Assembly: GCA_900753315.1 (NCBI GenBank)
Contig: CAADYP010000015.1
Coordinates: forward strand, 8,592-72,591
Direction of reading: 5' to 3'
Length of the DNA stretch: 64,000 nt
Source of the DNA: Clostridia bacterium
GTDB lineage: Bacteria > Bacillota > Clostridia > Christensenellales > UBA1242
The position numbers were made by a program, and so were the translations under genes. Numbering within the stretch: the first letter of the stretch is position 1; each line of letters opens with the position of its first letter. Shown piece by piece: positions 1 through 64,000 of this stretch. The notes beneath the pieces were generated by a model. The model saw nothing but the letters and a program-made list of their open reading frames with translations, did not search any database and was not told where the DNA came from.

Positions 1-71
1 GCACTGAGCCGCACTCGAAATGCGGTTGTCGAGAAATCGGCACGTGGGTTCAAATCCCACCGTCTCCGCCA
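1..71 (+). tRNA. tRNA-Ser(CGA), 3' portion (5' end lies outside the window)
   Basis: Anticodon stem ccgca/tgcgg (9-13/21-25) with loop CTCGAAA gives anticodon CGA. Long variable arm (26-43). T arm gtggg-ttcaaat-cccac (44-60). Acceptor 3' strand, G discriminator and encoded CCA end at 71. Confidence 0.85.
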
Positions 72-1681
72 CGGAAAGGCTGTTGGACAGAAATGTTCAT
101 TTCAGCCTTTTTTTCTTTGAAAATTTTGCTATTTTCATCAAAATGGGAGTCCGAGTTTTCGGCACTCCCATTTTTTGTGTTTCCACTATCAAAATTATTA
201 TCTCTTTTCTCAAATTTTTCTAAAATTCTTTTAGCGTAAAGTTCATCATTATTTATAGAAAGTTCATTGTCTGGGCCTTTGTTTCCGCACATTATCACAA
301 TAACTTTATCGTTGAATAAAATCACCTTTTTAATAAAGCGGTTGAAAAATTCATTGCGTTCAAACACATCATCATAATCCTTGCAGGCAAACAGTGATAT
401 AAAATTCTTCACATCTTCAAATTCAAGAGGCCTATCAATTTTTGTTTTTTCTTCAGCAATTTTAAGTTGAATGTCCGCCCTGTCGTTTTCAAGTTTGTAA
501 AGTTCTTCACGAATGGCAAGCGAAACTATGCCCTGTTCCATATTTTTAACAAGGCTGTTAATTTTGCTATTTATTTGTTTTAACTCTTTTTCAAGACATT
601 TCAGCACAATGTTGTTAGAAAGTTCTTCGTTAAACTTGTCCACAACCATGTGCGCAATTTCTTCAATTTTGGTTGGTGTTAAAATATACTGCTTGGTTTT
701 GTCAATAATTAGTTGTTCAAGTTCTTGCTTGCGATAATTTCTAAGTTCGCACGCCTTACCCTCAACCTTTTTAGTATGGCACTTGTAATATTTGTATCTC
801 GTTCCCATATGGCTAGAACCGGCTTCGGCAATAACACTTTTACCGCAGTAACCGCAGAAGATTTTGCCCGTTAAAAAGTATGGGTCGTATTTGTCTTTTT
901 TGTAGTTTCGGCGAAATTCCACCATCATGCCGTTCACAACTTTCCATAATTTTTCTTCAATTATCTGCGGAATAACATCGGTAAAAATTTCTCCACCAAA
1001 CTTTTCAATGCCCATATATCTTGGGTTGTGTAACATCTTGGCAATCATGTTGCCGTTCCACTTGTTGCCACTGTTAGACCTAGAGCCTTGTGCGTTTAAG
1101 TGGTCGGCAATCTCAGTTGCCTTTTCGCCTTTTGAATATTCGTCAAAGACCTGTCTAACAAACTTTGCGTGTTCTTCGTCAATCACCCATTTTCTACCTT
1201 CAATTTTGTAACCATAGGTAACTTGCCCGCCTGTGAAATTGCCTTTCATTAAACTTTCGCGAACGCCGCGCTTAACTTTTTGGCTAAGCTCGGCAGAATA
1301 ATATTCAGCCATACCTTCAAGCACGCTTTCCATCAAAATTCCACTTGCATCGTCTGAAATATTTTCTCTTGCCGACAGCACACGCACACCATTTTTCTTT
1401 AACTTCATTTTGTAGTTAGCACTGTCATATCTATTTCTTGCAAACCTGTCCAATTGATAAACTAGCACAAACTCAAACTCTTTTTTCTTGCTGTCCTCAA
1501 TCATTTTTAGGAACGCCGGTCGCCTGTCTGTTGTTCCCGAAAGTGCACGGTCAATATATTCGTGTACAACCACATAATCGTTTCGTTCGGCATACTCGTG
1601 GCAAACTCTAAGTTGCCCTTCAATTGATTGCTCTGTTTGCCTGTCGCTTGAATATCTAGCATAGATTACAATTTTTTTCAT
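50..1681 (-). CDS. Large serine recombinase (integrase)
   Basis: N-terminal resolvase catalytic motif IYARYSSDRQ and a central recombinase domain. Cys cluster CGYCG...YYKCH suggests a zinc ribbon, followed by a coiled-coil-like tail. AGGAG RBS lies upstream of the ATG at 1681. The last ~25 codons run through the tRNA terminator into the tRNA 3' end. Confidence 0.85.
   Translation of the reverse strand: MKKIVIYARYSSDRQTEQSIEGQLRVCHEYAERNDYVVVHEYIDRALSGTTDRRPAFLKMIEDSKKKEFEFVLVYQLDRFARNRYDSANYKMKLKKNGVRVLSARENISDDASGILMESVLEGMAEYYSAELSQKVKRGVRESLMKGNFTGGQVTYGYKIEGRKWVIDEEHAKFVRQVFDEYSKGEKATEIADHLNAQGSRSNSGNKWNGNMIAKMLHNPRYMGIEKFGGEIFTDVIPQIIEEKLWKVVNGMMVEFRRNYKKDKYDPYFLTGKIFCGYCGKSVIAEAGSSHMGTRYKYYKCHTKKVEGKACELRNYRKQELEQLIIDKTKQYILTPTKIEEIAHMVVDKFNEELSNNIVLKCLEKELKQINSKINSLVKNMEQGIVSLAIREELYKLENDRADIQLKIAEEKTKIDRPLEFEDVKNFISLFACKDYDDVFERNEFFNRFIKKVILFNDKVIVIMCGNKGPDNELSINNDELYAKRILEKFEKRDNNFDSGNTKNGSAENSDSHFDENSKIFKEKKAEMNISVQQPFRGGDGGI
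75..116 (+). terminator. Intrinsic terminator after tRNA-Ser
   Basis: Stem aaaggctg (75-82) pairs with cagccttt (103-110) and is followed by a T-run to 116. The loop is long (20 nt). Confidence 0.55.
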
Positions 1682-1780
1682 AATTACTCCTTAGGTTAAT
1701 TTTTCGCTCTTTCAAGTTTTTTTCAACACAAACACATACCACAAAAATTTTCACAAGTCCAGCACAAACTAGAAAGTTTT

Positions 1781-1999
1781 TCAAACTTTTTGTTGTCCAG
1801 TTTCTCGCCATGAAAACACGCTCCTTGGGGTTGCATTTTTGAAATCAACGCCTCGCTTTATGCTTAACAATAATTCTGCCACCAACTTGCTTACTGCTTC
1901 TTCATAAGTCTTTTCGTTTATCTCAATTTCAGGCTGGTTTACAATCTCTTTTGTAACTCTATCTATTATCAAAACATTCTTTAAATTTTCAATATTCAT
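1781..1999 (-). CDS. Small hypothetical protein upstream of the integrase (possible directionality factor; speculative)
   Basis: The track ORF starts at a GTG. An internal ATG at 1999 has a GAGGAGA RBS. No recognisable motif. Confidence 0.3.
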   Translation of the reverse strand: MNIENLKNVLIIDRVTKEIVNQPEIEINEKTYEEAVSKLVAELLLSIKRGVDFKNATPRSVFSWRETGQQKV

Positions 2000-2481
2000 A
2001 ATTATTCTCCTCACTGCATTTAGAGGGGCAATGAGTTAAATATTATCTCTTTCAAAAATTTAAATTTTCGCTTTCAAAAAACGATTTAAACTAAACTGGG
2101 TTTCCCAGTTGTTGCGAAAAGCGGAGAGATGCAAATTGAGTCAATGTGCTGGCACGCACAAAATGTGTGACGGCACTAAAAGTGTCCATATCTAGCGGGT
2201 TTTAGCCACATAAAAAACAATTTGCGTCACTCCTTTTCCTGCTTAAGAAAAATTAAGCATTATTTTTTTCTGATTTCATTCTTCTTACCCATAAACACCT
2301 CCTCTATATAAGGGGTTTTATAAGTCACTTTTTGCATTGAATTTCTTTACATAAAAAAGAAAACCTCTGATTTTATCAGAGATTTCGCCATATAAATTAT
2401 TTTTAAAAATTCAATTTTATTGTCATATTTTTCAGTCACTTTTTTCTTTTATCCCAAAAAGAGAGGCAATGAGTAGTTTTG

Positions 2482-2516
2482 AAAATAAAAAGATCAACTT
2501 CATTTTGAAGTTGACC
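2482..2516 (-). terminator. Intrinsic terminator of the methyltransferase-helicase operon
   Basis: Stem tcaacttc (2494-2501) pairs with gaagttga (2507-2514). An A-run on the + strand (2484-2491) becomes a T-run on the - strand. It lies 11 nt after the stop at 2527. Confidence 0.7.
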
Positions 2517-2526
2517 TTATTGTTAC

Positions 2527-5500
2527 TTATTCAAACACTTCATCAAGCTTTTGCTCTAGTGTTCCGTCTTGGGCGAATGGTAAAGAATCAAATTGTTTTA
2601 GATTGTGTTTATCTATTTTTATATCTTTGCTAAAACCTAATATGAATGATTTTGCGATTCTATAAATAATTTCTGTTGGTGCTAAGCCGTACACTTGTTT
2701 TGCAAAAATATGACTTAATCTGTCGGCATCATTTGGATAAAGTTTTTTCATATTTGAACTTCTATAAAGCTTTTTAACAATTTCTGCAATATAAAGTCCT
2801 GATTTCATATATAGATCTATAAAAGTATGATTTGGGTCATCATAGCAACCTGGATTTTCTTTTTCAAGATTATCTACCATTTCTTTTACTACTTTCTTTG
2901 GTGTAAATATTTGATTGGTCTTTTGAGGTGGAATATAGTCAAAAATATCTTCCTTTGAGTTGTCGTCAAAGTAATTTGCTAAATCTTGTTTTTTCTTCAA
3001 AAATTCTTTTATTGAATCATTGAAAACCACTGAATCAAAAAATCCATTATAATGTTTGCTTTCGCCATTTTCATCAACATAATCAAATCCATCTCTTAAC
3101 TTTCTAAAATCATCTAGTGAAATACTTGTAACTTCTTTAAACACTTTGTTAGGAATTATTTGGTCAAAATTTTCCAAGGTAGTATTTTCATCTCCATATG
3201 CCATCAAGAATGATGGGATAGTCCTCGAAAAACCTCTTAAATGGTCACGAACATTATCCATTAAAGAATCTTTTTGTTTTTCTTTTTTATCCGTTTCAAC
3301 GACATCAACAATAGTTCTTCCTGCATTATCAATAACATTTTTAACTTCGGATTGAATAGAACTCATAAAGTTATGCTCAATTTCTTTTTTCTTTTCATCA
3401 AATTTTGTGTTAATTTCTGCAATCTTATGAACATTTCCAGTTTGTTTTGCATTTTCAAGTTCTTTTGATCGCTCATTTTCAAGTTTGTTTTTACTTATTT
3501 GATAATTGCCGTATTGTTTTTTAACAAAAGTATCTGCCGTTGTGTTTATCTTTCTAACAAGTGCTTGTTGAGTAGATTTAGATAAATCACTGCCATAATT
3601 TTCTTTCGCAGTTTTAACTAGTGTATCTGTAATATTTGTGTGAAATGCATCTAAAAGTGCATTAAGTTTTTCATCTTTTTTATGTGCGATTTCATTTTCT
3701 TTTTGAATTGTTGTAACAGTGTCGATTAAACTTTGTTCAATATCTCCATAAATCTTTTCTCCAAAAACATCATTTGCAGTTCCAATAACTTGTTCTTCTG
3801 GAATTACAACATTTCCTTCATCATCTAAATTAAGTTTTTCTTTTGTATCTTCTTTTATTCCAACAGGCTCTTTAATTGGTTCAAATTTTTGAAGAATATC
3901 CAAAACTTCCTTTGGAGCATTAAATATATTGCCCACATTTTGGAATAAGAAATTACTCATAAATCCGCGACGAACAACTTCTTTTGCATGAATTGATCTT
4001 GGTATTGATAAGACTTTTTCAGCATCAAGTTCAATCATTTCGCCATTTGGATCTTCGCCATATACAGGGAAGAAGTTAAGAAGTTCTCTTACATGTTGTT
4101 TTCTAGTATCAGAGTCGCCACGACCGTTTGCTGTGTCAGCCATAAGGTCATTTGCAAATTCTTCAACAATAGTAAGCGTTCTTGCAGGGTCAAAGTCAAA
4201 TACATAAGAATTTTGTTTTCTGTAACTTTCGCTACCATTTTTGAATAAACATGGGTTTTGTGCTCTAAAAGCCGATTGCATATACAATGCCGGACTCTTT
4301 ACATTTGAAAGCATCATAACGGCAGTCCACTCTGGAATAGTAATGCCAGTTGTAAGTTGTCCTACGGAAATAGTAATTGTTTTATCGTTGTTTTTTATTG
4401 CATCAACAACTTTATCATAAGAGTTTTTGATATTCTTATCAAAACTTATTTCATCACAATAATTTCCTTCATTGTCTATTTTACCATCGCCAGCCGCAAG
4501 AACAATTTTGTAATCTTTGAAGACTTCATGATTTTGCAATTTTTTAGCGAGAGCCTTTGCACTGCTAACATATTTAAGTAGCCACAATGTGTGCTTTAAT
4601 TCTTTTCGTAATTCTTCTGTTGAAAATGGGAATTTTTCTTGTTTTGTTAAAGCATCAAGAAACTTATCAACTGCATCATTATGTATAAATTCACCACTTG
4701 CATTTGTATCAAAAAAGTCGTTTAAGTCCCAGCAAAATGCTTCATTTTGTCCATCATTGTCAAAGTCGGCTCCTTGTTCCACTTTATCATGAACAATGTC
4801 AGACATTTTATAAGTAAACAAATTAAGTTGTGGCAAGTTAGCATAAGGATTTTCTTCTTCGCTTGATTCATTCCATTCATGCTTTGCTTTTTGCTCATCA
4901 GCATAAGTCCAGTTATAAATTGCTTTTGGTGGAAATTTATCATTTGCAAGTGCTTTGAAAGGTGTTCCAGACAAATGCAATGTGCATCTTCTTTTTATTT
5001 GGTCAAATACCACATCAGTTTTGTAAGTATCAACTCCTTCATGTACTTCATCAATAACCAAAACATCCCATTCAAGGTCAGCAACTTCTCTAAGTTTATC
5101 AAACATACCACCAAAGTATATTGATCCTTTAAGGTCTTGAAGGGATACAAATTCTATGCAACCTTTGTGATTTGGTTCAGATATTAAATCAAGATATTTT
5201 TCTCTTGATAAAACATACTTTTTGTCTTTAAGTCCATCAACATTACTTACAAAATAATATCCCGATTCTGTTCCCATAAACTTAACATAATCATCATACC
5301 ATGAGTTTGCAATAGCAGGTCGGTTGGTTACAATAAGTATTTTGTTAATGTTAGGGAGTGCCTTACATAAATCATAAGTTGATAATGTTTTGCCAAACCT
5401 TGGCTTTGCATTCCACAAACATTCCGCTTTGTGAGAATTATCCAAAAAGTAATCTCTTGTTTGTTTAACTGCATCTTTTTGTTCTTTTCTAAGTACATAG

Positions 5501-5889
5501 GGGATAACACCTAAAGTTTGCAAAACACCCTTATCTCTTTTAAACTTGCCAAACAAAACATATGATTCATCACCAGAAATATAAAACCATTCTGGGCAAC
5601 CTTCGTTATCTGGTTTGGGGTCTTTTCTTTTAATATCGTTTTTTGCCAAATATGAATGGAACTCTTTGTCTGTAAATCTTGTCTTTCCATCAGAAAAAAT
5701 TGCGAGATCTTGCCATTCTTTTTTTGCCACAACATCTACTGTTTGTGTTTGCTCTTTTATTCTTGCATCAACATCTCTTTCTGTGTATCCTATCTTTGTC
5801 CAACCATCGTGATATACAACCCCTGGAGTGGTGTATGCATAAATCATAGGAGCAACTTTTGCAGAGGTTTGAATTTTAATTTTTGCCAT
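2527..5889 (-). CDS. T5orf172 (GIY-YIG superfamily) + SF2/SNF2-type helicase, with a C-terminal degenerate half of a gamma-class methyltransferase fold
   Basis: N-terminus MIYAY...WTKIGYT...RIKEQ...FHSYL...PEWFY matches the T5orf172 pattern. Helicase motifs: PRFGKT (I), VIDEVHEG (II), LSGTP (III), QLTTGITIPEW (V), QSAFRAQNP (VI). The last ~127 aa carry an FTPKKVVKEMV motif-X-like element and IDLYMKSGLYI in place of DPACGSGxF. The protein ends before any NPPY. RBS AGGAG. Confidence 0.75.
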   Translation of the reverse strand: MAKIKIQTSAKVAPMIYAYTTPGVVYHDGWTKIGYTERDVDARIKEQTQTVDVVAKKEWQDLAIFSDGKTRFTDKEFHSYLAKNDIKRKDPKPDNEGCPEWFYISGDESYVLFGKFKRDKGVLQTLGVIPYVLRKEQKDAVKQTRDYFLDNSHKAECLWNAKPRFGKTLSTYDLCKALPNINKILIVTNRPAIANSWYDDYVKFMGTESGYYFVSNVDGLKDKKYVLSREKYLDLISEPNHKGCIEFVSLQDLKGSIYFGGMFDKLREVADLEWDVLVIDEVHEGVDTYKTDVVFDQIKRRCTLHLSGTPFKALANDKFPPKAIYNWTYADEQKAKHEWNESSEEENPYANLPQLNLFTYKMSDIVHDKVEQGADFDNDGQNEAFCWDLNDFFDTNASGEFIHNDAVDKFLDALTKQEKFPFSTEELRKELKHTLWLLKYVSSAKALAKKLQNHEVFKDYKIVLAAGDGKIDNEGNYCDEISFDKNIKNSYDKVVDAIKNNDKTITISVGQLTTGITIPEWTAVMMLSNVKSPALYMQSAFRAQNPCLFKNGSESYRKQNSYVFDFDPARTLTIVEEFANDLMADTANGRGDSDTRKQHVRELLNFFPVYGEDPNGEMIELDAEKVLSIPRSIHAKEVVRRGFMSNFLFQNVGNIFNAPKEVLDILQKFEPIKEPVGIKEDTKEKLNLDDEGNVVIPEEQVIGTANDVFGEKIYGDIEQSLIDTVTTIQKENEIAHKKDEKLNALLDAFHTNITDTLVKTAKENYGSDLSKSTQQALVRKINTTADTFVKKQYGNYQISKNKLENERSKELENAKQTGNVHKIAEINTKFDEKKKEIEHNFMSSIQSEVKNVIDNAGRTIVDVVETDKKEKQKDSLMDNVRDHLRGFSRTIPSFLMAYGDENTTLENFDQIIPNKVFKEVTSISLDDFRKLRDGFDYVDENGESKHYNGFFDSVVFNDSIKEFLKKKQDLANYFDDNSKEDIFDYIPPQKTNQIFTPKKVVKEMVDNLEKENPGCYDDPNHTFIDLYMKSGLYIAEIVKKLYRSSNMKKLYPNDADRLSHIFAKQVYGLAPTEIIYRIAKSFILGFSKDIKIDKHNLKQFDSLPFAQDGTLEQKLDEVFE

Positions 5890-5890
5890 A

Positions 5891-7897
5891 TTATTTCATC
5901 TCCTTTACATGAGATTCAATAAAGTTAATTTCGTTTTGGTCTAGTCCATACTTTTTATATAACTGTAAATCAATTTCGTGTATGGATTTTGACCAATCTA
6001 TATCAGATTTATCTGTAAAATCTTGAAGGGGGATAAGAATAAAGGACTCTTTAGATATATTTAATGAATGTCTATTATAAAATAACAATGCTCTAAAATA
6101 TTTTGATTTAATATACTTTAAACAATTCTGTGCATCCATAAGCATATCAAATGGTCCTATTTCCAAAAATGTCTCTGTACATAAACTATCCGGTATTCCA
6201 ACAATAATTTCTGGAGGGACTGTTGAAGTTGTCATATATGCTTTTGAGAAATATAATTTATATTTGTTGATATTGCCACTATTCTTAGTAATTTTGTCTT
6301 TATCTATAAACCCAACAACTCTTTTGGCACCACCTTTTTTACCAGCTACGCCATAGATTTTTACGCAATTTGCTTTTTCACTAAAACTAATGTCCAAATC
6401 TTTATATTTTTCATGATCGTTAAACAAATCAGCAGAGAGTCCATAAGGATTTCTATATGAAACTATTTCACTAAATTGCTTTTTGCCCGAAGATTTTTTT
6501 ATAATTGATGATTGTCGATAATCCCTTATAATAGTATTTGAATATTCTGTTTTAAGATATCTTTTTGAATATATCGCTTCTTCGTCTTTTGGTTTGTATC
6601 TAAAAGTAACCAAGCCATTATAATCTTTTTTCCATACTAAATAACATACGCCACCATCAATATGAACTCCTGGAAAACATTCTGAAGCATCTTCATAATC
6701 AGCAATACTTTTTATATGTGTATCAATCATCATTTCTTGACGAAAACTTTCTAAACCTTTTCCACCTTTCATCCATCTGCTAGGAACAATTAAGGAAAAA
6801 CTATTATTAGTTATTTTTTTTGCTTCATTTATAAAAAATTGATAAATAGGTTTAGCGCTGTCCCCAGTACCACCACCATCACTTTCTTGATAAGGTGGAT
6901 TTCCTATAACAAAATCAAAGTTCATATGCTTTTCTCCTTTGAAAAATTTAATTGATCTTTTGGTCTTCCAGTTCATTATTCGCGAGTAGATTCCAGTATG
7001 CTTGCTGTTATCATTTTTTGAACAACCTAAACAAAGGGCTGTCTCTTCATCTTCAAATAATGACATTTGTCTTTTTTGTATTGGTTTGCAACTGTTTGGA
7101 ATAACATCTTTTAGTCCGTCCATTTGCCATATATTCCAAGAAAGTATTTTTGCAACTTCTATCAAATACTCTTTAATAGGGAACAGTTTAAATTTTGCAA
7201 CATAATAATCTATAAATGTGAATAGCAAATTTTCTCTTGCAATAAGCAAACTATCACCTTGCCACTCATAACCGAAAGTTGATTTGAATGCAACAAGTGT
7301 CCAGAGATACCAATCTTGCTCAGAATTGCAATTTTCATTTATTACTCTTAACTTTCTATCTAAAGCACCGATTCTGCTGTTTACATCTATCCATTGGCCA
7401 GTGCTTGTATCATAACGGCTGGCGAGAAAGGGAGCCTCCCCACATGAAATTTCCAGCACTTTTAGTTTTACAAAATCTTGCCAAGTTTTATCTTTTTCAT
7501 TTGTAAAAAATATTTTGTTATTGTTCACTATCCATGTTTTATCTTTTGCAGTGTTAAACACGTCTTTTTTCTCAAACCACTCATCACAAAGATAATTGTT
7601 CATTTCATTGCATATCCACGAGGGTGTAAAGACTTCAGCTTTGTCTTTGATTCTTATCTTCTGTTCTTTTTGAGATTTATCTATTCGCGGTCTTATTATT
7701 TTCCCGAACCTGCCAGTAATTAGTTTTACTGTTATTGGCTCTGGGGAGTCATAAGACGCACCTTTACTTGCATAAATGTCAGTCGCCCAAATTATGTTTT
7801 TGCCAGAACTTCTATCTTTAAGCAAAATACTTAAAAGTTCAGTATCCAAGCACTTAATATAATTTTCTCGTATATCAATATCTGGTTGTTCTGACAT
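5891..7897 (-). CDS. N6-adenine DNA methyltransferase (Eco57I-like, gamma class) with a C-terminal target-recognition region
   Basis: Motif X EVFTPSWICNEM, motif I VLEISCGEAPFL, motif IV FVIGNPPYQ. About 340 aa follow NPPY. Likely start is the ATG at 7897 (AAGAGGAGA RBS), not the GTG at 7915. The stop is 1 nt from the helicase ATG. Confidence 0.8.
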   Translation of the reverse strand: MSEQPDIDIRENYIKCLDTELLSILLKDRSSGKNIIWATDIYASKGASYDSPEPITVKLITGRFGKIIRPRIDKSQKEQKIRIKDKAEVFTPSWICNEMNNYLCDEWFEKKDVFNTAKDKTWIVNNNKIFFTNEKDKTWQDFVKLKVLEISCGEAPFLASRYDTSTGQWIDVNSRIGALDRKLRVINENCNSEQDWYLWTLVAFKSTFGYEWQGDSLLIARENLLFTFIDYYVAKFKLFPIKEYLIEVAKILSWNIWQMDGLKDVIPNSCKPIQKRQMSLFEDEETALCLGCSKNDNSKHTGIYSRIMNWKTKRSIKFFKGEKHMNFDFVIGNPPYQESDGGGTGDSAKPIYQFFINEAKKITNNSFSLIVPSRWMKGGKGLESFRQEMMIDTHIKSIADYEDASECFPGVHIDGGVCYLVWKKDYNGLVTFRYKPKDEEAIYSKRYLKTEYSNTIIRDYRQSSIIKKSSGKKQFSEIVSYRNPYGLSADLFNDHEKYKDLDISFSEKANCVKIYGVAGKKGGAKRVVGFIDKDKITKNSGNINKYKLYFSKAYMTTSTVPPEIIVGIPDSLCTETFLEIGPFDMLMDAQNCLKYIKSKYFRALLFYNRHSLNISKESFILIPLQDFTDKSDIDWSKSIHEIDLQLYKKYGLDQNEINFIESHVKEMK

Positions 7898-7930
7898 AAA
7901 TCTCCTCTTAGGCACAACCCCAAGAAAAGA

Positions 7931-7955
7931 TTTTTGTCTAAAAAGGTGTACCTTT
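7931..7955. repeat. Left inverted repeat of a putative invertible element
   Basis: tttttgtctaaaaaggtgtaccttt. Its reverse complement matches 8118-8142 at 23 of 25 positions. The arm is itself an imperfect dyad around GGTGTACC. Confidence 0.8.
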
Positions 7956-8117
7956 GTGGATTTTTGGAAAAATATAGAGAAATCTATTGTTAGTTCATTT
8001 ATTAAGAAAAAATTTTGTTTTTCGTATGGAATTTATGAAAAAATATGATATAATGACTTTACAAAGAATGAAATAAGAGTTAAATACACAACGACTTCAT
8101 AAAAAGTTGGAGTGTAT
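7956..8117. promoter_or_regulatory. Invertible segment carrying an extended -10 promoter, currently pointing to the + strand
   Basis: TGaTATAAT at 8046-8054 on the + strand. The segment is flanked by the 25-bp inverted repeats, 34 nt from the methyltransferase start on one side. A Hin-type invertase gene lies on the other side. Confidence 0.55.
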
Positions 8118-8142
8118 AAAGGTACACCTTTTTGGACAGAAA
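8118..8142. repeat. Right inverted repeat of a putative invertible element
   Basis: aaaggtacacctttttggacagaaa, the partner of 7931-7955. Confidence 0.8.
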
Positions 8143-8144
8143 AA

Positions 8145-8176
8145 GGCTCCCGCTTTTTGAGTGGGAGTCTTTTTTG
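8145..8176 (+). terminator. Intrinsic terminator immediately outside the right inverted repeat
   Basis: Stem 8145-8153 pairs with 8061-style partner 8161-8169 (ggctcccgc / gtgggagtc, with G-U pairs). Loop is tttttga, followed by a T-run at 8170-8176. The preceding A-run makes it potentially bidirectional. Confidence 0.6.
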
Positions 8177-8350
8177 TTTGGTATAATCTATGTGATGTTA
8201 AAATTTAAACAAGTCAAATTTTAAATTGCTAAATGCAATTCCACAATAAATTGCGACATCACAGATTGAATGAACATCAGTTTTGCTTGAATAGATCTTC
8301 GGTGCATTCAGACAAAACTTCCGATGATATAATTTTTTAGAGGTGATTGT

Positions 8351-8929
8351 ATGAAATATGGTTATGTGCGTGTTAGCACAAAAGAACAGAATATAGATAG
8401 ACAACTTGTGGAGATGTATGCACAAGGATTAAATGATAAAACAATTTTTATAGACAAACAAAGTGGCAAGGATTTTGAAAGGGATGAGTATCAAAAATTA
8501 AAGAAAAAACTTAAATCTGGTGATTTACTGATAATCAAAAGCATCGATAGACTAGGGCGAAACTATGATATGATTATTGAGGAATGGAGAACGCTTGTAA
8601 ACGATATGAATGTTGATATTCAAGTACTAGATATGCCACTTTTGGACACTCGAACTGAAGGTAAAAACTTAGTTGGAAAATTTATAAGTGATATAGTTTT
8701 ACAAATTCTATCATTTGTCGCTGAAAACGAAAGAGAAAACATAAAAAAGCGTCAGGCTGAAGGCATAAGAATTGCAAAAGAAAAAGGCAAACACCTAGGT
8801 CGCCCAAAAATAGAAATACCACCAAACTTTTCACAAGTGGCAAATCAGTACAAGAAAAAAGAGATAACATTAACCGAAGCCCTGTTATCTCTTAAAATGA
8901 ATAGAAGTAGTTTTTATAAATACTTATAA
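8351..8929 (+). CDS. Small serine recombinase, Hin/Gin invertase-resolvase family
   Basis: MKYGYVRVSTKEQNIDRQ catalytic N-terminus, DRLGRN motif and a C-terminal HTH (GRPK...). 192 aa. AGAGGTGA RBS. Confidence 0.9.
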   Translation: MKYGYVRVSTKEQNIDRQLVEMYAQGLNDKTIFIDKQSGKDFERDEYQKLKKKLKSGDLLIIKSIDRLGRNYDMIIEEWRTLVNDMNVDIQVLDMPLLDTRTEGKNLVGKFISDIVLQILSFVAENERENIKKRQAEGIRIAKEKGKHLGRPKIEIPPNFSQVANQYKKKEITLTEALLSLKMNRSSFYKYL

Positions 8930-9388
8930 GGATTTATACACATAAATTTCATTGTAAATAAATTTTAAAAAATTATAAAACCAAACTTAATAGAATATTC
9001 TGATTATAACTACTTATGACGCAAGTGTTGGCGTTAGTCCCGCCATTAGGGAGTAATCCGAACTTTTTAGTTTAGATTGCTCTTTTTTATTGCTTATTTT
9101 TAATGTGGCAGTCTTATTTGGTTTGAGTTTCTATAAAAATAATTTTCCTCTTTTTATCATTTTTTAATTATTAAAACTGCCATGCACTTTCTTGATTTTT
9201 TGAATTTATTTATGTAAAATAAGAATATGAAAAGGAACAAACATGAAAAATTATTATAATGTCGTTATTTTTCACTATTTTCTCCGTAAATATGTTAGTT
9301 AACATATTTTCATTATTACAAATTAAATTTTAAATTCAAAACGATTTTACAAAAAATCACTCCTGGGCAATAATAATTTATTTGTTAT

Positions 9389-9512
9389 ATCTATAATGTA
9401 ATATAAATATGCTATTTCAAAATTTTATTTAGAAGCCATTACGCCATTTTAACATATCGGTGATTGATTAAATAAATTTGCAAAACAAAAATTGCCGATA
9501 ACGGCAATTTTT
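9389..9512. repeat. Direct repeat copy A (~125 bp), ending in a hairpin terminator
   Basis: Aligns by eye with 16627-16750: 22/24 in the first block and 57/73 in the last block. Contains attacgccatttt and the hairpin attgccgataacggcaat flanked by A- and T-runs. Confidence 0.7.
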
Positions 9513-9623
9513 ATAAATAATTTACTTTAATCAAAGATTGTTGATTGTACTTCTTTTAATGATTTGTTTTGTTATTTTATTTATTCATAGGTGTATAATT
9601 AATTATTCGATTTATAAATTTAG

Positions 9624-11342
9624 TTAATAGGAAAATGCCGGATTTAAACCATTATCTATATTTACATACTGATCTGAACTTAAATTTAATTTAATGGGAT
9701 CTAGCGCCCCTACTATTATCATTTGCATTTCATTTTTTTCAACAAAATCTTTCATACAATCAATAATTTCGTTTGTCGGTTCTTTTTCGTCTACAAATTC
9801 TTGAACTACAGCATCAACACAAATATATTGTGCAAATGGCATGCCATTGAAATTATTTTTGATAAACACACACATTGCCATATAAGTTGCCAGTTGCCAC
9901 AAAGTCATCCTCGCTTTACTACCAGGTACATACGCAACTTCCACACTATTTCCATCATCATCGCGTTTAACTTCTATAGCTGATACAGATACTTTTGCAG
10001 GATTAAATCTTAGTTGAAAACTTTCTTTTTGCAAATCTTTTTTTACAAATTCCAATTTATCAAACTTTTTGTATATATTAGTAAGCAAAACATTGAAACT
10101 ATTTAGCGTTTTTTGATTAAAGCCATTACTTAACGTGTTAATGGTCTTATTGTTTTCTTGAATTGTTTTCTCTTTTTCTTTTATTTTCTCTTCTAAATTA
10201 TCTGCCCTATAATTTTGGAATGCATTATCTAAAATATTTACAATTTTCATTTTATCATCGTAAGAATATTTATCCAATCCTCTATTTATTTGGCCGATTT
10301 GCTTATCGATACCTGCTTTCCTCAATTTCAAATTCTCCAAACTTTTTTTATAATCTTTACCGTTCAAAAATAAAATGTCCTGTTTGTTTCTTAAAATATC
10401 TTGCTTCAAAATATTTACAACTTCTTTGTTGTCATCATTTTTAATTAAAATGCCGGAAAGCATTTCTAAAAGTTTGTTTGAATTATCAAGATCCTTCGTC
10501 TCATATTTGGACTGTTCTTCCAAAAACATTTGGTACTTAATTTCTTCAGCCAAAAGTTGGGAAGCTTTAATTAAATAAAGTAAATCTTTATTTTTGACTT
10601 CTTCCTTTTTAAGTGACAAGGTCTTTTGATATTCTTTAAACCGTTCTTTTAACTTCAAAATACTATCAGTGTTATTTAATGATAATTTCGACATATTTTC
10701 GCGAATAATTTTTTCACAATATATAGAACCATCATTAGATTGTCTTAACTCTTTAATCTCTTTTTCAAGTCTTGCATTCTCTGTTTTCAGTTTTGTTATT
10801 CGTAATACATTTTCTTTGTTAAAAATATATAACATTATTGATTTTATATTCAATAATTCTCCAATTTCCTTTGATTTTGGAAAAACATTGGTTATATCTG
10901 CAATACCGCTTTCAGGTAAATAATTGAACAAACTCAATGATCTATAGCTTATATTTTTCCCTGTTAATGCCTTATAATCATCAAGAACATCGTAATTATC
11001 TGCTATAATGAAACTTAAAATCTTCTCTTTATATTCCTCTATATTAATAACTCTAATGTATCTCTGATCTTCATCACTTAATTTATAAAAAAAGTTTTTT
11101 TCATCTCTACATAGCCACAGACATCTTTTATCTATTTCCATCCTTAGTTCGATTGAGTTTACACCCCTCATTGCTTGTTTGTTTGCATAATTATATTCAG
11201 AGTCACCCATCATAAAGTCAATTACATCCAAGAAAACAGTTTTACCCCTATCGTGGCGGCCATAAATATAGGAAAAATTATTCAATAAGATTTCCCTGTC
11301 ACCTTTATTCGTTTTCAAAATCAACTTAGAAAGTTTAAACAC
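9624..11342 (-). CDS. lmuB: LmuB-like SMC/ABC-type ATPase (DUF3732-like) of a Lamassu system
   Basis: N-terminal NFSYIYGRHDRGKTVFLDVIDFMMGDS is a Walker A in DUF3732-like context. A long central coiled-coil-like K/E/L-rich region follows. The C-terminal YICVDAVVQEF is Walker-B-like. The GTG start overlaps the lmuC stop by 8 nt and has a GGAGGTG RBS. Confidence 0.7.
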   Translation of the reverse strand: MFKLSKLILKTNKGDREILLNNFSYIYGRHDRGKTVFLDVIDFMMGDSEYNYANKQAMRGVNSIELRMEIDKRCLWLCRDEKNFFYKLSDEDQRYIRVINIEEYKEKILSFIIADNYDVLDDYKALTGKNISYRSLSLFNYLPESGIADITNVFPKSKEIGELLNIKSIMLYIFNKENVLRITKLKTENARLEKEIKELRQSNDGSIYCEKIIRENMSKLSLNNTDSILKLKERFKEYQKTLSLKKEEVKNKDLLYLIKASQLLAEEIKYQMFLEEQSKYETKDLDNSNKLLEMLSGILIKNDDNKEVVNILKQDILRNKQDILFLNGKDYKKSLENLKLRKAGIDKQIGQINRGLDKYSYDDKMKIVNILDNAFQNYRADNLEEKIKEKEKTIQENNKTINTLSNGFNQKTLNSFNVLLTNIYKKFDKLEFVKKDLQKESFQLRFNPAKVSVSAIEVKRDDDGNSVEVAYVPGSKARMTLWQLATYMAMCVFIKNNFNGMPFAQYICVDAVVQEFVDEKEPTNEIIDCMKDFVEKNEMQMIIVGALDPIKLNLSSDQYVNIDNGLNPAFSY

Positions 11343-11757
11343 AATTAGTCACCTCCGATAAAAATGATTTAAGTCCCAAACTCTTAATTTCATCAATAAA
11401 AATTTTTATTGAATTTTTCTCTAGTCGCTGATCTTTTACAAATATTACACTTTTATCTATTAATTCAATATCCTGGCCTTTAATTTTTACGATATTATTC
11501 TCCAACAAAATATTCATACTCTCTATGGCTTCTAGTAATTTTTCATAAGAAAATGCATTCCCCTTATTTAGTTCACTAAAATAGAAACTTATTACATCAT
11601 TTCTCTTAGTAGTAGAGCAATCAATATCTCTACAATAAATTAAACATATTGTACTGTAAATTATTTTACTCAACGATTTCAATTCAAAATTCTTTAATAA
11701 ATATAAATAAATGTTTATATAATTTGCGTAAGTTAACGACTTGCTAATTTTTATCAT
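11335..11757 (-). CDS. lmuC: LmuC-like small middle component
   Basis: 140-aa ORF sandwiched between lmuA and lmuB and overlapping both (14 nt and 8 nt). The call rests on position and size, not on motifs. Confidence 0.5.
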   Translation of the reverse strand: MIKISKSLTYANYINIYLYLLKNFELKSLSKIIYSTICLIYCRDIDCSTTKRNDVISFYFSELNKGNAFSYEKLLEAIESMNILLENNIVKIKGQDIELIDKSVIFVKDQRLEKNSIKIFIDEIKSLGLKSFLSEVTNCV

Positions 11758-12895
11758 CTATATCACCCCACTTAATTCTTGTATTATCATCAACCTCCTG
11801 GCTCGTCATATAAATATAACAACCTTTTTGTAAAAAAACACTTTCTCCCGCCTGTGAAATTATTTTGCTCTTAATGGGTGTTTGCGTGGTTGTGAAATAA
11901 ATATTCTTTGGGCTTTTTTCTTTACCGTAAAAATCCAATTTGTCTAAAGCATCTCGATAATTATTTTTAGCTTCCTCATGAGTAGACAACACTTTATTTA
12001 TATCTTTTTCTTTATAAAAATCTATTAATCTTCTATAAAACAACTCTCTCAACACATCTTCATATATTTGTTCATCTGATCTCTCCGCCAATCTTAATTG
12101 CTTGACTTCTAATTTATCTTCACTTAAAATTGATTCTATTTGTCTTTCTACCTTATTTTTATTTCTAAACTCAATAAAATCAGGGTCAAAGATTTCATTA
12201 CCATATTTCTGACATGCTAAGATCAAATATTTTGTAAAATCAACGTTTGAAATACTGTATCCCCATCTAGATTCTATGCTTGCAACCATTTCATTCGTTA
12301 TTTTTTGTTTGACAAAATCAAACCTTTCTTTCCTTGGAACAATTAAATCTTTATTAATATCTACGCAAAATCTACTATCAAAAATCTCATATTGTTCTCT
12401 TTTAATAGTTTCGATTGAATAATTATCAATTACATCATAATTATCTATTATATGATTAAGAATGTTATCTACGAAAGATGAATCTAAATCTTTTATTTTA
12501 TTATATGCCTTACGCTTAATTGTCCTTATATCCGCATCTTTAGCCTCTCCGATATGTTTTTTGAGTGCAGTAAAAAAGTTGGAATCAACATCAAAAGAAA
12601 CTTCTTTCTCCGAAATTAATTGATATCTATATTCTTTGTAAGAATCAAATGCAGTTTCTATTAACCAATTGTCAAAGATTTTATAAAAATCATCATCATC
12701 CAAATCCCCAGTTTTAACTTGAATAAGTATCTTTTTGTATGAGATAGACGCTAATTTATATTCAATATTTACATCATCAGATACTTCAAATCCTATATTA
12801 AAATCGCCGTTATTTATATTTTTTAGTAAGAATTTATAAAAAAACTCTTGTTGATATAGAAAACCTCTATAACTCGTAACTCCTGCTCCTGGCAT
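11744..12895 (-). CDS. lmuA: LmuA-like effector with an N-terminal Cap4/DUF4297-type nuclease domain
   Basis: N-terminus GAGVTSYRGFLYQQEFFYKFLL...FEVSDDVNIEY...IQVKTG fits the DUF4297 pattern (G-F-x-YQ, E-x-D, Q-x-K). GAGGTG RBS. Confidence 0.65.
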   Translation of the reverse strand: MPGAGVTSYRGFLYQQEFFYKFLLKNINNGDFNIGFEVSDDVNIEYKLASISYKKILIQVKTGDLDDDDFYKIFDNWLIETAFDSYKEYRYQLISEKEVSFDVDSNFFTALKKHIGEAKDADIRTIKRKAYNKIKDLDSSFVDNILNHIIDNYDVIDNYSIETIKREQYEIFDSRFCVDINKDLIVPRKERFDFVKQKITNEMVASIESRWGYSISNVDFTKYLILACQKYGNEIFDPDFIEFRNKNKVERQIESILSEDKLEVKQLRLAERSDEQIYEDVLRELFYRRLIDFYKEKDINKVLSTHEEAKNNYRDALDKLDFYGKEKSPKNIYFTTTQTPIKSKIISQAGESVFLQKGCYIYMTSQEVDDNTRIKWGDIDDKN

Positions 12896-12977
12896 TTTTC
12901 ACCTCTAAATCCATTATAACATAATTTTAACTTATCTGTATCAAATAAATTTAAATATTATTTAAATACTTTAGCGA

Positions 12978-15737
12978 TTAATGAATAATATTACTCGTAT
13001 AAAATTTTAATCCAAATTTGTTGGCCAACAATTGTGCATCTCTAATATTAAAATTCGACTTAAACCTTGAGATTGTTGTTTTTTCAGTTTCCGGAGTCCA
13101 ATATATTTTCAACAGTCTTTTTGTTCTTGTTATTGCAGTATAGAATACACTATGTGATATTTTCTCTTCAACATCGTGTGTAATTACAATTTTAACAGAA
13201 TCATATTCTAAACCTTGAGATTTGTGAATTGATGTAGCATAGGCCACTTGGAAAGGTATAATATTATCAGCATCTTCATCATCATAATCTGTAGTTTTTA
13301 CTTTTGTTATTCTAAACTTGATAATAGATTTCCCATCTATTACACTTACAATTTCAAAATTTGCATGACGATATTCCATTTTTTCAGTTAAGTCCACATT
13401 TATTTCAATTTGAAAATCTATCCAAAGATCATCTTTTTCTATCTTTACAATTTTTCCCTTCATATTGTTATAAACCAATCCATCAAACCGTTCAGTTTTA
13501 TTAAATAACACGGGATCATCAACCTTAAAAGTCCAAACATCCCAATAAATTGGTTTATTTACGTTGTTTGCTTGTAAAAATCTATTAATATTATTTATTC
13601 CATATAATCCATCATAATTCAAACACAAAATTATTTCATCAGTCGAATATGGAGTAAAAATCGAGTCATTCAAATCACTTGAGAATCCGTTTCTATCTAT
13701 TGCCTCTTGAATATCACACTGCAGAGTCCTAACATTTGACCATAATCTTAATAATTCTTCATCATTAGTTCTATGTATATCGGATAAATCTGTAATACAA
13801 TAATTAGGGACAAAATATCTAGCTAAGTTAAACCAATTACCAAATGAAATTGCTTCAATTTGATAAACATCACCAACAACAATTATTTGTTCACATTGTA
13901 TTTTTTCTAAAATCTTTCTCATGTCTTCATTACTTACAATGCTACATTCGTCTATAACCAATATATCATAATTAACCGAAAGGTCATTATTTATAAACTG
14001 ATAAATAGTTTCAAATTTAAAATTTTCGTTTTTATCAATTCTACCACTTAAATTATTTACAGCAGTATTTGTTTGGGATAGAAACAACATTGATTTATTA
14101 CTATAGAAGTCTGCAATATGATTAACAAGATAAGTTTTTCCTGTACCCGCAGGGCCGTAAATTAATGCAATTTTTGTTCTTTCAAATAGTGTCTTTAATT
14201 TAATCAACTTTTCTTCACTATCTATTTTTGTTTTTCCAATTTCATTATACCATTGATTAAAATCTTTACAATAATTATTTACTCCACCAGAAGACAATTC
14301 CTTAAACTTATTAATAATTGTTATTATGTCATCTTCATATTTCTGTATAAACAAATTATTATGTAGTTTATATATTTTTCTTCCTGGATGGCCATTGTAA
14401 ACAGTGTTATTATATTTCTCGATTAAACTATCTATTTCTTCAAAATTTTCTAAACTATCAATAGGAGTATATAAAGTCGATTCTCTTTCAACATTGTTGA
14501 CCAGTCTCCTTGCAAGCAATTCATGCTCATGGCCATCAATATCTATGCATTGCAATAAGTCAACAATCCTCATTCTATGTCCTAATAAAGATGTATTATA
14601 AGGCATTTCGTCAAAAGATATCGATCCATACTGTATGTACAAGTTTGACAACTTCCTATTTGGCCTAGTATCATATTGATCCTTTATTACATTATTGTTT
14701 AATCTTAGTAACAAACAGCATATAATATTTGATCCTGGCAATTTATTAAAAAATAGTTCTCTGCATTTATCCAAGCACTCAAAAATTTTTATTTTTTTAA
14801 CATCTGCCAAAATATCTCTCTTATTTATGTCATAAATATCTTTTTCAAGTTTTATTAATTCAACCAAACTGATTTTGTTTTCCGTCATAAATTCCATTAA
14901 ATTTGAATATTCTTTTCCATCTGTCCTTATTTCTTCATGAATTCCAAAAAGTTTCATAAAATTTTGAAATTCACACGGTCTTACAGAAACCATCCAACTA
15001 GTTAAAACATTAATAGGCATAGTCTTTCCAAAAATATAAACCGTTCTTCTTACATATTTAATATTTACAGCATAATTCTCAAAAACCTTTATCCTTGAAT
15101 AAACTATCATTCTATCATACTTAGTAGCATAATCATTTGCTGCGGATAAAGTAATTTCATAATATATGTCATTTTTAATTAAAATCTGATTAACTTTTTG
15201 CACATAATATCTATTACCATAAAATAAAGAACCCTTTTCTAGTGGCGTATTGTCAATAACACTTGTAATAGTTTCATAATAGTCTAAAAATTTAGGGTCT
15301 TGATATACTTGAAATTTGTATATGCTTCTTAATATATTTATGTTGTGATAATTTTTAAAATATTTTTTTAATTCTATAAGATACTCATAATACTTTAACA
15401 TAAGACGTTCAGAGATATCTTCATCTTCATAATAATGAGAAATGGAACCTTGCAACATATAATGAAATTTATGAATAAAATAAGTTTCTGGTTTACTTTT
15501 TATAAATCGTAATGACTCTTGAATTCTGTCATAATTATAATTAAGAGGCTCTCCTCTGTCTTTCATAAGAAGATATAATGATAAAGCTTCTACAAAATGT
15601 CTTAACGGCTCCAAAATATTTTTAGATACTTCAGCTCTGTTTTCTCTTGTAAACATGTCAAGTTCATCATTTATTTCCTTATTCATCTTATTTAGAACAT
15701 CACTTAAATTTCTCATATGTATGTACCTCGTAATCAT
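12978..15737 (-). CDS. RecD/TraA-like SF1 helicase with a ~520-aa unassigned N-terminal region
   Basis: C-terminal half has GPAGTGKT (I), LSQTNTAVNNL (Ia), LVIDECSIV (II), VVGDVYQIEAI (III), SIHKSQGLEYDSV (V) and YTAITRTKRLL (VI). I recognise no motif in the N-terminal half. The start may be the ATG at 15716, because a TGtTATAAT box overlaps the ATG at 15737. Confidence 0.75.
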   Translation of the reverse strand: MITRYIHMRNLSDVLNKMNKEINDELDMFTRENRAEVSKNILEPLRHFVEALSLYLLMKDRGEPLNYNYDRIQESLRFIKSKPETYFIHKFHYMLQGSISHYYEDEDISERLMLKYYEYLIELKKYFKNYHNINILRSIYKFQVYQDPKFLDYYETITSVIDNTPLEKGSLFYGNRYYVQKVNQILIKNDIYYEITLSAANDYATKYDRMIVYSRIKVFENYAVNIKYVRRTVYIFGKTMPINVLTSWMVSVRPCEFQNFMKLFGIHEEIRTDGKEYSNLMEFMTENKISLVELIKLEKDIYDINKRDILADVKKIKIFECLDKCRELFFNKLPGSNIICCLLLRLNNNVIKDQYDTRPNRKLSNLYIQYGSISFDEMPYNTSLLGHRMRIVDLLQCIDIDGHEHELLARRLVNNVERESTLYTPIDSLENFEEIDSLIEKYNNTVYNGHPGRKIYKLHNNLFIQKYEDDIITIINKFKELSSGGVNNYCKDFNQWYNEIGKTKIDSEEKLIKLKTLFERTKIALIYGPAGTGKTYLVNHIADFYSNKSMLFLSQTNTAVNNLSGRIDKNENFKFETIYQFINNDLSVNYDILVIDECSIVSNEDMRKILEKIQCEQIIVVGDVYQIEAISFGNWFNLARYFVPNYCITDLSDIHRTNDEELLRLWSNVRTLQCDIQEAIDRNGFSSDLNDSIFTPYSTDEIILCLNYDGLYGINNINRFLQANNVNKPIYWDVWTFKVDDPVLFNKTERFDGLVYNNMKGKIVKIEKDDLWIDFQIEINVDLTEKMEYRHANFEIVSVIDGKSIIKFRITKVKTTDYDDEDADNIIPFQVAYATSIHKSQGLEYDSVKIVITHDVEEKISHSVFYTAITRTKRLLKIYWTPETEKTTISRFKSNFNIRDAQLLANKFGLKFYTSNIIH

Positions 15738-15853
15738 TATAACAAATATTTATTTTTCTTACTATGGTTTCGACAAAAATCGCATAAAAAATTTTTTATT
15801 TATTTGTGATAGAAATTCATGTATATTGTGCTATAATATTTTTGAGGTTGAAT

Positions 15854-16570
15854 ATGTATTTAAAATTAAAAAATATATTAAATGAAATTTGCAAAAAGAT
15901 GCCTTATGTGATTTTTTATCACATAGACAATGATGAAGATAAATCTAACAACACTTATTATCGACTGTTTTTTGATAATTTTAAAACCATTGAATTGATT
16001 TGTAATGCAATAGATATTAAGGCATACACACAAGCAGGAACTTTATTAAGATCTTTAATAGAACAAGTTTCCACTTTACAAGTGTTATTAGAAAATCCCT
16101 CTATCCTAGATGAATATATTAAATTTGCAAAATTAAAACTACATTTAATAATAGATAAGGAAACTACAACACAGGAAGTTCTTAAATTAAAAAAAGATAG
16201 CAAAACTAAATCTAGCTTTATAAATTTTTGCGATTTTGGATGGTTAGAAAAATTAGGCGAAACTAATCTTTCAATAGATACAATAATAAAAAAAGCAAAT
16301 ATGGGCTCTTTGCCCATTTGGAGAACATATTGCAATAATTTCGTACACAACTCTTTATCATTCTTGCAATTAAATAATGATGGCATCAATTATTATGTTA
16401 AAAACTTTATTTATATTTCAGCATTATTATTTGACCATTTAGTTTGTCTTTTTCATAACCTTAATGGTTTTGACTTCACTTTTGATAATATTAATTATAG
16501 GGAAATTTTTATTAAGCAATACAAATATGTTACAGAAAAACAAAAACTAAATAATGATACCTTAGTGTAA
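15854..16570 (+). CDS. Hypothetical protein (238 aa), divergent from the helicase gene
   Basis: ATG at 15854 is preceded by GAGG and a TGcTATAAT box (15829-15837). The track start at 15806 is a GTG inside the promoter. No confident motif. Confidence 0.5.
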   Translation: MYLKLKNILNEICKKMPYVIFYHIDNDEDKSNNTYYRLFFDNFKTIELICNAIDIKAYTQAGTLLRSLIEQVSTLQVLLENPSILDEYIKFAKLKLHLIIDKETTTQEVLKLKKDSKTKSSFINFCDFGWLEKLGETNLSIDTIIKKANMGSLPIWRTYCNNFVHNSLSFLQLNNDGINYYVKNFIYISALLFDHLVCLFHNLNGFDFTFDNINYREIFIKQYKYVTEKQKLNNDTLV

Positions 16571-16626
16571 GTTTAATTTACATTACTTATTTATATGTAG
16601 ATTAGCTGATTTTATTATCATAATTT

Positions 16627-16750
16627 ATCTATAATGCAATAAAAATATGCCATTTTGGCATATTTGTTTTAAAATTATTACGCCATTTTGACATGTCGGC
16701 AATTAAGTTAACTAATACACAAAATAAAAATTGCCGTTACCGGCAAATTC
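16627..16750. repeat. Direct repeat copy B (~125 bp), ending in a hairpin terminator
   Basis: Partner of 9389-9512. Contains the dyad atatgcc-atttt-ggcatat (16645-16663), attacgccattttgacatgtcgg and the hairpin ttgccgttaccggcaa. On the - strand this acts as the terminator of the nucleotidyltransferase gene. Confidence 0.7.
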
Positions 16751-16793
16751 TTATCTTGCTAAATTATCTTAAATTATATAAAAAGAGAGGTAT

Positions 16794-17447
16794 TTACCTC
16801 TCCTTTTGTTGGAAGTTCCTTTTAAAAATTGTGTCTAAAGTTTGATAATAAACTATTCTGGATTTCTTGTCAGGTTCTTTATTTTTGTTTTCAAGATATA
16901 ATTTCTTTACATTCTGCCACAATCCATTATCTTTAATTAAGTTTTCAACATATCTATGATCGGTTGCAACTTTTCTTAAAGCCCAAGAATATGTGTTTGT
17001 GTTTTTATCAAACCTAACATACTCTTGCCTCTCTTTACCATCATCATCTTCATAATAACTAACAATTGCAAAATCAACACTGCATATTATTTTATTTCTA
17101 TTAGCATTTAATTTTTTAATTGTAATTACAGAAGTTGAATCTTCAGAATAGTCATAACTATCATCAAAATATCTATTAAATAATTTAACAAATATTTCTT
17201 TCAATAGTTTAGGATCTTCATATTTTTCATTCAATATTTTTTGAATTACAATATTGTAGTCCAAATCAAATCCTTTATTACCATTTTTAACTCTGGTTAT
17301 TAATTTTCTTCCGGCACTTCCAATTAAGTTGAATTGAAAAGTTAAAATTTTGTTTTTTCGCAAATATTTTTGAACTTCTCTTAATATTCCATCAACCTCC
17401 AACTTAAAAGGTTGATACTCGCCCTTCGGTACATATTCAAACGACAT
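16794..17447 (-). CDS. Small pol-beta-fold nucleotidyltransferase (SMODS/CD-NTase-like core)
   Basis: LIGSAGRKLITRVKNGNKGFDLDYNIV carries G-S followed by D-x-D. A third acidic residue lies in CSVDFAIV. 217 aa. Perfect AAGGAGG RBS. Confidence 0.6.
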   Translation of the reverse strand: MSFEYVPKGEYQPFKLEVDGILREVQKYLRKNKILTFQFNLIGSAGRKLITRVKNGNKGFDLDYNIVIQKILNEKYEDPKLLKEIFVKLFNRYFDDSYDYSEDSTSVITIKKLNANRNKIICSVDFAIVSYYEDDDGKERQEYVRFDKNTNTYSWALRKVATDHRYVENLIKDNGLWQNVKKLYLENKNKEPDKKSRIVYYQTLDTIFKRNFQQKER

Positions 17448-17873
17448 ATTTTACCTCCTTACTGTTTGAATTGGAGGGGGATTGAAATTTATACTATTTC
17501 AATCAGGGAGTAAACAAGTTTCATAGCCAACCTATTTACTATTTCAGTATAGCACACATTGATTAAAAAGTGTATACTTTTACAAAAAATCATTTTTACA
17601 CTATATAAAACCCATATGCAAACAGGTGTCTATAAGTAACCACCTCATGCGTTGGAATATAGTCCATAAACTCAATGTGGGTGCTAAACTTCTGGGTTGG
17701 GTCGACTTGACCAACTCTCTTTGCCTTGCCCTTACTCTTACCTACTTTTTCACTGCCTTGCCCTTTTCTATCGTTTTTACCATATGACTTTCCTTTCTCC
17801 CCGCAAGGTTCGAATACACATTCCCTTGGCCCGCCAACATTTTAGATGCAAATTTTTAAATAAAGGAGTTTAT

Positions 17874-18365
17874 ATGGAAAAAGAAGATTTGGTAAAATTT
17901 ACGCCCGGACAACTAGTTGATATGGGAATTTGTCCTACATGTTTCAATCGAGAAACAAACGGGGCACTTTATGGAGATGAATCAAATTTAAAAATTTATG
18001 AAGACCAAGATATAGATTGCATGTTTGTCCCAAACCCAAGAGCTGTTGGACACATGATGATAGCAACAATGAAACACTATCATGATTTGAGCGAAGCTCC
18101 AGACTGCATTAATGAAAAAATTGTTCGATTTGCAAAACAATTTATGATAATAATAAAAGAAGTTTATGGTTGTGAACGAGTTTACCTTTGCACAATGTGT
18201 GATGGGCCAAACAACCATTATCACATTCAACTAATACCTAGATATTCAAATGAAGAACGTGGTTCAAAAAACTTTGTAAAGCCTAGACAAGAATATGTCT
18301 ATGATTCTTCAAAAGTTGAGAAAGTGAGGACCCTGATTGCCGAATATGCAAAAAATAAAGAGTAG
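17874..18365 (+). CDS. HIT-superfamily protein (H-x-H-x-Q variant)
   Basis: HYHIQLIP motif and an N-terminal CPTC. AAAGGAG RBS before the ATG at 17874. The longer track ORF starts at a TTG in non-coding sequence. Confidence 0.6.
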   Translation: MEKEDLVKFTPGQLVDMGICPTCFNRETNGALYGDESNLKIYEDQDIDCMFVPNPRAVGHMMIATMKHYHDLSEAPDCINEKIVRFAKQFMIIIKEVYGCERVYLCTMCDGPNNHYHIQLIPRYSNEERGSKNFVKPRQEYVYDSSKVEKVRTLIAEYAKNKE

Positions 18366-18371
18366 TCCGTT

Positions 18372-18908
18372 TTACTCTTTTATTTTTTCCTTGTAATAAG
18401 CAAAATTCTTCCTAAATTTTTCAAGATATTTCTTGCTTTCCTTAAATGGTATCTCTGTCAAAATTTTTCTGTCTTTGCTGTATTTTTCATTCTTTAACCA
18501 GTTTGAAACATTTGTTGGCCCGGCATTGTATGCCACAAGTGCTGTTTCTAAATCTTCGAATCTATCCAAAAGTTCACTTATATAACAAGTTCCAATCAAA
18601 ACATTATCTTGTGGCACAGTCAAATCAAAAATTGCAATATCATTTTTGTCCGCGACACTTTTTGCTGTCGCAGGCATAATTTGCATCAGTCCGACAGCCC
18701 CCTTGCTTGACAAGGCTTTTGAATCAAAATGGCTTTCTATATTTATCATTGAAAAAATTACTGCCTTTTCCACATCATATATTTCACAAGCATTCTCAAC
18801 TTCTTCTTGAAACTTTATTGGAAAAAGATAGCCATAAACACATTGCGTTCCAAATATGGCAAGGAAAACAAACGACAGTGAAAAGAAAATAGAGAAGAAC
18901 CATTTCAT
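18372..18908 (-). CDS. Lytic transglycosylase (SLT domain) with an N-terminal membrane anchor
   Basis: INIESHFDSKALSSKGAVGLMQIMP...AYNAGP SLT motifs and a hydrophobic N-terminus. Confidence 0.8.
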   Translation of the reverse strand: MKWFFSIFFSLSFVFLAIFGTQCVYGYLFPIKFQEEVENACEIYDVEKAVIFSMINIESHFDSKALSSKGAVGLMQIMPATAKSVADKNDIAIFDLTVPQDNVLIGTCYISELLDRFEDLETALVAYNAGPTNVSNWLKNEKYSKDRKILTEIPFKESKKYLEKFRKNFAYYKEKIKE

Positions 18909-18968
18909 AACGATATTTTATGAAAAAAGAGCAATAATATGCTCTTTTTTTTTTCTGCGCGCCCCTCT

Positions 18969-19229
18969 TTACAATTTAAAAAGGCTATACTTTCCACCTC
19001 TAGCAACATAAGAATAAAAACCTTCGAAATTGTTGAGAGAAATTCTTGAAATCAAAGTTTGTACCTGTGAAAAATATTCACTTAAAAATTTGACAGATAT
19101 ACCACAAGTTCCTCGTCCCAAACTTTGTGGAGTGTTTATTATCGCAACTGGAATATTGTATGACTTTAAGAGTTGTGCAAAATTTAAAGTGGAAGACCTT
19201 GATTTAAAAATCGCCAAGATATAATTCAT
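18969..19229 (-). CDS. DUF3343-like small protein
   Basis: 86 aa. The pattern AIFKSRSSTLNFAQLLKSYNIP...TPQSL...CGISVKF resembles DUF3343. Adjacent to a cysteine desulfurase gene. Confidence 0.45.
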   Translation of the reverse strand: MNYILAIFKSRSSTLNFAQLLKSYNIPVAIINTPQSLGRGTCGISVKFLSEYFSQVQTLISRISLNNFEGFYSYVARGGKYSLFKL

Positions 19230-19312
19230 ACAGACGCCTCCTTAGTATGCACAAATTTCCCCCTATTTTATTATATTGTTAATGTATTCAATTTGATTTA
19301 AAGAAGGTGAAA

Positions 19313-20449
19313 ATGATTTATTTTGACAATTCTGCATCGAGTTTTGTAAAACCAAAAAGCGTTCAAAAAGCGGTTTTGAACGCACTCAATCTTTATACCG
19401 CAAACCCAGGAAGAAGCGGGCATAAACAGGCCTTAAAGACCGCCATGGAAGTTGAAAATGTAAGAAATATAGTGGCACAACATGTTGGGACAACTGCCGA
19501 CAATATTGTTTTTACACTAAACTGCACTGATGCCCTAAACCTTGCAATTTTGGGTAGTTTCTTACCTGGTGGGCACATAGTTTGCACAGAAAACGAGCAT
19601 AATTCGGTCGTCCGTCCACTAGAGCATTTAAAGCAATGTGATTCGTCATTTTCTTATTCTGTGACGACACAAACGCAAAAAAATGGCATAACATGGCAAG
19701 ATATTGAAAAGCATTTGACTGACAAAACCTATATGGTAATTTGTAACCACATCTCGAATGTGAATGGCGATGTTGCAGATATTGTTGACATCGGCAAGCA
19801 CCTTAAAGAATTGAATATAACATTTTTGGTTGACGGTGCGCAAAGTGGTGGGCACTTTCGATATGATATGCAAGAAATGGGGATTTCAATGCTTGCACTT
19901 GCTCCTCACAAAGGCTTTTACTCTCCACAAGGTGTTGGTTGTCTTTGTTTGAACGAAAACACAAAACTTCAACCAATTCGTTTTGGTGGAACTGGCACAA
20001 ATTCCCTTGAATTTATTCAACCAGAAATCAGTCCAGAACGCTACGAAAGTGGGACAATAAACACTCCTGCGATTTTGGGATTTGGCGAAGGCATAAAATT
20101 TGTTGAAGATAATTTTAAATACATCCAAGAAAAATTGGAAGATTTAACAACTTATTTACACTACGAACTTTCAAAATTGCCAATAGATATTTACACAAAT
20201 ACCGAGAACACAAGCGGTGTGTTGGCTTTCAACATTCCAAATGTTGACTCCACCGAAGTGGCGACATATTTGGATGAAAAATGGAATATCTGTGTAAGAA
20301 GTGGTTATCACTGTGCCCCGCTAAAACACCAAGCTCTGGGCACCCTTGACCAAGGAGCGGTAAGGGTTTCATTGTCATTTTTTAACACCTATCAGGAAGT
20401 CGAGAAGTTTATATTTGCAATAAAGACATTTTTAAAGCACCGAAAATAA
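19313..20449 (+). CDS. Class V aminotransferase / cysteine desulfurase
   Basis: MIYFDNSASS start. PLP-lysine context LAPHKGFYSPQGVGCL. C-terminal RSGYHCAP. Confidence 0.8.
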   Translation: MIYFDNSASSFVKPKSVQKAVLNALNLYTANPGRSGHKQALKTAMEVENVRNIVAQHVGTTADNIVFTLNCTDALNLAILGSFLPGGHIVCTENEHNSVVRPLEHLKQCDSSFSYSVTTQTQKNGITWQDIEKHLTDKTYMVICNHISNVNGDVADIVDIGKHLKELNITFLVDGAQSGGHFRYDMQEMGISMLALAPHKGFYSPQGVGCLCLNENTKLQPIRFGGTGTNSLEFIQPEISPERYESGTINTPAILGFGEGIKFVEDNFKYIQEKLEDLTTYLHYELSKLPIDIYTNTENTSGVLAFNIPNVDSTEVATYLDEKWNICVRSGYHCAPLKHQALGTLDQGAVRVSLSFFNTYQEVEKFIFAIKTFLKHRK

Positions 20450-20538
20450 CAAACTTTATATGAACCTCAATTATTAAACAAATTAAAAACAAAAAAGATG
20501 CCACAAAACAGCATCTTTTCTTTTTGTATCGTTAAATT

Positions 20539-21141
20539 TTACAATTTTATTTTTGCTTTGTCTTCAATCTCAACTTTGTCTGAATAATTAATTGGTCCCC
20601 AACCAGTGATTGTTTTTGCTCTTAATGACAAATCCCCAAACATTGAAAGCCCTTCGCTTGATGTTGCTTTAACAACACAGAAAAATAGATTTGTATCGTC
20701 AGTCATTGTAAGATCTCCACCCTTTATATCACAAGTGTCAACTCTCGCTTCGCCTGACAAAAAACAATTTCCTTTGATTTTTGACTTAACAATTTTCCCG
20801 CATCCATGCACAGTTGTCATTATTGATGGATTGATTTGGCTGTCGACTATCGCACCTTCTCCGCCAATGCGAACATCATGCACCAAAATCGAATTTGAAA
20901 CAAAGCCGTTTCCTCCCACAAAACAATTTGTGCCAACAATAGAATTTTCATCAATCCAAGATTCTCCTTCATCACAAAGAGTCCCACGGACAATATATCC
21001 ACCCAAATCTCCAGCCTTAACATCGCAAAATGGATTTTTTATATCTCTGTCTGCAACTATTCTAACAAGTTCCACTTTCTCTCCATAAAGAGTGGCAAAC
21101 TTTTTGTCTTCTTCGTCATAATGAAATTTCAAATTTTCCAT
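20539..21141 (-). CDS. Hypothetical protein, possibly beta-helical repeat
   Basis: Clean 200-aa ORF with repetitive G/V/I-rich stretches. No diagnostic motif. Confidence 0.4.
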   Translation of the reverse strand: MENLKFHYDEEDKKFATLYGEKVELVRIVADRDIKNPFCDVKAGDLGGYIVRGTLCDEGESWIDENSIVGTNCFVGGNGFVSNSILVHDVRIGGEGAIVDSQINPSIMTTVHGCGKIVKSKIKGNCFLSGEARVDTCDIKGGDLTMTDDTNLFFCVVKATSSEGLSMFGDLSLRAKTITGWGPINYSDKVEIEDKAKIKL

Positions 21142-21278
21142 AATTTATCCCCTTTTGTTGAAACTATTTTAACATCAAACCATCCACATGTCAATAGTCA
21201 ATTTTGGTCAACCACAGCCACAAATTCTACGCCACATTAAAACCACAACAAAACAAAAAAGATATCAAATGATATCTT

Positions 21279-21980
21279 TTATTTTTGATATATAAATCTC
21301 TTGCAGTGTTCACAAGTAATCACACCATTTTCTTTAAGCCTTGACAATGCAACTTTTGGAAGTTCCATACGACATCTGCCACAGAAATTTCCACCTTCAA
21401 GTGGAACAATAACTGGGAAGATGTTGTCGTTTCTTTTCTTTTTGTATTCAGCCATCATGTTTGGCTCAACATCCTTTTCAAAAGCAAGCAATTCTTTCTT
21501 GATTTTTTCTTTTTCTGGTTCATAAACCTTTGTTTCTTCATCAATCTTTTGTTTGCATACAACAAATTGAGTTCTTGCTTCATCATAAAGTTTCTTGGTT
21601 TTGTTAAATTCTGCCAAAATGTGGTTGATGTTTTCCGCACTCTTTTGTAGCATTTTTTCCAAAATGTTTAAGTTTGACAAAATTTTTGATTTCAATGCAT
21701 TGTTTTTCTCAATATCTTCAAAACTCATGTCTTCAACTTTTGTTGCAAGCATTTCATCTGATTTTGATTTGTTGATATTATATTTGTCTTTCAAATCTGC
21801 AATCTCTGCAATCAACTTTTCCGCTTCCGCTTCAAGTTCGGCTGATTTCGCTTGAGATTTTTTTGCGATAGTCGCAAGTTCGTTAGCTTTCTTTTTATAT
21901 GGACTGTTTAAAATTTTTTGTTCTACCTTAAACAATTCCTCATCAAGTTTTTGATATTTCAACAAGTTTTCTATATTCAT
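21279..21980 (-). CDS. Coiled-coil protein with a C-terminal C4 zinc ribbon (COG1579-like)
   Basis: Long coiled-coil-like region, then CGRC...CEHC. Confidence 0.55.
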   Translation of the reverse strand: MNIENLLKYQKLDEELFKVEQKILNSPYKKKANELATIAKKSQAKSAELEAEAEKLIAEIADLKDKYNINKSKSDEMLATKVEDMSFEDIEKNNALKSKILSNLNILEKMLQKSAENINHILAEFNKTKKLYDEARTQFVVCKQKIDEETKVYEPEKEKIKKELLAFEKDVEPNMMAEYKKKRNDNIFPVIVPLEGGNFCGRCRMELPKVALSRLKENGVITCEHCKRFIYQK

Positions 21981-22026
21981 TTACCACTCCATAAATTTTT
22001 GATTTGTTTCGCTTTTTACGGCAATA

Positions 22027-23100
22027 TTACTCTACATAATCTATAAGTCTTTTGCTTCTGTTTGGATGTTTAAGTTTTCTCAAAGCCTTTGCTTCAATCT
22101 GTCTAATACGCTCTCTAGTAACAGAAAATTCTCTCCCGACTTCTTCCAATGTCTTTTGTCTCCCATCTAAAAGACCATATCTCTGTCTAATAACTTCTTG
22201 TTCTCTTGGTGTCAAAGTATCAATAACGGCCAGAAGTTGTTCTCTAAGCAATGTCTGTGACGCACTTTCAATTGGAGATTTTGCAGATTCATCAACGATA
22301 ACATCCGCCATCTTTCCATCGTCCTCTTCTCCCATTGGCGTTTCCAAAGAGATTGGATCTTGAGCCGTTCTTTGAATTTCCATAACTTTTGCAACAGACA
22401 AATCCATTTCTTTGGCAATTTCTTCAATAGTTGGTTCTCTGCCAAGTCTTTGCATTAAAACTCTTGAAACTTTCACATATTTGTTTATTGTCTCAACCAT
22501 GTGAACAGGGATTCTAATTGTTCTTGATTGGTCTGCCATAGCACGAGTAATGGCTTGTCTAATCCACCAAGTTGCATAAGTCGAAAATTTGAAACCTTTT
22601 GTGTAATCAAACTTGTCAACAGCTCTCAAAAGACCCATGTTTCCTTCTTGAATAAGGTCAAGGAAAGACATTGAAGTTTTTCCAACATATTTTTTTGCCA
22701 CACTAACAACCAAACGAAGGTTTGCTTCACACAAAACTGATTTTGCATATTGGTCGCCCTGCATAACTTTCTTGGCAAGTTCTCTTTCTTCGTCTACAGA
22801 AAGAAGTGGAACTTTCCCAATATCTTTCAAATACATCTTAACTGGGTCGTCAACTGTTGGAGACATAACCAAATCTGAAAAATTGTCTTTATACAAATCT
22901 TCATCATTTGTCTTTATGACTTTTACCCCTCTTTTATGCAAAAGGTCCAAAAACTTTTCAACATTTGCTGCGTTTTCGCCAACTTTCAAAAGTGAAAAAT
23001 AAACATCATCTTCATTTATTGAACCTTTTTTCATTGCAAGTGCCTGCAATTTATCATACACCAATTTAATCTTTGCACTGTCGATTTTATCTTCTGACAT
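22027..23100 (-). CDS. sigA: Primary RNA polymerase sigma factor
   Basis: Regions 2-4 are readable: [60 protein letters not shown] at 23100. Overlaps the dnaG stop by 14 nt. Confidence 0.9.
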
Positions 23101-24859
23101 TGAATTCCTCCAAACTTTTATTTTTAAGTTGAAGTGCAGTTCTTCCAAGTTGTCTTGCAATCTCCGCTCTTCGCGTTAAATCTTCGCATTTTCTATATTC
23201 GTCATTTAATTCTTCTTGTTTTTTCTTAAGTTTTTGTTCTGCGATTTTCCACAAACACTCTTTAAAAATCCTCTCCGCAACATTTGTGTATTCATTGAAA
23301 TTGAAGTTAACCAAATCCATCAAAAATTTGTCTTCACTTGCACCTTCAATGTCAAATATTGAAGAAAGTGGCATCTCTTGTTTGATTATATCCAAATATT
23401 TTTGATAATCTGCCAAGAGTTTTTCATAATCAATCCTTGCATCTACAAATTCTTTCTTATGTAACAGCGATGCAAGAATAAATTTCGCTGCTTTTTCATC
23501 ACCCTTTTCAACAGTTGTGACAATAGGTTGTTCTTTCATAACAAAAGGTTTTGCCGTCTCCCCACTGCTGTTTATGTCGCGCCTTAAAATGTCAAGTGGA
23601 ATTTTTGTCAAATCTCTAACCTTTTCAAGATAAGGTTCATAAAGCGTAGGACTATCCAATTTTTTGATTTGAGCCAAAATATCTTTTACAAATTTGCCTT
23701 TTTCTTCTGGGTTGTCCAAATCATATTTTGAAAGGTAATATTTGATTAAATATTCCATATAAGGCATAGCATTGTCAATCATCTCTTGCAGTTTTTCTTT
23801 GCCATAAATATTCAAAATTTCGTCTGGGTCATGCCCATCTGGCAAAGCCACAACACGCAAATTAACATTTTCGTTTCTAAACATGTCAATGGCACGAAGT
23901 GTTGCTTTTGTTCCTGCACCATCACCGTCAAAACAAAGCACAATATTGTCACTGTAACGTTTGAGTTCTGTGACATGGTCTTTTGTAAGAGCGGTGCCCA
24001 TGCAAGCCACTGTGGACTTAAATCCACCCTTGTGCATGGCAATAACATCCATTTGCCCCTCAACCAAAATTATGTTTTTGAGAAGTTGTTGCTGTTTTTG
24101 TGCTTTCAAAAGGTGAATACCAAACACAACTTTCCCTTTTTGAAAAACAATAGTTTCTGCTGTATTTAAATATTTCGCAAAATCAGGATTTCCAAGTGCA
24201 CGAGCACTGAAACCAATACACTCATTCAGCGAATTAAAAATTGGGAACACCAATCTCTCCGCAATGACATCATAAACTCTGTTGTTTTTCTTTCCTACAA
24301 TTCCGGCTTTCAAAAGTTCGTCTTCAGTAAATCCTTTGCCTTTCAAATAATCAACAATATCTGTCCAATTTTTTGAATACCCAATCTTAAAGTCTTCAAG
24401 TTCTCGTCTTGTAAATCTTCTTTTCTTTATGTATTCTTGTGCAACAACAGCATCTTTGCTATAAAGGTTTTCCATATAATGTTTGTAAGCATAATCAAGT
24501 GCACTCAAAACTCTTTCTTTGAGTTTTTGTGCTTCTTTTCGATTTTCGGAAGATTGATATTCTGGAACTTCCATTCCAACTCTGTCTGCCAAGATTTTTA
24601 TGGCGTCCATAAAGTCAACATTTTCCATTTTCTCAACAAACTTGATGACATCTCCTGACTCTTTGCAACCAAAGCAATGATAAAAGCCTTCTTCGTTGTT
24701 TATTGAAAACGAAGGAGTCTTTTCATTATGAAATGGACAGCATGCCCAAAAACTGCGTCCTTTTTGCTCTAATTGAAGATAGTTGGAAGCGATTGAAACC
24801 AAATCGTTTTTTCTTTTCAATTCTGCCAACCATTCAACAGGGAAACCACGACTCTGCAA
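23087..24859 (-). CDS. dnaG: DNA primase
   Basis: Zinc-finger [13 protein letters not shown]...YHCFGC and TOPRIM EGQMDV...DGDGAG. TTG start with an AGGAG RBS. Confidence 0.9.
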
Positions 24860-25157
24860 AATACCTATCTCCTGAAATTGTTAACTGACCTTATTATACC
24901 ACATCAAGATGTAAAATTCCTTTAATTTTCTATAAAATAATTATAAAAATATGACTAAAATCATAAAAAATGGACAAAACTATAATTTTTGACACAATTT
25001 TTGCACAAAAATCAACAACATCCCAACAAGATAAAGTCCCAATAATTGCTTCATATTTTATAAAAATTTACCAAAACAACATTTTCAATTCTCAAAAATT
25101 CAAACCAAAACAAAAAAGAAAGATAATTTTTCATATCTTTCTTTTAACTTTCAAAAA

Positions 25158-26612
25158 CTAGTTGTTTTTAACTTTTCCAGTTTCAAGACCTTCCATATTC
25201 AAAGGTTCTCTGCCTCTTGCAATATCTTTTCCAATCATTGTAATGCAGACATTATTTTTTGGCAAATTGTGTTCTTCAATATATTTTTCAACTTTATCAA
25301 CAAAACGCCCATATTCTTCGTCACCAGCCAAATCTGAAACTTTTCCATCTGGATATCTGGTGTAAATTTTTAATGGGGTCAAAACGCTTCTTGGATTTTC
25401 AACATCACCTGTGTTGCTTACGATTGGAGCGTATACATTTGCAACTGGCAAAGATTTTCTCATCAAAAGTTTTGTATCTCCAACAAATTTGATTTGTTCT
25501 TCATTCAAAAATCCAGTCTTTTGCAATTTTGTCATAAGTTCAAGCGCCATTGATGGATGAACAGGCATGCAGACAAAATAGTTTGCAGGATAGTTGTCCC
25601 CATTTTCGTCTTTGATTCTCAAACCTTTGTTTACTTTTTCAATTTTGTTGTAAAAATCTTTCAAGATTTCTCTTGCTTCATCTGTTGCTTCACCCTTATT
25701 AAGTTGGTCTATTGCTGTCTTAACAAGTTTGTAATAGTCCCCATTTCTTCCTTCTTTGATGCAACTTCTACGAACTTTTTCTTTTGTTGTTGAATAGAAT
25801 TTGTCCACAACTTCTTTGTATTTCAAATATTTCTCAGATTTTTTAGATTCTTCAGAAAGTCTGTTTTCAACGCTACTCAAATAAAGCTCTACAACATCCC
25901 AGAATTCATTAAACTTTTCGATTGACAAATTTTGGTGAATGTGGTTTGCGTATTCAATAATATAACGCTTTACGATTGTTGAATACATTGTAAGAAGCAT
26001 TGGTTGATATTCTTCTTTTATTTCAGGTTTTTTGCCGTCACTTGTTTGTCTAATCAAAAATCTTGGATCTCTTGTATATGCCACATATCCATTTTGTTTA
26101 TAGGCTTCTGCCAAAGTTCTTTTCAACTCGCTTGAAATCTTTGCAGATTGATCCATCATGTTCAAATAAACAACATCACCAAACATTTCATCAAGTTTGT
26201 CAACAATAATTTTTGCAACAGCCTTGTAAGTATCTGCAGATTTTTTAATTTCAACAGATTTGCCTTCGTCAACAATATAATCATTCAAGAATTTGTTGAT
26301 AAGTGAAATTTCTCTAATTTTCAAATCTTCAGCCTTGATGTAAGGAACAATTTCAACAGGCACAATTTCGTCAGTTGCCGTAAACATATAAGATTTCAAA
26401 ATCCCACGAGCAAAATCTTGCATATTTTTATAATCATTATTCAAAAATTTTTTAAAGAAGTCATAAAAAATATCAATTCTTGGACTTTCCAAATTGAAAG
26501 TTTTTTCATCAAACCCCAAAACCCATTCACGGAAGTTTTCATAAGCAATTCTTTGTCTTGCAAGTTCTTCCATTTGTTTTTTTGTCTTCTTTTCTTCTGA
26601 AACTATTGGCAT
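25158..26612 (-). CDS. Hypothetical protein (484 aa)
   Basis: AGGAGGGGATT-ATG at 26612. Clean ORF with no recognisable motif. A hairpin terminator lies at about 25117-25142. Confidence 0.5.
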   Translation of the reverse strand: MPIVSEEKKTKKQMEELARQRIAYENFREWVLGFDEKTFNLESPRIDIFYDFFKKFLNNDYKNMQDFARGILKSYMFTATDEIVPVEIVPYIKAEDLKIREISLINKFLNDYIVDEGKSVEIKKSADTYKAVAKIIVDKLDEMFGDVVYLNMMDQSAKISSELKRTLAEAYKQNGYVAYTRDPRFLIRQTSDGKKPEIKEEYQPMLLTMYSTIVKRYIIEYANHIHQNLSIEKFNEFWDVVELYLSSVENRLSEESKKSEKYLKYKEVVDKFYSTTKEKVRRSCIKEGRNGDYYKLVKTAIDQLNKGEATDEAREILKDFYNKIEKVNKGLRIKDENGDNYPANYFVCMPVHPSMALELMTKLQKTGFLNEEQIKFVGDTKLLMRKSLPVANVYAPIVSNTGDVENPRSVLTPLKIYTRYPDGKVSDLAGDEEYGRFVDKVEKYIEEHNLPKNNVCITMIGKDIARGREPLNMEGLETGKVKNN

Positions 26613-26749
26613 AATCCCCTCCTTGCACAATCTCATCTCTTTTATTATGATACCATTTTCGGCACTTTATGTCAATACTAAATTCAATAAAAAAACGAGA
26701 GAAAAACTCCCGTTTTGTTCAAAATTTATACCTGTGATGTCATTTTTTG

Positions 26750-28372
<1,623 letters not shown>

Positions 28373-28660
28373 CTATTTTTCCAAAACAGCCAAAATGTCT
28401 GATTGTTTTATTACTATATATTTCTTTCCGTCAAAGTTGCATTCTGTGCCACTGTATTTTGCATACAAGACTTCTTGTCCAACCTTAACTTGCATTTTTA
28501 CTTCCTTCCCATCAACAATTCCACCTTCACCAACTGCAACAACTGTGGCAATTTGTGATTTCTCTTGAGATGCTGTTGGAAGAATAATTCCGCTTTGTGT
28601 TTCTTTTTCTGCTTCCTTTGGCAAAAGCACAACTCTATCAAAAATTGGTTTAATTTTCAT
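28373..28660 (-). CDS. groES: Co-chaperonin GroES
   Basis: MKIKPIFDRVVL... starts at an internal ATG with an AAAGGAG RBS. Lies 9 nt upstream of groEL. Confidence 0.9.
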   Translation of the reverse strand: MKIKPIFDRVVLLPKEAEKETQSGIILPTASQEKSQIATVVAVGEGGIVDGKEVKMQVKVGQEVLYAKYSGTECNFDGKKYIVIKQSDILAVLEK

Positions 28661-28804
28661 AATCCACTCCTTTAAACACTTTAAGTATAGTTTTTTAGTG
28701 CAAAAATGTAAAGTTTTTGTGCCAACAATTTGTTCTCTCCACCAAAATTTTATGTCGAAGAAAAACAAAAAAGAATGTATAAACATTCTTCTTTATAATT
28801 TATT

Positions 28805-29416
28805 TTACCCCATCTTATAATAAAATGAGAATGTTTGATTGTGAGATAAATCAGCCTTTTCTATAAAAAGTTTAAACATATATTGATTTAATGAAGTGCT
28901 AAACTCATAACGAATTTCAAATGTATAAACTGATCCACTAACAAAATATCCTTCGCTATCCGTTGCTTTGTTTGTTACATAATAAAATTTGTAAAGTTTG
29001 CTTGGATTATCATCAAAATAATCTGCAATGTTTTCTTTTTGAGATATCTTATAATAGAAAGCATCTGAAGACGTCATATATGTGTTTGCCACTCCAAAAT
29101 ATCCGTTATAATTTGACTTAAAATAATTTAAATATATCTCTGCATTTTGTGCCAACAAACTTTCATCTTTACATTGTTGCGAAAATGAATAGCCATCATT
29201 AAACCAAGAGTCGCTTGAAGAAATTTCTCCAGTAAGTCCAATTGGCGCACTCAAATTAGATAAGCCAACTGCAACCAACTCTGTTTCGGTAAACCATTTT
29301 GTTCTATCATGAAATTGTGGCCTTTCTCCAGAATCACCACTACCACAGCCACAAAGGACAAAAGCTGGAATAATTAAAATAAAGAGAAAAATCAAATTTA
29401 AAATTTTCTTTTTCAA
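28805..29416 (-). CDS. Lipoprotein, unknown function
   Basis: Signal peptide with lipobox FVLCGCGS. TTG start. Confidence 0.6.
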   Translation of the reverse strand: MKKKILNLIFLFILIIPAFVLCGCGSGDSGERPQFHDRTKWFTETELVAVGLSNLSAPIGLTGEISSSDSWFNDGYSFSQQCKDESLLAQNAEIYLNYFKSNYNGYFGVANTYMTSSDAFYYKISQKENIADYFDDNPSKLYKFYYVTNKATDSEGYFVSGSVYTFEIRYEFSTSLNQYMFKLFIEKADLSHNQTFSFYYKMG

Positions 29417-29524
29417 GTTCTACCCCCCTTAATACCATTTATTTTAGTATTATTATAGTGTACATTCTTAAAATTCGTCAACGATTTTATAATTGTCATA
29501 ATACGATTTTTATCGCAACATAAT

Positions 29525-29598
29525 TGGAGCGAGCAATGGGAGTCGAACCCACCTCTCAAGCTTGGGAAGCTCGCATACTACCGATGTACTATGCCCGC
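29525..29598 (-). tRNA. tRNA-Gly(CCC)
   Basis: Reverse complement reads GCGGGCATAGTACATCGGTAGTATGCGAGCTTCCCAAGCTTGAGAGGTGGGTTCGACTCCCATTGCTCGCTCCA. Cloverleaf folds by hand. Anticodon loop is TTCCCAA. CCA is encoded. Confidence 0.9.
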
Positions 29599-29740
29599 AT
29601 ACACGACTGTTTTAGTCGTGTGGATTTATTATTTCGTGTAAACAAACACCATGTTGTTTCTGTGATATACTGTTACCTTCCAAAAACCAAGTTCTTTAAA
29701 ACCGTTACCTTTATCATTCAAACTAATAGCCATAAGACCC

Positions 29741-30136
29741 TTACTCTTGAATATTTGGTGGTGTTACAATTGGTCCCAAAATTGTATTTACTGTAAGATT
29801 TGTGATTATGTTTGAAATATATCCTGTCAAAATTCTTACTGGTTGACTGTTTTTAATATATTCTTTTGGGTCTTCAAGTTTCATAAATTCAATTGAATCT
29901 ACTGGGATATCTATGCTCATTGTCACAGAAAGTCTCATAAGATTTGCTGGGCTTATCATAAGTCTTCTCTCCATTGTCACCTTAACAACTTCTTCAGAAA
30001 CTTTTCTGATATCCAACATATCTTCAGGCTTGATGTTTATCATAACATTTGCACCTGGCATTTGCATTCTTTCATAAACAACCTTTTCCAAAATAGGTTT
30101 TACCAAATGTGGTTTAATAACATTTTCTTGTTCCAT
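29741..30136 (-). CDS. Hypothetical protein (131 aa)
   Basis: Clean ORF with no motif recognised. Confidence 0.4.
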   Translation of the reverse strand: MEQENVIKPHLVKPILEKVVYERMQMPGANVMINIKPEDMLDIRKVSEEVVKVTMERRLMISPANLMRLSVTMSIDIPVDSIEFMKLEDPKEYIKNSQPVRILTGYISNIITNLTVNTILGPIVTPPNIQE

Positions 30137-30254
30137 TTTTTTCTCCTAATTAAAATTATTATAACACACAAACAAAGAAAAAACAATCTTTTCTCAATGC
30201 TCGTCTCAAATTTTTACTATTGACAAAGGCCATATTTTGAATTATCATTTAATT

Positions 30255-30956
30255 ATGGAAAAGAGAGCGCTTTTATTTTTAGATTACAACGAAACTTTTG
30301 ATGATGTTTGCGAAGACAAAGGCAACATTTTCTTTGCCGCTCTCAAACGCTTTGTAAAACATTTTGACGGCAATGTCGAAATCGCAGTAATAACATCCGC
30401 CTGCGACATATTTGGCAATGAAGAACAATCAATAAAATATGATTTGCTCTACACAATGACACTTTTCCCACAAGAATTGAAAAGTCTTTTCAAATACCTT
30501 ATTGAAGGCAATTCGATGTATCTTACAAAAATCGATGTAGAAGGAAAAGATATAAGGTTCGAACAGCCTCAAACCCTTTCTCTCTCGTTTGGAAAGAAAG
30601 ATGACGGAGTAGAACTCGCTTTGAAAACAATTGACCCACAACACAAAATTACTACCTGTGTTTTTGCCGGCAATGATGAATACGCAGACCTGAAAATGAT
30701 GGACGCCGATGTTGAAGGCAGAGAAAAATATTTTATTCTTGCAAACAGACGCATATTGAAAACAGAAAAATATCCAGTTTACAGACTTTCAATGAAAATG
30801 CCAACCCAACAATTTAATTATGGAAAACAAATAATTGAAAATTTTGAAAACCTGGTCACTCAAATGATCGTCAAAACATCAGACAAAAGTTTTGGAGTGG
30901 GAAAGGGTTTAGAAGTTGTGACATCTTTGCTTGAAGAAAAAGAACGGTTGAAATAA
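30255..30956 (+). CDS. HAD-superfamily-like hydrolase (tentative)
   Basis: LLFLDYNETF is motif-I-like (second Asp replaced). FAGNDEYADLKMM is motif-IV-like. Confidence 0.4.
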   Translation: MEKRALLFLDYNETFDDVCEDKGNIFFAALKRFVKHFDGNVEIAVITSACDIFGNEEQSIKYDLLYTMTLFPQELKSLFKYLIEGNSMYLTKIDVEGKDIRFEQPQTLSLSFGKKDDGVELALKTIDPQHKITTCVFAGNDEYADLKMMDADVEGREKYFILANRRILKTEKYPVYRLSMKMPTQQFNYGKQIIENFENLVTQMIVKTSDKSFGVGKGLEVVTSLLEEKERLK

Positions 30957-30980
30957 TCGTTCTTTTTTCAAAATCTTAGT

Positions 30981-32381
30981 CTATTCCTTTTGTTCTTTCT
31001 TGTCATCGTCAGGTTTGTTTTCTTTCTCTTCATTGTCGAGATAAACAATCTTAAGACAAACAACATCAATCCTGTGTCCTTCCATTTTTGAAACGATGAA
31101 TTGCATGTTGATTTTATGTTCTGTCAAATTGCCTTCGTCATCAATAATTTCATCGATGGTGTTGTATTCATATTTTTTGCCAACTTCTGGAATATCTTCA
31201 GAGAGTTCAAACAAGAATGAGTTTACGGTTTGATATGGGTTTTCTGGCATATTTTCAATTTCAAGTCTATCGAAAAGTTCTTCAACAGAAATCTCTGCAT
31301 CTATTTTATATTGGTCATCGCCTATTTGTTCAATAACTGGTTCTGACTCATCTTGGTCTGTTTCATCATAAATTTCACCAAAAATTGTCTCAACACAATC
31401 TTCCATTGTAACAATACCAGACACTCCGCCATTTTCATCAAGCACGACAGCCAAATGTTTCTTTGCTTTTTGCATTTCTTTTATCAAAGTGTCAACATTT
31501 GTGTTTTCTGCTGTGAAAAGAGGTTTCGTCATAAGTTTTGAAAGTTTGGCATCTTTCTTCTCAATTTTTGCATTGAAATAATCTTTTATGTTCAAAAGTC
31601 CAACTACATTATCAGTGTTGCCCTTATAGACTGGCAAACGGCTGTATTGATGTTCTGAAAAAGTGTTTTCAATCTCTTGAGTTGTGGCATTTATATCCAA
31701 GAAAACAACATCAACTCTGTGTGTCATAATATCATGTGCTGTCGCTTCTTTGATTTTAAATGTCCCTTGAAGCATATCAGCTTCATCTTTTTTCAAAACG
31801 CCTTCTTCTTCCATTGTGTCAATGATGCTTTCAAGTTCATCTTCAGTGACAGTAATGTTGCTTTTTTCTTGTTCTTTCTTTTTTGTTGCCAACTTTTGAA
31901 GTCCATAAAAAGGAATAACAATTGGATACATCACTTTCATAAGGAAATAGATAATTCCTGCAAATCTTACGGCGGTTTTTTCAGGGTTAGCCTTTGCAAG
32001 TGCCTTTGGCAAAATTTCACCAGTGATCAAAATAATTATCGTCATAACAACGGTGTTCAAAACGTTAAGCAAAGCAGCATTATCCAAAAGTTGAGATAAA
32101 ATAAAAGCACACAAAGTTGTTGACAAAATGTTTACAATGTTGTTTCCAACAAGAATAGTCGTCAAAACTCTGTCTGAATGTTCTGCTATATAAAGAGCAC
32201 GCCTAGCCCCCTTAACTTTGTTTTCTGCCATTGACCTTATTCTAATCAAGTTCATTGAGTTGAATGCGGTTTCGCATGCAGAGAAGAACGCTGAACAAAT
32301 CAGCAAGAAAACAATCGCTACAATCAAGATTGCGTGTATATAATTAAATTGTGTTGCTAAAAGCATACTGGGGTGGCTCAA
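30981..32381 (-). CDS. CNNM/HlyC-CorC family membrane protein (DUF21 + CBS pair + CorC_HlyC)
   Basis: N-terminal transmembrane segments, CBS-like region (AHDIMTHRVDV..., GIVTMEDCVETIFGEI) and a C-terminal CorC-like domain. Confidence 0.8.
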   Translation of the reverse strand: MSHPSMLLATQFNYIHAILIVAIVFLLICSAFFSACETAFNSMNLIRIRSMAENKVKGARRALYIAEHSDRVLTTILVGNNIVNILSTTLCAFILSQLLDNAALLNVLNTVVMTIIILITGEILPKALAKANPEKTAVRFAGIIYFLMKVMYPIVIPFYGLQKLATKKKEQEKSNITVTEDELESIIDTMEEEGVLKKDEADMLQGTFKIKEATAHDIMTHRVDVVFLDINATTQEIENTFSEHQYSRLPVYKGNTDNVVGLLNIKDYFNAKIEKKDAKLSKLMTKPLFTAENTNVDTLIKEMQKAKKHLAVVLDENGGVSGIVTMEDCVETIFGEIYDETDQDESEPVIEQIGDDQYKIDAEISVEELFDRLEIENMPENPYQTVNSFLFELSEDIPEVGKKYEYNTIDEIIDDEGNLTEHKINMQFIVSKMEGHRIDVVCLKIVYLDNEEKENKPDDDKKEQKE

Positions 32382-32555
32382 TTTTTTACTCCTTAAATTT
32401 CTAAATTAAAATATAAGCGTATTATAGCATATTAAAACAATTTTGTAAAGTATTTGTGATTTACAATTTATAAATATCACCATTTTTGACGCCCTATAAT
32501 GTATTTTAACGCAAAAACAGATTGAAAAATGCAAAAATTGTGATACAATATTTCA

Positions 32556-33410
32556 ATGAAAAACGAAAAGTTGTGTTCAATCTGTCCAAGACACTGTAAC
32601 ATTGACAGAAACAAAGTCAAAGGCTTTTGCAACGAAACAAAAAAAATTAGAATTTCAAAGATTATTCCAAATTTTCAATGGGAAGAGCCATGTATAACAG
32701 GCAAAAAAGGTGCGCTCGCCATATTTTTCTCTGGTTGCAATTTGAGATGTGACTATTGTCAAAATTTTGAAATCTCTCGTGGTGGAGTTGGACAAGAATA
32801 CACGATTGACGAATTTGTTAAACTGATTGAAGAAAACCAAGACAAAAACAGTTTTGTTGATTTAATTACACCAACACACTTTTCAAATGAGATTGCTCGT
32901 GCTTATGAAAAAATTAGCAAAAAAATCCCTGTAGTATGGAATACAAACAGTTTTGAAACTGTGGAAAATATTGAAAAAGTATCAAAATTCGTTGACATAT
33001 TCCTAGCTGATTTAAAATATGCAAATGACGAAATGGCAAAAGAATTTTCAAAGTGTGATAACTATTTTTCTGTGTCAAAAAAAGCAATTTTGAAAATGTG
33101 CAAAGAAAAACCTGACAAATTTGAAAATGAAAACAGCATGACACAAGGAGTGATAATTCGTCATTTGGTTTTGCCCGGATACATCGAAAACTCTTTCAAA
33201 GTGTTGGACACAATAAAAGAAAATTTTGCTGACCGCAAAATCAGTCTCATGAGCCAATTTACACCAAACGGACATGGAAAACTCAATCGCAAATTAAAAC
33301 CAATAGAATACAAAGCTGTGCTTGCACACTTGGAAAAGTTGGGACTTACAAATGGTTATTTTCAAGATTTTGAAAGTGCCGACAGTTGTTTTGTCCCTAA
33401 ATTTGTCTAA
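32556..33410 (+). CDS. Radical SAM protein (PflA/PflX-like activase family)
   Basis: CNLRCDYCQN is a CxxxCxxC cluster. There is an additional N-terminal Cys motif, CSICPRHC. Confidence 0.7.
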   Translation: MKNEKLCSICPRHCNIDRNKVKGFCNETKKIRISKIIPNFQWEEPCITGKKGALAIFFSGCNLRCDYCQNFEISRGGVGQEYTIDEFVKLIEENQDKNSFVDLITPTHFSNEIARAYEKISKKIPVVWNTNSFETVENIEKVSKFVDIFLADLKYANDEMAKEFSKCDNYFSVSKKAILKMCKEKPDKFENENSMTQGVIIRHLVLPGYIENSFKVLDTIKENFADRKISLMSQFTPNGHGKLNRKLKPIEYKAVLAHLEKLGLTNGYFQDFESADSCFVPKFV

Positions 33411-33476
33411 TTCTGTCAAATTTGTTTGACATATCTTTCCCAAAATTTTATCATAATAAAAAAGAAAGGAGTCATT

Positions 33477-33773
33477 ATGCAAAACAGCACACTCAAAAAA
33501 TATTCTTTTATGGGCATTATTTTCAGTCTTTTTGCCATTTTTTTTGCAATACTTTTTTATTTTAATCTCATTTCAACAATGGATTTGATGCTTTCTGTAA
33601 CATATGTTTCTTATTTTACAGGTCTTGCATTGCTCTATAATGGGGCTTACAACAGAAGTCAAGCACACACAAAGTCAACTATCATAAATTTCGCAACAGG
33701 GCTCGTTTTTATCTTGATTGCTATCGCCCTTTTGACATATGGTTTGATATCTGGAAAAATTATTCTTTTCTAA
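33477..33773 (+). CDS. Small membrane protein
   Basis: AAAGGAG RBS and three hydrophobic segments. Confidence 0.45.
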   Translation: MQNSTLKKYSFMGIIFSLFAIFFAILFYFNLISTMDLMLSVTYVSYFTGLALLYNGAYNRSQAHTKSTIINFATGLVFILIAIALLTYGLISGKIILF

Positions 33774-33874
33774 TTTAATATTTACTTACAGCAGCAAACA
33801 AAACCCCAAATTGCAAAAGCGACAACAAAAAAATCATGGATTTTTGTTCCATGATTTTTATTTTTTTCTCAATT

Positions 33875-36388
33875 TTATGAATTAAGGTTTTTGATTTCTT
33901 CCAAAATGTTTTCAAGTTTCGCATTGATTTCAGAAATCTTTTCTTCTGATTCGTTTTTCTTGATTGCATTTTGTGCTTCAACTTGAAGGTTGTCAATTTC
34001 TTTCAACAATTCTTCACGACGTGCTTGCTTATCATCAACTTTGTTTGTGTCAAGTTCGTTCATGGCGAGTTCAAGTTCACGATTCAAATTTCTTCTCATA
34101 TCATGAAGTTTTGCTTCTTCTTCAGAAAGTTTTTTGTTGATTTCAAGGATAGAACTTATTTGTTTTTTAGGTCTTCCTCTGCCTCTTTTTACTTCTGGCT
34201 CTACGACTGCTTCTTTAACAATCTTTTTTGGACGACCAGCTTTCTTTTTTGGTGCTGGAGCAGGTTCTGCTGGTGCAGTAACAATTTTCTTAGGTCTGCC
34301 TGGTCTCTTTGCTGGAGTTTTTGCTTCTTCAACAACGACCTTTCTTGGTCTTCCACGCTTGCCGGCAGGTTTCTTTTCTTCCTCAACGACAACTTTTCTT
34401 GGACGACCGGCCTTTTTCTTTGGTGCAACTGCGACTTGCTCTGCAGGTTCTTCAGCTTCCTTGTCTTCTACTTTTTCTACTTTTTCTGCTTTGTCAACTT
34501 TTGTTTCTTTTTCGTCAGCCAAAGAGAAGTCTTCAAATGCTTTGTCATAATCAACAATCTTTTCTTTCTGTTCTTCCTTCTTGCCTTGTTCTTCTTTGAA
34601 TTCTTTGAGTGGTTGATTTTTTTCAGTATTGTTAATTACTTCAATATCATTGTCTTTATCAACGCTGTTTATAATGTTTTCAGCAACTCCATAGATGTCT
34701 CCCTTTTGTGCTGTGTCAGTCATGAAGTCAAATTCATCAAATGAATCAAGGTCAACAATTTGTTTTTCTGCCTTCTTTGGTTCTTCTGATTTTGGCTCTC
34801 CAACTGGAGCTTCAGAAATAAGTTTGCCATCTTGTGAGTAAACGTTTCCATTTTCGTCATGGAAGTTTCCATCTTTGTCATAATATGTTCCGTTTGGATA
34901 AATATAATTTCCATTTTCGTCATATCTTCCTTCGGCAGGAATGTCGCTTGTTTCAGTTTTTGCATCTGTATTTTTTGAAACTTGTGTTTTTTCTGATTCT
35001 TCAGCCTTGGCATCATAGACACCTTGTGGAACGCTTTTTAATTTAATTTCAAGTTCAGTAATATATTGTTTGTCTTTGTCGTTTTCGCTTTTAAGATTGT
35101 TGATTTTGTCATCAAAAACTTTTGCAACAACTTTTTCAGCACTGTGGCAAAATTTATCAAAGAATGTTTGATATTCACCAATCATTGCTGTTTCTACATC
35201 ACGCTTATAGGTCTCCAACTCTTGGTTAAGTTGAGCAATTTCTTCTTCACATTCGTTCTTTTCCAAAAGATACTTTGCTCTAAGTTGTTCAAATTCTTGT
35301 TCGTATTGTTCTTGCTTGCCGATTTCTTGAGTTTGTTGTTTTCTATAATAGTTACTTTCAATTCTGTTTGTAGTCTCTTCTTGCATTTGACGAAGTCTGT
35401 TGACATTTTCTTTTGATGCTTGAATTTTTGTTTGATAATCTTTTTGAACATTATCAAAGTTCTTTTTACGAGAGTCAAGTTCTGCTTCGAGTTGAGAAAC
35501 TTTAACCAAAATTTTATCTTTCTTTTTCAAGAAGAGTTCACTTTCTTTCATAGCTCTATCCAAAACAAGTGAGCCGTCAACTCCGGTTGAAGAGAAATCA
35601 TAAGTTTCATAATTGATAGATTCTTCTTTTGCTTTGTTGAATTCTTCTTTTTCTTTTCTTGCTTTATAATCCAAAAATTCACGCAGAACAGGTTGACCTT
35701 TTTCAATTTCTTGTGGAGTAAACAAAATTTGATAGTCAATATAACTTGGCAAATCTATGCAAGCGTTGTCCATAAATCTTCCAAACAATGCAACATTTTG
35801 GTAAAGAGAATTTAAGATAGAATTTTTTCTTGCTCTCAAATAAACCACAAAAATCACACCAATCAAACCTACAAAGATAGGAACCATCAAAGCCATGGCC
35901 AAGTTTCCACCCATCAAAGCAGCTTCTGAGTTTGTGCTAACCAAAACAAACATTCCAACAATCACTGACCAAATAAATGTAAACAACGAAAGGTTTTTGA
36001 TATTTGAATTGTAAGAGCTTGTTTTAAGTGGCTTTTCTACCAAGTTTTCTGTTGACAAATATGTAGATGGATTTCCTTCTCTAAACAAAATATATTGTTG
36101 CCAATAATAACAAAGTCTTTTTGGTGCTTTTGTTTTGAAAAGCATATTCAAATCCTTTATGTTGTCTTCAGTCACAACTTTCTTTTCAAACAACCAATAG
36201 TTGAGTTTGTCAAGCGAACGATTGAGTGCCGCTTCATACGAAAATGAGGACTTAATCAAAAAGAATATCACAAGCACAACTTCCAAACCGAGTGCAATGA
36301 TAAAGAGCAAGTCCAAAGTAATAAGATTTGTCATCGTAACAAAGAAATTTAAAATACTGTTTACGATATCACCAAGCATAGAAAACAT
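33875..36388 (-). CDS. Membrane-anchored coiled-coil protein with five AT-hook (GRP) motifs
   Basis: Four hydrophobic segments in the first ~190 aa, then a long E/K/Q-rich coiled-coil-like region. Five motifs follow: KKKAGRPRK, KRGRPRK, KRPGRPKK, KKKAGRPKK and RGRGRPKK (nt ~34160-34425). Confidence 0.7.
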   Translation of the reverse strand: MFSMLGDIVNSILNFFVTMTNLITLDLLFIIALGLEVVLVIFFLIKSSFSYEAALNRSLDKLNYWLFEKKVVTEDNIKDLNMLFKTKAPKRLCYYWQQYILFREGNPSTYLSTENLVEKPLKTSSYNSNIKNLSLFTFIWSVIVGMFVLVSTNSEAALMGGNLAMALMVPIFVGLIGVIFVVYLRARKNSILNSLYQNVALFGRFMDNACIDLPSYIDYQILFTPQEIEKGQPVLREFLDYKARKEKEEFNKAKEESINYETYDFSSTGVDGSLVLDRAMKESELFLKKKDKILVKVSQLEAELDSRKKNFDNVQKDYQTKIQASKENVNRLRQMQEETTNRIESNYYRKQQTQEIGKQEQYEQEFEQLRAKYLLEKNECEEEIAQLNQELETYKRDVETAMIGEYQTFFDKFCHSAEKVVAKVFDDKINNLKSENDKDKQYITELEIKLKSVPQGVYDAKAEESEKTQVSKNTDAKTETSDIPAEGRYDENGNYIYPNGTYYDKDGNFHDENGNVYSQDGKLISEAPVGEPKSEEPKKAEKQIVDLDSFDEFDFMTDTAQKGDIYGVAENIINSVDKDNDIEVINNTEKNQPLKEFKEEQGKKEEQKEKIVDYDKAFEDFSLADEKETKVDKAEKVEKVEDKEAEEPAEQVAVAPKKKAGRPRKVVVEEEKKPAGKRGRPRKVVVEEAKTPAKRPGRPKKIVTAPAEPAPAPKKKAGRPKKIVKEAVVEPEVKRGRGRPKKQISSILEINKKLSEEEAKLHDMRRNLNRELELAMNELDTNKVDDKQARREELLKEIDNLQVEAQNAIKKNESEEKISEINAKLENILEEIKNLNS

Positions 36389-36549
36389 CTTGACCTCCTA
36401 TAATCGTTTTTAGTATATCACAAGTGAAAAAATAATTACTAATATTTTTTGATAATTTTTTAATAATTTTTTTCGCAATAAAATAAAAGGAAGAAAAAAC
36501 TTAATTAAATCAATTTTTCTTCCCTATTTTAATGACATTTATCAATTGC

Positions 36550-39500
36550 TTAAATTTGAACTTTTATAAGATTATTATCCTTTAAAGACAACAAATAAAT
36601 CTCGTTTACTGGCATTTTTAAAGCATTTTCTAGTGCATTTTTATATAATTTTAATTGATTTTTATATTTTTTTATCAAATATTCTTCACTTGTAGAATTT
36701 GAATATTTATAATCAACCAAAATCACATACCCATCTCTTATTGCAAAAAAGTCAATAATACCTTGCACCAAAATCTCATCGTCAAAATTTGTTTCTTCAA
36801 GCAAATTTGACAATTTGTCTTTCATAATAAATTCTTTTTCTTTAAACACTTTTGCATTTTTAACAAATTTTTTCATTGTTAAAACATTTTGCAAAAGAGT
36901 TTTTTTGTCAATCAAATTTTCAATATCTTCAAAAACTGGTTTGTTTTCATTTATTTCTGCTTCCAAGTCACTGATGGAATTTATCTTTTCAAAATTTAAA
37001 GTCTTCATTGCCAGGTGGTATGCATTCCCAGTTTCTACTCCCGCCCCACCAAACGAAAAACTTTCATTTGAAAATTTTTCAAGTTTGTCTTCTTGGTCTT
37101 TTCTGTTTAAACTTGTAACACTTTCTTTCAATTTGAAATTAAGTTTTTCGCCCATACGATACTTGAATTTTAAATAATCCAAAATTTTTGCTTGCGTGTC
37201 GCCATCAAATTCAGTATTTTCAAAAGTTTGCGCTATTTCTGGTTTAATTTCTCGCAATTCTTCTATCAAATTTATTTCAAGGATTTTATTTTTAAAACTT
37301 TTTTCTTTGACAAATTGTTCTTTTTGATTTTTCAATGCAAAGAAAATCAAATCAAAATAACTGTCACAATCCCAAATTGAATATCTTTCAAAAATGCTAT
37401 CCTTATACTCTCCAAAAAGATAAAGTCGATTTTTTGCTCTTGTCAACGCAACATAAAAAATCATAAGCTCTTCAACAAAATTTTTTTTCGCTTTTGCCTC
37501 TTGAATTGCTCTCATTTTTGCGGAAATCACTTCACTGTTGTTTTCTTTATCATAATATTTCACAGCAAGTCCAAAATCTTCATTTATTTCAACATCAACT
37601 TTTGGTCTAGACTTTTTCAAACTTTGGTCACAACCAATCAAAAAGACAATTGGATACTCAAGCCCCTTGCTGTTGTGGATTGTTGTAAGCAAAACACTAT
37701 CATCAAGTGCCGTGACTTCAGAAACAACATTTATTGACACGGTTTCAAAATAATTCACAAGCCCAGCCAAATCATATTCAAACCCGCTTGAAGATATCTC
37801 ATTTAAAAACTTATCAACAAACAAATTCAATTTTTTGTGATTTTTCTGCAAATTCAAATATGCCCTATAATTTGTTTTGTTAAAAAGGTTCAAGAATGCC
37901 TTTCTTGCACCAAAAACTTCAATATCAAACACAAATTCTTTGACATTTTCATTAAATCTTTCAAATTTTTTATTCTTGTCTTTAATTACAATTTCACACA
38001 GATTTTTGTCAGAACCATTTTTTTCTTTCAAAACATCATTCATGCTTACATCTGAAAGTGCAGACATCAAAACACTTAAAAGTGCAACTTCATTGTCAGT
38101 TTTATTGAGAGCCACTTTCAAGAAATTGAGCAAAACCAAAATTTCAGGTTCACTTAACAAAACATTTCGAGAATTTGAAACTACTGGCACGCCTTCTTCT
38201 TGCAAATAATTTTCAAGTTGGTTGAAAAGCGGTGACCTATTGCGCGATAAAATCGCAATATCACTATATCTACATTTTCTCAATTTCCCGTTGTCACTGA
38301 TATAAGAACTCATTACATCATTTATTCGTCTTTTTATATCAATGAGTTGATTTCTGTCCTGTTCATTCGCAAAAATTTGAGCATTTTTTACGCTATAAAC
38401 CTGTGGTAACTCTTCTTTTCCTATAGGGGTTTCACATACCAAATCAATCGTTACAGGGCTGTTTTTATCATCAACAAATTCACTCATTCCTTTGAGCATA
38501 GAACTTTCTTCATAATCAACACCAGACACATCTTTTGTCATGCACACTTTGAAGATATCATTTACAAAATCCAAAACTTTTTGATAACTTCTAAAATTTG
38601 ATTGCAAAAAGTTTACAGTTGAATCATCATTTTTTGAAAAATCTTCCATATCTTTCAAAAAGATTTCCGAACTTGCAAGTCTAAAGCCATAAATCCCTTG
38701 TTTGACATCTCCAACTGCAACAAAATTGCAATTTTTTGCGACATTTTTAATAATTTTTTCTTGAATTTTGTTTGTGTCTTGATATTCGTCCACAAAAACA
38801 TATTTAATGCCAGAAAAAAGGTTCTCTTGCACAGATAAAATCTTCATATATTTTTCCAAATCATAAAAATCCAAATAATTATGAAGATTTTTTATGTTTT
38901 TTTCTTCATTTTCATAAATTTGATAAAGTTTAATCAAAACTTTTTCCAAAAGCCCATTTTTTTGAAATTCCAAATTTTCTTCATCGCACAAATTCAAATC
39001 AGAAATTGTCTTGATAATCTTGTTTATATTTTCTTTTGTTGCAGAAAGTTTATCTACAACTTCATCGCCATACTCTTTTCTCTTTGGTAAATATGGAAAA
39101 GAAAATGTTTGACATTCTTTGCACATTTCATAAATATCTTCGCTGTCAACGATTTTTTTCAATTTGTTTGACAGTTCAAAATAAAAATCATCTACATGAA
39201 GTTTTAAAACAAAATCCAATTGATTTGAAATCTCATTTTTTGCATGTTGGAATAAAAATTCTGTCGCTTTTTCAAAATAAAGCACATTATCATTCAAATT
39301 TTTTTGCAAAAATTCTTCCTTGTTTGCAATCGAATTTACCAAAGTTTCTATTTCAAACATTATTTCTTGTAATTTCGATTTATTGTTTTTGAAATTTGAA
39401 ATCAACTCATAATACTCATTTTCAAATTCTTCATTAAATTTTTTCAAAGCAATATCAAATGCATTTTGACGAATTTTTTGTGATAAATTTTCGTCTGCAA

Positions 39501-39849
39501 TAGCAAAATTTTCATTTATACCAAGCAAATTCGCATATTTTTTTAGATTTTTTTCACAAAAAGCATGAATCGTTGAAATATTCGCAGTTGAAAGTGAATC
39601 AATTTGCTCAACAACAAACTCATCTTTTCCCATTTCTTGCAAACGTTTTTGCAATCTCTCTTTCATTTCTGTTGCCGCAGCCTTTGTAAAAGTCAAAACC
39701 AAAAGGTTGTTAACAGGTATTCTGTCCTCACAAATGAGTTTCGTTATGTATTTTATCATGATATAGGTCTTGCCACTGCCCGCTGAAGCACTGACCAACA
39801 TATTTTTCTTATCATTATGCAAGACTTTTTCTTGTTCTTCTATAATCAT
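36550..39849 (-). CDS. addA: ATP-dependent helicase/nuclease subunit A
   Basis: UvrD-like motifs (SASAGSGKTY, VDEYQDTN) and a C-terminal RecB-type nuclease motif GIIDFF...LVDYKYS. Immediately downstream of addB. Confidence 0.85.
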   Translation of the reverse strand: MIIEEQEKVLHNDKKNMLVSASAGSGKTYIMIKYITKLICEDRIPVNNLLVLTFTKAAATEMKERLQKRLQEMGKDEFVVEQIDSLSTANISTIHAFCEKNLKKYANLLGINENFAIADENLSQKIRQNAFDIALKKFNEEFENEYYELISNFKNNKSKLQEIMFEIETLVNSIANKEEFLQKNLNDNVLYFEKATEFLFQHAKNEISNQLDFVLKLHVDDFYFELSNKLKKIVDSEDIYEMCKECQTFSFPYLPKRKEYGDEVVDKLSATKENINKIIKTISDLNLCDEENLEFQKNGLLEKVLIKLYQIYENEEKNIKNLHNYLDFYDLEKYMKILSVQENLFSGIKYVFVDEYQDTNKIQEKIIKNVAKNCNFVAVGDVKQGIYGFRLASSEIFLKDMEDFSKNDDSTVNFLQSNFRSYQKVLDFVNDIFKVCMTKDVSGVDYEESSMLKGMSEFVDDKNSPVTIDLVCETPIGKEELPQVYSVKNAQIFANEQDRNQLIDIKRRINDVMSSYISDNGKLRKCRYSDIAILSRNRSPLFNQLENYLQEEGVPVVSNSRNVLLSEPEILVLLNFLKVALNKTDNEVALLSVLMSALSDVSMNDVLKEKNGSDKNLCEIVIKDKNKKFERFNENVKEFVFDIEVFGARKAFLNLFNKTNYRAYLNLQKNHKKLNLFVDKFLNEISSSGFEYDLAGLVNYFETVSINVVSEVTALDDSVLLTTIHNSKGLEYPIVFLIGCDQSLKKSRPKVDVEINEDFGLAVKYYDKENNSEVISAKMRAIQEAKAKKNFVEELMIFYVALTRAKNRLYLFGEYKDSIFERYSIWDCDSYFDLIFFALKNQKEQFVKEKSFKNKILEINLIEELREIKPEIAQTFENTEFDGDTQAKILDYLKFKYRMGEKLNFKLKESVTSLNRKDQEDKLEKFSNESFSFGGAGVETGNAYHLAMKTLNFEKINSISDLEAEINENKPVFEDIENLIDKKTLLQNVLTMKKFVKNAKVFKEKEFIMKDKLSNLLEETNFDDEILVQGIIDFFAIRDGYVILVDYKYSNSTSEEYLIKKYKNQLKLYKNALENALKMPVNEIYLLSLKDNNLIKVQI

Positions 39850-39932
39850 GATATTGTCCTTTTTATAAATTTTATTTTTTCTTTACTTACAATTAAACAC
39901 TATTTTAAATTAAAAATTTGATGCGACACCAC

Positions 39933-42900
39933 TTAAAAATTATCATCTTTAATAGGCTGTTGTGTGCGCACACCATTTTGAGCATTATATTTGCATATTG
40001 AAATATATGGGCAAAACATGCACACATCTTTAACGGGTTTTGGCAAAATATTCCCATTTTTTATCTCTCTCAGTGCACCTTCTGTCACTTTTCCAACATA
40101 ATCAAACATTTGCTCGAAGTTTTCCGCACTTTGTCCATTTTTGAATGCAAACTCTCCATCTTTAACATTTCTCTTTCTGGACATTCCAATCAAATCACTC
40201 TTAAAATCATCTTGCCACAATCTTGTGTCAGTGTTCTCGACAATCTCATTATCTTTTTGCGTGATGCCATTAAACAAAATATGCTTTTGATTTTGCTTCG
40301 TATATTTTGTTTGGCAGTCAAAATAATAAACTCCTGCTGGATGCAATTTTGTTTGTTCTTTAATAATTTTGCCATACAAGAAAAGTTGGAGTTTTGTCCC
40401 ATAGAAAAGTTCTTTTCTTATGGTATCGGTGTCACCTGTTTTGTAGTCAACAATTCTAAAACAATCTCCACATTTGTCCACCCTATCAATAAAACCAACC
40501 AAATTTGAATCGCCAAGTTTTGTAGAAACTCGTTTTTCAAGCAATATGGGTCTAAAATTGCTGTTCTTTTGCTCATAAACTGCATTTTTCAAAATTATTT
40601 TACTTTCGTTTTTCAAATAATTTATAAAGAACTTTCTCTTTAAGATTTTTTCATCATAAACTTGCTTTGCAATTTCAAGAACATTTTTGCTTAAAAATAC
40701 ATCAATATCCCTGTCAGTCAATTTTGATATGTTAAACTCTTGCTTTTCAACAAAGCCCTTCAACAATGCGTGCTCAAAAATCCCAAATAAACGTTTATTT
40801 GGTTCAATGGTTTCTGGTTGTTTTATTCTCAAACCATAACTTACCAAATGTTTAAATGGACACGAAAAATAAGTTTCAAGTTGTGAAGCAGAAACATTAT
40901 TTTTTTTGAAGAAGGCATCATTCAAAGCTTCATTTTCAATTTCAAATTTGTTTTTCTTCAACTTTTTATCATCAATCAAACTTGAAATCACACCTCTCAA
41001 ATATGGTGGGATTTTTTTGTTAAAATTTAAATATTCATATGCAGAAAGCAAATTTTGTTCATTTCCAATGTAAAACAACAACTTGTCCAATGTTTCTTCT
41101 TTTGACAAACTTGGCAAATTCAAATCTTCAAGTGACACTGTATGAATAACATTGTTGCCAAACATTTTTGAAAGATCGTTAACAAAGCCTGCTTTCTGCG
41201 TTGTTTGACTTCCTTCTGAAGATGACTGACAAACAATAAGTTTTCGTTTCGCATGTTGCAATGTCTCAAAAAGTTTCAATCTATTTCTTCTGTTCAATAC
41301 TTTAATTTCTGGTTCCAAAGCAAAATCAAGTCTCAACTTTTTTATGTCTTCATCATCAATAATCCCTGTATCATTTTGAGTTTTTGGCAAAGCCCCAGCC
41401 GTCGCCCCCAAAACAAAAAGAGTATCCACGTCTGCAAAATAACTTTCTGTTGCATCACCAACATAAACTGCATCTATATATGTAGGGATTGTCTCCACTT
41501 TAACACTCTTGAAAGACAACATAAGCAAATTTTCAAAATCCACAATCGTCAATTTGTCATCAGCCCCAAGTTCGGCAAGTTTGTCCAACACTTTCAAAAT
41601 AAGTTCGGCAGATTGAGCATTTTCACTTTCCTTTTTAAAATAGCGTTCTTCGTCCAAATTTTTCAGGATTGTTTGATAATTTGGTGCAACTTCTTCCATT
41701 ACACTTCTCAAAACAACAGAAAATTTTGATGTGCAGTCACCCACCTTAAGTTGATTTACAAAAGACGAAATTGTCTCAAATTGTGGATAACGAATAAGCA
41801 TTTCTTGAGCATCTTCAATGTTATAATAGTCAATATTTTTTAAGATTTCTTCTTTGTCGGCAAAATTTAAAATCGCAGATGAAGCCAGAAATTTCAGACT
41901 TTCTTTTCTGACTCCAAGTTTTGCGATCTGAACAAGTTTAAGCAAAAATCTTCCCAAAATTGTCTTTGTCAAATCCACTGCTTCGTCACAATAACAAGAA
42001 ATTCCAAAATTCCCAAAAATTGTTTTTATGTCATCATAGTAATCCGCATTTGGCACAGCAACTGCAAAATCACGATAATTTTTTCCAAAATAAGTTTGAT
42101 GTTTGATATATTTTGCAACAAACTCAATCTCATCAAGTCTGTTTTTTGCGACAATATTATAAAAGTAATCAGATTTTCCTTCTTCAATTTCAAAAGAAAA
42201 TAAATTTTTGGCAAGCTTTAAATTATTTCCAGAAATAGCAGTCGAGAAATTTTCAACTTCAACATTTACGCCACATTCTTTTGCCAGCATTGTCGTTTTT
42301 TTGAATATGTCATCTTCATAAATATAAGCATTCCCCAAAGAAATTGGTCGCGAGAAGCCTATATAGATTTCGTTTACAAATTTTGCAAGTTTGCAAACAA
42401 AAGAATTTATTTCAGTAGAAAAACTGTCAAAATTGATAAAATATAGATTCGTTTTTAACAAATTTATGCCATTCTCAGCCTTGTTCAAGAAAAATTCGAG
42501 CAATTTTGAAAGATCAAGTTTGTCACCAAGCGTATTTTCATAACTTTCATAAACCAATTTCAAATCTTTCATTTTTCGATCAAGCAAGTCGTCGCCAACA
42601 TTTTTAATTTGCTCTGGTTTTATTTTGCAAGCCTTAAACTGTTTGATTATTTGCAAAATTTTTATGCAAAAATCTACACCACATTCGTGAAAATAAACAA
42701 AATCTTTCTCACAAGATTTGACAACTTTATAAATATTGAATATTTCTTCTAACTTTGTGATTCTTTGAAAACCAATATTTTCATTTCTCAAAAATTTACT
42801 CGCAAGCCTTGAAATACCAACAACTTCTGTGTTTAAAGTTGACTTTATTTTTAGCACATCAAATATCAAACTTTCTGCTTGCATAGAAAAAGAATCAGGC

Positions 42901-43004
42901 ACAACGACAAGATTTTGAATATCAATGTCGTCAGGTCTAATATTTTTCAAAACATTTATGCTTGCCTCGTATGCAGTCGCCCCTGTGATAAGTTTGATTT
43001 TCAT
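39933..43004 (-). CDS. addB: ATP-dependent helicase/nuclease subunit B
   Basis: Degenerate N-terminal ATPase. C-terminal nuclease GFIDRVDK...IVDYKTG. Cys residues (CPFKH, CMFCPYISIC) are consistent with an Fe-S cluster. Start is uncertain (ATG 43004 or TTG 43010). Confidence 0.8.
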   Translation of the reverse strand: MKIKLITGATAYEASINVLKNIRPDDIDIQNLVVVPDSFSMQAESLIFDVLKIKSTLNTEVVGISRLASKFLRNENIGFQRITKLEEIFNIYKVVKSCEKDFVYFHECGVDFCIKILQIIKQFKACKIKPEQIKNVGDDLLDRKMKDLKLVYESYENTLGDKLDLSKLLEFFLNKAENGINLLKTNLYFINFDSFSTEINSFVCKLAKFVNEIYIGFSRPISLGNAYIYEDDIFKKTTMLAKECGVNVEVENFSTAISGNNLKLAKNLFSFEIEEGKSDYFYNIVAKNRLDEIEFVAKYIKHQTYFGKNYRDFAVAVPNADYYDDIKTIFGNFGISCYCDEAVDLTKTILGRFLLKLVQIAKLGVRKESLKFLASSAILNFADKEEILKNIDYYNIEDAQEMLIRYPQFETISSFVNQLKVGDCTSKFSVVLRSVMEEVAPNYQTILKNLDEERYFKKESENAQSAELILKVLDKLAELGADDKLTIVDFENLLMLSFKSVKVETIPTYIDAVYVGDATESYFADVDTLFVLGATAGALPKTQNDTGIIDDEDIKKLRLDFALEPEIKVLNRRNRLKLFETLQHAKRKLIVCQSSSEGSQTTQKAGFVNDLSKMFGNNVIHTVSLEDLNLPSLSKEETLDKLLFYIGNEQNLLSAYEYLNFNKKIPPYLRGVISSLIDDKKLKKNKFEIENEALNDAFFKKNNVSASQLETYFSCPFKHLVSYGLRIKQPETIEPNKRLFGIFEHALLKGFVEKQEFNISKLTDRDIDVFLSKNVLEIAKQVYDEKILKRKFFINYLKNESKIILKNAVYEQKNSNFRPILLEKRVSTKLGDSNLVGFIDRVDKCGDCFRIVDYKTGDTDTIRKELFYGTKLQLFLYGKIIKEQTKLHPAGVYYFDCQTKYTKQNQKHILFNGITQKDNEIVENTDTRLWQDDFKSDLIGMSRKRNVKDGEFAFKNGQSAENFEQMFDYVGKVTEGALREIKNGNILPKPVKDVCMFCPYISICKYNAQNGVRTQQPIKDDNF

Positions 43005-43045
43005 ATCCAAATTTTAGCATATTTTTGCCAATAAATCAAACCTTT

Positions 43046-43789
43046 TTAGTTTTCAACCATATTATCAAAATTCTTTTTTGAAAGGTGTTTTTTAAGTGCA
43101 TTGTGTTTGTCCGAATTTAGATTTATAAGTTCGGATTGTAGTTTTTCATTTTCTGATTTAAGAATTTCAAAATCTTTTCTGAGCTCTGCTATCTGTTTGT
43201 CTTTTTGATTCAAATCTAAAAATGCCTTTTTAAGTAAATAATTTGATGACTGTCTTTCAATCTTACTCTTTTCCATGAAGTCATCAAGGGCAGTCTTTTT
43301 TATCAATTTCACAAGCCCCATAAAAAGACTGTTTATATCACTTTCAGTCAGCATTTTTTGTTTTTGCTTGAAAGGAATTATCTTTCCATTTTCTTCAACT
43401 TTTTTCTTCATGTTTTGATATTTGTTTTGATATCTCGTCATTTTTGTCAAATCGCCATCACTCAATTTCAAGCATGCCGATCTCACGGAAATCCCCTGCA
43501 TCGTCAAACTTTCAATCTTGTTCAAAAGGTCATTTTCTTCAGTTTTATCAAAATTTTTAAAATGCGTTTTGTCGTGTTTTGACAAATCAATGTTCAAATT
43601 TTTGCATCTCGCACCATCATTTTTTAAATTTTCGACTTCATGATAATAATAATTTCTTACACTGTTAGGCTTTCTTTTATATTTTTTTGCATGCAAGCAA
43701 AAAGCATTTTTTAATGCAGTCTGCCCATGCTTACAATTCTCAACTTCTCCAAACAATTCTTTAACTTCTTCGTCATTCCAAATTTTCAT
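43046..43789 (-). CDS. Hypothetical coiled-coil protein
   Basis: GGAGGACAAA-ATG at 43789. No diagnostic motif. Confidence 0.4.
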   Translation of the reverse strand: MKIWNDEEVKELFGEVENCKHGQTALKNAFCLHAKKYKRKPNSVRNYYYHEVENLKNDGARCKNLNIDLSKHDKTHFKNFDKTEENDLLNKIESLTMQGISVRSACLKLSDGDLTKMTRYQNKYQNMKKKVEENGKIIPFKQKQKMLTESDINSLFMGLVKLIKKTALDDFMEKSKIERQSSNYLLKKAFLDLNQKDKQIAELRKDFEILKSENEKLQSELINLNSDKHNALKKHLSKKNFDNMVEN

Positions 43790-43914
43790 TTTGTCCTCCA
43801 AAAACATTTTTGACAACAAAACCAAATTATAGACAGCTGAAGTTCAATAAATTGTGTCACATTTTGTCAGCAAGATTGTTGTATAAAAATTTTTTGTCGG
43901 TCATATAATTTGTT

Positions 43915-44784
43915 ATGAAAACAATATTAAAATCAAGTTATCCCTGCCTAGTAAAAGGCAAAAATTCTTATCATGAAATCGACAAAAACGATTTGCTCGA
44001 AATGGCTGATGAAGATATAATTTTCGTATATCCACAATGCTCTGGACAAATTCCTTTTTATATAAACCTTGTTTCTCCAGTTGAAAATTCAAATTTTTCA
44101 ATCATTCAAAAAGAAAATCAACAAATTTTTTTCTTGGAATCAAAATCCAATGTACAAATTGTGCAAAAAACAGTCTTGTACTTCTCTAATGCAAAGTGCA
44201 AAATTGAAATAGCAGAAAACACTCTTTGCATTGATAATGAAAACAAAAAAATTTCATACACTTGTCCACATTCGTGCGCACAAGCAAACATCTTTAAACA
44301 CAAAAATTTCGCATGCGTGCAATTTCCAAATGATTTTTATATATTCGACACCACAAAAAACAAACTCACACACTTTGGTGGAGATGAAATAAAATTTGAA
44401 AACGGAACTATTTTTGTTCAAAAAAAATTTCATGATAGTTTAAATCATGAAAAAACATATATTTGCAAACTTTCTGACAAAATTGAGATAGAAAAAGAAG
44501 ACTTTTCACAAGATTTTTCGCCTGATATTTCAAGCGATTTGCTCCCTTACAAAATTATGGAGAGTGTAAAAATCAAAGATTATCAATTTTTGATGCAGAA
44601 CTTATCAGAAAATCTAAAAAATTCTTTAAAAAATGTAAAATTTGATGATTTTTTTGAAAATTTTAATGATTTTTTACCATTGTCAACAACAGAATTTATT
44701 ACTATCTCAAACAAAACAAAAAATTATGTATCTTTCAGTCTTAACAACAATCTTGTTGATGACATTTCTATTGATAGATTATGA
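43915..44784 (+). CDS. Hypothetical protein (289 aa)
   Basis: Clean ORF with no motif. Confidence 0.4.
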   Translation: MKTILKSSYPCLVKGKNSYHEIDKNDLLEMADEDIIFVYPQCSGQIPFYINLVSPVENSNFSIIQKENQQIFFLESKSNVQIVQKTVLYFSNAKCKIEIAENTLCIDNENKKISYTCPHSCAQANIFKHKNFACVQFPNDFYIFDTTKNKLTHFGGDEIKFENGTIFVQKKFHDSLNHEKTYICKLSDKIEIEKEDFSQDFSPDISSDLLPYKIMESVKIKDYQFLMQNLSENLKNSLKNVKFDDFFENFNDFLPLSTTEFITISNKTKNYVSFSLNNNLVDDISIDRL

Positions 44785-45507
44785 CAAAATGCCTATAAGT
44801 TTTAAATTTTTATCAAAGTGACATTCAAAATTTTTAACCAATATTTTCAATAACGCTAATTCACTGTCTTCTGCAAGTTTGACAGTGTCTAGCTTCTCAA
44901 AATCTGTATTGTTCAAAATTTTGAGTGCCATATACACAACTTTTGGGATTTCTAGACTGGCAAAACCTTTGCACGCCATACATTCAATCTCTCCGGTTGA
45001 AAAATCGATAAACATTCTTTCAAAACTTTTTGTCCCACAACAAGAACACTTTTCTGTATAAAGCGGAAAACCTTGGATTTTAAACAATTCTATCAAAAAT
45101 TTGTCAAGTGCATAGATATCTTTGAGTTTCCCAAAACAAATAGCCTTTAAAGTTTTCAAAACCAGTATAAAAACGCTTGTGTTTTCTTGTTCGCTAGAAA
45201 AATTTAAAGCATTGACAATTTCCAAAACCGCTGTGCCTTCAAAATATTTGTTTATATCTTCGCTTATTTCATGGAAAGACTCCAACACTTCAAATCCAGT
45301 GACAACCTTTCCCATTTTTCCATCAGCCAAAACAAACTCACCAAAGCAAAAAGGATTTTGCGCCAATTTCATTTTTGCTGTTGGACTTTTTACGCCTTTG
45401 AGAGTTGCCCAAAATTTGCCATCTTCAAGAGAAAAAAGAAGAATATTTTTATCCTTCTCTTTCCTATCATTTGCTTTTATAACGATTGCTTTTACCTTTT
45501 CAGACAT
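44779..45507 (-). CDS. recO: DNA repair protein RecO
   Basis: The N-terminal OB-fold pattern KAIVIK...ILLFSLEDGKFWATLKGVKS and the central Cys pairs CSCCG...CMAC fit RecO. Confidence 0.75.
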   Translation of the reverse strand: MSEKVKAIVIKANDRKEKDKNILLFSLEDGKFWATLKGVKSPTAKMKLAQNPFCFGEFVLADGKMGKVVTGFEVLESFHEISEDINKYFEGTAVLEIVNALNFSSEQENTSVFILVLKTLKAICFGKLKDIYALDKFLIELFKIQGFPLYTEKCSCCGTKSFERMFIDFSTGEIECMACKGFASLEIPKVVYMALKILNNTDFEKLDTVKLAEDSELALLKILVKNFECHFDKNLKLIGILS

Positions 45508-45679
45508 TTCTTTCCTTATCTGTGCCCACTTTCTCCGCATTGTCCTTTTTGTTTTTGGTTCTCATTTCGTTTCTATAACTAGCAAATTGACTTACGGCTT
45601 CAATATTCCCTTGTGACATAACGACAGCATACCATTTAAGTTCGTCATCAATATCAACAAATCCAGAATACTTTTCCAT
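45500..45679 (-). CDS. Small protein upstream of recO (YqzL-like by position)
   Basis: AAAGGAGGGGTT-ATG. 59 aa. Overlaps the recO start by 8 nt. Family call is weak. Confidence 0.35.
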   Translation of the reverse strand: MEKYSGFVDIDDELKWYAVVMSQGNIEAVSQFASYRNEMRTKNKKDNAEKVGTDKERNV

Positions 45680-45819
45680 AACCCCTCCTTTGCTAGTTTG
45701 CGTAGTAAAGCAGCAACTATTCAATTACTCTTACATAATTATTTTAACATTTTAAAGGTAAAAATCAAATAAAAATCAAAAATTTTTCTAAAAAAACAGC
45801 ATTTTTTTGTATTTTTTAA

Positions 45820-46314
45820 TCAAAGTCTTTTTATGCTCATACTTGCATTGCTATATGTTGTAGTCTCACTAGTAGCATTTACTAATTGCAGGGTTGAAGT
45901 TTGATTGACAGTAATAATGATAGTTTTTCCCAAATTTACAACATTTCCTGCGGTAGCCGTATTAGTCAAAGTTGAACCTGGAACATCAGTCCCATTCAAC
46001 GAAAGTTTAGCTGAAATTGTTCCTCCAGAAGGGATAGTTCCTTCGGCAAAATAACTTATCTCATAAGTCCCCGCCAAAAGTCTGACAGCACCGGTGGTTG
46101 GACTTGTCGTTATATCAGAACCAGCACCAACACTTAATGTCACAGGAATAATCGCATTTGTCGCGATGCTACCTGGCGCAGTATTGTTGAAAAAACCATA
46201 CTGATTTGTTGGCAAAATAGGATTTATAATATTGTTTCCGCCTATGCACCCCAAATTTGATGGACACAAAATTGGGCATGGATGATTGAAAATACAACAG
46301 TTCATTCTTGGCAT
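45820..46314 (-). CDS. Cys-rich N-terminus + BclA-C/C1q-like jelly-roll protein (tentative)
   Basis: AAAGGAGTGAAT-ATG. N-terminus MPRMNCCIFNHPCPILCPSNLGC. The C-terminal part has alternating beta-strand patterns (LLAGTYEISYF..., LSLNGTDVPGS..., LQLVNATS) typical of BclA C-terminal-like domains. Confidence 0.35.
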   Translation of the reverse strand: MPRMNCCIFNHPCPILCPSNLGCIGGNNIINPILPTNQYGFFNNTAPGSIATNAIIPVTLSVGAGSDITTSPTTGAVRLLAGTYEISYFAEGTIPSGGTISAKLSLNGTDVPGSTLTNTATAGNVVNLGKTIIITVNQTSTLQLVNATSETTTYSNASMSIKRL

Positions 46315-46502
46315 ATTCACTCCTTTTAGACAACAATTGTTGTCTAGTCTCAATGTATTTTCTTTTTCTTTTTTTTGACACAAATTTATAAAAAAATAAA
46401 AGCCATCAATATCGATAGCTTTTAATTTGCATGCATTTATAACTCTCTAAAATATCCAATGTTAGATAATTTTTGTGCATAAAATGAAAAAATTGGATAT
46501 TG

Positions 46503-46673
46503 ATGCGACCAATTCATAGATTCCAAATGTAATTATCCCAAGAAAGAAATATGCACAAGTTCTTGATTTCCATCCATTGGGAAAATAGTTGCCGAGAACC
46601 AAATATGTATTCCCTAATAAAACTTGCTCAATTTTTTAACATATCAATAGATGAACTTGTAGGACTTCATTAA
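46503..46673 (+). pseudogene. XRE-family HTH gene interrupted by an in-frame TAA
   Basis: Single frame reads MRPIHRFQM-stop(46530-46532)-LSQERNMHKFLISIHWENSCREPNMYSLIKLAQFFNISIDELVGLH-stop. The second part matches the helix 2-3 and C-terminal pattern of short XRE repressors. Confidence 0.5.
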
Positions 46674-46729
46674 TACACAAATATTGATCATTTCTTTGCT
46701 CTAAATTTTTTTTATGATATAATAGAACC

Positions 46730-47290
46730 ATGAAAAGTAAAACGATAAAGTTTTGTATAATTGTATTTAATTTGTTGTTTGCTGTAAGCCTTGGACTTTA
46801 CATTGGCTTCAATTTCTCTCAGCCATATATGGCAATTTTTATCACTATGCTGATGTTTGTTTTCCATGTCGATATAAGACTTCTAATTGCAGTCTTATCC
46901 AGACTTTTTGCAAAAAACATCAATTTTAATAACAAAATTTTTAAAGTTCCTGCCAACGAATATAAATTTTTGGAAAAACTTAAAGTAAAAAATTGGAAGG
47001 ACAATTATATTGCATGGAACAAAAATCAATTCACGCTATCTTCAAAACTTGATGAAGAGTCCATCAATCGTGTCCTAAAAAACAATGTTATAGCAGAAGT
47101 CACACACATAATTTGCATTATCATAAGTTCGTTTGCAATTTTGATTGGTTGTCTATTATCAAAGTCAGAGTGGTGGATATATGTCATAACAACAGTGGTA
47201 AGTGATATTTTTTGTGATATATGTCCAATTATGATACAAAGATTCAATCGCTATAGATTGCAAAAAATCGCCGAAAGAATGAAAAAATAA
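46730..47290 (+). CDS. Membrane protein resembling the glycosyl-4,4'-diaponeurosporenoate acyltransferase (CrtO-like) family
   Basis: Pattern F..P..E..FLEKLKVKNWKD...F......AEVTH flanked by transmembrane segments. Confidence 0.4.
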   Translation: MKSKTIKFCIIVFNLLFAVSLGLYIGFNFSQPYMAIFITMLMFVFHVDIRLLIAVLSRLFAKNINFNNKIFKVPANEYKFLEKLKVKNWKDNYIAWNKNQFTLSSKLDEESINRVLKNNVIAEVTHIICIIISSFAILIGCLLSKSEWWIYVITTVVSDIFCDICPIMIQRFNRYRLQKIAERMKK

Positions 47291-47370
47291 TCCAAATTGT
47301 TTGTTTCAATAATAAAAAAAATGACAGTGCTTACTGTCATTTTCTATTTATAATATTATTTTCTCAAGTT

Positions 47371-48531
47371 TTATTGTGCAACGTTTTCTTCTATTGTTTC
47401 AATTTTGTTTTCTTTCAAGAAACGAACTAAATACAAAATTCCAACAGGCAAAACAAATATCATTGTCAAAACAATGAAAACTATATGCTTCGTTTTATTG
47501 TCAGTAACTTTTTCGTAAATATATTTTTTGTTTTTATATGCAAACACTAAAACCAAAATCATATACAAAAGGCCAAATAAACATGTTATACCTGCACCAG
47601 ATGTTTTTCCTGTAACATTTGGATTTCCAATAGCTTGAGCAATCAAAAGCAAAATAAGTATTCCAAAAAGAATTGCACAAACATTGCTCAATATGTAAAT
47701 TGCTTTTCCCATTGCAAAACAATCTACTTTTTCTTTTTTTTGCAAAGTCTCATGTTTTACTTTTCTTCTGATCAATCTTGCAATTTCAAAAGCACCATAG
47801 AAAGCAGTAGCCAAAACCATCATAATACAAAGGATCACTGGCAAATGCCAAGGAAATGGCAATCCCAAATCAAACAAATCAAATTTAAGCGAATATGCAA
47901 AGTTGTTTCCACTCAAAATTGAAGCAGTCATTGCGATGCTTCCAATATATGCGTAGCCAGCACACGCTTTCCAAATATTTTTTATTTCCACTTTAAATTC
48001 TTTGATTTTTATGAGATAGATTGGCACAAAAATCAACAAAGAATGAACTAAAACTGTTTGAATGTTTATGAAATGTAAAAATGGATAAGATTTGTCAAGA
48101 CAATCTGGATAACAGAAAGTCAAAATTCCACCAATCATTGCACATCCAAACAAGATGTTGTAAGCAAATTGCAAAAATTGATTATCTTTCTTGAGAAAGG
48201 CGCTCAAAATCAAAGTTGCAATCGTTGTCCAAGTCATAATTGCACACATTTGGAAAGAAATATTCCACCACCAATTGAAGTTTCCGGCATTTCCACCATT
48301 GTGAACATGCATTAAATACTTGTAAACCGTTCTGCTTACTTCCAAGACAAACAAAATGCATGCGATAGCGATTTTAGTTATCTTTTTGCCTTTTTCACTT
48401 TTGGCACTAAAAATAAACAAGCTTGAAATAACAACAAGAGCAACAAACAAAATTAAAAACAAATGGTTTGTGTTGAAGAACCAATCAATGTTGTTTGCCA
48501 ACTTGTTATCAAATCCAAAAAAGTAATTCAT
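47371..48531 (-). CDS. Polytopic membrane protein (YwaF/TMEM164-like, tentative)
   Basis: At least 9 hydrophobic segments. Loosely similar in organisation to 62745-63608. Confidence 0.4.
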   Translation of the reverse strand: MNYFFGFDNKLANNIDWFFNTNHLFLILFVALVVISSLFIFSAKSEKGKKITKIAIACILFVLEVSRTVYKYLMHVHNGGNAGNFNWWWNISFQMCAIMTWTTIATLILSAFLKKDNQFLQFAYNILFGCAMIGGILTFCYPDCLDKSYPFLHFINIQTVLVHSLLIFVPIYLIKIKEFKVEIKNIWKACAGYAYIGSIAMTASILSGNNFAYSLKFDLFDLGLPFPWHLPVILCIMMVLATAFYGAFEIARLIRRKVKHETLQKKEKVDCFAMGKAIYILSNVCAILFGILILLLIAQAIGNPNVTGKTSGAGITCLFGLLYMILVLVFAYKNKKYIYEKVTDNKTKHIVFIVLTMIFVLPVGILYLVRFLKENKIETIEENVAQ

Positions 48532-48632
48532 AATTTTTTCTCCTATTGAAAGTATATCAAAGGTTCATATAAAAACAAAATGTTTTCAGAAATATTTTAT
48601 ATAATTATATTTCTCAAAACATTTCTTTCATT

Positions 48633-50018
48633 TTAACCTTGAATAGAACCAACAGTTCTTGGGAAAAGTTCGACATCTCTGATGTTTGAAATTCCTGTCA
48701 AATACATAACAAGTCTTTCAAATCCAAGTCCGTATCCAGAATGAACATTTGTGCCATATCTTCTTGTGTCAAGATACCAAGAATAATCTTCTTCTTTAAG
48801 TCCAAGTTCGTGGATTCTTGCAATCAGTTTGTCAAGTCGTTCTTCTCTTTGACTTCCGCCAATAAGTTCGCCAATGCCAGGGACAAGCATATCAACAGCG
48901 GCAACCGTTTTTCCGTCATCATTTTGACGCATATAAAATGCTTTGATGTCCTTTGGATAATTTTTCAAGAATACAGGTTTTTTGTAAACTTCTTCTGTTA
49001 AATATCTTTCATGTTCTGACTGCAAATCAATACCCCATTTGACTGGGAATACAAAGTTTTTGTCTGCTTTCTTCAAAATTTCAATAGCATCAGTGTAGTC
49101 AAGTCTAACAAATTCATGGCTTACAACATTGTTCAATCTTTCAATAAGTCCAGTATCAACAAACTTGTTTAAGAATTGGATTTCATCGTTACATTCTTTC
49201 ATAACATAAGAAATAACATATTTTATCATTTCTTCCTCGTTGTTCATAACGCCATCCAAATCACAGAAACAAATTTCTGGTTCCATCATCCAAAATTCTG
49301 CAGCATGACGAGATGTGTTTGAGTTTTCTGCTCTGAAAGTTGGCCCAAAAGTATATGTTTTTCCAAAAGCATGAGTGATTGTTTCTTCATGAAGTTGGCC
49401 AGAAACAGTCAAAGAAACTTTTTTGCCAAAGAAATCTTTGCTGTAATCAACCTTTCCATCTTTTGCAATTCTGTCAAGGTCAAGAGTTGTTACTTGAAAC
49501 ATTTCTCCTGCTCCTTCGCAGTCATTGGCTGTGATGATTGGAGTGTTTACATAGACAAAGTTTCTTTCATTGAAAAACTTGTGGATTGCAAATGCAGCAA
49601 CTGAACGAATTCTAAACACTGCATTAAACAAATTTCCTCTGCAACGAATTGTTGGAATGGTTCTCAAAAATTCAACTGTGTGTCTTTTCTTTTGAAGCGG
49701 ATAATCTGTCGCGCATTCTCCCAAAACTTTTACACTTGTTGCATTGATTTCAAAAGGTTGTTGGGCATTTGGTGTAACAATCACCTTTCCCAAGACTTCA
49801 AATGAAGAACCAACATTTTGCTTTACGATTTCTTCATAATTTGCGATCTTCCCCCTTTCAACAACAATTTGAACACTCTTAAAAGCACCATCATTAAGTT
49901 CGATAAATGCGATGTTTTTTGAGTCACGAACTGTTCTTGCCCAACCACAAACTGTGATTTCTTTGTCGGCAAAATCAGCATATGTTTTATATAAATCTCT
50001 TATTTCTATTCTTTTCAT
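48633..50018 (-). CDS. asnS: Asparagine--tRNA ligase
   Basis: Class IIb pattern: [56 protein letters not shown]. Confidence 0.85.
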
Positions 50019-50037
50019 AAAACTATCTCCTAAAAAA

Positions 50038-51321
50038 TTATGGTGTGATTCTATCTGGTCCTCTAAACAAGAACATTGATTCTTTAATGTTTGGAAGTTC
50101 GAGCATGTTCATTGTGATTCTGTCAAGTCCAAGTCCAAAGCCACCATGTGGCAAACATCCATATTTGAAGAATTGCAAATAAAATTCAACATCTTTTGCC
50201 AAACCTTTTTCTTCTGCTTGTGCTTTCAAGATTTCATATCTGTGTTCTCTTTGAGCACCTGTTGTGATTTCTACACCTTTCCAAATAAGGTCATATCCTT
50301 GTGGGATACCATTTTTTCTCATGTGATAGAATGCTCTCTTTTGTGCACTATAATCAGTTACAAGCAAAAATTCATGTCCATAAACTTCTTTTGAAAATTG
50401 CCAACAAAGTCTTTCTGCTTCTGATGTCAAATCTCCTTTTTCTGATTCAGGAACAACAAGCCCATATCTTTTTTCAAGTTCGGCATACAAATCAGCAAGT
50501 TTGATTCTTGGGAATGGCATTGTTGGAACGACAATATCAACTCCAAAAACTTCTTTGATTTCTTTTCCATATTTTTCTGCAACAGCCTTGAGAGCATAAG
50601 TTAAAAGTTCTTCTTCAACTTTCATAACATCTTCAAAACTTTCTACACCAGAAAATTCAAGGTCGAAACCAGTAAATTCAGTTGCATGCTTTCTCGAGTG
50701 AGATTTTTCAGCACGGAAAACTGGACCACATTCAAAAATTCTACCCAATCCGCCTGACATGGCCATTTGTTTGTAGAATTGTGGGCTTTGTGCCAAATAA
50801 GCATATGTGTCGAAGTATTTAACTTGGAATACTTCAGAGCCTGATTCTGACGCTGTTCCAATCAATTTTGGTGAGTGGATTTCAATAAAATCATTTTTAA
50901 GCAAATATTCTCTCATTGCTTGTGTAAAGAAAGTTTGAACTTTGAAAAGCAAAGCATTTTTTTCTTGTCTCAAATCAAGCCAACGATAGTCAATTCTTTG
51001 GTCAAGGTTGCTTTCTGGTCCAATAGGATAAACCTCGGCAGTGCTTGTAACCTCAACGCTTTCTGCCAAAACTTCTTGTCCACCCATTTTGACATATTCG
51101 CTCTTTACGAGTTCTCCCTCAACAGTGACTGTCGAACCTGTAAGCAAGTGTGCGAAAACTTCTCCAACTTCTGGATGTGTAACTTTGTCAACAGTAACTT
51201 GAATTTTTCCTGAAAAGTCTCTCAAGATGACAAATTGAATGTTTTTCTTGTCTCTGACAGTTTCAATCATTCCTTGAAATCTAACTTTTCCTACTTCCAA
51301 TTTTGAAATTTGTGTTGTCAT
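50038..51321 (-). CDS. aspS: Aspartate--tRNA ligase, short (archaeal/type 2-like) form
   Basis: About 427 aa. [36 protein letters not shown]. Preceded by an Asp-specifier T-box. AAAGGAG RBS at the ATG 51321. Confidence 0.75.
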
Positions 51322-51354
51322 TTTCTTTTTCTCCTTTTTCACTTGCATCAAGGT

Positions 51355-51556
51355 AATAAAAAACGCCCCAATGCATTTCTGCATTAGGACGAAATAATCT
51401 ATTCCGCGGTGCCACCTAACTTGTCATAAATGACCACTTGTTTTTGTTTTTGCCAAACTCCAAAGTGTCCTTCAATTTGTCTGTCGGACAATTTCCACCA
51501 ACCATTGTCTCTCTGTGCGATTAAAACAAACCTACTTCCTTCTTCAACATTTGAAT
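51355..51556 (-). promoter_or_regulatory. T-box leader (Asp specifier GAC) with terminator
   Basis: On the - strand: AGTA and AGAGA elements, distal hairpin GACAAT-GGTTGGTGGAA-ATTGTC, then cGACaGACa (GAC at 51483-51485). T-box sequence GTTAGGTGGCACCGCG spans 51405-51420. Terminator CCTAATGCA-GAA-ATGCATTGGGG plus a T-run spans 51358-51391. Confidence 0.8.
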
Positions 51557-51562
51557 AGTCAT

Positions 51563-51591
51563 ATTATAAAAGTTTTGGCAAGCATTGTCAA
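51563..51591 (-). promoter_or_regulatory. Sigma-A-type promoter of the T-box/aspS-asnS unit
   Basis: TTGACA (51591-51586), a 17-nt spacer, then TATAAT (51568-51563). Confidence 0.7.
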
Positions 51592-51666
51592 GAAAAATTT
51601 GATAGATTTTCATTATTAAAAATTTTGCCAAAATAAAGCAAAATATCTTTGAAAAGTGTTGCAAAA

Positions 51667-53208
51667 TTAGAGTGGCAAGTCTTTCTTTTCAAACTTTCTT
51701 CCACCAATAACATAACAAATTACACCAACCGCAAGCAAGATTGCGAGTTTCCAAATGAATGTTGTTCCGCCGTCAATAATTGAAACGACATCAAAGAGCG
51801 AGATAATAGAAACATAGTTAAAGAAATTCAATGATTCAAGTCTTACAACTGATGGCAAAACTTTTGAACCAAACAATCCAAGCATTGTTGCAACAAGGAA
51901 GAACATATTAAGTCCACCGCCAATACTCATTGAATATTTACTTCTGTTAAACCAGCAAGAAGCCAAGAACGAAATTCCGCTCATTGCAAACATTGTCATA
52001 AATGCGCCAAAGTTGAGAAGTATAAGTTCACCATAAGTCAAAGCAATGCTTGTTTTGTCAAGGACTGACAAACAAATTACACTTGTGACTGTTGTGCAAC
52101 AGAACATAGCGAAAAGTGAACCAATCAAATATAAGGCTTGTGTTAAAACAACAGTTCTTCTTTTTGTTGAAGTTGACAAAACATACGCCATTGAACCTCT
52201 GTCCACTTGTCCTGCAATAAGGTTGTTTGCAGCCATAATCATATAGATGATAGGAAGCAAAAGCCCAGCCATTTTATAGAAGATAGAACCAACAATCATG
52301 CTATAAAGGTCCATTTCTCCAAGTTCTTTCAAAGAGTTTGCAACATCAGCAGGCAAAGTTGTGAGCAATGTTTTTGTAAGGTCTCCAACGATGCTTGTCG
52401 TTGCTGTTTCAGCATCAATGCCTTGAGAAATTTCATAAGCAAGTCTTGTTTGGAATGTCAAAATTGAAGTGTTTGACAAGTTTTTGATATATTTGTAACC
52501 TGTTTCACCTGTATAACGAGAAACCTGTTTTGTCTCTTCACCTTCAACAACTTCATAAGAAAATGATTTATATTTTTCCATGTCAACATTAAAACTTTTG
52601 AGTTTTGCCAAAATGTTATCAATGTTTGATTGACCAATCATATTTCCAGCCAAAAAGATTGAAGCATTTGTTTGTGCATATTCTGCAATATAGTCACTTC
52701 TGTTGGAAGCGCCAATTGTTGTCAAATCATATCTTGGAGCAGCTTCACCAAGAGCTGTGTAAAACGAGTCAAACTGACCTTCGCCAGTTTGTGTCAATGG
52801 GTTTAAAACATAGAAGATTGCCCCTTGAATTTCTTGACCTTCAACAGAATCAATTTCATATCCTTGTGCTGTGATAACTTGCCCAACATATGCCTGCATT
52901 TTTTGCATTGCATTTGCATAACTTGTTGCGCTGTCATTTCCAGCTAAAGTTTCTTCGACCATATAAGCATCAAATTGAGCCAATGCTTTTTGGTCCATAA
53001 GATAATAATTAAGCCCCCTATCTTTCATGTTTGAGTCGATAGAACTTTCAACAATAGAATCGCTCAAACCATTTTTAAGGTTTGCAATATTTCCGCTTCC
53101 AGAAATAAGCATAACGCATGCGAGCATAAAACAAACGGCGAAAGTAATAATTCCCCACATAATGCCATTTGCTTTGCATGATTGTTTGAATAATGCTTTA
53201 CTAAACAT
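51667..53208 (-). CDS. ABC-2-type transporter permease
   Basis: N-terminal transmembrane segment, a large extracytoplasmic region, and 5-6 C-terminal transmembrane segments. The start overlaps the upstream ATPase gene by 8 nt. Confidence 0.6.
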   Translation of the reverse strand: MFSKALFKQSCKANGIMWGIITFAVCFMLACVMLISGSGNIANLKNGLSDSIVESSIDSNMKDRGLNYYLMDQKALAQFDAYMVEETLAGNDSATSYANAMQKMQAYVGQVITAQGYEIDSVEGQEIQGAIFYVLNPLTQTGEGQFDSFYTALGEAAPRYDLTTIGASNRSDYIAEYAQTNASIFLAGNMIGQSNIDNILAKLKSFNVDMEKYKSFSYEVVEGEETKQVSRYTGETGYKYIKNLSNTSILTFQTRLAYEISQGIDAETATTSIVGDLTKTLLTTLPADVANSLKELGEMDLYSMIVGSIFYKMAGLLLPIIYMIMAANNLIAGQVDRGSMAYVLSTSTKRRTVVLTQALYLIGSLFAMFCCTTVTSVICLSVLDKTSIALTYGELILLNFGAFMTMFAMSGISFLASCWFNRSKYSMSIGGGLNMFFLVATMLGLFGSKVLPSVVRLESLNFFNYVSIISLFDVVSIIDGGTTFIWKLAILLAVGVICYVIGGRKFEKKDLPL

Positions 53209-54112
53209 TTTTTCTTTCCTCCTTTTGTCTCATCATAATCTCTTTGAAATGTTTTTCCAAAGTATATTTAACTTCTGAAATAAACTTCACATCAAACGCT
53301 TTCAAATCGCTGAAAAGCTTGTTTATTTCTACATTTTTGATGTTTACAGTCACTTGGCTGTATTGTTTTTGGTCACGAACAATAGTGTAATCCATTTTTT
53401 TGAATTTTTCGTAATCTTCCACACTGTTAAACTCAATCTTGAAATCCTTGCAGGGACGATTTCTAATTGCATTCATGTCGGCAATGTCAATGATGTGTCC
53501 ATCACTAATAAGTGCAACACGGTCACATGTGTCTTCAATTTCATTGAACATATGACTGCTCATAAAAATTGTTTTTCCCATCTTGTGTTCTTCCTTGATA
53601 ATTTCCAAAAACGAATCTCTCATCAATGGGTCAAGACCTGTGGTTGGTTCGTCCAAAATCAAAATATCTGCATTGTTCATAAGAGCAGCAACAAGTGCTG
53701 TTTTTTGTTTCATGCCTTTGCTCATACGCTTCAAATTCGCTCTAGGGTCAAGTTGAAGACGAGAAACCAGTTTGTTTGCATAACTCATATCTTTAAGGTT
53801 GAAATATTCCGCTTGGCTCTTCAAAAACGCTGTTCCTGTTGGCAAATCTGGAAAAGCAATTTCCCCAGGCACATAACCAATATGTTTTGAAATTTCACTT
53901 GCATTTTCCCAAGATTCCAAACCATTGACATAAACATGTCCGTTTGTTGGTTTAATAAACCCCATCAAACTGCGAATAGTTGTGGTTTTCCCTGAGCCAT
54001 TTGTCCCGACAAATCCAATCATTTCACCTTTTTTGATTGTCAAGTTTATATCAAAAACTCCACGCCCAGAACCATAATCTTTTGTTAAATCTTTTATCTC
54101 AATCATTTCCAT
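53201..54112 (-). CDS. ABC transporter ATP-binding protein
   Basis: Walker A GTNGSGKTT, signature MSKGMKQK, Walker B ILILDEPT. Confidence 0.85.
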   Translation of the reverse strand: MEMIEIKDLTKDYGSGRGVFDINLTIKKGEMIGFVGTNGSGKTTTIRSLMGFIKPTNGHVYVNGLESWENASEISKHIGYVPGEIAFPDLPTGTAFLKSQAEYFNLKDMSYANKLVSRLQLDPRANLKRMSKGMKQKTALVAALMNNADILILDEPTTGLDPLMRDSFLEIIKEEHKMGKTIFMSSHMFNEIEDTCDRVALISDGHIIDIADMNAIRNRPCKDFKIEFNSVEDYEKFKKMDYTIVRDQKQYSQVTVNIKNVEINKLFSDLKAFDVKFISEVKYTLEKHFKEIMMRQKEERKNV

Positions 54113-55053
54113 TATAAAGCACCTCCAAAATCTCTGTCCTCTTTATAGAACTTCATGAAATAATCTTCCAAAGTTTCTTTTTTGTTGCTAAATTCTTTGA
54201 TTGAATATTTTGACAAGGTGTCGATGACTTTGTTTATGTGCTTGTCATTTGTAGAAACAAACACTCCCAATTTTTTGTCATCTTTGTTTATGATTGTCAC
54301 AACTTCTTTGTCAAGACCTTTGCACTCCTTGCAAAATGCTTGATAATCTTCTTTTTTGTCAAAATCAATTTGATAGAATTTTGTTTTAGCATGTTTCAAA
54401 TCATCTGTAACAAACTCTGAAACAATTCTGCCATCTTTGATTATTGCAATTCGGTCACAAGTTGCATCCACCTCCGTGAAAATGTGACTCGAAAGCAAAA
54501 TCGTCTTGCCTTTTTTCTTTTCTTCTTTTATATATTGAATGAAAACTTCTTGCATAACTGGATCAAGTCCGCTTGTAGGTTCGTCCAAAATCAAAACATC
54601 TGGGTCGCTCATAAATGCAGTAACAACCGCAAGTTTTCTTTTTACTCCCAAACTCATTCTTTTGGTTTCGCCCTTAAGTGCGACATCGTCAAGTTCAAAC
54701 AAATCAAGCATTTCTTTCAATTTTTCTTCATTGTGGACATTTTGCATGTCCTGAACCATTCTGATAAATTCCCAACCCGTCAAACCTTGTGGCAATGCTA
54801 TCTCACCAGGTATGTAGCCAACTTTGTTTAACACTTGATAATATTTACCGAATGTTTCTTTGTCCAAAATCTTGGTTTCACCGGCATCTGGCTTTGAAAA
54901 TCCCATCAAATGACGAATTGTTGTTGACTTTCCTGCACCATTTGGACCAAGAAATCCAAATACTTCGCCTTTCTCAATTTTAAATGAAACATCAAAGACT
55001 CCACGCCCAGAACCATAGTCTTTTGTCAAATTGTCGACTTCAATTACGCTCAT
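54112..55053 (-). CDS. ABC transporter ATP-binding protein
   Basis: Walker A GPNGAGKST, signature MSLGVKRK, Walker B VLILDEPT. Confidence 0.85.
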   Translation of the reverse strand: MSVIEVDNLTKDYGSGRGVFDVSFKIEKGEVFGFLGPNGAGKSTTIRHLMGFSKPDAGETKILDKETFGKYYQVLNKVGYIPGEIALPQGLTGWEFIRMVQDMQNVHNEEKLKEMLDLFELDDVALKGETKRMSLGVKRKLAVVTAFMSDPDVLILDEPTSGLDPVMQEVFIQYIKEEKKKGKTILLSSHIFTEVDATCDRIAIIKDGRIVSEFVTDDLKHAKTKFYQIDFDKKEDYQAFCKECKGLDKEVVTIINKDDKKLGVFVSTNDKHINKVIDTLSKYSIKEFSNKKETLEDYFMKFYKEDRDFGGAL

Positions 55054-55160
55054 AATTTCTCCTTTTTTATTTTTTCAACCTTAGACACTTGACTAAAATT
55101 GAACACAGTGATATTATATTAAAATGTAAAGCAAAATTGATATACAACTTATTATACAAG

Positions 55161-55176
55161 TGTGCAAAATTGCACA
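55161..55176. promoter_or_regulatory. Candidate TetR operator (7-2-7 palindrome)
   Basis: tgtgcaa-aa-ttgcaca lies in the divergent intergenic region between the ABC operon and the TetR gene. Confidence 0.4.
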
Positions 55177-55215
55177 TCAATATACAGATTTACATAAAAT
55201 TATAAAGGAGAAAAA

Positions 55216-55743
55216 ATGAAAGCACCATATAGAAATGCAATAAGATCAAAAGAATCAATCAAAAAGGCACTTATTAGCCTTCTTGAACAAAAACAAGACA
55301 TTTCAGAAATCACTGTTTCAGAAATTGTCGAACTCGCTGACGTAAACCGCGGAACATTCTACAACCATTACAACAACATTATGGATGTTGTGGAAGAATT
55401 GGAAAACAACATGCTTGACGGACTCACAAGTTGCTTCAAAGCAACCGCTGCATCAAAAGACAACCGAGGATTTATCAAATCGTTGACAATGTTTTTTAGA
55501 GAAAATGGAGAAGCATGCAGAGCCATCGCAAAAGATTTGTCAAGAAGCGTGTTTGATAGTTTGAAAATCAGATTTTTGATTCAAATGAAAACAATCCAAC
55601 CAAATATTGACGAATTTAAAATGCTCTTTATCATCAACGGGCTTGCAGGCATCTATTTCAATTATTTTGAAAACAGAATCAATCTCTCACTTGATGACAT
55701 TGAAGCTCAAGCCATTGATTTGATTGAAAAAATGGTTAAATAA
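55216..55743 (+). CDS. TetR/AcrR family transcriptional regulator
   Basis: N-terminal HTH ISEITVSEIVELADVNRGTFYNHY. AAAGGAG RBS. Confidence 0.8.
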   Translation: MKAPYRNAIRSKESIKKALISLLEQKQDISEITVSEIVELADVNRGTFYNHYNNIMDVVEELENNMLDGLTSCFKATAASKDNRGFIKSLTMFFRENGEACRAIAKDLSRSVFDSLKIRFLIQMKTIQPNIDEFKMLFIINGLAGIYFNYFENRINLSLDDIEAQAIDLIEKMVK

Positions 55744-55770
55744 ATCTTTAATATAAAATAAAAAGACAAC

Positions 55771-58700
55771 CTATTTGGTTGTCTTTTTATTTTGACTTTT
55801 TGTTTGATTTTGGCTTTCGAGCAATTTCTTTTGTTTTTCAATTTCTTTGACAATAGCACTAGTCACACTGCTTGCGTTGTGCCACCAATCTCTGCTCCAA
55901 ACTCTAAAAATCTTCCAGCCTTTTGACTTCAGGAACTGATTTCTATATACATCTCTTTCAAGAGTTGAAGAAGAACTTGAAATAACAGTTTGATCTGTCT
56001 CGATTCCAAGCAAATAGACATCTTTCTTCTTGTCATAAACAGCAACAGAAATTTTGCTGTTTGAATTTCCGAGATTTATTTCTGCATTATAGCCAAGTTT
56101 TGTCAATTTGTTTTGAATTTGCTTTTCAATAGGCAAAATACCGATTGGTAAAACATTTGTTGATGGGAGTTGGTTGAAACTTGAAAGAATTGAATTAACT
56201 TCGTCAGCGCTTCCGTTTGAAACCGCTCTGACATAAGTCAAATAACTCTTCAAAAGTTTTGGTCCAGCATATTTTGCGTTCTCCACTTTGAGCTCTTCTG
56301 GCTCTATGCTTGTCACAACATAAATCTTTTTCTTTGCACGAGTGATTGCAACATTCAATCTATTTTCTCCACCTTCATTTGAAAGCGACCCAAACGTCGC
56401 ATTAACTTTTCCAAATTCGTTTCTTGCATAGCCTATTGAGAAGATGATAATATCTCTTTCATCACCTTGCACATTTTCAAGGTTCTTGACAAACAAACTC
56501 ATATCTTCACCATCTTCAATTCTGTTTGTTTCTCTGATGTATGCTGATCTAAAACTTTCATCTTTGAAACACTCTTTGTCAAACAAATCTTCAATGGCAA
56601 TTTCTTGGTCAACATTGAATGTAATAATTCCAATTGTTTCATTGTTTTTTCTAGTTTTCAAAATCTGCTTTGTAAGTTCAACAACCGCTTTTGCTTCTTC
56701 CAAATTTTTGCGGTCTCTCCACTTTCCATCAACAAGCACTCTTTCTATAGGCTTATGCTTGATATTTTTTGAAACATTTGGAGCAATTTGAAGTTTCCCT
56801 TCATAAAACGCCATATTTGAAAAATCTATAAGTTCTTCGTTTTGACTTCTATAGTGATATGTAATATTTGCACTGTTAAATCTTGCGACCGCCAAATCAA
56901 GCAAACTCTCTACTTCAAGAGCCGCCTGTGTAGAAAAGTCAACATCGTCATCAATGTTTGCTCCCATATAACGCTTCATAAATGTTGTTGTTGGACGAAG
57001 TTGCTTTGCATCCCCCGCAACTACAATTCGATTTCCTCTAAAAATTGAAGGAATTGTGTTTTCAATAAACACTTGTGATGCTTCATCGAAAAGCACAACA
57101 TCAAACATGTTTTTCTGCAAAGGCAAAATTGTTGAAACATTTTCTGGTGACAAAAGCCAACATGGGAAAAGTTTGAAAATATAGTCGCCATAAATATCCA
57201 TTGTCTTTCTTATTGGCCAGAAATTTTGTTTCTTTGAAATTTGATAAAGGTAGTCTTTGTTTTCTGGTGATCCAACCATCATTTCTTTATATTCTTTCAC
57301 GAAACTTTGAAAAGCAATCTTTCTGCTTATTTCATTCTGTTCGTTTTTCAAATTTACAATTTTTGTCCTGATGTTTTCAAAATCAACAATACTTGCCAAA
57401 ATGTTTTTCTTTTCATTTTCATAAGAAAGAATTTCATGATAAATTCTAAGTGGTAACAACTTCTCCAAAATCTCAATATATTTTGCATAAGTTGTTGCAT
57501 TTTTGTAAGCAAAGTTTAAAACAAATTTTTGATCATCTGTCAAATTTTTTAATGTCATATTGACATCACGTATTTTGATGTAGTTGTTTACAGCAGCGTG
57601 CAAAAGTTTCAAAACACTTGTGTTCCCATTCAAAATGCCGTCAATAGCCATCAAATAGCCTTCATCTGTCAAAATTTCTTTCAAGAAAACATATTCCTGC
57701 AAATATTCGTCCATCGCTTGCATTGTTTTTTCAAACTCTTCTGCGATTTGTTTTTCTCTGCTAGCAACTTTCGCCTTTGCGAATGGATAAAGTGGGAAGA
57801 AAAATACACTGTTTTTCAAAAGTCGATTTTCTTTTTCATAATCCATTTTTGAAATCATTTTAACAAGTGGTTTCATGTCTTTATGTTCTTTTGCTTGTGT
57901 ATAATATGTCAAAATTTGACGACTATATTTATATTTTGCCACATCAAAAAGTTCTTGTCTAGTCTTGCAAAGAGTCCCGAGTTTTGTTTGTGCTTCAGCA
58001 ATTTGATGCACTCCCAAATCGTCTCTCAAATGGTCGATGAATGGGTTTTTCTTTTTGTCCTCAACAAAATCATAATAAAGTTGAGCCTTGTTCTTCTCTT
58101 TCAAAATTGAAAGAGCATCAGAAAGTTGTTCGTAATTCATCTTTAAAACTCTTGGAGTTTCAAGCATCTTTTCATAGATAGAATATTCAACAGTTTTCTT
58201 CCCGATTTTATAAGAATTGTAATACATTTCTTGCAAAGAAAGACCAAATTGTGTTTTTTCTGTTAAACAAGAAGAAATTATGTTAAGTTTTTCGGTTTCA
58301 AGTTTTAAATGTTTTGCAACATCTTCATATTGTTTCTGCAAATCCTCGTTTTCTGCAGAATTGAGAAGTGTGTTGTGCATAGTGAAACATTTGTCATAAA
58401 AGTTTCTCTTTTCCTTTTCCGCATCCGTCAAAAACATTGCTTTGCTGTTGAGTGAGCCAAGACGATTGAAAACAACTTCAAGAGCGGCTTTCTTTTGAGA
58501 AACAACCAAAACTTTCTTGTTTTTACAAATTGCATCAGCAATCACATTGACAATTGTTTGTGATTTTCCTGTTCCTGGTGGTCCATAAATGACCATATTT
58601 CCACTTTCATTGACTTTTCTCACAACTTGTTCTTGTGCGTAATCTACATTGTTGATAAGATATAAATCATGACTCTTTACCGTCTTTTTCTTGTTTTTTT

Positions 58701-59592
58701 GTTGTTTTGTGTTGAGAAGTTCGTTGACTGATTCGTTTGTCAAATGTTTCTTTTCAAGAGCAGAATAGTCCGCATAAATAGAATTTGCCAAACTGCATCT
58801 TGAAAGCAAGCAAAGATATTTGATTTCTGGCGAATCAAACATTCCAGGCTCTCCATAGTGGTCGAATGGGAAAACATTCTTTCTTTTTGGGTTTGAAATT
58901 TTGATACCAAAAGATTTGAGATATTCAAGCAATTTGTCAAGACTTGAAAATCTTGCTCTAAAATTGTCAAATTCCATATCCATATCTTCCAAATTTAAAT
59001 GGTGACTATCAGCAAAAGCAAGCATCAACGCCTTGTTTAACTGGACATTCTCGCCATATTTTAAGGATATAGTCACATTTGAATCATCAATAACATCAAT
59101 CTCCATAGGAAACATCAAAAGTGGTGCACGGAATGTGTAATTTCTTATCGTTCCATACACAAAAGGATAGCAGAGATACAATTCGTATCTGCCTGTCTCT
59201 TTTTCAATTTCATCAATTTCTCTTTTGAGCGTAACCAAAGATTTTGCTTCTTGCTCAACCAATTTTTTTGCACTTTCATTTTTCTGTCTATCATACTTCT
59301 GTTTTTCTTTTTCATCTGCAAATTCTTGTTTAGAAAACTTTTGGTCAAATTTGTTCGCTCTCAAAATTTCTTGTTTTGTTTCTTTCCCAACAATCTTAAA
59401 ATCGACACTTCTCCCATTCCACAAATTGTCCAAAAATTCATTTGCCATATCAGGATTTTGCGCCAAAATTTTGCCAACATCATAACCATTCTTTTTCGTA
59501 AAGTTCTTCAAATAAAGGCTTCTGTTTTTTCCACTAATTTCAATAAGTCTTTCTTTGTAATATGTATATATGCTTTTCAATTTGCCCTCCAA
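55771..59592 (-). CDS. Upf1/DNA2-like SF1B helicase with a long N-terminal region and a C-terminal Vsr/DUF559-like endonuclease domain (Hhe-like architecture)
   Basis: GPPGTGKSQT (I), VLFDEASQ (II), VVAGDAKQLRP (III), NVQGDERDIIIFS (V), RLNVAITRAKKKIYVV (VI). C-terminus LLGIETDQ...ERDVYRNQFLKSKGWKIFRVWSRDW. Confidence 0.75.
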   Translation of the reverse strand: MEGKLKSIYTYYKERLIEISGKNRSLYLKNFTKKNGYDVGKILAQNPDMANEFLDNLWNGRSVDFKIVGKETKQEILRANKFDQKFSKQEFADEKEKQKYDRQKNESAKKLVEQEAKSLVTLKREIDEIEKETGRYELYLCYPFVYGTIRNYTFRAPLLMFPMEIDVIDDSNVTISLKYGENVQLNKALMLAFADSHHLNLEDMDMEFDNFRARFSSLDKLLEYLKSFGIKISNPKRKNVFPFDHYGEPGMFDSPEIKYLCLLSRCSLANSIYADYSALEKKHLTNESVNELLNTKQQKNKKKTVKSHDLYLINNVDYAQEQVVRKVNESGNMVIYGPPGTGKSQTIVNVIADAICKNKKVLVVSQKKAALEVVFNRLGSLNSKAMFLTDAEKEKRNFYDKCFTMHNTLLNSAENEDLQKQYEDVAKHLKLETEKLNIISSCLTEKTQFGLSLQEMYYNSYKIGKKTVEYSIYEKMLETPRVLKMNYEQLSDALSILKEKNKAQLYYDFVEDKKKNPFIDHLRDDLGVHQIAEAQTKLGTLCKTRQELFDVAKYKYSRQILTYYTQAKEHKDMKPLVKMISKMDYEKENRLLKNSVFFFPLYPFAKAKVASREKQIAEEFEKTMQAMDEYLQEYVFLKEILTDEGYLMAIDGILNGNTSVLKLLHAAVNNYIKIRDVNMTLKNLTDDQKFVLNFAYKNATTYAKYIEILEKLLPLRIYHEILSYENEKKNILASIVDFENIRTKIVNLKNEQNEISRKIAFQSFVKEYKEMMVGSPENKDYLYQISKKQNFWPIRKTMDIYGDYIFKLFPCWLLSPENVSTILPLQKNMFDVVLFDEASQVFIENTIPSIFRGNRIVVAGDAKQLRPTTTFMKRYMGANIDDDVDFSTQAALEVESLLDLAVARFNSANITYHYRSQNEELIDFSNMAFYEGKLQIAPNVSKNIKHKPIERVLVDGKWRDRKNLEEAKAVVELTKQILKTRKNNETIGIITFNVDQEIAIEDLFDKECFKDESFRSAYIRETNRIEDGEDMSLFVKNLENVQGDERDIIIFSIGYARNEFGKVNATFGSLSNEGGENRLNVAITRAKKKIYVVTSIEPEELKVENAKYAGPKLLKSYLTYVRAVSNGSADEVNSILSSFNQLPSTNVLPIGILPIEKQIQNKLTKLGYNAEINLGNSNSKISVAVYDKKKDVYLLGIETDQTVISSSSSTLERDVYRNQFLKSKGWKIFRVWSRDWWHNASSVTSAIVKEIEKQKKLLESQNQTKSQNKKTTK

Positions 59593-59905
59593 ACTAGACT
59601 TGCTATTTACTTATAAAGGATACCATATTTTATGTAAAAAATATAACAATTTTTTGAATATTTTAAAAGAAAATTTTCACATTTTCTTCATTTCAAAAAC
59701 TTCTAAAGTTCTATAATCGCCATTTTCGACATTTGAGAAAAAATTGTTGAATTTGTTTTGTATTAGGTTTGTCTATATAATCAGTCATCAATTCAAGAAC
59801 AAGTTTACATTCAAAACTTTTTCACAGCATGCTCCTGTCACAAAAATCATATAATCGTCACAGATCGACAACAAATTATTTTTATAAAAAATTTCAATCA
59901 AACAC

Positions 59906-59934
59906 TTGACATAACATTTTTTTATAGTTATAAT
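59906..59934 (+). promoter_or_regulatory. Sigma-A-type promoter upstream of tRNA-Ile
   Basis: TTGACA (59906-59911), a 17-nt spacer, then TATAAT (59929-59934). Confidence 0.6.
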
Positions 59935-59991
59935 AAAACAGCATTCTAAAAAAAGCTTGGCAAATCCCCGCCAGCTTTGGAATGTTCATGA

Positions 59992-60068
59992 TGGCTTGTA
60001 GCTCAGTCGGTTAGAGCACCACCCTGATAAGGTGGGGGTCGGTGGTTCGAGTCCACTCAAGCCAACCA
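59992..60068 (+). tRNA. tRNA-Ile(GAU)
   Basis: TGGCTTGTAGCTCAGTCGGTTAGAGCACCACCCTGATAAGGTGGGGGTCGGTGGTTCGAGTCCACTCAAGCCAACCA. Cloverleaf folds by hand. Anticodon loop is CTGATAA. CCA is encoded. Confidence 0.9.
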
Positions 60069-60266
60069 GTTGTGTTTTTGGCATACAACATTATCAATAT
60101 GTTGTATGCTTTTTTTGTTGTGTTACTCAAGTCGTCTCAAAAGTTTAGTCAAAAGTTTAGTCAAATTCTCAAAACATCTTTTTTATTTTTGCAATATGAA
60201 TTTGTAGATATTTAAATCTTTATGCTATAATCTAAATAACAAACAAATCAATTTGGGAGCAAAATT

Positions 60267-61718
60267 TTGGAAAAAGAAATTGGAATACTTTGCCATATAT
60301 CATCATTACCAAGTGTTTATGGTGTTGGCGATTTTGGAAAAGAAGCCTACAAATTTGTAGATTTTTTATCAAAAAACAACATAAATATATGGCAGATATT
60401 GCCTTTAAATCAAACTGGAGAAACAAACTGTCCATATTATTCAAACTGCTGTTTTTCTTATGATGAAATGTTTTTTGATGTTGATGACCTGATTGAAAAA
60501 AATCTAATAACTAAAAGAGACACTTTAAAATTATTGAAACTACCAAAATCAAAAAAGGTCGTTTACAACATCGTAAAGAAAGAAAAAGAAACTGTTTTTG
60601 AAAAAGCCTACAACAACATTTCAAAAGAATTATTGGCAGACTTAAGCAAATTTTTGCAAGAAAATGAAGACATATACAATTATGCTGTCTATAAAACGTT
60701 ATTGGAAAAGAACAATTTGTTTGATTGGAGATTGCTTAACAAAAACTTGCTTAACCGCAAATCGAAACAATACAACAAATTTGTTGCGGACAACAAGCAG
60801 ACTATATTAAAATATGGGTTTTATCAATATATTTTGAATTTAGAATGGAAAAAACTAAAAAATTATGCCAACAGCAAAGGTATAAAAATTTTAGGTGATT
60901 TACCAATTTATCCAAATGTTATGTCTTTTGATGTTTATGACAGCAAAGATAAATATCAACTCGATGACAAATACAATATGATATGCACCGGTGGGGTTCC
61001 AAAGAGCGAAACTGACGACTATGAAAAAAATTGGGGTTCTTGCGTTTATGACTGGAAAATTTTGGAAAAAACAAACTATCAATACATGATAAAGAAAATA
61101 AAAATGTTATTAGAGAAATTTGATATTTTGCGATTGGATCACTTTTATGGATATTTTGAGCATTATGAATTTTCTACAACAAACAATGCTGACAACAAAT
61201 GGGTAAGAGCAGGCGGAATGGATTTCTTTACAAATTTAAGCAAGCAGATAGACATCAACAAAATAGTTATCGAAAATCTTGGATTTGAAAAGGCAGAATG
61301 TGACCAAATCATGAAGAAGTTTAATTTGACAGGCATGTGTCTATTACAAGAGGCTGTTCGTAATGAAAGATATACACCAAACAATGTTAAATATAACAAT
61401 ATTTATTATATAGGCACACACGACAACAACACATTTCTTGGCTATCTTGAAAATCTTGATAGCACGTCAAAGAAACATCTTTGTGAAATTCTCAACTCAA
61501 AAGAAATCAACAACAATAAAAAAATTCTTATATCTGCCATGAAACAAATGTTGAGAAGTGAAGCGAAATATGATATATTTCAAATACAAGATTTATTAAT
61601 GCAAGGGAGTTTTTACAGAATGAATATTCCTGGTGTTGCATTTGACCAATGGGAATACAAAATGCCAAAAAAATACAAAAACAAAGCTAAATGCACTCTA
61701 AAACATATTAGAAATTAA
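60267..61718 (+). CDS. malQ: 4-alpha-glucanotransferase (amylomaltase, GH77)
   Basis: GILCHISSLPSVYGVGDFG N-terminus, LRLDHFYG and GTHDN motifs. TTG start. Confidence 0.85.
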   Translation: MEKEIGILCHISSLPSVYGVGDFGKEAYKFVDFLSKNNINIWQILPLNQTGETNCPYYSNCCFSYDEMFFDVDDLIEKNLITKRDTLKLLKLPKSKKVVYNIVKKEKETVFEKAYNNISKELLADLSKFLQENEDIYNYAVYKTLLEKNNLFDWRLLNKNLLNRKSKQYNKFVADNKQTILKYGFYQYILNLEWKKLKNYANSKGIKILGDLPIYPNVMSFDVYDSKDKYQLDDKYNMICTGGVPKSETDDYEKNWGSCVYDWKILEKTNYQYMIKKIKMLLEKFDILRLDHFYGYFEHYEFSTTNNADNKWVRAGGMDFFTNLSKQIDINKIVIENLGFEKAECDQIMKKFNLTGMCLLQEAVRNERYTPNNVKYNNIYYIGTHDNNTFLGYLENLDSTSKKHLCEILNSKEINNNKKILISAMKQMLRSEAKYDIFQIQDLLMQGSFYRMNIPGVAFDQWEYKMPKKYKNKAKCTLKHIRN

Positions 61719-61889
61719 GACGTACCATCGCAATCTAAAAATAATTGCTATAATTCAATATCATTATTAGTTCATAATCAGAGTATTTTTTTACATTGTT
61801 AATTAAATATCCACAATTCTTTATATTATATTGAAAATTGCTTGACTCCCCCCCCCACTATGTTACAATAGGTTTGAAAGGAGGAAATT

Positions 61890-62357
61890 ATGAACAAGAA
61901 ATCTATTATTTTCAATGGTATTATTGCTGGACTTGCAATTATAAGTGTGATTGTTATGTTGTTGCCTATCAATATGGGATTTTCATGCCTCGGTTTTGCA
62001 CAAATAGCTTTGGCTGAAGAAGGCGGAATTATGCTCGCTTTGCCAATTATTTTGGCTTTTGCGTTTTCAATCATTGTTCTTGGTTTTGCAGCTTTGACAT
62101 TGCTCACAGCATGTAATGTTATCAAAAGTGCAAAGGCAGGAAAAGCATTCAGAATTGTAAATTTGGTTTTGTCTTGTGTTGGTTTTATATTCGCTGGTTT
62201 TGTATTTGCTATGTTTGTTTCACAAGGCGGATTCTTAATTGGATTCTTTATCCCAACACTTTTCTATTTGGCTTTGATTGTTTTAATTTCTATCGACTTG
62301 GCACAATCAAAAAAGTTTAACAAAACCATTGAACTTTCTCAAGAAAATCCACAATAA
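61890..62357 (+). CDS. Small polytopic membrane protein
   Basis: AAAGGAGGAAATT-ATG and four hydrophobic segments. A hairpin terminator lies at about 62385-62425. Confidence 0.45.
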   Translation: MNKKSIIFNGIIAGLAIISVIVMLLPINMGFSCLGFAQIALAEEGGIMLALPIILAFAFSIIVLGFAALTLLTACNVIKSAKAGKAFRIVNLVLSCVGFIFAGFVFAMFVSQGGFLIGFFIPTLFYLALIVLISIDLAQSKKFNKTIELSQENPQ

Positions 62358-62744
62358 AAATACATATATTTGCAAAAGGAAAAATAAAAGGTTCGCAAAA
62401 AGTGTCCCTTTTATTTTTTTGTGCTTACAAACCGTATTTGTAGAGAGAAGTAAAATGCGGTTTTTAAATTATATCGTTTTTGATAACAAGATTCATAGTT
62501 CAGGAAATTTTTGTATCCGCCGAATTTGACATAATTTCGCTAAAAAGCATATTTTGTCACTATAATCGAACAATTTTTTAAAAATTATTAAATTACGCTT
62601 CATAAAAAATTTTGATTTTTAGTCTATATTCTCTAATATATTCACAAAACAGATGCAAACTAAACAAAAATTTTACAGTATGTCTGTTTTCTTTGACTTA
62701 AGAAATAAAATTTGATATATTTAAGACATGCTGAGGAGAAAATT

Positions 62745-63608
62745 ATGGAAGAGTTTTTGCACTGGTTTCAAGGGAAAATGGTAACACCAACTTGGTTTGG
62801 TTGGTTTCATATACTTTGGCTTTGTTTAATGGTTGCAGAATGCGTCACAATTTACATATTTAGGAAAAAGATGTCAAAAAAGACAATAAATCTCATCATT
62901 CTTTGCACTGGCATCGCACTTATCATATTTGAAATTTATAAGCAAATTGTAATGAGTTTCCGTTATAATGGTGGAAACGGCAATTCAACTTGGATATATC
63001 AATGGTACTCTTTTCCATTTCAATTTTGTTCAACACCTATGTATCTCATGGTTTTGGCGGGGATTTTACGCAAAGGAAAGGCATATGACTGCATAATGAG
63101 CTACCTTTCAACATTTGCATTGTTTGGCGGTCTTGTGGTTATGATTTATCCCGGAGATGTATTTACAACCACTATCGGCATAAATATACAAACAATGTTT
63201 TGGCATTCAAGCATGTTTTCTATCGGTTTCTTGATTTTGGCGACCAGAAGTGTAGAACTCAATCTAAAAACAATTCTTAAAGCATCAATAGTTTTTTGCA
63301 TTATGCTTGCTTTGGCACTTATGATGAATATTGCTTGGCACTATGGTGGCATAGATGAAACATTCAATATGTTCTACATTAGCCCATACTACAAATGTCC
63401 ATTGGCACTTCTCAATATAATCTATGACAAAGTACCATACATAATATTCTTGGCTATCTACATAATTGGTTTTATGCTTGCCGCAACATTAATGATGGCT
63501 ACCGCAATATTGCTTGACAAACTTGAGAAATCATTGCATACAAGAAAAATGTTCCCAGATGAAATTGCTGCACAAAAAGCAATCGAAATAATTAGAAGAG
63601 AATTATAA
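62745..63608 (+). CDS. Polytopic membrane protein (YwaF/TMEM164-like, tentative)
   Basis: GAGGAGAAAATT-ATG at 62745 and 7-8 hydrophobic segments. Confidence 0.4.
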   Translation: MEEFLHWFQGKMVTPTWFGWFHILWLCLMVAECVTIYIFRKKMSKKTINLIILCTGIALIIFEIYKQIVMSFRYNGGNGNSTWIYQWYSFPFQFCSTPMYLMVLAGILRKGKAYDCIMSYLSTFALFGGLVVMIYPGDVFTTTIGINIQTMFWHSSMFSIGFLILATRSVELNLKTILKASIVFCIMLALALMMNIAWHYGGIDETFNMFYISPYYKCPLALLNIIYDKVPYIIFLAIYIIGFMLAATLMMATAILLDKLEKSLHTRKMFPDEIAAQKAIEIIRREL

Positions 63609-63662
63609 TAATCAAAAAATATGGATATTAACAAAAAAGAAGTAGAGAAATTTCTACTTCTT

Positions 63663-64000
63663 TTATTTTCGCTTCTTGTTTTCTTGCCTTACTCGCCCAA
63701 TAACAAAATCTCCCTCATTTGTGTCATTCGTCACAGTGGTTCCAGCACAAATATAAGTGTTATCTGCAATGGTCACTGGTGCCACAATGTTGACATTACA
63801 TCCAACAAAAACATTGTTTCCAATTTTTGATTTTTGTTTGGTATTTCCATTATAATTTGCAAACACAACACCACAGCCGATATTTACATTCTCACCGATT
63901 TCAGCATCTCCAACATACGACAAGTGCGGAACTTTTGTGCCATTTCCAATAAAGCTGTTTTTGACTTCCACAAACGCTCCAATTTTTACATTATCTCCAA
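63663..64000 (-). CDS. glmU: GlmU C-terminal part (hexapeptide-repeat acetyltransferase domain); gene continues beyond the window
   Basis: LSYVGDAEIGENVNIGCGVVFANYNG...KSKIGNNVFVGCNVNIVAPVTI... is typical of the GlmU C-terminus. The reading frame stays open to the window edge. Confidence 0.7.
   Translation of the reverse strand, partial: GDNVKIGAFVEVKNSFIGNGTKVPHLSYVGDAEIGENVNIGCGVVFANYNGNTKQKSKIGNNVFVGCNVNIVAPVTIADNTYICAGTTVTNDTNEGDFVIGRVRQENKKRK

What the first reader, a model, noticed from the sequence alone, without database searches (positions are those of the whole stretch)
1..17873. About 17.5-kb AT-rich island of stacked defence modules next to tRNA-Ser, mobilised by a large serine recombinase
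An intact tRNA-Ser(CGA) 3' end and its terminator are followed immediately by a large serine recombinase. After that come only recombinases and defence-type genes: an R-M-like pair, Lamassu, two helicase-type genes' worth of unassigned sequence and an orphan nucleotidyltransferase. Housekeeping genes resume near 17.9 kb. Large serine recombinases leave no long direct repeats, which fits the fact that I find no tRNA-derived repeat at the far end. Several modules here are not explained by named systems, so this is the most likely place in the window for an undescribed system.
Basis: partly seen in the sequence, partly recalled or inferred. Interest (0 to 1): 0.7.

Follow-up and report, generated by a model that had tools for sequence, protein, structure and literature searches.

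The report
Serine-recombinase defence island at tRNA-Ser
This is a real, recently mobile 17.8-kb cassette of anti-phage genes inserted at the end of a serine tRNA gene, and inserting it cuts the integrase's own gene in two, so free and integrated copies encode different forms of the enzyme.

Summary
Window 72-17836 is a discrete 17.77-kb insertion at the last bases (CCGCCA) of tRNA-Ser(CGA). Contigs 99.2-99.7% identical in the flank carry the empty site. The same island (99.9% identical) ends at the same base in at least three other contexts. The same recombinase body is joined to at least six different antisense-tRNA ends.

The cargo is all defence-type:
- an Eco57I-type methylase plus a T5orf172-helicase (R-M pair), behind a 162-bp invertible promoter seen in both orientations;
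- a divergent Lamassu that PADLOC misses;
- the PADLOC candidate PDC-S53 helicase;
- a DUF5677 protein;
- a 217-aa orphan with a CD-NTase-like fold.

Relatives of the large serine recombinase (LSR; 77-94% identical, 25 species-representative genomes) share only a 2-kb mobility module. Their cargo is different, again defence-type. Most sit at tRNA-Ser genes or at tRNA-like pseudo-sites in tandem arrays.

The unexpected part is that attP lies inside the LSR reading frame. Integration leaves a 543-aa enzyme ending inside the tRNA and moves the last 79 codons to the far end. Rejoining gives 616 aa. A contiguous 646-aa relative confirms this.

Verdict: new variant of a known kind. No excised circle of this island was found.

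The parts
1..71 (+). 3' 71 nt of tRNA-Ser(CGA), the attB-left half. The gene stays intact after insertion.
   Evidence: 100% match to the full 91-nt tRNA-Ser(cga) of the empty-site contigs L002-L004, L006 and L009.
66..71 (.). attL common core CCGCCA. It is TGGCGG on the LSR strand and is translated as part of R-G-G.
   Evidence: Comparison of attB, attL and attR. TGGCGG is retained at the junction of 21 of the 22 related loci compared; L016 has only TG.
73..180 (+). Two tandem intrinsic terminators on the tRNA-sense strand (hairpins 73-112 and 140-174, each followed by a T run). They are encoded antisense within the 3' part of the LSR reading frame.
   Evidence: Sequence. Both hairpins are conserved in 11 elements, and 3 pairs show compensatory changes.
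50..1681 (-). Large serine recombinase, integrated (truncated) form of 543 aa. The last 6 codons and the stop lie inside the tRNA.
   Evidence: Pfam Resolvase 4.8e-30, Recombinase 5.2e-18, Zn_ribbon_recom 3.4e-11. PHROG 95 integrase 1.5e-114. C-termini of relatives.
1781..1999 (-). 72-aa protein conserved next to the LSR in relatives. Candidate directionality factor or regulator (inferred).
   Evidence: 43-63% identity to the ORFs at the same position in L016-L018. No domain hit.
2527..5889 (-). 1120-aa T5orf172 (GIY-YIG-type) plus SF2 helicase (ResIII) protein, the restriction/translocase subunit of the R-M-like pair.
   Evidence: Pfam ResIII 4.4e-12 and T5orf172 8.2e-4. PADLOC REase_MTase_IIG 1.3e-16. 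Homologues on plasmids, either split or fused to the methylase.
5891..7897 (-). 668-aa Eco57I-type N6-adenine methyltransferase with target-recognition part. The ORF extends to a GTG at 7915.
   Evidence: Pfam Eco57I 2.6e-24. PADLOC MTase_II 4.8e-118 and 1.4e-56.
7931..8142 (.). Invertible promoter switch. 25-bp inverted repeats (7931-7955 and 8118-8142) flank 162 bp that carry an extended -10 promoter (TG 8046-8047, TATAAT 8049-8054 on the + strand). In the window it points away from the R-M operon.
   Evidence: Inverted repeat I6. Sequence. The segment is inverted in L010, which is otherwise 99.9% identical. The IR core occurs only at these two places in 64 kb.
8351..8929 (+). 192-aa small serine recombinase, the probable invertase of the adjacent switch.
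   Evidence: Pfam Resolvase 1.1e-27. PHROG DNA invertase 1.2e-49. NCBIfam Mpi-type invertase 2e-14, below cut-off.
9624..11342 (-). Divergent LmuB (SMC-like ABC ATPase) of a Lamassu system.
   Evidence: No direct PADLOC or Pfam hit. The family has only 148 representatives. 66 of 75 members hit PADLOC LmuB. The family profile hits PDB DUF3732 proteins 9ny5 and 9hqu at 2e-16.
11335..11757 (-). 140-aa middle gene in the LmuC position.
   Evidence: Overlapping-gene operon order A-C-B. The order is conserved in the 65%-identical locus L024. No domain hit.
11744..12895 (-). LmuA-type effector with an N-terminal Cap4-type nuclease domain.
   Evidence: Pfam Cap4_nuclease 27.1 bits against a cut-off of 26.2.
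12978..15737 (-). PDC-S53, a single-gene PADLOC defence candidate: a ~500-aa N-terminal region without a domain match plus a RecD-like SF1B helicase.
   Evidence: PADLOC PDLC05035 1108 bits over the full length. AAA_30 and UvrD_C_2. Stands alone as plasmid cargo.
15806..16570 (+). DUF5677 protein (called as 238 aa from 15854).
   Evidence: Pfam DUF5677 3.1e-8. A preprint found the domain enriched next to serine recombinases; a DUF5677 ORF was among nine it tested, but DUF5677 is not among the five domain types it lists as protective.
16794..17447 (-). 217-aa orphan nucleotidyltransferase with a CD-NTase-like fold.
   Evidence: Invariant GS, DxD and D residues. AF2 pLDDT 93.4. All top Foldseek PDB hits are CD-NTases or cGAS. 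No Pfam or PADLOC hit. No conserved partner gene.
17596..17836 (-). Detached 3' end of the LSR gene: 79 codons plus stop, with no start codon, in frame with the core. Ends in the conserved tail ...IEFMDYIPTHEVVTYRHLFAYGFYIV.
   Evidence: Translation and attP reconstruction give 616 aa. The same tail is contiguous in the 646-aa P0019 on L061. 16 synonymous against 8 nonsynonymous codon changes.
17797..17836 (+). attR: the attP-left arm, a T-arm-like mimic GGTTCGAAT followed by 15 bp and then the core CCGCCA (17831-17836).
   Evidence: The island ends at this base in L019-L023, with different flanks beyond it.
9388..9514 (+). Copy 1 of a ~125-bp direct repeat (76% identical; copy 2 at 16626-16754). 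The pair brackets Lamassu, PDC-S53 and DUF5677. Meaning unknown.

Best explanation
Window 72-17836 is an integrative defence cassette with no transfer machinery of its own. It was inserted by its own large serine recombinase (LSR) into the last bases (CCGCCA) of tRNA-Ser(CGA).

Shown:
- The insertion is precise, and empty sites exist.
- The same element sits at several tRNA-Ser genes.
- The tRNA stays intact and receives two terminators from the element.
- Related LSRs share only a 2-kb module (LSR plus a ~70-aa gene). They carry other defence cargo, at tRNA-Ser genes or in tandem arrays.
- attP lies inside the LSR reading frame. Integration leaves a 543-aa LSR whose last codons are antisense tRNA. 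It detaches 79 codons, which end in a conserved 32-aa tail, to the attR end.
- The R-M operon sits behind a 162-bp invertible promoter seen in both orientations.

Inferred:
- The zinc-ribbon domain reads the T-loop motif ATTYGAACC. The motif lies 10 bp from the core in attB and 15 bp from it in attP.
- The full-length (616-aa) and truncated enzymes differ in activity or stability, so the element senses whether it is free or integrated.
- The ~70-aa protein is the directionality factor.
- The small serine recombinase flips the promoter.
- Spread between cells relies on helper elements, transduction or transformation.
For: Insertion and empty sites.

Same right end in other flanks at 99.9% identity.

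One LSR body with at least six different post-core ends, including antisense tRNA-Ser(TGA) and tRNA-Ser(GCT).

Relatives: 25 loci from species-representative genomes, of which 10 of 22 scanned have a tRNA-Ser (GCT, TGA or GGA) overlapping the LSR end. Six others show TGGCGG followed by tRNA-like remnants or another element's end.

Cargo of relatives: GmrSD/SspE, type I R-M, DndB, BrxL, Z1/AIPR/DUF4420, AlwI.

Split gene:
- The frame is continuous across the reconstructed attP.
- P0019/L061 is a contiguous 646-aa LSR with hairpin, TGGCGG, 15 nt and ATTCGAACC inside the ORF.
- Its 92%- and 91%-identical siblings P0023 and P0025 diverge immediately after the core-encoded GG (FGG / SGG) into antisense tRNA.
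- The tail shows 16 synonymous against 8 nonsynonymous codon changes.

The 5-bp attP/attB offset appears in the two lineages examined and matches the published model.

Terminators are conserved with compensatory changes.

Inverton.

Module identities.
Against: - No excised circle or attP junction of this island was found: 0 hits in JGI metagenome contigs and in IMG/VR, and the 616-aa sequence is absent from the protein collection.
- L061 may be a free relative or a fragment of a plasmid or phage. It was not shown to be circular.
- The crossover dinucleotide inside CCGCCA is not resolved.
- No convincing motif was found in the right half-sites.
- AF2 gives the region after residue ~470 of the full-length relative, including the tail, pLDDT of about 30. 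The tail's structure and role are unknown.
- No defence function was tested.
- The species identity of the other insertion contexts is unknown.
Confidence: 0.85

Rival explanations
1. The region is a fixed, vertically inherited variable hotspot next to a tRNA. Defence genes accumulated there by homologous exchange, and the LSR is a bystander or decayed gene.
For: No circular form was found. All exact copies of the 543-aa form of this LSR lie at the same site with the same cargo.
Against: The ends are precise to the base, with only a 6-bp core. The same island has the same end in other flanks. The same LSR body is joined to at least six different tRNA ends. The LSR frame is intact and conserved across 25 species.
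Confidence: 0.03
2. The island is a degraded prophage, a phage satellite or an integrative conjugative or mobilisable element, and the defence genes are accessory cargo.
For: LSRs are typical phage integrases (PHROG 95). One relative lies next to an LSR prophage (L017). L061 has cI/Cro-like HTH genes beside its LSR.
Against: No capsid, terminase, tail, replication, relaxase or type IV secretion gene lies in 72-17836. The relaxase-model hits of the 919-aa protein cover only its helicase part and fall far below cut-off. Cargo in 15 related loci is again defence-type.
Confidence: 0.07
3. The open frame at attR (17596-17836) is not a functional part of the LSR. The LSR simply tolerates any C-terminus, and the 'tail' is conserved for DNA-level reasons, such as the att arm or the promoter of the next gene.
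For: The 543-aa form retains the whole canonical fold: the body of the relative is confidently modelled up to about residue 470. The tail model has very low confidence. The att arm overlaps the first ~15 codons.
Against: Tail codons differ mostly at synonymous positions between lineages only 53% identical overall (16 synonymous, 8 nonsynonymous, 8 identical). The frame stays open across a divergent K/G-rich linker in three lineages. The conserved tail lies 140-240 bp from the core, beyond any LSR att site of 40-50 bp.
Confidence: 0.2
4. The island is two formerly separate tandem elements that fused after loss of the inner LSR. Part A is LSR, R-M and invertase (about 72-9045). Part B is Lamassu, PDC-S53, DUF5677 and the NTase (about 9046-17836). 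This adds to the main explanation and does not replace it.
For: GC steps from 32.6% to 27.0%. A degenerate arm-like sequence ending in CCCGCCA lies at 9010-9045 inside a 694-bp non-coding gap. Tandem arrays are common among relatives. The tail plus NTase module recurs at 91% identity in a different island type.
Against: The resemblance of the 9010-9045 arm is weak, and CCGCCA occurs 19 times in the window. No contig was found with part A or part B alone at a tRNA.
Confidence: 0.35

Closest known systems
Staphylococcal cassette chromosome elements (SCCmec and other SCC; CcrAB/CcrC large serine recombinases)
   Same: A cassette with no transfer machinery of its own, moved by an LSR into the 3' end of one conserved host gene. 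Cargo is variable and tandem or composite arrays form. CcrB is the best NCBIfam match of the LSR.
   Different: The score is far below the Ccr cut-off (137 against 900 bits). The target is tRNA-Ser and not rlmH. There is one recombinase and not a pair. The cargo is anti-phage defence. attP lies inside the recombinase gene. The statements about SCC biology rest on my own knowledge.
Phage serine integrases of the A118/LI type and the Rutherford-Van Duyne att-site model (PMC3783163)
   Same: Same domain set. Short common core. A 9-bp outer motif lies 5 bp further from the centre in attP than in attB.
   Different: The target is a tRNA 3' end, which in mycobacteriophages is reported only for tyrosine integrases. 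The motif mimics the tRNA T-loop. No phage genes are present. The integrase frame runs through attP.
attP inside a gene of the element: integration-dependent immunity of mycobacteriophages (PMC9262239). From my own knowledge also Mx8 intP/intX and SSV1-type archaeal integrases.
   Same: Integration at a tRNA 3' end removes the C-terminus of an element-encoded protein, so free and integrated states make different products.
   Different: Those systems use tyrosine integrases. In the mycobacteriophages the split gene is the repressor. Here a serine integrase splits its own gene, and the consequence is untested.
Lamassu / DdmABC (LmuA-Cap4 nuclease, LmuC, LmuB SMC-like ATPase)
   Same: Three overlapping genes in the order A-C-B. 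The effector has a Cap4-type nuclease domain. The ATPase family is tied to LmuB by HMM and PDB profile matches.
   Different: A small divergent clade (148 representatives among 1.84 billion). The window's three proteins hit no PADLOC model.
Invertible promoters (invertons) and phase-variable R-M systems; small serine recombinases as markers of defence genes (Andersen et al. 2025 preprint, PMC12632615)
   Same: A Hin/Mpi-like invertase lies beside short inverted repeats that enclose a promoter next to a defence operon. The preprint proposes inversion as one reason for the association.
   Different: Here both orientations are seen in natural assemblies for an Eco57I-type methylase/helicase operon. 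Effects on expression and methylation are not measured.
CBASS cyclic-oligonucleotide synthases (CD-NTases: CdnB, CdnE, DncV)
   Same: The best structural matches of the 217-aa protein. The catalytic GS, DxD and D residues are conserved.
   Different: About 100 residues shorter. No SMODS or PADLOC Cdn match. No effector or other conserved neighbour.

Membership tests
Large serine recombinase (serine integrase) | N-terminal resolvase catalytic domain plus recombinase domain plus zinc-ribbon domain with a coiled-coil insert | tested here: met
   Pfam Resolvase, Recombinase and Zn_ribbon_recom all above cut-off. Long helices follow the zinc ribbon in the AF2 model of the relative P0019.
Large serine recombinase (serine integrase) | attL and attR share only a short core with attB, with no long direct repeat | tested here: met
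   The 6-bp CCGCCA is the only identity between the two junctions.
Large serine recombinase (serine integrase) | Outer (ZD) motif about 5 bp further from the centre in attP than in attB, on both half-sites | tested here: inconclusive
   Left half: ATTYGAACC lies 10 nt from the core in attB and 15 nt from it in attP, in two lineages. Right half: no convincing motif was found.
Large serine recombinase (serine integrase) | Catalyses attP x attB recombination; excision needs a directionality factor | not testable with these tools
   A conserved ~70-aa neighbour is a candidate only.
SCC elements (Ccr recombinases) | Recombinase scores as CcrA, CcrB or CcrC; insertion in rlmH (orfX) | tested here: not met
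   CcrB 137 bits against a cut-off of 900. The target is tRNA-Ser.
Lamassu | LmuB: SMC-like ABC ATPase with a DUF3732-type C-terminus | tested here: met
   Met indirectly. 66 of 75 family members hit PADLOC LmuB models. The family profile hits PDB DUF3732 chains at 2e-16.
Lamassu | LmuA effector gene adjacent, in one operon | tested here: met
   Cap4_nuclease 27.1 bits against a cut-off of 26.2. The genes overlap.
Lamassu | Detection by current defence-finder models (PADLOC v2) | tested here: not met
   No hit for any of the three proteins, even at E <= 10.
Lamassu | LmuC accessory protein | tested here: inconclusive
   A 140-aa gene sits in the right position, and this is conserved in L024. 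It has no sequence match.
Type IIG / Type ISP-like R-M | Gamma-class N6-adenine methylase with target-recognition part | tested here: met
   Eco57I 2.6e-24. PADLOC MTase_II 4.8e-118 and 1.4e-56.
Type IIG / Type ISP-like R-M | Nuclease, helicase and methylase in one polypeptide | tested here: not met
   Split into 1120 aa and 668 aa here. Fused in plasmid pRS5 (1417 aa) and split in Treponema.
Type IIG / Type ISP-like R-M | Nuclease domain | tested here: inconclusive
   T5orf172 20.3 bits against a cut-off of 20.
Invertible promoter (inverton) | Inverted repeats around a short segment, both orientations observed, invertase nearby | tested here: met
   25-bp IRs. The segment is inverted in L010 while the flanks stay colinear. 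The invertase is 209 bp away.
Invertible promoter (inverton) | The segment carries the promoter of the regulated operon | tested here: inconclusive
   Only a consensus match (TGaTATAAT at 8046-8054). No transcript data.
CBASS | CD-NTase recognised by the family models | tested here: not met
   No Pfam SMODS or PADLOC Cdn hit. Only fold similarity: Foldseek E about 5e-6, TM 0.4-0.6.
CBASS | Adjacent effector (Cap) gene | tested here: not met
   The neighbours differ in every context examined.
PDC-S53 (PADLOC candidate) | Full-length match to the model | tested here: met
   1108 bits, residues 8-910 against model positions 1-896 of 900.
PDC-S53 (PADLOC candidate) | Demonstrated anti-phage activity | not testable with these tools
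   No paper in the library mentions it.

The most novel reading that the evidence does not exclude
A widespread clade of tRNA-Ser-targeting large serine recombinases in gut Clostridia carries attP inside its own reading frame. Integration swaps a conserved C-terminal tail for a few antisense-tRNA codons, and excision restores it. If the tail controls activity, directionality or turnover, this is a self-contained switch that tells the element whether it is free or integrated. I know of no such switch described for serine integrases. The same clade would be a dedicated vehicle that shuffles defence cassettes among species, and it includes Lamassu variants and a minimal CD-NTase-like enzyme that current finders miss.
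Probability: 0.45. Interest if true: 0.8.

Novelty: new variant of a known kind. Interest (0 to 1): 0.62.

Why it matters
- Gut Clostridia and Christensenellales are poorly covered by defence-system surveys. This LSR clade marks defence cassettes there and gives exact element boundaries. It can serve as bait for new systems, as small serine recombinases were recently used.
- An LSR that reads the universally conserved T-arm and CCA end of tRNA-Ser and tolerates several isoacceptors is a natural example of a broad but precise landing site. That may interest genome engineers.
- The split integrase gene offers a simple, testable route to directionality or stability control in serine integrases, whose regulation is otherwise ascribed to separate directionality factors.
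- The promoter switch gives sequence-level support to the idea that small serine recombinases next to defence genes act as phase-variation invertases.

Tried and rejected
- Exact searches for the predicted attP junction and for the attP-left arm in JGI metagenome contigs and IMG/VR found nothing.
- Exact look-up of two reconstructed 616-aa LSR sequences found nothing.
- Direct PADLOC, Pfam, NCBIfam, PHROG and PDB-sequence searches with the three Lamassu-like proteins, the 217-aa protein and the 72-aa protein gave no usable hit. The identities of the LmuB-like ATPase and the 217-aa protein came only from a family profile and from a structure model.
- AF2 of the full-length relative gave no confident model of the linker or tail.
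- I looked for the T-loop-like motif in the right half-sites of attP and attB. Three alternative flanks have a similar word at the same distance, but they are terminators downstream of homologous tRNAs, so I do not count this as evidence.
- I first read the 125-bp repeat as inverted, because of locus orientation in BLAST. It is direct. I found no variant lacking the bracketed segment.
- I considered the small serine recombinase as a second mobility enzyme. I rejected this in favour of an invertase role because its only nearby sites are the 25-bp inverted repeats, and the inversion is observed.
- I considered DUF5677 plus the NTase as a toxin-antitoxin-like pair. This is not supported: the genes converge with terminators between them, and NTase relatives lack a DUF5677 neighbour.
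- The 72-aa protein shows no similarity to the HTH protein beside the L061 LSR.

Full report
**What is in the sequence**

Window 1-71 is the 3' part of a tRNA-Ser(CGA) gene cut by the window edge. ARAGORN does not call it in the window. It does call a 91-nt tRNA-Ser(cga) in related contigs whose last 71 nt match window 1-71 exactly.

Eleven genes follow:
- A 543-aa large serine recombinase (LSR) at 50-1681, minus strand.
- A 72-aa ORF at 1781-1999.
- An 1120-aa T5orf172 + ResIII helicase at 2527-5889.
- An Eco57I-type methylase at 5891-7897.
- A 192-aa small serine recombinase at 8351-8929, plus strand.
- Three overlapping genes of 383, 140 and 572 aa at 12895-9624.
- A 912-919-aa helicase at 12978-15737.
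- A DUF5677 protein at 15806-16570, plus strand.
- A 217-aa protein at 16794-17447.

Ordinary chromosomal genes follow from 17874: a weak HIT/CwfJ-type match, an SLT transglycosylase and a cysteine desulfurase. In the related contigs these are followed by sigA, dnaG and groES/groEL.

**It is an insertion with exact ends**

The flanking SLT protein occurs in nine distinct contexts. In eight of them the tRNA-Ser gene is joined directly to the sequence that starts at window 17831, at 99.2-99.7% identity. One context, with four similar ones not shown, carries the island.

The three sites compare as follows:
- attB: ...CCCACCGTCTCCGCCA|ACATTTTAG
- attL: ...GTCTCCGCCA|CGGAAAGGCTG
- attR: ...CCCTTGGCCCGCCA|ACATTTTAG

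The element is therefore 72-17836 (17,765 bp), with only CCGCCA shared. The tRNA is unchanged. In the empty site the next gene starts 37 nt after the CCA, with no terminator between.

**It has moved recently and repeatedly**

Five further contigs carry the island at 99.9% identity, covering from window 7770 onward in the longest. All end at base 17836/17837, followed by three other flanks. The flanks begin ATAGTGAATAATACG, ATCAATAGTCG (beside Z1/DUF4420 defence genes) and GTAGTGAACTG.

The 90%-identity protein cluster of the LSR holds the same body followed, after the residues R-G-G, by at least six different ends. Several are recognisably antisense tRNA-Ser(TGA) or tRNA-Ser(GCT). These include DGGI*, RIGIRTPVSSH, ELGIRTPGGC, EDGIRTHAPCYRPNPLAGGP..., ELGIRTPGCFHINGFQDRR... 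and ERGI*.

**It belongs to a clade of defence carriers**

A scan of one genome per species found 25 loci encoding LSRs 77-94% identical to this one. They come from Christensenellales and other uncultured Clostridia.

In 10 of the 22 loci scanned, a tRNA-Ser gene (GCT, TGA or GGA) overlaps the end of the LSR match. Six others show TGGCGG followed by tRNA-like fragments or another element's end, sometimes with a tRNA-Ser further on. This indicates tandem arrays. L016, a further locus fetched separately, has a non-tRNA flank.

DNA similarity to the window stops at about position 2119, so it covers only the LSR, the ~70-aa gene and its upstream region.

The cargo is different in each relative and again defence-type:
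- DpnII and other R-M systems
- Z1/DUF4420/AIPR/Dcm
- GmrSD/SspE
- type I R-M
- DndB
- BrxL
- AlwI

Cargo genes run in the same direction as the LSR.

**Site recognition**

On the LSR strand, the tRNA T-loop word ATTTGAACC lies 10 nt from TGGCGG in attB. In the element's own arm, ATTCGAACC lies 15 nt from it. A second lineage (L061 and its integrated siblings) shows the same 10 nt against 15 nt.

This is the 5-bp outward shift of the zinc-ribbon-domain motif in attP predicted by the structural model of serine integrases (PMC3783163). I found no matching motif on the right half-sites, and I cannot place the crossover dinucleotide within the core.

**The integrase gene is split by integration**

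The LSR frame runs through attL and stops six codons later inside the tRNA. All relatives likewise read through ...PRGG into whatever lies beyond, giving ORFs of 540-626 aa.

At the other end of the island an open frame with no start codon runs on the same strand from the core at 17836 to a stop at 17596. It is in the same phase relative to TGGCGG. Joining the ends as in an excised circle gives a 616-aa LSR ending ...QKFSTHIEFMDYIPTHEVVTYRHLFAYGFYIV.

Independent evidence comes from P0019, an LSR 53% identical to this one:
- It is a single 646-aa ORF on a 6-kb contig (L061) and ends ...QKFSNHIKFIDYISTHEIITYRHLFAYGFYVE.
- Inside the ORF it contains a hairpin, TGGCGG, 15 nt and ATTCGAACC, which is an intact attP.
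- Its 92%- and 91%-identical siblings P0023 (567 aa, 244 member sequences) and P0025 (554 aa) diverge from it immediately after the core-encoded GG (FGG / SGG) into antisense tRNA-Ser(TGA).

Between the window and L061, the 32 tail codons show 8 identical, 16 synonymous and 8 nonsynonymous positions. That indicates selection on the protein.

More distant LSRs (about 50% identical) also end in antisense-tRNA peptides such as GGGRGIRTP..., so the arrangement is family-wide.

The stretch of the LSR frame just before the core encodes, on the opposite strand, two intrinsic terminators for the tRNA. They are conserved in 11 elements, with some compensatory changes.

AF2 models the body of P0019 confidently up to about residue 470. 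It models the extension, including the tail, at pLDDT of about 30. What the tail does is therefore open.

The nearest precedents have attP inside a gene of the element. One is integration-dependent immunity in mycobacteriophages (PMC9262239). From my own knowledge, Mx8 intP/intX and SSV1-type integrases are others. All of these use tyrosine integrases. My literature searches found no serine-integrase case, which does not prove there is none.

**The cargo modules**

*R-M pair.* The methylase matches PADLOC MTase_II models strongly. The helicase protein matches part of a fused type IIG model. Homologues on lactic-acid-bacterial, Bifidobacterium and Treponema plasmids are either split or fused.

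*Promoter switch.* 25-bp inverted repeats (7931-7955 and 8118-8142) enclose 162 bp with an extended -10 promoter that faces the terminator at 8139-8175. The switch lies between the operon start (7897) and the small serine recombinase.
- In L010, from NCBI assembly GCA_964310015.1, the flanks are colinear at 99.9% but this segment is inverted. The outer mismatches stay in place, as expected for site-specific inversion.
- The window thus holds the orientation that points away from the R-M operon.
- In the L010 copy the methylase also has a 1-nt deletion in an A8 run. This may be an assembly error.

*Lamassu.* The effector passes the Pfam Cap4_nuclease cut-off narrowly. The 572-aa protein has no direct hit. 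An exhaustive profile search found a family of only 148 representatives. Of 75 full-length members, 66 match PADLOC LmuB models. The family profile matches PDB DUF3732 chains at 2e-16. A 65%-identical triplet sits beside tyrosine integrases elsewhere.

*PDC-S53.* The helicase matches this PADLOC candidate over its full length. Homologues stand alone on plasmids. In one plasmid, a homologue flanked by the same backbone genes (rep/DUF536 upstream, YafQ/Phd toxin-antitoxin and integrase downstream) takes the place held in pRS5 by a hypothetical gene plus the fused R-M enzyme.

*DUF5677.* A recent preprint found this domain enriched next to serine recombinases. A DUF5677 ORF was among the nine it tested, but DUF5677 is not among the five domain types it lists as protective.

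*217-aa protein.* It has invariant GS, DxD and D residues. The AF2 model is confident (pLDDT 93.4). All top PDB matches are CD-NTases or cGAS. It lacks family-model hits and any conserved neighbour.

**Composition and make-up**

GC is 29.6% for the island, 32.6% for 72-8350, 27.0% for 8351-17836 and 32.7% for the rest of the window. Several observations suggest that two tandem elements fused, but this is not established:
- the GC step at about 8.4-9 kb;
- a weak arm-like sequence ending in CCCGCCA at 9010-9045;
- the frequency of tandem arrays among relatives;
- reuse of the tail plus NTase module in another island type next to tRNA-Arg.

**What was not found**

I found no excised circle of this island. 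The island has no phage, replication or conjugation genes. No function was tested.

**Verdict**

The island is a new member of an undescribed but recognisable kind of element, an LSR-borne defence cassette. It has one unusual feature, the integrase gene split at attP, which deserves experimental follow-up.

Noticed in passing
window 7931-8142 (IRs 7931-7955 and 8118-8142); L010 3540-3752: A 162-bp promoter-bearing segment between 25-bp inverted repeats lies between the R-M operon and the small serine recombinase. It is inverted in one otherwise 99.9%-identical assembly. The R-M system is probably phase-variable, and the window holds the orientation facing away from it.
   Followed up: yes
window about 6815-6825 (A8 run in the methylase gene); L010 about 4862: The assembly with the inverted ('ON') promoter has a 1-nt deletion in an A8 homopolymer, which splits the methylase into 384 and 293 aa. 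This could be a real slippage-type inactivation or an assembly error.
   Followed up: partly
window 9388-9514 and 16626-16754: A ~125-bp direct repeat, 76% identical. Each copy lies between a convergent gene pair and contains the hairpin TTGCCGnTAnCGGCAA plus two conserved blocks. The pair brackets Lamassu, PDC-S53 and DUF5677 and occurs nowhere else in the window or the fetched loci. Unexplained.
   Followed up: partly
window 8930-9623, especially 9010-9075: A 694-bp non-coding gap holds a GC-richer stretch ...GACGCAAGTGTTGGCGTTAGTCCCGCCA TTAGGGAGTAATCCGAAC.... It loosely resembles the attR arm and lies at the GC step between the two halves of the island. It may be a fossil junction of two fused tandem elements.
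   Followed up: partly
window 2023-2036 and 2459-2475: The motif GAGRGGCAATGAG occurs twice in the non-coding stretch between the 72-aa gene and the end of the helicase gene. A 38-bp stretch around the second copy is 95% identical in L018, whose cargo is otherwise unrelated.
   Followed up: no
window 17837-17873 and 17580-17608: In the empty site the flank gene starts 37 nt after the tRNA CCA with no terminator, so it is probably co-transcribed with the tRNA. The insertion separates them by 17.8 kb. A promoter-like site facing outward (TTTACA, 17 nt, TATATA) lies near the island end.
   Followed up: no
L056-L060 about 9620-10755 (91% identical to window 17834-16693): The LSR tail fragment plus the 217-aa NTase gene recur as a unit 66 nt downstream of tRNA-Arg(ACG), next to smpB, followed by an AAA ATPase and an S8 peptidase. 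The junction there reads GCGGAGCGTGCC and not TGGCGGGCC. The end module is shared with another island type.
   Followed up: partly
L029, L031, L034, L035, L040, L046, L047 (just after the LSR end): Related LSRs are followed by TGGCGG plus tRNA-like remnants or another element's end, sometimes with a tRNA-Ser 0.3-8 kb further on. This indicates tandem arrays. In L044 the flank is the 3' end of another tRNA in the opposite orientation.
   Followed up: partly
L052 (pRS5) 2188-7364 and L062 (CP137848) 2710-7320: Two small lactobacillales plasmids share the backbone genes rep/DUF536 upstream and YafQ/Phd toxin-antitoxin plus integrase downstream. Between these, one carries a hypothetical gene plus the fused form of this island's R-M enzyme. 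The other carries a PDC-S53 homologue plus an ATP-binding protein. The two are interchangeable cargo.
   Followed up: no
window 1-71: Rfam reports this stretch as a 5'-truncated tmRNA (E 4.8e-5, below the gathering score). The anticodon arm, long variable arm and ARAGORN on the full gene show that it is tRNA-Ser(CGA).
   Followed up: yes
window 29525-29598, 59992-60068 and about 60000-63000: Two more tRNA genes, Gly(CCC) and Ile(GAT). GC and AT skew change sign from about 60 kb. Neither was examined.
   Followed up: no

What the first reader, a model, noticed from the sequence alone, without database searches (positions are those of the whole stretch)
7897..8350. Putative inverton: a ~160-bp promoter cassette between 25-bp inverted repeats, between the R-M-like operon and a Hin-type invertase
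7931-7955 and 8118-8142 are inverted repeats matching at 23 of 25 positions. Each arm is itself an imperfect dyad around GGTGTACC/GGTACACC, as expected for two-half-site crossover sites of serine invertases. The enclosed segment carries the best promoter in the region, TGaTATAAT at 8046-8054. It currently points away from the methyltransferase-helicase operon and straight into an intrinsic terminator at 8145-8176. Inversion would place it about 115 nt upstream of the methyltransferase ATG, and the left repeat lies only 34 nt from that start. The invertase gene (8351-8929) has its own TGgTATAAT box at 8179-8187. This suggests phase-variable ON/OFF control of a restriction/defence operon, captured here in the OFF orientation.
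Basis: partly seen in the sequence, partly recalled or inferred. Interest (0 to 1): 0.7.

Follow-up and report, generated by a model that had tools for sequence, protein, structure and literature searches.

The report
Invertible promoter switch for a restriction-modification operon
A 162-bp promoter cassette next to a small serine recombinase gene is found flipped in otherwise near-identical genomes, so it is a real DNA-inversion switch that most likely turns a DNA methyltransferase/helicase (restriction-modification) operon on and off in an uncultured human-gut Clostridia bacterium.

Summary

- **Repeats:** 7931-7955 and 8118-8142 are 23/25 inverted repeats. The best of 200 shuffles reached 21/25. 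Their 14-nt core occurs only twice in the 64 kb.
- **Inversion:** a public assembly (L097/L105) is 99.9% identical to the window over 17 kb, but has exactly 7956-8117 reverse-complemented. A second pair with 100% identical flanks (L100 vs L102) shows the same flip. Six independent contigs break exactly at the inner edge of the recombinase-proximal repeat.
- **Cassette:** it carries one consensus extended -10 promoter (8046-8054). In the window this promoter faces a conserved terminator (OFF). Flipped, it faces the methyltransferase-helicase operon, about 115 nt from the ATG.
- **Conservation:** the same layout (repeat, promoter, repeat, terminator, own promoter, recombinase) recurs in at least 25 gut Firmicutes genomes. 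The central dinucleotides of the two sites always match within a locus.
- **Neighbour genes:** the divergent neighbour is usually a DNA methyltransferase, drawn from at least six different Pfam families.
- **Recombinase:** it is closer to Sin and resolvases than to Hin/Gin.

This is a new member of a known kind (an inverton controlling R-M). The portable ~1-kb switch module is the most interesting aspect. Transcription, methylation and within-population switching remain untested.

The parts
7931..7955 (.). Distal inverted-repeat arm (IRL). The 26-bp imperfect dyad crossover site spans 7936-7961. The shared 16-bp core is 7940-7955. The inferred crossover dinucleotide is GT at 7948-7949.
   Evidence: The outer polymorphisms 7934 and 7939 stay in place in the flipped genome L097, which places the crossover inside the shared core. 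The central dinucleotide matches its partner site in 25/25 loci.
7956..8117 (.). Invertible 162-bp cassette between the arms. The DNA actually exchanged between the crossover points is 7950-8123.
   Evidence: It is exactly reverse-complemented in L097/L105, whose flanks are 99.75-99.98% identical to the window. Homologous cassettes occur in both orientations in other loci.
8046..8054 (+). Extended -10 promoter TGATATAAT inside the cassette. It currently points toward the recombinase side, that is, away from the methyltransferase operon.
   Evidence: TGnTATAATGA is conserved at the same cassette position in L013, L015, L019, L021, L022, L026, L028 and L029.
8084..8117 (+). Conserved leader hairpin (ATACAC...GTGTAT) downstream of the cassette promoter. 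It is part of the 5' leader in either orientation. Its function is unknown.
   Evidence: Fold. The block is conserved in the alignment.
8118..8142 (.). Recombinase-proximal inverted-repeat arm (IRR). The dyad site spans 8112-8137. The inferred crossover dinucleotide is AC at 8124-8125.
   Evidence: Six independent contigs (L007, L008, L010, L012, L014, L017) start exactly at the base equivalent to 8118.
8139..8176 (+). Intrinsic terminator directly after IRR. It would stop transcripts from the cassette promoter in the present orientation and insulate the recombinase gene.
   Evidence: Fold z = -5.5. A hairpin plus T run is present at the same place in all nine aligned loci despite sequence change.
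8179..8187 (+). The recombinase's own extended -10 promoter, TGGTATAAT.
   Evidence: It is conserved (TGGTATAAT or TGATATAAT) in all aligned loci.
8190..8335 (+). Leader insert of about 146 nt in the recombinase 5' UTR. It is present only in a subset of loci and is not part of the core switch.
   Evidence: Present in the window, L012, L017, L021 and L095; absent in L013, L015, L019, L026 and others. Fold z is only -1.8. No Rfam family matches.
8351..8929 (+). Small serine recombinase, 192 aa. The catalytic motif is YVRVSTKEQ (Ser9), there is a DRLGR motif, and the C-terminal part is helix-turn-helix-like.
   Evidence: PF00239, E = 1e-27. Translation. Nearest solved relatives are Sin, then gamma-delta/Tn3 resolvase, then Gin.
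7893..7938 (-). Fixed leader hairpin between IRL and the methyltransferase start. It sequesters the Shine-Dalgarno sequence and the AUG, and may add a translational layer of control.
   Evidence: Fold of the natural ON-state leader in L105, z = -6.2. The hairpin is retained in 10 related loci, but with only one compensatory change.
5891..7897 (-). Eco57I-family N6-adenine DNA methyltransferase, 668 aa. It is the first gene of the controlled operon.
   Evidence: PF07669, E = 2.5e-24. PADLOC MTase_II and Type IIG models match.
2527..5889 (-). ResIII helicase with an N-terminal T5orf172 (GIY-YIG-like) domain, 1120 aa. It is the second gene of the operon, separated from the methyltransferase stop by 1 nt.

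Best explanation
This is a serine-recombinase inverton that puts a restriction-modification operon under ON/OFF phase variation.

- **Recombination (inferred by analogy):** dimers of the 192-aa recombinase (8351-8929) bind the two 26-bp imperfect dyad sites (7936-7961 and 8112-8137). They synapse, cut both strands at the central GT/AC dinucleotide, rotate and religate. This inverts the intervening DNA.
- **OFF orientation (the window):** the cassette carries one strong extended -10 promoter (8046-8054). Here it fires toward the recombinase side, and the transcript of about 115 nt ends at the conserved terminator (8139-8176). The methyltransferase-helicase operon has no room for another promoter in the 33 nt between the repeat and its ATG, so it is OFF.
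- **ON orientation:** after inversion the promoter fires through the distal repeat into the methyltransferase (ATG 7897) and the helicase-nuclease gene.
- **Recombinase expression:** the recombinase is transcribed from its own promoter (8179-8187), shielded by the terminator, so switching is independent of switch state.

**Shown here:** the repeats, the natural occurrence of both orientations in near-identical genomes, the position of the crossover within the 16-bp core, conservation of every part, and matching central dinucleotides.

**Inferred:** promoter activity, the silence of the OFF state, the exact cleavage position, the switching rate, and the restriction activity of the operon.
For: - **Flip in a near-identical genome:** L097/L105 (GCA_964310015.1) matches window 1-7955 at 99.90% and 8118-17429 at 99.98%, with 7956-8117 exactly reverse-complemented. 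The junctions are those predicted.
- **Second isogenic pair:** L100 and L101 (OFF) versus L102 (ON) share an identical recombinase and 100% identical flanks.
- **Tally for homologous cassettes:** 18 OFF and 7 ON.
- **Assembly breaks:** six contigs from independent assemblies start exactly at the inner edge of the proximal repeat, as expected if both orientations are present in a sample.
- **Conserved architecture:** repeat pair, TGnTATAAT, terminator, own promoter and recombinase recur in at least 25 of 80 genomes.
- **Central dinucleotide:** it is identical at both sites in 25/25 loci while varying between loci (GT, AC, TT, AA).
- **Repeat significance:**
- **Promoter and terminator:**
- **Neighbour genes:** of 63 upstream neighbours of recombinase homologues, at least 33 are DNA methyltransferases from 6 Pfam families. 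54 of 62 neighbours are divergently oriented.
Against: - No reads, RNA or methylation data were examined. Switching within a clone and promoter-dependent expression are therefore not shown.
- All contigs that carry the window's exact recombinase and span the cassette are in the OFF orientation. The three JGI hits are also OFF.
- Weak minus-strand -10-like hexamers in the cassette (TATATT 7976-7971, TATCAT 8050-8045) could give basal operon expression in the 'OFF' state.
- The fixed leader hairpin sequesters the SD and AUG, so ON transcription may not equal strong translation.
- The one strain-level ON genome has a frameshifted methyltransferase, with the A8 tract reduced to A7.
- The operon's restriction activity is only inferred from domains. 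Neither protein has a relative among solved structures.
Confidence: 0.85

Rival explanations
1. The inversion is real, but it does not act as an ON/OFF switch of the methyltransferase operon. The operon might have basal or constitutive expression from weak promoters, with the cassette only modulating the level. Alternatively, the relevant output might be the short terminated RNA of about 115 nt made in the present orientation.
For: - There are weak minus-strand -10-like hexamers in the cassette.
- The transcribed part of the cassette, including a hairpin at 8084-8117, is better conserved than the part upstream of the -10.
- An SD-sequestering hairpin points to extra control layers.
Against: - Only 33 nt separate the distal repeat from the ATG, so no fixed promoter fits there.
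- The only consensus promoter is the invertible one.
- In almost all loci a gene starts within 6-140 nt of the distal repeat and reads away from it. This is the geometry of promoter delivery.
- The terminator next to the proximal repeat is conserved.
Confidence: 0.1
2. The two orientations are fixed strain polymorphisms left by rare historical inversions between the repeats, not programmed high-frequency phase variation.
For: Only assemblies were compared, one orientation each. No within-sample read evidence was available.
Against: - Flips are seen in three independent near-isogenic comparisons: window/L105, L100/L102, and L095 versus the broken contig L012.
- Six contigs break at exactly the repeat edge, although the longest perfect match between the two arms is 16 nt (read from the arm sequences), which should be too short to collapse the assembly graph at usual k-mer sizes (contig names show k = 127 and 141).
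- A dedicated recombinase is always adjacent.
- Matched central dinucleotides are maintained in 25/25 loci.
Confidence: 0.04
3. The repeats are res-type accessory or crossover sites of a transposon or plasmid resolvase, or a chance repeat, with no inversion function.
For: By sequence, the recombinase's nearest solved relatives are Sin and gamma-delta/Tn3 resolvases.
Against: - The sites are in inverted orientation, 176 bp apart centre to centre.
- Inversion products are observed.
- No transposase is adjacent.
- There is no match in the plasmid or phage collections.
- Chance is excluded.
Confidence: 0.01

Closest known systems
Hin/hix flagellar switch of Salmonella and the Gin/Cin/Pin invertases
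   Same: - The recombinase is a small serine recombinase (about 190 aa) encoded right next to the invertible segment.
- There are two crossover sites of about 26 bp, each an imperfect dyad around a 2-bp core, in inverted orientation.
- In Hin, the segment carries an outward-facing promoter that gives ON/OFF control of the adjacent operon.
   Different: - In Hin the recombinase gene lies inside the invertible segment. Here it lies outside.
- The segment is 162 bp rather than about 1 kb (Hin) or 3 kb (Gin).
- The sequence is closer to Sin and resolvases than to Gin.
- The Hin family needs Fis and an enhancer. That could not be tested here, and Firmicutes lack Fis (general knowledge).
- The target is an R-M operon, not flagellin or tail fibres.
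Sin and beta recombinases (Firmicutes plasmid/transposon resolvases)
   Same: - These are the nearest relatives by sequence: Sin 2r0q, E = 2.4e-31.
- The hosts are Firmicutes.
- Beta recombinase is known to catalyse inversion as well as resolution, with a chromatin protein as cofactor (general knowledge).
   Different: - Sin and beta act on res/six sites made of directly arranged subsites, to resolve multimers.
- Here two single dyad sites sit in inverted orientation around a promoter, and inversion products are observed.
- No accessory site was identified.
Bacteroides Mpi and other gut 'invertons' (invertible promoters catalogued by PhaseFinder-type surveys)
   Same: - A short IR-flanked promoter cassette gives ON/OFF control of a neighbouring operon.
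- A serine invertase (Mpi) does the inversion.
- The habitat is the gut, and the logic is bet-hedging.
   Different: - The recombinase is not an Mpi family member (53.7 bits against a cut-off of 272).
- The switch is local, with one recombinase and one cassette. Mpi is a master invertase acting on many sites.
- The hosts are Firmicutes, and the promoter is an extended -10 sigma-A type.
- The target is DNA methyltransferases or R-M systems rather than capsule or surface genes.
Phase-variable R-M systems (phasevarions): SSR-switched Type III mod genes, hsdS-shuffling Type I 'epigenetic invertons', Mycoplasma pulmonis hsd inversions
   Same: An R-M or methyltransferase system is made heterogeneous within a population. 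In the hsdS and M. pulmonis cases this is done by site-specific DNA inversion (PMC7672463, PMC11868660).
   Different: - Reviews list SSR slippage and recombination of specificity domains as the switching mechanisms (PMC11868660).
- Here the coding sequences are untouched. A separate promoter cassette is flipped by a serine recombinase, and the same module serves at least six methyltransferase families.
- Promoter exchange is mentioned only in general terms (PMC12707154; PMC10333322).

Membership tests
Inverton (recombinase-mediated invertible promoter switch) | Short DNA segment flanked by inverted repeats | tested here: met
   23/25 inverted repeat with a 162-nt spacer, beyond every one of 200 shuffles. 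The core is unique to these two places in 64 kb.
Inverton (recombinase-mediated invertible promoter switch) | Both orientations of the segment occur in nature with unchanged flanks | tested here: met
   Window vs L097/L105 (flanks 99.9% identical, inner part exactly reverse-complemented) and L100 vs L102 (flanks 100% identical).
Inverton (recombinase-mediated invertible promoter switch) | Both orientations coexist within one population (phase variation) | not testable with these tools
   There was no read access. The only evidence is indirect: six independent contigs end exactly at the inner repeat edge.
Inverton (recombinase-mediated invertible promoter switch) | The segment contains a promoter that drives a flanking gene in one orientation only | tested here: inconclusive
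   There is a consensus extended -10 at 8046-8054, conserved across homologues, and the geometry fits. Transcription was not measured.
Inverton (recombinase-mediated invertible promoter switch) | Cognate site-specific recombinase | tested here: met
   A PF00239 serine recombinase gene is adjacent in every locus. Catalysis itself was not tested.
Hin/Gin/Cin/Pin DNA-invertase family | Small serine recombinase with an N-terminal catalytic Ser and a C-terminal DNA-binding domain | tested here: met
   192 aa with YVRVS(9)TKEQ and DRLGR motifs. PF00239 covers residues 3-148.
Hin/Gin/Cin/Pin DNA-invertase family | Sequence groups with the invertases rather than the resolvases | tested here: not met
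   PDB phmmer scores: Sin 112 bits, gamma-delta/Tn3 resolvase about 67 bits, Gin 53 bits.
Hin/Gin/Cin/Pin DNA-invertase family | Fis-bound recombinational enhancer in cis | not testable with these tools
   No enhancer model is available. Fis is not expected in Firmicutes (general knowledge).
Hin/Gin/Cin/Pin DNA-invertase family | Crossover sites of about 26 bp with a 2-bp core, in inverted orientation | tested here: met
   Half-sites match 9/12 around GT/AC. The central dinucleotide matches between partner sites in 25/25 loci. The crossover is confined to the 16-bp core.
Mpi master invertase family (NCBIfam NF009949) | Score above the curated cut-off of the family model | tested here: not met
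   53.7 bits against a cut-off of 272.
Sin/beta-type resolvase with a res site | Directly arranged subsites upstream of the gene that mediate resolution (deletion) | tested here: not met
   The two sites are in inverted orientation, 176 bp apart. The observed product is an inversion.
Phase-variable restriction-modification system (phasevarion) | The switch is linked to a DNA methyltransferase or R-M operon | tested here: met
   An Eco57I-family methyltransferase plus a ResIII helicase are adjacent. At least 33 of 63 homologous loci have a methyltransferase neighbour.
Phase-variable restriction-modification system (phasevarion) | Methylation of the cognate motif is bimodal and follows switch state | not testable with these tools
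   This needs SMRT or nanopore data from a host population.

The most novel reading that the evidence does not exclude
The ~1-kb unit 7930-8929 (distal site, promoter cassette, proximal site, terminator, own promoter, Sin-like recombinase) may be a portable phase-variation module. It appears to have been coupled repeatedly to unrelated DNA methyltransferases and R-M systems across uncultured gut Clostridia, Bacilli and Mollicutes-like lineages. The partner families include Eco57I-like, N6_N4 (Type III/II beta), HsdM-like N6_Mtase, EcoRI-like, Dam/D12 and C5.

This would be a widespread class of phasevarion, not described in the literature I could search, in which whole R-M systems are switched by promoter inversion rather than by repeat slippage or hsdS shuffling. 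Because homology between loci starts exactly at the outer end of the distal site, recombination at that site between different copies may itself be what re-assorts modules and R-M cargo.
Probability: 0.4. Interest if true: 0.7.

Novelty: new member of a known kind. Interest (0 to 1): 0.55.

Why it matters
If the switch works as inferred, a large group of uncultured human-gut Firmicutes can turn complete R-M systems, and with them genome-wide methylation marks, on and off by flipping a 162-bp promoter.

- **Phage defence and DNA uptake:** OFF cells are open to DNA uptake and to phage, while ON cells are protected.
- **Metagenomic methylation binning:** methylation patterns would be bimodal within a strain.
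- **Phasevarion concept:** so far it is documented mainly for pathogens with repeat-slippage or hsdS switches.
- **Tool potential:** the module is compact (about 0.85-1 kb), self-contained and insulated by its own terminator. It could also serve as a genetic toggle in Firmicutes.
- **Experimental access:** homologous switches in cultured Holdemania strains offer a way in.

Tried and rejected
- **Plasmid and phage collections:** megablast of 7600-9000 against PLSDB plasmids and INPHARED phages gave no match. The locus is not a known plasmid or phage element.
- **IMG/VR:** a scan for the 20-nt site gave 0 hits.
- **JGI metagenomes:** a scan with a 26-mer that occurs in either orientation gave only 3 loci, all OFF. 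This added nothing on the ON state.
- **Exact methyltransferase look-up:** only 5 contigs carry it and only one place was shown, so no contigs ending at the distal repeat could be examined.
- **Rfam on 7850-8450:** only sub-threshold hits, driven by the terminator hairpin. No known riboswitch or leader is present.
- **Solved structures:** the methyltransferase and the helicase have no sequence relatives in the PDB, so the R-M type could not be pinned to a characterised enzyme.
- **Hin-family and Mpi membership:** considered and rejected on scores.
- **Resolvase res-site reading:** rejected because inversion products exist.
- **Recombinase leader insert (8190-8335):** no significant structure, z = -1.8.
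- **SD-sequestering hairpin:** it is conserved, but with too little covariation to prove an RNA function.
- **Literature gap:** Jiang et al. 2019 (PMC6543533) is not held in the library. I therefore could not check whether that catalogue already lists members of this family.
Full report

Yes. The repeat finder returns 7931-7955 / 8118-8142 as the top inverted repeat of the region: 25 nt, 92% complementary, 162 nt apart. In 200 dinucleotide-preserving shuffles of 7500-9000, the best comparable repeat was 21/25 once and otherwise 20 or less, against 23/25 observed.

The 14-nt core AAAGGTGTACCTTT, and the 20-mer with up to 3 mismatches, occur exactly twice in the 64-kb window, in inverted orientation. 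The chance expectations are 0.02 and 0.01. Each arm lies in a 26-bp imperfect dyad with 9/12 half-site matches around a non-palindromic central dinucleotide: GT at 7948-7949 and AC at 8124-8125.

- The extended -10 box TGATATAAT is at 8046-8054.
- The terminator is at 8139-8176 (fold z = -5.5).
- The second box TGGTATAAT is at 8179-8187.
- The 192-aa resolvase-domain ORF is at 8351-8929.

**2. What surrounds it?**

Two genes read leftward from 7897. The first is a 668-aa Eco57I-family N6-adenine DNA methyltransferase. The second starts one base after its stop codon and is a 1120-aa ResIII helicase with an N-terminal T5orf172 domain. PADLOC matches both to pieces of a fused Type IIG restriction-methylase model. 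The pair therefore looks like a split, ATP-dependent R-M system. Neither protein has a relative among solved structures.

Further right lies a defence-island-like run: proteins of 572 and 140 aa, a Cap4-nuclease-like protein, and a PDC-S53 helicase. A large serine recombinase sits at 50-1681. G+C is about 30%. Contigs identical to the window come from human gut metagenomes. The nearest genomes are uncultured Clostridia/Christensenellales MAGs.

**3. Does the segment invert?**

This is the decisive result, and the answer is yes.
- **Strain-level flip.** Recombinase P0003 (99% identical) lies on NCBI assembly GCA_964310015.1 (L097/L105). That contig matches window 1-7955 at 99.90% and 8118-17429 at 99.98%. 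The 162 bp between the arms is an exact reverse complement. The junctions equal the ones I predicted beforehand.
- **Crossover position.** The two positions where the arms differ (7934 and 7939) stay with their flanks. The exchange therefore happened inside the shared 16-bp core.
- **Second isogenic pair.** L100 and L101 versus L102, from different samples, have the same recombinase protein and 100% identical flanks but opposite cassette orientation.
- **Further ON locus.** L095 (95% recombinase, same leader type as the window) is also flipped.
- **Tally.** Over all loci with a homologous cassette, 18 have the promoter facing the recombinase, like the window, and 7 have it facing the divergent gene.
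- **Assembly breaks.** Six contigs from independent assemblies (L007, L008, L010, L012, L014, L017) begin exactly at the first base of the proximal repeat. The longest perfect match between the arms is 16 nt, read from the arm sequences, which should be too short to collapse an assembly graph at usual k-mer sizes (contig names show k = 127 and 141). Such breaks are what one expects when both orientations are present in a sample. That is indirect evidence of within-sample heterogeneity, not proof.

**4. Conservation and anatomy**

A scan of species-representative genomes found 254 relatives of the recombinase, and 80 were kept. In at least 25 of these, a repeat pair with the core AAAGGT-NN-ACCTTT flanks a cassette of 105-200 nt, lying 47-210 nt upstream of the recombinase gene.

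Among the closer relatives every element recurs in order:
- the distal site;
- a cassette with TGnTATAATGA and a conserved transcribed part;
- the proximal site;
- a hairpin terminator whose sequence differs but whose structure is kept;
- TGGTATAAT or TGATATAAT;
- the SD sequence and the ATG.

Read from the outside inward, the central dinucleotide is the same at both sites in 25 of 25 loci. It differs between loci: GT, AC, TT in L019, AA in L043. That is the constraint expected if a serine recombinase makes 2-nt staggered cuts there and must religate complementary overhangs. The mechanism itself is inferred from the family's established chemistry.

**5. What does it control?**

Only 33 nt separate the distal repeat from the methyltransferase ATG. 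They hold the SD sequence, and no promoter fits. The cassette has one consensus promoter, on the plus strand.
- **Window orientation (OFF).** The transcript runs through the proximal repeat into the terminator.
- **Flipped orientation (ON).** The predicted start maps about 115 nt upstream of the ATG.

In nearly all loci with the repeat pair, a gene starts 6-140 nt beyond the distal repeat and reads away from it. Across 63 upstream neighbours the Pfam hits were Eco57I 15, N6_N4_Mtase 10, N6_Mtase 6, D12 2, EcoRI_methylase 1 and C5 DNA_methylase 1 (details). One neighbour is an SNF2/ResIII helicase.

Very similar modules, with recombinases 85-90% identical, sit next to unrelated methyltransferases. 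Homology to the window begins at about 7925-7936 and ends at about 8901-8921. The unit of about 1 kb therefore behaves as a portable module. More distant homologues (62-66%) face other typical phase-variable cargo:
- surface proteins in L043 and L050;
- a nanE-like gene in cultured Holdemania strains (L063, L087).

**6. What kind of recombinase?**

It has the catalytic Ser9 context YVRVSTKEQ and the DRLGR motif. Among solved structures it is closest to Sin (E = 2.4e-31), then to gamma-delta/Tn3 resolvases (1e-17), then to Gin (4e-13). It scores far below the Mpi model cut-off. It works like a Hin-type invertase but is not a member of that family by sequence. Whether it needs an accessory protein or site is unknown.

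**7. Comparison with the literature**

Reviews and surveys describe R-M phase variation through repeat slippage and through hsdS or specificity-domain recombination (PMC11868660, PMC7672463, PMC9881135). Inverton surveys of gut bacteria highlight surface structures and hsdS-overlapping invertons (PMC11892184; PMC11602134). Control of methyltransferases by invertible promoters is mentioned only as a possibility or in general terms (PMC10333322; PMC12707154). A gut ePV study screens for invertons near R-M genes (PMC11741434).

I found no description of this recombinase/site family. However, the original PhaseFinder paper is not held, so prior listing in a catalogue cannot be excluded. The principle is known. 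The family and its modular link to many methyltransferase types appear undescribed.

**8. Caveats**

- There are no reads, RNA or methylation data.
- The ON-state strain-level genome has an A8 to A7 change in the methyltransferase that frameshifts it. This is either real slippage or an assembly error.
- The fixed leader can fold into a 15-bp hairpin covering the SD and AUG, so translation may be damped or separately controlled.
- Weak minus-strand promoter-like hexamers exist in the cassette.

**9. Verdict**

This is a genuine inverton, captured with its promoter pointing away from the R-M operon. I rate it a new member of a known kind, with interest 0.55. The portable-module reading is the more novel possibility.

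Noticed in passing
window 6807-6814 (minus strand, about codon 361 of the methyltransferase); L105 about 6957-6963: The methyltransferase gene has an A8 homopolymer tract. In the otherwise 99.9%-identical ON-orientation genome (L105) it is A7. This frameshifts the gene into ORFs of 384 and 293 aa. It could be a second, slippage-type switch, a loss-of-function mutation, or an assembly error. Other close loci with this tract (L001, L002, L004, L005, L028, L094) have A8.
   Followed up: partly
window 7893-7938 (minus strand): The fixed leader between the distal repeat and the methyltransferase ATG folds into a 15-bp hairpin that buries the Shine-Dalgarno sequence and the AUG (z = -6.2 in the natural ON-state leader). 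It is retained in 10 related loci, but with almost no covariation. It may be a translational control layer.
   Followed up: partly
window 8190-8335: There is an insert of about 146 nt in the recombinase 5' leader, between TGGTATAATCT and TTTTAGAGGTG. It is present in the window, L012, L017, L021 and L095, and absent in most other loci. It ends in a second TGATATAAT (8325-8333), only 17 nt from the ATG. It has no Rfam match and a weak fold z-score (-1.8).
   Followed up: partly
window about 6870-6887 (breakpoint inside the methyltransferase gene): Nucleotide homology between the window's methyltransferase and those of L013, L015, L026 and L095 (88-92%; L100 and L103 contigs end before the breakpoint) covers only the N-terminal 340 codons or so and stops abruptly. 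The C-terminal half, presumably the target-recognition part, differs between strains. This suggests specificity swapping.
   Followed up: no
L006 about 985-1000 (equivalent to window about 8003-8035): A natural variant carries a 33-bp deletion inside the cassette, just upstream of the -10 box, between short direct repeats (CATTTAT / AATTTAT). It removes the -35/UP region but keeps TGATATAAT.
   Followed up: no
window 9624-15737 (minus strand): A defence-island-like gene run lies downstream of the recombinase: proteins of 572 aa and 140 aa with no family, a 383-aa Cap4-nuclease-like protein, and a 919-aa SF1 helicase that matches the PADLOC candidate system PDC-S53 over its full length (1108 bits).
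   Followed up: no
window 50-1681 (minus strand): A large serine recombinase (Resolvase + Recombinase + Zn_ribbon_recom domains) lies just beyond the R-M operon. It may be the integrase of the island that carries the R-M system and the switch. The island boundaries were not mapped.
   Followed up: no
L063 2701-2913, L066 2719-2911, L087 2721-2913: Cultured Holdemania filiformis DSM 12042, Holdemania sp. Marseille-P2844 and H. massiliensis AP2 carry a homologous switch. It has perfect 20-nt repeats (AAAGGTACACCTTTATAAAA), a cassette of about 150-175 nt with TGTTATAAT, and a recombinase 61-63% identical to the window's. In L063 and L087 it sits next to a nanE-like gene rather than a methyltransferase; the L066 neighbour has no Pfam match. 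These strains are experimentally tractable relatives.
   Followed up: partly
L103 1867-2988, L104 722-1843: In one lineage, a C5 cytosine DNA methylase gene lies convergent, immediately downstream of the recombinase, in addition to the Eco57I-type methyltransferase on the switch side.
   Followed up: no

What the first reader, a model, noticed from the sequence alone, without database searches (positions are those of the whole stretch)
12978..15737. About 915-aa RecD-like helicase with a ~520-aa uncharacterised N-terminal region, directly upstream of Lamassu: a candidate new defence gene or a fourth component
The C-terminal ~400 aa contain all SF1 RecD/TraA-type motifs. In the first ~520 aa I find no nuclease, methylase or known sensor motif. 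The gene is co-oriented with lmuA 82 bp downstream, and no terminator hairpin lies in the gap. However lmuA also has its own TGtTATAAT box (12913-21). The gene could therefore be an independent single-gene system, comparable in logic to nuclease-helicase immunity proteins. It could instead be an accessory helicase feeding the Lamassu complex. I do not know either arrangement as a described system.
Basis: partly seen in the sequence, partly recalled or inferred. Interest (0 to 1): 0.75.

Follow-up and report, generated by a model that had tools for sequence, protein, structure and literature searches.

The report
Stand-alone candidate defence helicase (PDC-S53)
The gene is a real, intact helicase of about 912 amino acids that belongs to an already catalogued but untested candidate anti-phage family (PADLOC PDC-S53), and it lies next to a Lamassu system only by chance of island assembly, not as a fourth Lamassu part.

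Summary
A 919-aa ORF (12978-15737, minus strand; the likely true start is M8, giving 912 aa) has an intact SF1B RecD2/Dda-like helicase core (aa ~505-890). Its ~500-aa N-terminal region matches no Pfam, NCBIfam or PDB family. The protein is not unknown: it matches PADLOC's phage-defence candidate PDC-S53 over its full length (E=0, 1108 bits). That family was predicted by "guilt-by-embedding" in RM/BREX systems and I found no experimental test of it. A confident AlphaFold model (pLDDT 90) shows helical domain, OB-like beta-barrel, helical domain, with no nuclease or relaxase fold. The downstream trio is a real but very divergent type II Lamassu: its LmuB model hits solved LmuB chains first. The two are separate modules. 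None of 84 homologue loci carries the trio, and the trio occurs elsewhere without the helicase. Similarity to the relatives breaks inside the 82-bp gap, and each module has its own extended -10 box. The two closest relatives carry a type II RM at that position. No partner gene is conserved. Neighbours are RM systems, PARIS, MADS and recombinases. Most likely this is a self-contained, horizontally mobile helicase with a probable but unproven defence role. Interest is moderate.

The parts
12978..15737 (-). Helicase ORF as listed (919 aa). The probable real CDS is 12978-15716 (912 aa, start at M8).
   Evidence: Full-length PADLOC PDC-S53 match, aa 8-910. L005 and L006 orthologues are 912 aa.
15736..15744 (-). 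Extended -10 box TGtTATAAT of the helicase gene. It overlaps the first ATG. GAGG at 15726-15729 and ATG at 15714-15716 follow.
   Evidence: Sequence read. This is a consensus match only, in a 27% G+C region where such matches are common.
15249..15707 (-). N-terminal helical domain 1 (aa 11-163). It contains the invariant SERLMLKYYE helix (S109-E118), H92 and H101.
   Evidence: AF2 model, pLDDT 90.1. Conservation.
14988..15212 (-). Five-stranded OB-like beta-barrel (aa 176-250). Invariant basic and aromatic residues: R176, Y178, K181, Y193, E194, K206, R209, Y222.
   Evidence: AF2 model. Weak Foldseek hits are nearly all OB-fold ssDNA binders: Rim1, SSB, RPA70N, CST, LEF-3 and phage SSBs, with probability up to 0.98-1.0 over ~90 aa but E >= 0.009. 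Conservation.
14226..14978 (-). N-terminal helical domain 2 (aa 254-504). Invariant residues include R253-P-C255-E256, N348, S364, D376, H387 and E406.
   Evidence: No PDB or BFVD match at E<=1e-3.
13068..14225 (-). SF1B (RecD2/Dda/Pif1-like) helicase core, aa 505-890. Walker A is at 14133-14159, motif II at 13938-13958, motif III at 13854-13880 and motifs V/VI at 13122-13238.
12896..12977 (-). The 82-bp junction between the helicase module and the Lamassu module. It holds TGtTATAAT (12913-12921), the RBS, and a 9-nt perfect palindrome (12949-12967).
   Evidence: Similarity to L005 ends at 12969 and similarity to L085 begins at 12906.
9624..12895 (-). Neighbouring, separate module: a divergent type II Lamassu. 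LmuA-like is 11744-12895 (383 aa), LmuC-like is 11335-11757 (140 aa) and LmuB-like is 9624-11342 (572 aa).
   Evidence: Cap4_nuclease scores 27.1 bits against a cut-off of 26.2. There is no PADLOC hit. The LmuB-like model's top 7 PDB matches are 9uxh_F, four Salmonella LmuACB chains of 9hqu/9hqx and 9nyg_B, plus the B. subtilis YydD model 9a6c_A, at E 2e-15 to 2e-10. The trio is conserved as a block in L085.

Best explanation
The gene encodes a self-contained, horizontally mobile SF1B helicase of the PADLOC PDC-S53 family. Its architecture is helical domain, OB-like barrel, helical domain, then a RecD2/Dda-type 5'-3' motor. It has no nuclease domain. It is an independent transcription and mobility unit that landed next to a divergent type II Lamassu in a low-G+C defence island. 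It is not part of Lamassu. This much is shown or nearly shown (about 0.9). The following is inferred (about 0.55). The protein is a single-gene anti-phage or anti-MGE factor. The OB-containing N-terminal module would bind ssDNA or a fork-like replication or recombination intermediate of the invader. It would load or license the motor. ATP-driven 5'-3' translocation would then dismantle the intermediate or strip proteins from it. Alternatively it would expose the DNA to host nucleases, or drain ATP, and so block phage replication without a nuclease of its own.
For: Identity: the match to PDC-S53 is full length, E=0, 1108 bits. PDC families are candidates derived from genes embedded in BREX/DISARM/type I RM.
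Intact enzyme: all helicase motifs are invariant in 73 relatives.
N-terminal fold: the AF2 model has pLDDT 90.1 and pTM 0.82. The only recurring fold hits are OB-fold ssDNA binders. Invariant basic and aromatic residues lie on the barrel strands.
Independence from Lamassu: none of 84 homologue loci contains relatives of the trio. L005 (79% identity) and L006 (57%) carry two C5-methylases plus an HNH nuclease at the same downstream position. The trio occurs behind an integrase, without the helicase, in L085. The similarity breakpoints fall inside the 82-bp gap. Each module has its own TGtTATAAT box.
Single-gene unit: length is fixed at ~897-934 aa. No neighbour family is present in more than 11 of 81 loci or at a fixed position.
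Defence or mobile context: HsdR, HsdS, C5, N6 and N4 methylases, serine recombinases and integrases recur. An RM-type gene lies within +-6 ORFs in 26 of 78 loci and a recombinase in 16 of 78. PADLOC hits among 121 flanking proteins include mad3 (5), AriA (4), PDC-S15 (4) and type I RM (3).
In two temperate phages the gene lies on the strand opposite the replication genes, beside a type IIS RM or methylases and, in phi1605, site-specific recombinases.
Distribution is patchy but wide: at least 561 species genomes and 1235 clusters at 50% identity across many phyla, with 50-64% pairwise identity among the best 73. In the window the gene sits in an island of G+C 0.25-0.28 against 0.33-0.35 outside.
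Against: I found no experiment on this family: 'PDC-S53' occurs in no searchable paper.
I did not compare the defence-context counts with a matched background, so enrichment is not demonstrated here.
There is no effector domain such as a nuclease, so the killing or blocking step is conjecture.
The N-terminal region is as conserved as the motor. That is unusual for a sensor of fast-evolving phage proteins and is equally compatible with a housekeeping role for mobile elements.
PHROG phrog_325 ('Dda-like helicase') matches aa 8-893, so phages carry the same protein, possibly for their own DNA metabolism.
The OB assignment rests on weak Foldseek E-values (>= 0.009) over ~90 residues.
Read-through from the helicase into lmuA cannot be excluded, because no terminator was found.
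Confidence: 0.6

Rival explanations
1. The helicase is a fourth component or accessory of the adjacent Lamassu. It would, for example, generate or process the DNA ends that LmuACB senses, and would be co-transcribed with lmuA.
For: The genes are co-oriented with an 82-bp gap and no GC-rich terminator. Lamassu is activated by dsDNA ends (bioRxiv 10.1101/2025.06.23.660979), so a DNA motor could plausibly cooperate with it.
Against: None of 84 helicase loci holds relatives of the trio. No Lamassu model is among the top PADLOC families of 121 flanking proteins. The trio is found without the helicase in L085. Homology breakpoints fall in the gap. lmuA has its own extended -10 box and RBS. The closest relatives carry an RM system at this position instead. 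The solved Lamassu complex described consists of an LmuB dimer with LmuA alone or with LmuA and LmuC, with no helicase subunit mentioned.
Confidence: 0.04
2. The gene is not an immune gene. It is a DNA-metabolism helicase of mobile elements (prophages, integrative elements, small plasmids), such as a Dda-like accessory replication or recombination helicase or a counter-defence factor. It is carried in accessory regions because the elements are.
For: phrog_325 'Dda-like helicase' matches the whole length. Full-length homologues occur in two temperate phages and five plasmids, including a 10.6-kb L. plantarum plasmid where the gene follows the rep gene. Serine recombinases and integrases are the commonest neighbours. 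Conservation is uniform and high, and no effector domain is present.
Against: Only 2 of 50,697 phage records and 5 of 72,556 plasmid records carry it, whereas at least 561 species genomes do. In both phages it is on the strand opposite the replication module, beside RM genes and (in one) a repressor. It recurs directly next to or within type I RM, PARIS and MADS genes. Its PADLOC family was defined by embedding inside defence operons.
Confidence: 0.3
3. The gene encodes a conjugative relaxase-helicase (TraA/TraI type) or a replication initiator-helicase whose N-terminus is a diverged relaxase or Rep domain.
For: There are weak helicase-only matches to TraA_Ti and TraI models (49 bits or less, against cut-offs of 590 or more).
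Against: These matches cover only the helicase core. The confident N-terminal model shows no HUH or relaxase fold and gives no PDB hit at E<=1e-3. No relaxase, T4SS or oriT-type neighbours are among the recurrent families. The family is almost absent from plasmids.
Confidence: 0.01

Closest known systems
PADLOC-DB v2 phage defence candidate PDC-S53 (model PDLC05035; Payne et al., bioRxiv 10.1101/2024.01.29.577857)
   Same: The HMM match is end to end (aa 8-910 against 1-896 of 900, E=0, 1108 bits). The architecture is single-gene. Neighbourhoods are rich in RM systems.
   Different: Nothing structural differs. The family itself is only a prediction: I found no phenotype, mechanism or domain description for it.
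Single-protein nuclease-helicase immunity proteins: lactococcal AbiO (PD-(D/E)xK plus SF1B helicase; FEMS Microbiol Rev 2026, PMC13064643) and staphylococcal Nhi (the latter from my own knowledge)
   Same: Both are one polypeptide with a C-terminal SF1 helicase and an N-terminal accessory region, carried in defence or mobile contexts. The Pfam SLFN-g3_helicase match (6e-8) echoes the SLFN_3-like helicase domain that InterPro reports for AbiO.
   Different: No nuclease fold or motif is found in the N-terminal 500 aa. No AbiO or Nhi model appears among the PADLOC hits at E<=0.01. The effector step therefore cannot be DNA cleavage by the protein itself.
SF1B helicases RecD2, Dda and Pif1
   Same: All SF1B motifs and the UvrD_C_2 element are present. 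The best PDB sequence matches are Pif1, RecD and RecD2.
   Different: The RecD2 model scores 100 bits against an equivalog cut-off of 500, so it is not an orthologue. It carries a unique ~500-aa N-terminal module. Distribution is patchy and accessory rather than core.
Type II Lamassu (LmuACB / DdmABC)
   Same: Only the neighbour matches: gene order A-C-B, a Cap4-type nuclease N-domain in LmuA, and an LmuB fold.
   Different: The helicase is not a described Lamassu subunit and does not co-occur with Lamassu elsewhere.
PHROG phrog_325 'Dda-like helicase'
   Same: The profile matches aa 8-893, including the N-terminal region (E 1.2e-65). Full-length 38%-identical homologues occur in Erysipelothrix phage phi1605 and Terrisporobacter phage TPDSL_ph1.
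   Different: The PHROG name is an annotation by similarity. In those phages the gene lies outside the replication operon, next to RM genes or methylases.

Membership tests
PADLOC PDC-S53 | Full-length match to the family HMM (PDLC05035) | tested here: met
   E=0, 1108 bits, aa 8-910 against model positions 1-896 of 900
PADLOC PDC-S53 | Single-gene system with no obligatory partner | tested here: met
   No neighbour family occurs in more than 11 of 81 loci or at a fixed position. Close co-oriented neighbours range from 76 to 1080 aa.
PADLOC PDC-S53 | Occurs embedded in or next to RM/BREX/DISARM operons | tested here: met
   HsdR lies directly upstream and co-oriented in several loci. HsdS and methylases recur. 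RM-type genes lie within +-6 ORFs in 26 of 78 loci. No background rate was computed.
Anti-phage defence system (functional class) | Confers resistance to phage when expressed | not testable with these tools
   No experimental report was found.
Lamassu (as a fourth component) | Conserved co-occurrence with LmuB and LmuA | tested here: not met
   phmmer with the trio's proteins against all ORFs of 84 loci gave 0 hits. No Lamassu model is among the top 25 PADLOC families of 121 flanking proteins. The trio occurs without the helicase in L085.
Lamassu (as a fourth component) | Belongs to the same evolutionary and transcriptional module | tested here: not met
   tblastx breakpoints fall at 12969 (L005) and 12906 (L085), inside the 82-bp gap. 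The two modules have separate extended -10 boxes. Co-transcription by read-through is not excluded.
Type II Lamassu (the neighbouring trio) | SMC/Rad50-like LmuB with a coiled coil | tested here: met
   AF2 model with pLDDT 66.9. Six of the top 7 Foldseek PDB hits are chains from solved Lamassu complexes and the seventh is the B. subtilis YydD model 9a6c_A (E 2.3e-15 to 2.2e-10), ahead of SMC and Rad50. The model is only of moderate confidence.
Type II Lamassu (the neighbouring trio) | LmuA effector, small LmuC and A-C-B gene order | tested here: met
   Cap4_nuclease scores 27.1 bits against a cut-off of 26.2 in the 383-aa protein. A 140-aa gene overlaps both neighbours.
Type II Lamassu (the neighbouring trio) | Match to curated Lamassu sequence models | tested here: not met
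   No PADLOC hit at E<=10 and no DUF3732 Pfam hit. PDB sequence and profile searches were empty. The trio is a very divergent member; only 7 homologues were found.
RecD2 (TIGR01448 equivalog) | Score above the equivalog cut-off | tested here: not met
   100 bits against 500. It is related at the superfamily level only.
SF1B helicase superfamily | Walker A, motifs II, III, V and VI, and the UvrD_C_2 element | tested here: met
Conjugative relaxase-helicase (TraA/TraI) | N-terminal HUH relaxase domain and a transfer-gene context | tested here: not met
   No relaxase Pfam or NCBIfam match in aa 1-500. No such fold is found. Only 5 of 72,556 plasmids carry the gene.
AbiO / Nhi-type nuclease-helicase | Nuclease domain fused to the SF1 helicase | tested here: not met
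   No nuclease family or fold is detected in the N-terminal region.

The most novel reading that the evidence does not exclude
PDC-S53 proteins are true nuclease-free, single-polypeptide immune helicases. A previously undescribed N-terminal module (helical, OB, helical) recognises phage ssDNA or fork intermediates. The SF1B motor alone aborts phage replication by remodelling DNA or protein-DNA complexes, or by draining ATP. This would be a defence mechanism with no dedicated effector domain, spread by horizontal transfer across at least seven phyla, including genome-reduced Patescibacteria.
Probability: 0.35. Interest if true: 0.65.

Novelty: new member of a known kind. Interest (0 to 1): 0.4.

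Why it matters
If PDC-S53 is shown to protect against phage, it would be a widespread helicase-only immune protein, present in at least 561 species genomes. Its conserved sensor-like module has no solved or annotated relative. That would pose a clear mechanistic question: how does a motor without a nuclease stop a virus? The present analysis narrows the experiment. The gene can be tested alone. Its probable true start, promoter, catalytic residues and candidate DNA-binding residues are defined. The adjacent trio can be tested separately as a Lamassu that current HMM-based tools (PADLOC) fail to detect. As it stands, the gene is an additional member of an already listed candidate family, so the discovery value of this particular window is moderate.

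Tried and rejected
1. An exact-sequence look-up of the protein in public assemblies found nothing on record.
2. A literature search for 'PDC-S53' gave 0 papers. The supplementary tables of the PADLOC embedding preprint are cut before S53. The S. thermophilus and lactococcal screens do not include this family.
3. PDB sequence and profile searches for the N-terminal region gave no hit even at E<=10.
4. Foldseek of the N-terminal model against PDB and BFVD gave no hit at E<=1e-3. There is only an OB-fold signal and two Pithovirus 'RecD helicase' models at E 1e-3 to 8e-3 with poor TM scores. I do not claim homology to them.
5. I looked by eye at the invariant residues for HNH, HEPN or PD-(D/E)xK signatures and found nothing convincing.
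6. Sequence-based confirmation of Lamassu (PADLOC at E<=10, Pfam, PDB phmmer and profile) all failed. Only the fold search worked.
7. I looked for a conserved partner, including the DUF5677 gene and the 278-aa gene that precedes the helicase in two phages. Both are lineage-specific.
8. The relaxase or replication-helicase reading is rejected.
Full report
OBSERVATION

The ORF exists as described: 12978..15737 on the minus strand, 919 aa. Its C-terminal ~400 aa form an intact SF1B helicase.
- Pfam matches are AAA_30 (8e-19), Viral_helicase1, AAA_19 and UvrD_C_2.
- NCBIfam RecD2 scores 100 bits, far below the equivalog cut-off of 500.
- The best PDB sequence matches are Pif1, RecD and RecD2, and they cover only the core.
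- Walker A (YGPAGTGKT, aa 527-535), motif II (DECS, 596-599), motif III (GDxxQ) and motifs V/VI are present. All are invariant in 73 full-length relatives.
- No Pfam or NCBIfam family matches aa 1-500.

The gap to the next gene is 82 bp. It contains TGtTATAAT at 12913-12921 and a good RBS. It has no GC-rich terminator, only a weak AT hairpin.

One refinement concerns the start codon. The first ATG lies inside the helicase's own TGtTATAAT box (15736-15744). A GAGG at 15726-15729 precedes a second ATG at 15714-15716. The PADLOC model and all relatives also begin at residue 8. The real product is most likely 912 aa, exactly the length found in L005 and L006.

WHAT THE PROTEIN IS

PADLOC-DB v2 contains a model, PDC-S53 (PDLC05035), that matches the protein end to end: E=0, 1108 bits, aa 8-910 against positions 1-896 of 900. 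PDC entries are "phage defence candidates". [quoted passage not shown] Payne et al. listed 145 of them as predictions. The seven systems confirmed in that study came from the separate Hma-embedded set (bioRxiv 10.1101/2024.01.29.577857). I found no paper that mentions PDC-S53. The two functional screens of lactic acid bacteria that I checked do not cover it. The family is therefore catalogued but uncharacterised.

THE N-TERMINAL REGION

I aligned the N-terminal 510 aa with 73 homologues. AlphaFold2 gave a confident model, with pLDDT 90.1 and pTM 0.82. It has three parts:
- a helical domain (aa 11-163);
- a five-stranded beta-barrel (176-250);
- a second, mostly helical domain (254-504).

Foldseek against PDB and against viral models found nothing at E<=1e-3. 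The weak hits are almost all OB-fold ssDNA-binding proteins aligned over about 90 residues: Rim1, bacterial and phage SSBs, RPA70N, CST and LEF-3, with probabilities up to 0.98-1.0. The barrel strands carry invariant basic and aromatic residues (R176, Y178, K181, Y193, K206, R209, Y222), which is typical of nucleic-acid-binding OB surfaces (inference). I saw no nuclease, methylase, relaxase (HUH) or Rep fold. A profile of the N-terminal region finds no PDB sequence even at E<=10.

FAMILY SIZE AND DISTRIBUTION

- The N-terminal profile finds 1235 representatives of 50%-identity clusters (477 at E<=1e-30). The domain is always at the N-terminus, and full-length proteins are 895-957 aa.
- At least 561 species-representative genomes encode it. 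They span Firmicutes, Bacteroidota, Campylobacterota, Actinobacteria, Gammaproteobacteria and Melainabacteria. By my count of the record titles, 22 of the best 80 loci are from Patescibacteria.
- Among the best 73 full-length members, pairwise identity is 0.50-0.62 in the N-terminal parts and 0.64 in the motor.
- Only 5 of 72,556 plasmid records and 2 of 50,697 phage records carry it.

IS IT PART OF LAMASSU?

First, the neighbour really is Lamassu, but a very divergent one. PADLOC finds nothing for the three proteins even at E<=10, and PDB sequence searches are empty. Three observations nevertheless support the label:
- The 383-aa protein has a Cap4_nuclease domain just above Pfam's threshold (27.1 against 26.2 bits).
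- The gene order is large, small, then SMC-like.
- An AlphaFold model of the 572-aa protein (moderate quality, pLDDT 66.9) has as its best PDB matches chains of solved Lamassu complexes (9uxh_F, 9hqu_A/B, 9hqx_B/f, 9nyg_B) and the B. subtilis YydD model (9a6c_A). These score E 2e-15 to 2e-10, ahead of SMC and Rad50.

This fits type II Lamassu (LmuACB) as defined in bioRxiv 10.1101/2025.06.23.660979.

Second, the helicase and the trio are independent:
- phmmer with the three trio proteins against every ORF of 84 helicase-homologue loci gave no hit.
- No Lamassu model is among the 25 commonest PADLOC families for the 121 proteins that directly flank the helicase in other genomes.
- The two closest relatives carry two C5-methylases and an HNH nuclease, co-oriented, at the position that the trio occupies here. 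These are L005 (79% identity in the N-terminal region) and L006 (57%).
- The trio's closest relative (L085, 65%) keeps all three genes but is preceded by an integrase, with no helicase.
- Translated similarity between the window and L005 runs from the DUF5677 gene through the helicase and stops at 12969. Similarity to L085 starts at 12906 and covers only the trio. The junction of the two modules therefore lies inside the 82-bp gap.
- Each module has its own extended -10 box.

The "fourth component" reading is thus refuted as a general property. Functional cooperation in this one island cannot be excluded by sequence alone.

CONTEXT OF THE FAMILY

No partner gene is conserved. The commonest neighbour family occurs in 11 of 81 loci at scattered positions. 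Tightly linked co-oriented neighbours range from 76 to 1080 aa. The recurrent neighbours are:
- large serine recombinases (11 loci);
- HTH proteins (10);
- type I HsdR (8, mostly directly upstream and co-oriented);
- C5 methylases (7);
- N6/N4 methylases (7 and 6);
- tyrosine integrases (6);
- HsdS (5).

An RM-type gene from just these clusters lies within six ORFs in 26 of 78 loci, and a recombinase in 16 of 78. Among directly flanking proteins, PADLOC also recognises MADS (mad3 in 5, mad5 in 3), PARIS AriA (4) and PDC-S15 (4).

Two temperate phages (Erysipelothrix phi1605 and Terrisporobacter TPDSL_ph1) share an 83%-identical two-gene block of a 278-aa gene plus the helicase. The block lies on the strand opposite the replication genes. 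It sits beside a type IIS RM or methylases; phi1605 also has site-specific recombinases there and TPDSL_ph1 a repressor.

In the window, the gene sits in a low-G+C stretch (0.25-0.28 against 0.33-0.35 outside). That stretch also holds:
- a T5orf172/ResIII protein with an Eco57I-like methylase;
- two serine recombinases;
- the Lamassu trio;
- a DUF5677 gene.
It lies next to housekeeping rpoD and dnaG.

All this is the usual signature of defence-island cargo. I did not compute a background rate, so enrichment is plausible but not demonstrated here.

MECHANISM

Shown:
- The SF1B motor is intact and strongly conserved.
- The N-terminal module is confidently folded and equally conserved, and it contains an OB-like barrel.
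- No nuclease is present.
- No partner gene is conserved.

Inferred:
- The OB-containing module binds ssDNA or a fork or recombination intermediate, and positions or licenses the 5'-3' motor.
- Translocation then disrupts phage replication or recombination complexes.
- Alternatively it feeds DNA to host nucleases or drains ATP.

I put about 0.55 on a defence role and about 0.9 on independence from Lamassu. The main rival (about 0.3) is a DNA-metabolism or counter-defence helicase of mobile elements. That rival is supported by the full-length match to PHROG phrog_325, 'Dda-like helicase', by the recombinase-rich neighbourhoods, and by the uniform conservation. A relaxase or Rep reading is rejected.

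COMPARISON WITH KNOWN SYSTEMS

By the membership test the protein is a member of PDC-S53. In logic it resembles the single-polypeptide nuclease-helicase immunity proteins: AbiO (PD-(D/E)xK plus SF1B; PMC13064643) and Nhi (from my own knowledge). It lacks their nuclease and does not match their models. It is an SF1B helicase but not a RecD2 orthologue.

VERDICT

It is independent of Lamassu and already listed as an untested defence candidate. I rate it a new member of a known (predicted) kind, with moderate interest (0.4). A side result of some practical value is that the adjacent Lamassu is invisible to current HMM-based detection (PADLOC) and was recognised only by structure.

Noticed in passing
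window 9624-12895 (-): A three-gene type II Lamassu (383, 140 and 572 aa) is so divergent that no PADLOC, Pfam DUF3732 or PDB sequence search detects it. Only 7 homologues of its LmuB were found in 5.8 billion proteins. Its fold matches solved LmuB chains first. Current HMM-based annotation (PADLOC) would miss it.
   Followed up: partly
window 2527-7915 (-): A 1120-aa T5orf172 + ResIII protein lies directly upstream of a 674-aa Eco57I-like (type IIG-like) methyltransferase. A similar T5orf172 + Eco57I/MmeI methylase cassette lies next to the helicase homologue P0002 in L001-L004. This may be a recurrent RM-like pair.
   Followed up: partly
window 50-1681 (-) and 8351-8929 (+): A large serine recombinase and a small resolvase lie within the low-G+C island (G+C 0.25-0.28 at ~8-18 kb, against 0.33-0.35 outside). 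This suggests an integrated mobile element or a recombination hotspot next to rpoD/dnaG. I did not map the boundaries.
   Followed up: no
window 15806-16570 (+): A DUF5677 gene runs divergently from the helicase and is conserved in the same position in L005 (E 8e-125). It is absent from the other loci. Its function is unknown.
   Followed up: partly
window 16794-17447 (-) and 17697-18365 (+): Two ORFs of 217 and 222 aa in the island have no match in Pfam, PADLOC or PHROGs.
   Followed up: no
window 15736-15744 and 12913-12921 (-): The same extended -10 sequence, TGTTATAAT, precedes both the helicase and lmuA. A perfect 9-nt palindrome (ATTTAAATA/TATTTAAAT) lies at 12949-12967 in the gap. It could be an operator or simply an effect of AT-rich sequence.
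   Followed up: no
L087 6158-9805 and L089 7158-10769: Erysipelothrix phage phi1605 and Terrisporobacter phage TPDSL_ph1, from different host genera, share an 83%-identical two-gene block of a 278-aa hypothetical gene plus a PDC-S53 helicase. The block sits beside a type IIS RM system or methylase genes.
   Followed up: partly
L005-L084 (genome-contig hits): By my count of the record titles, 22 of the 80 best-matching species genomes are Patescibacteria/CPR (Saccharibacteria, Parcubacteria, Magasanikbacteria and others), which have very small genomes. That is an unusually strong representation for a 900-aa accessory gene.
   Followed up: no
BFVD hits A0A481ZAS3 and A0A481Z2V4: The best viral structural matches of the N-terminal model are two Pithovirus 'RecD helicase' proteins (E 1.2e-3 and 7.5e-3, 320-438 aligned columns, low TM score). 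Giant-virus helicases may share this N-terminal module.
   Followed up: no
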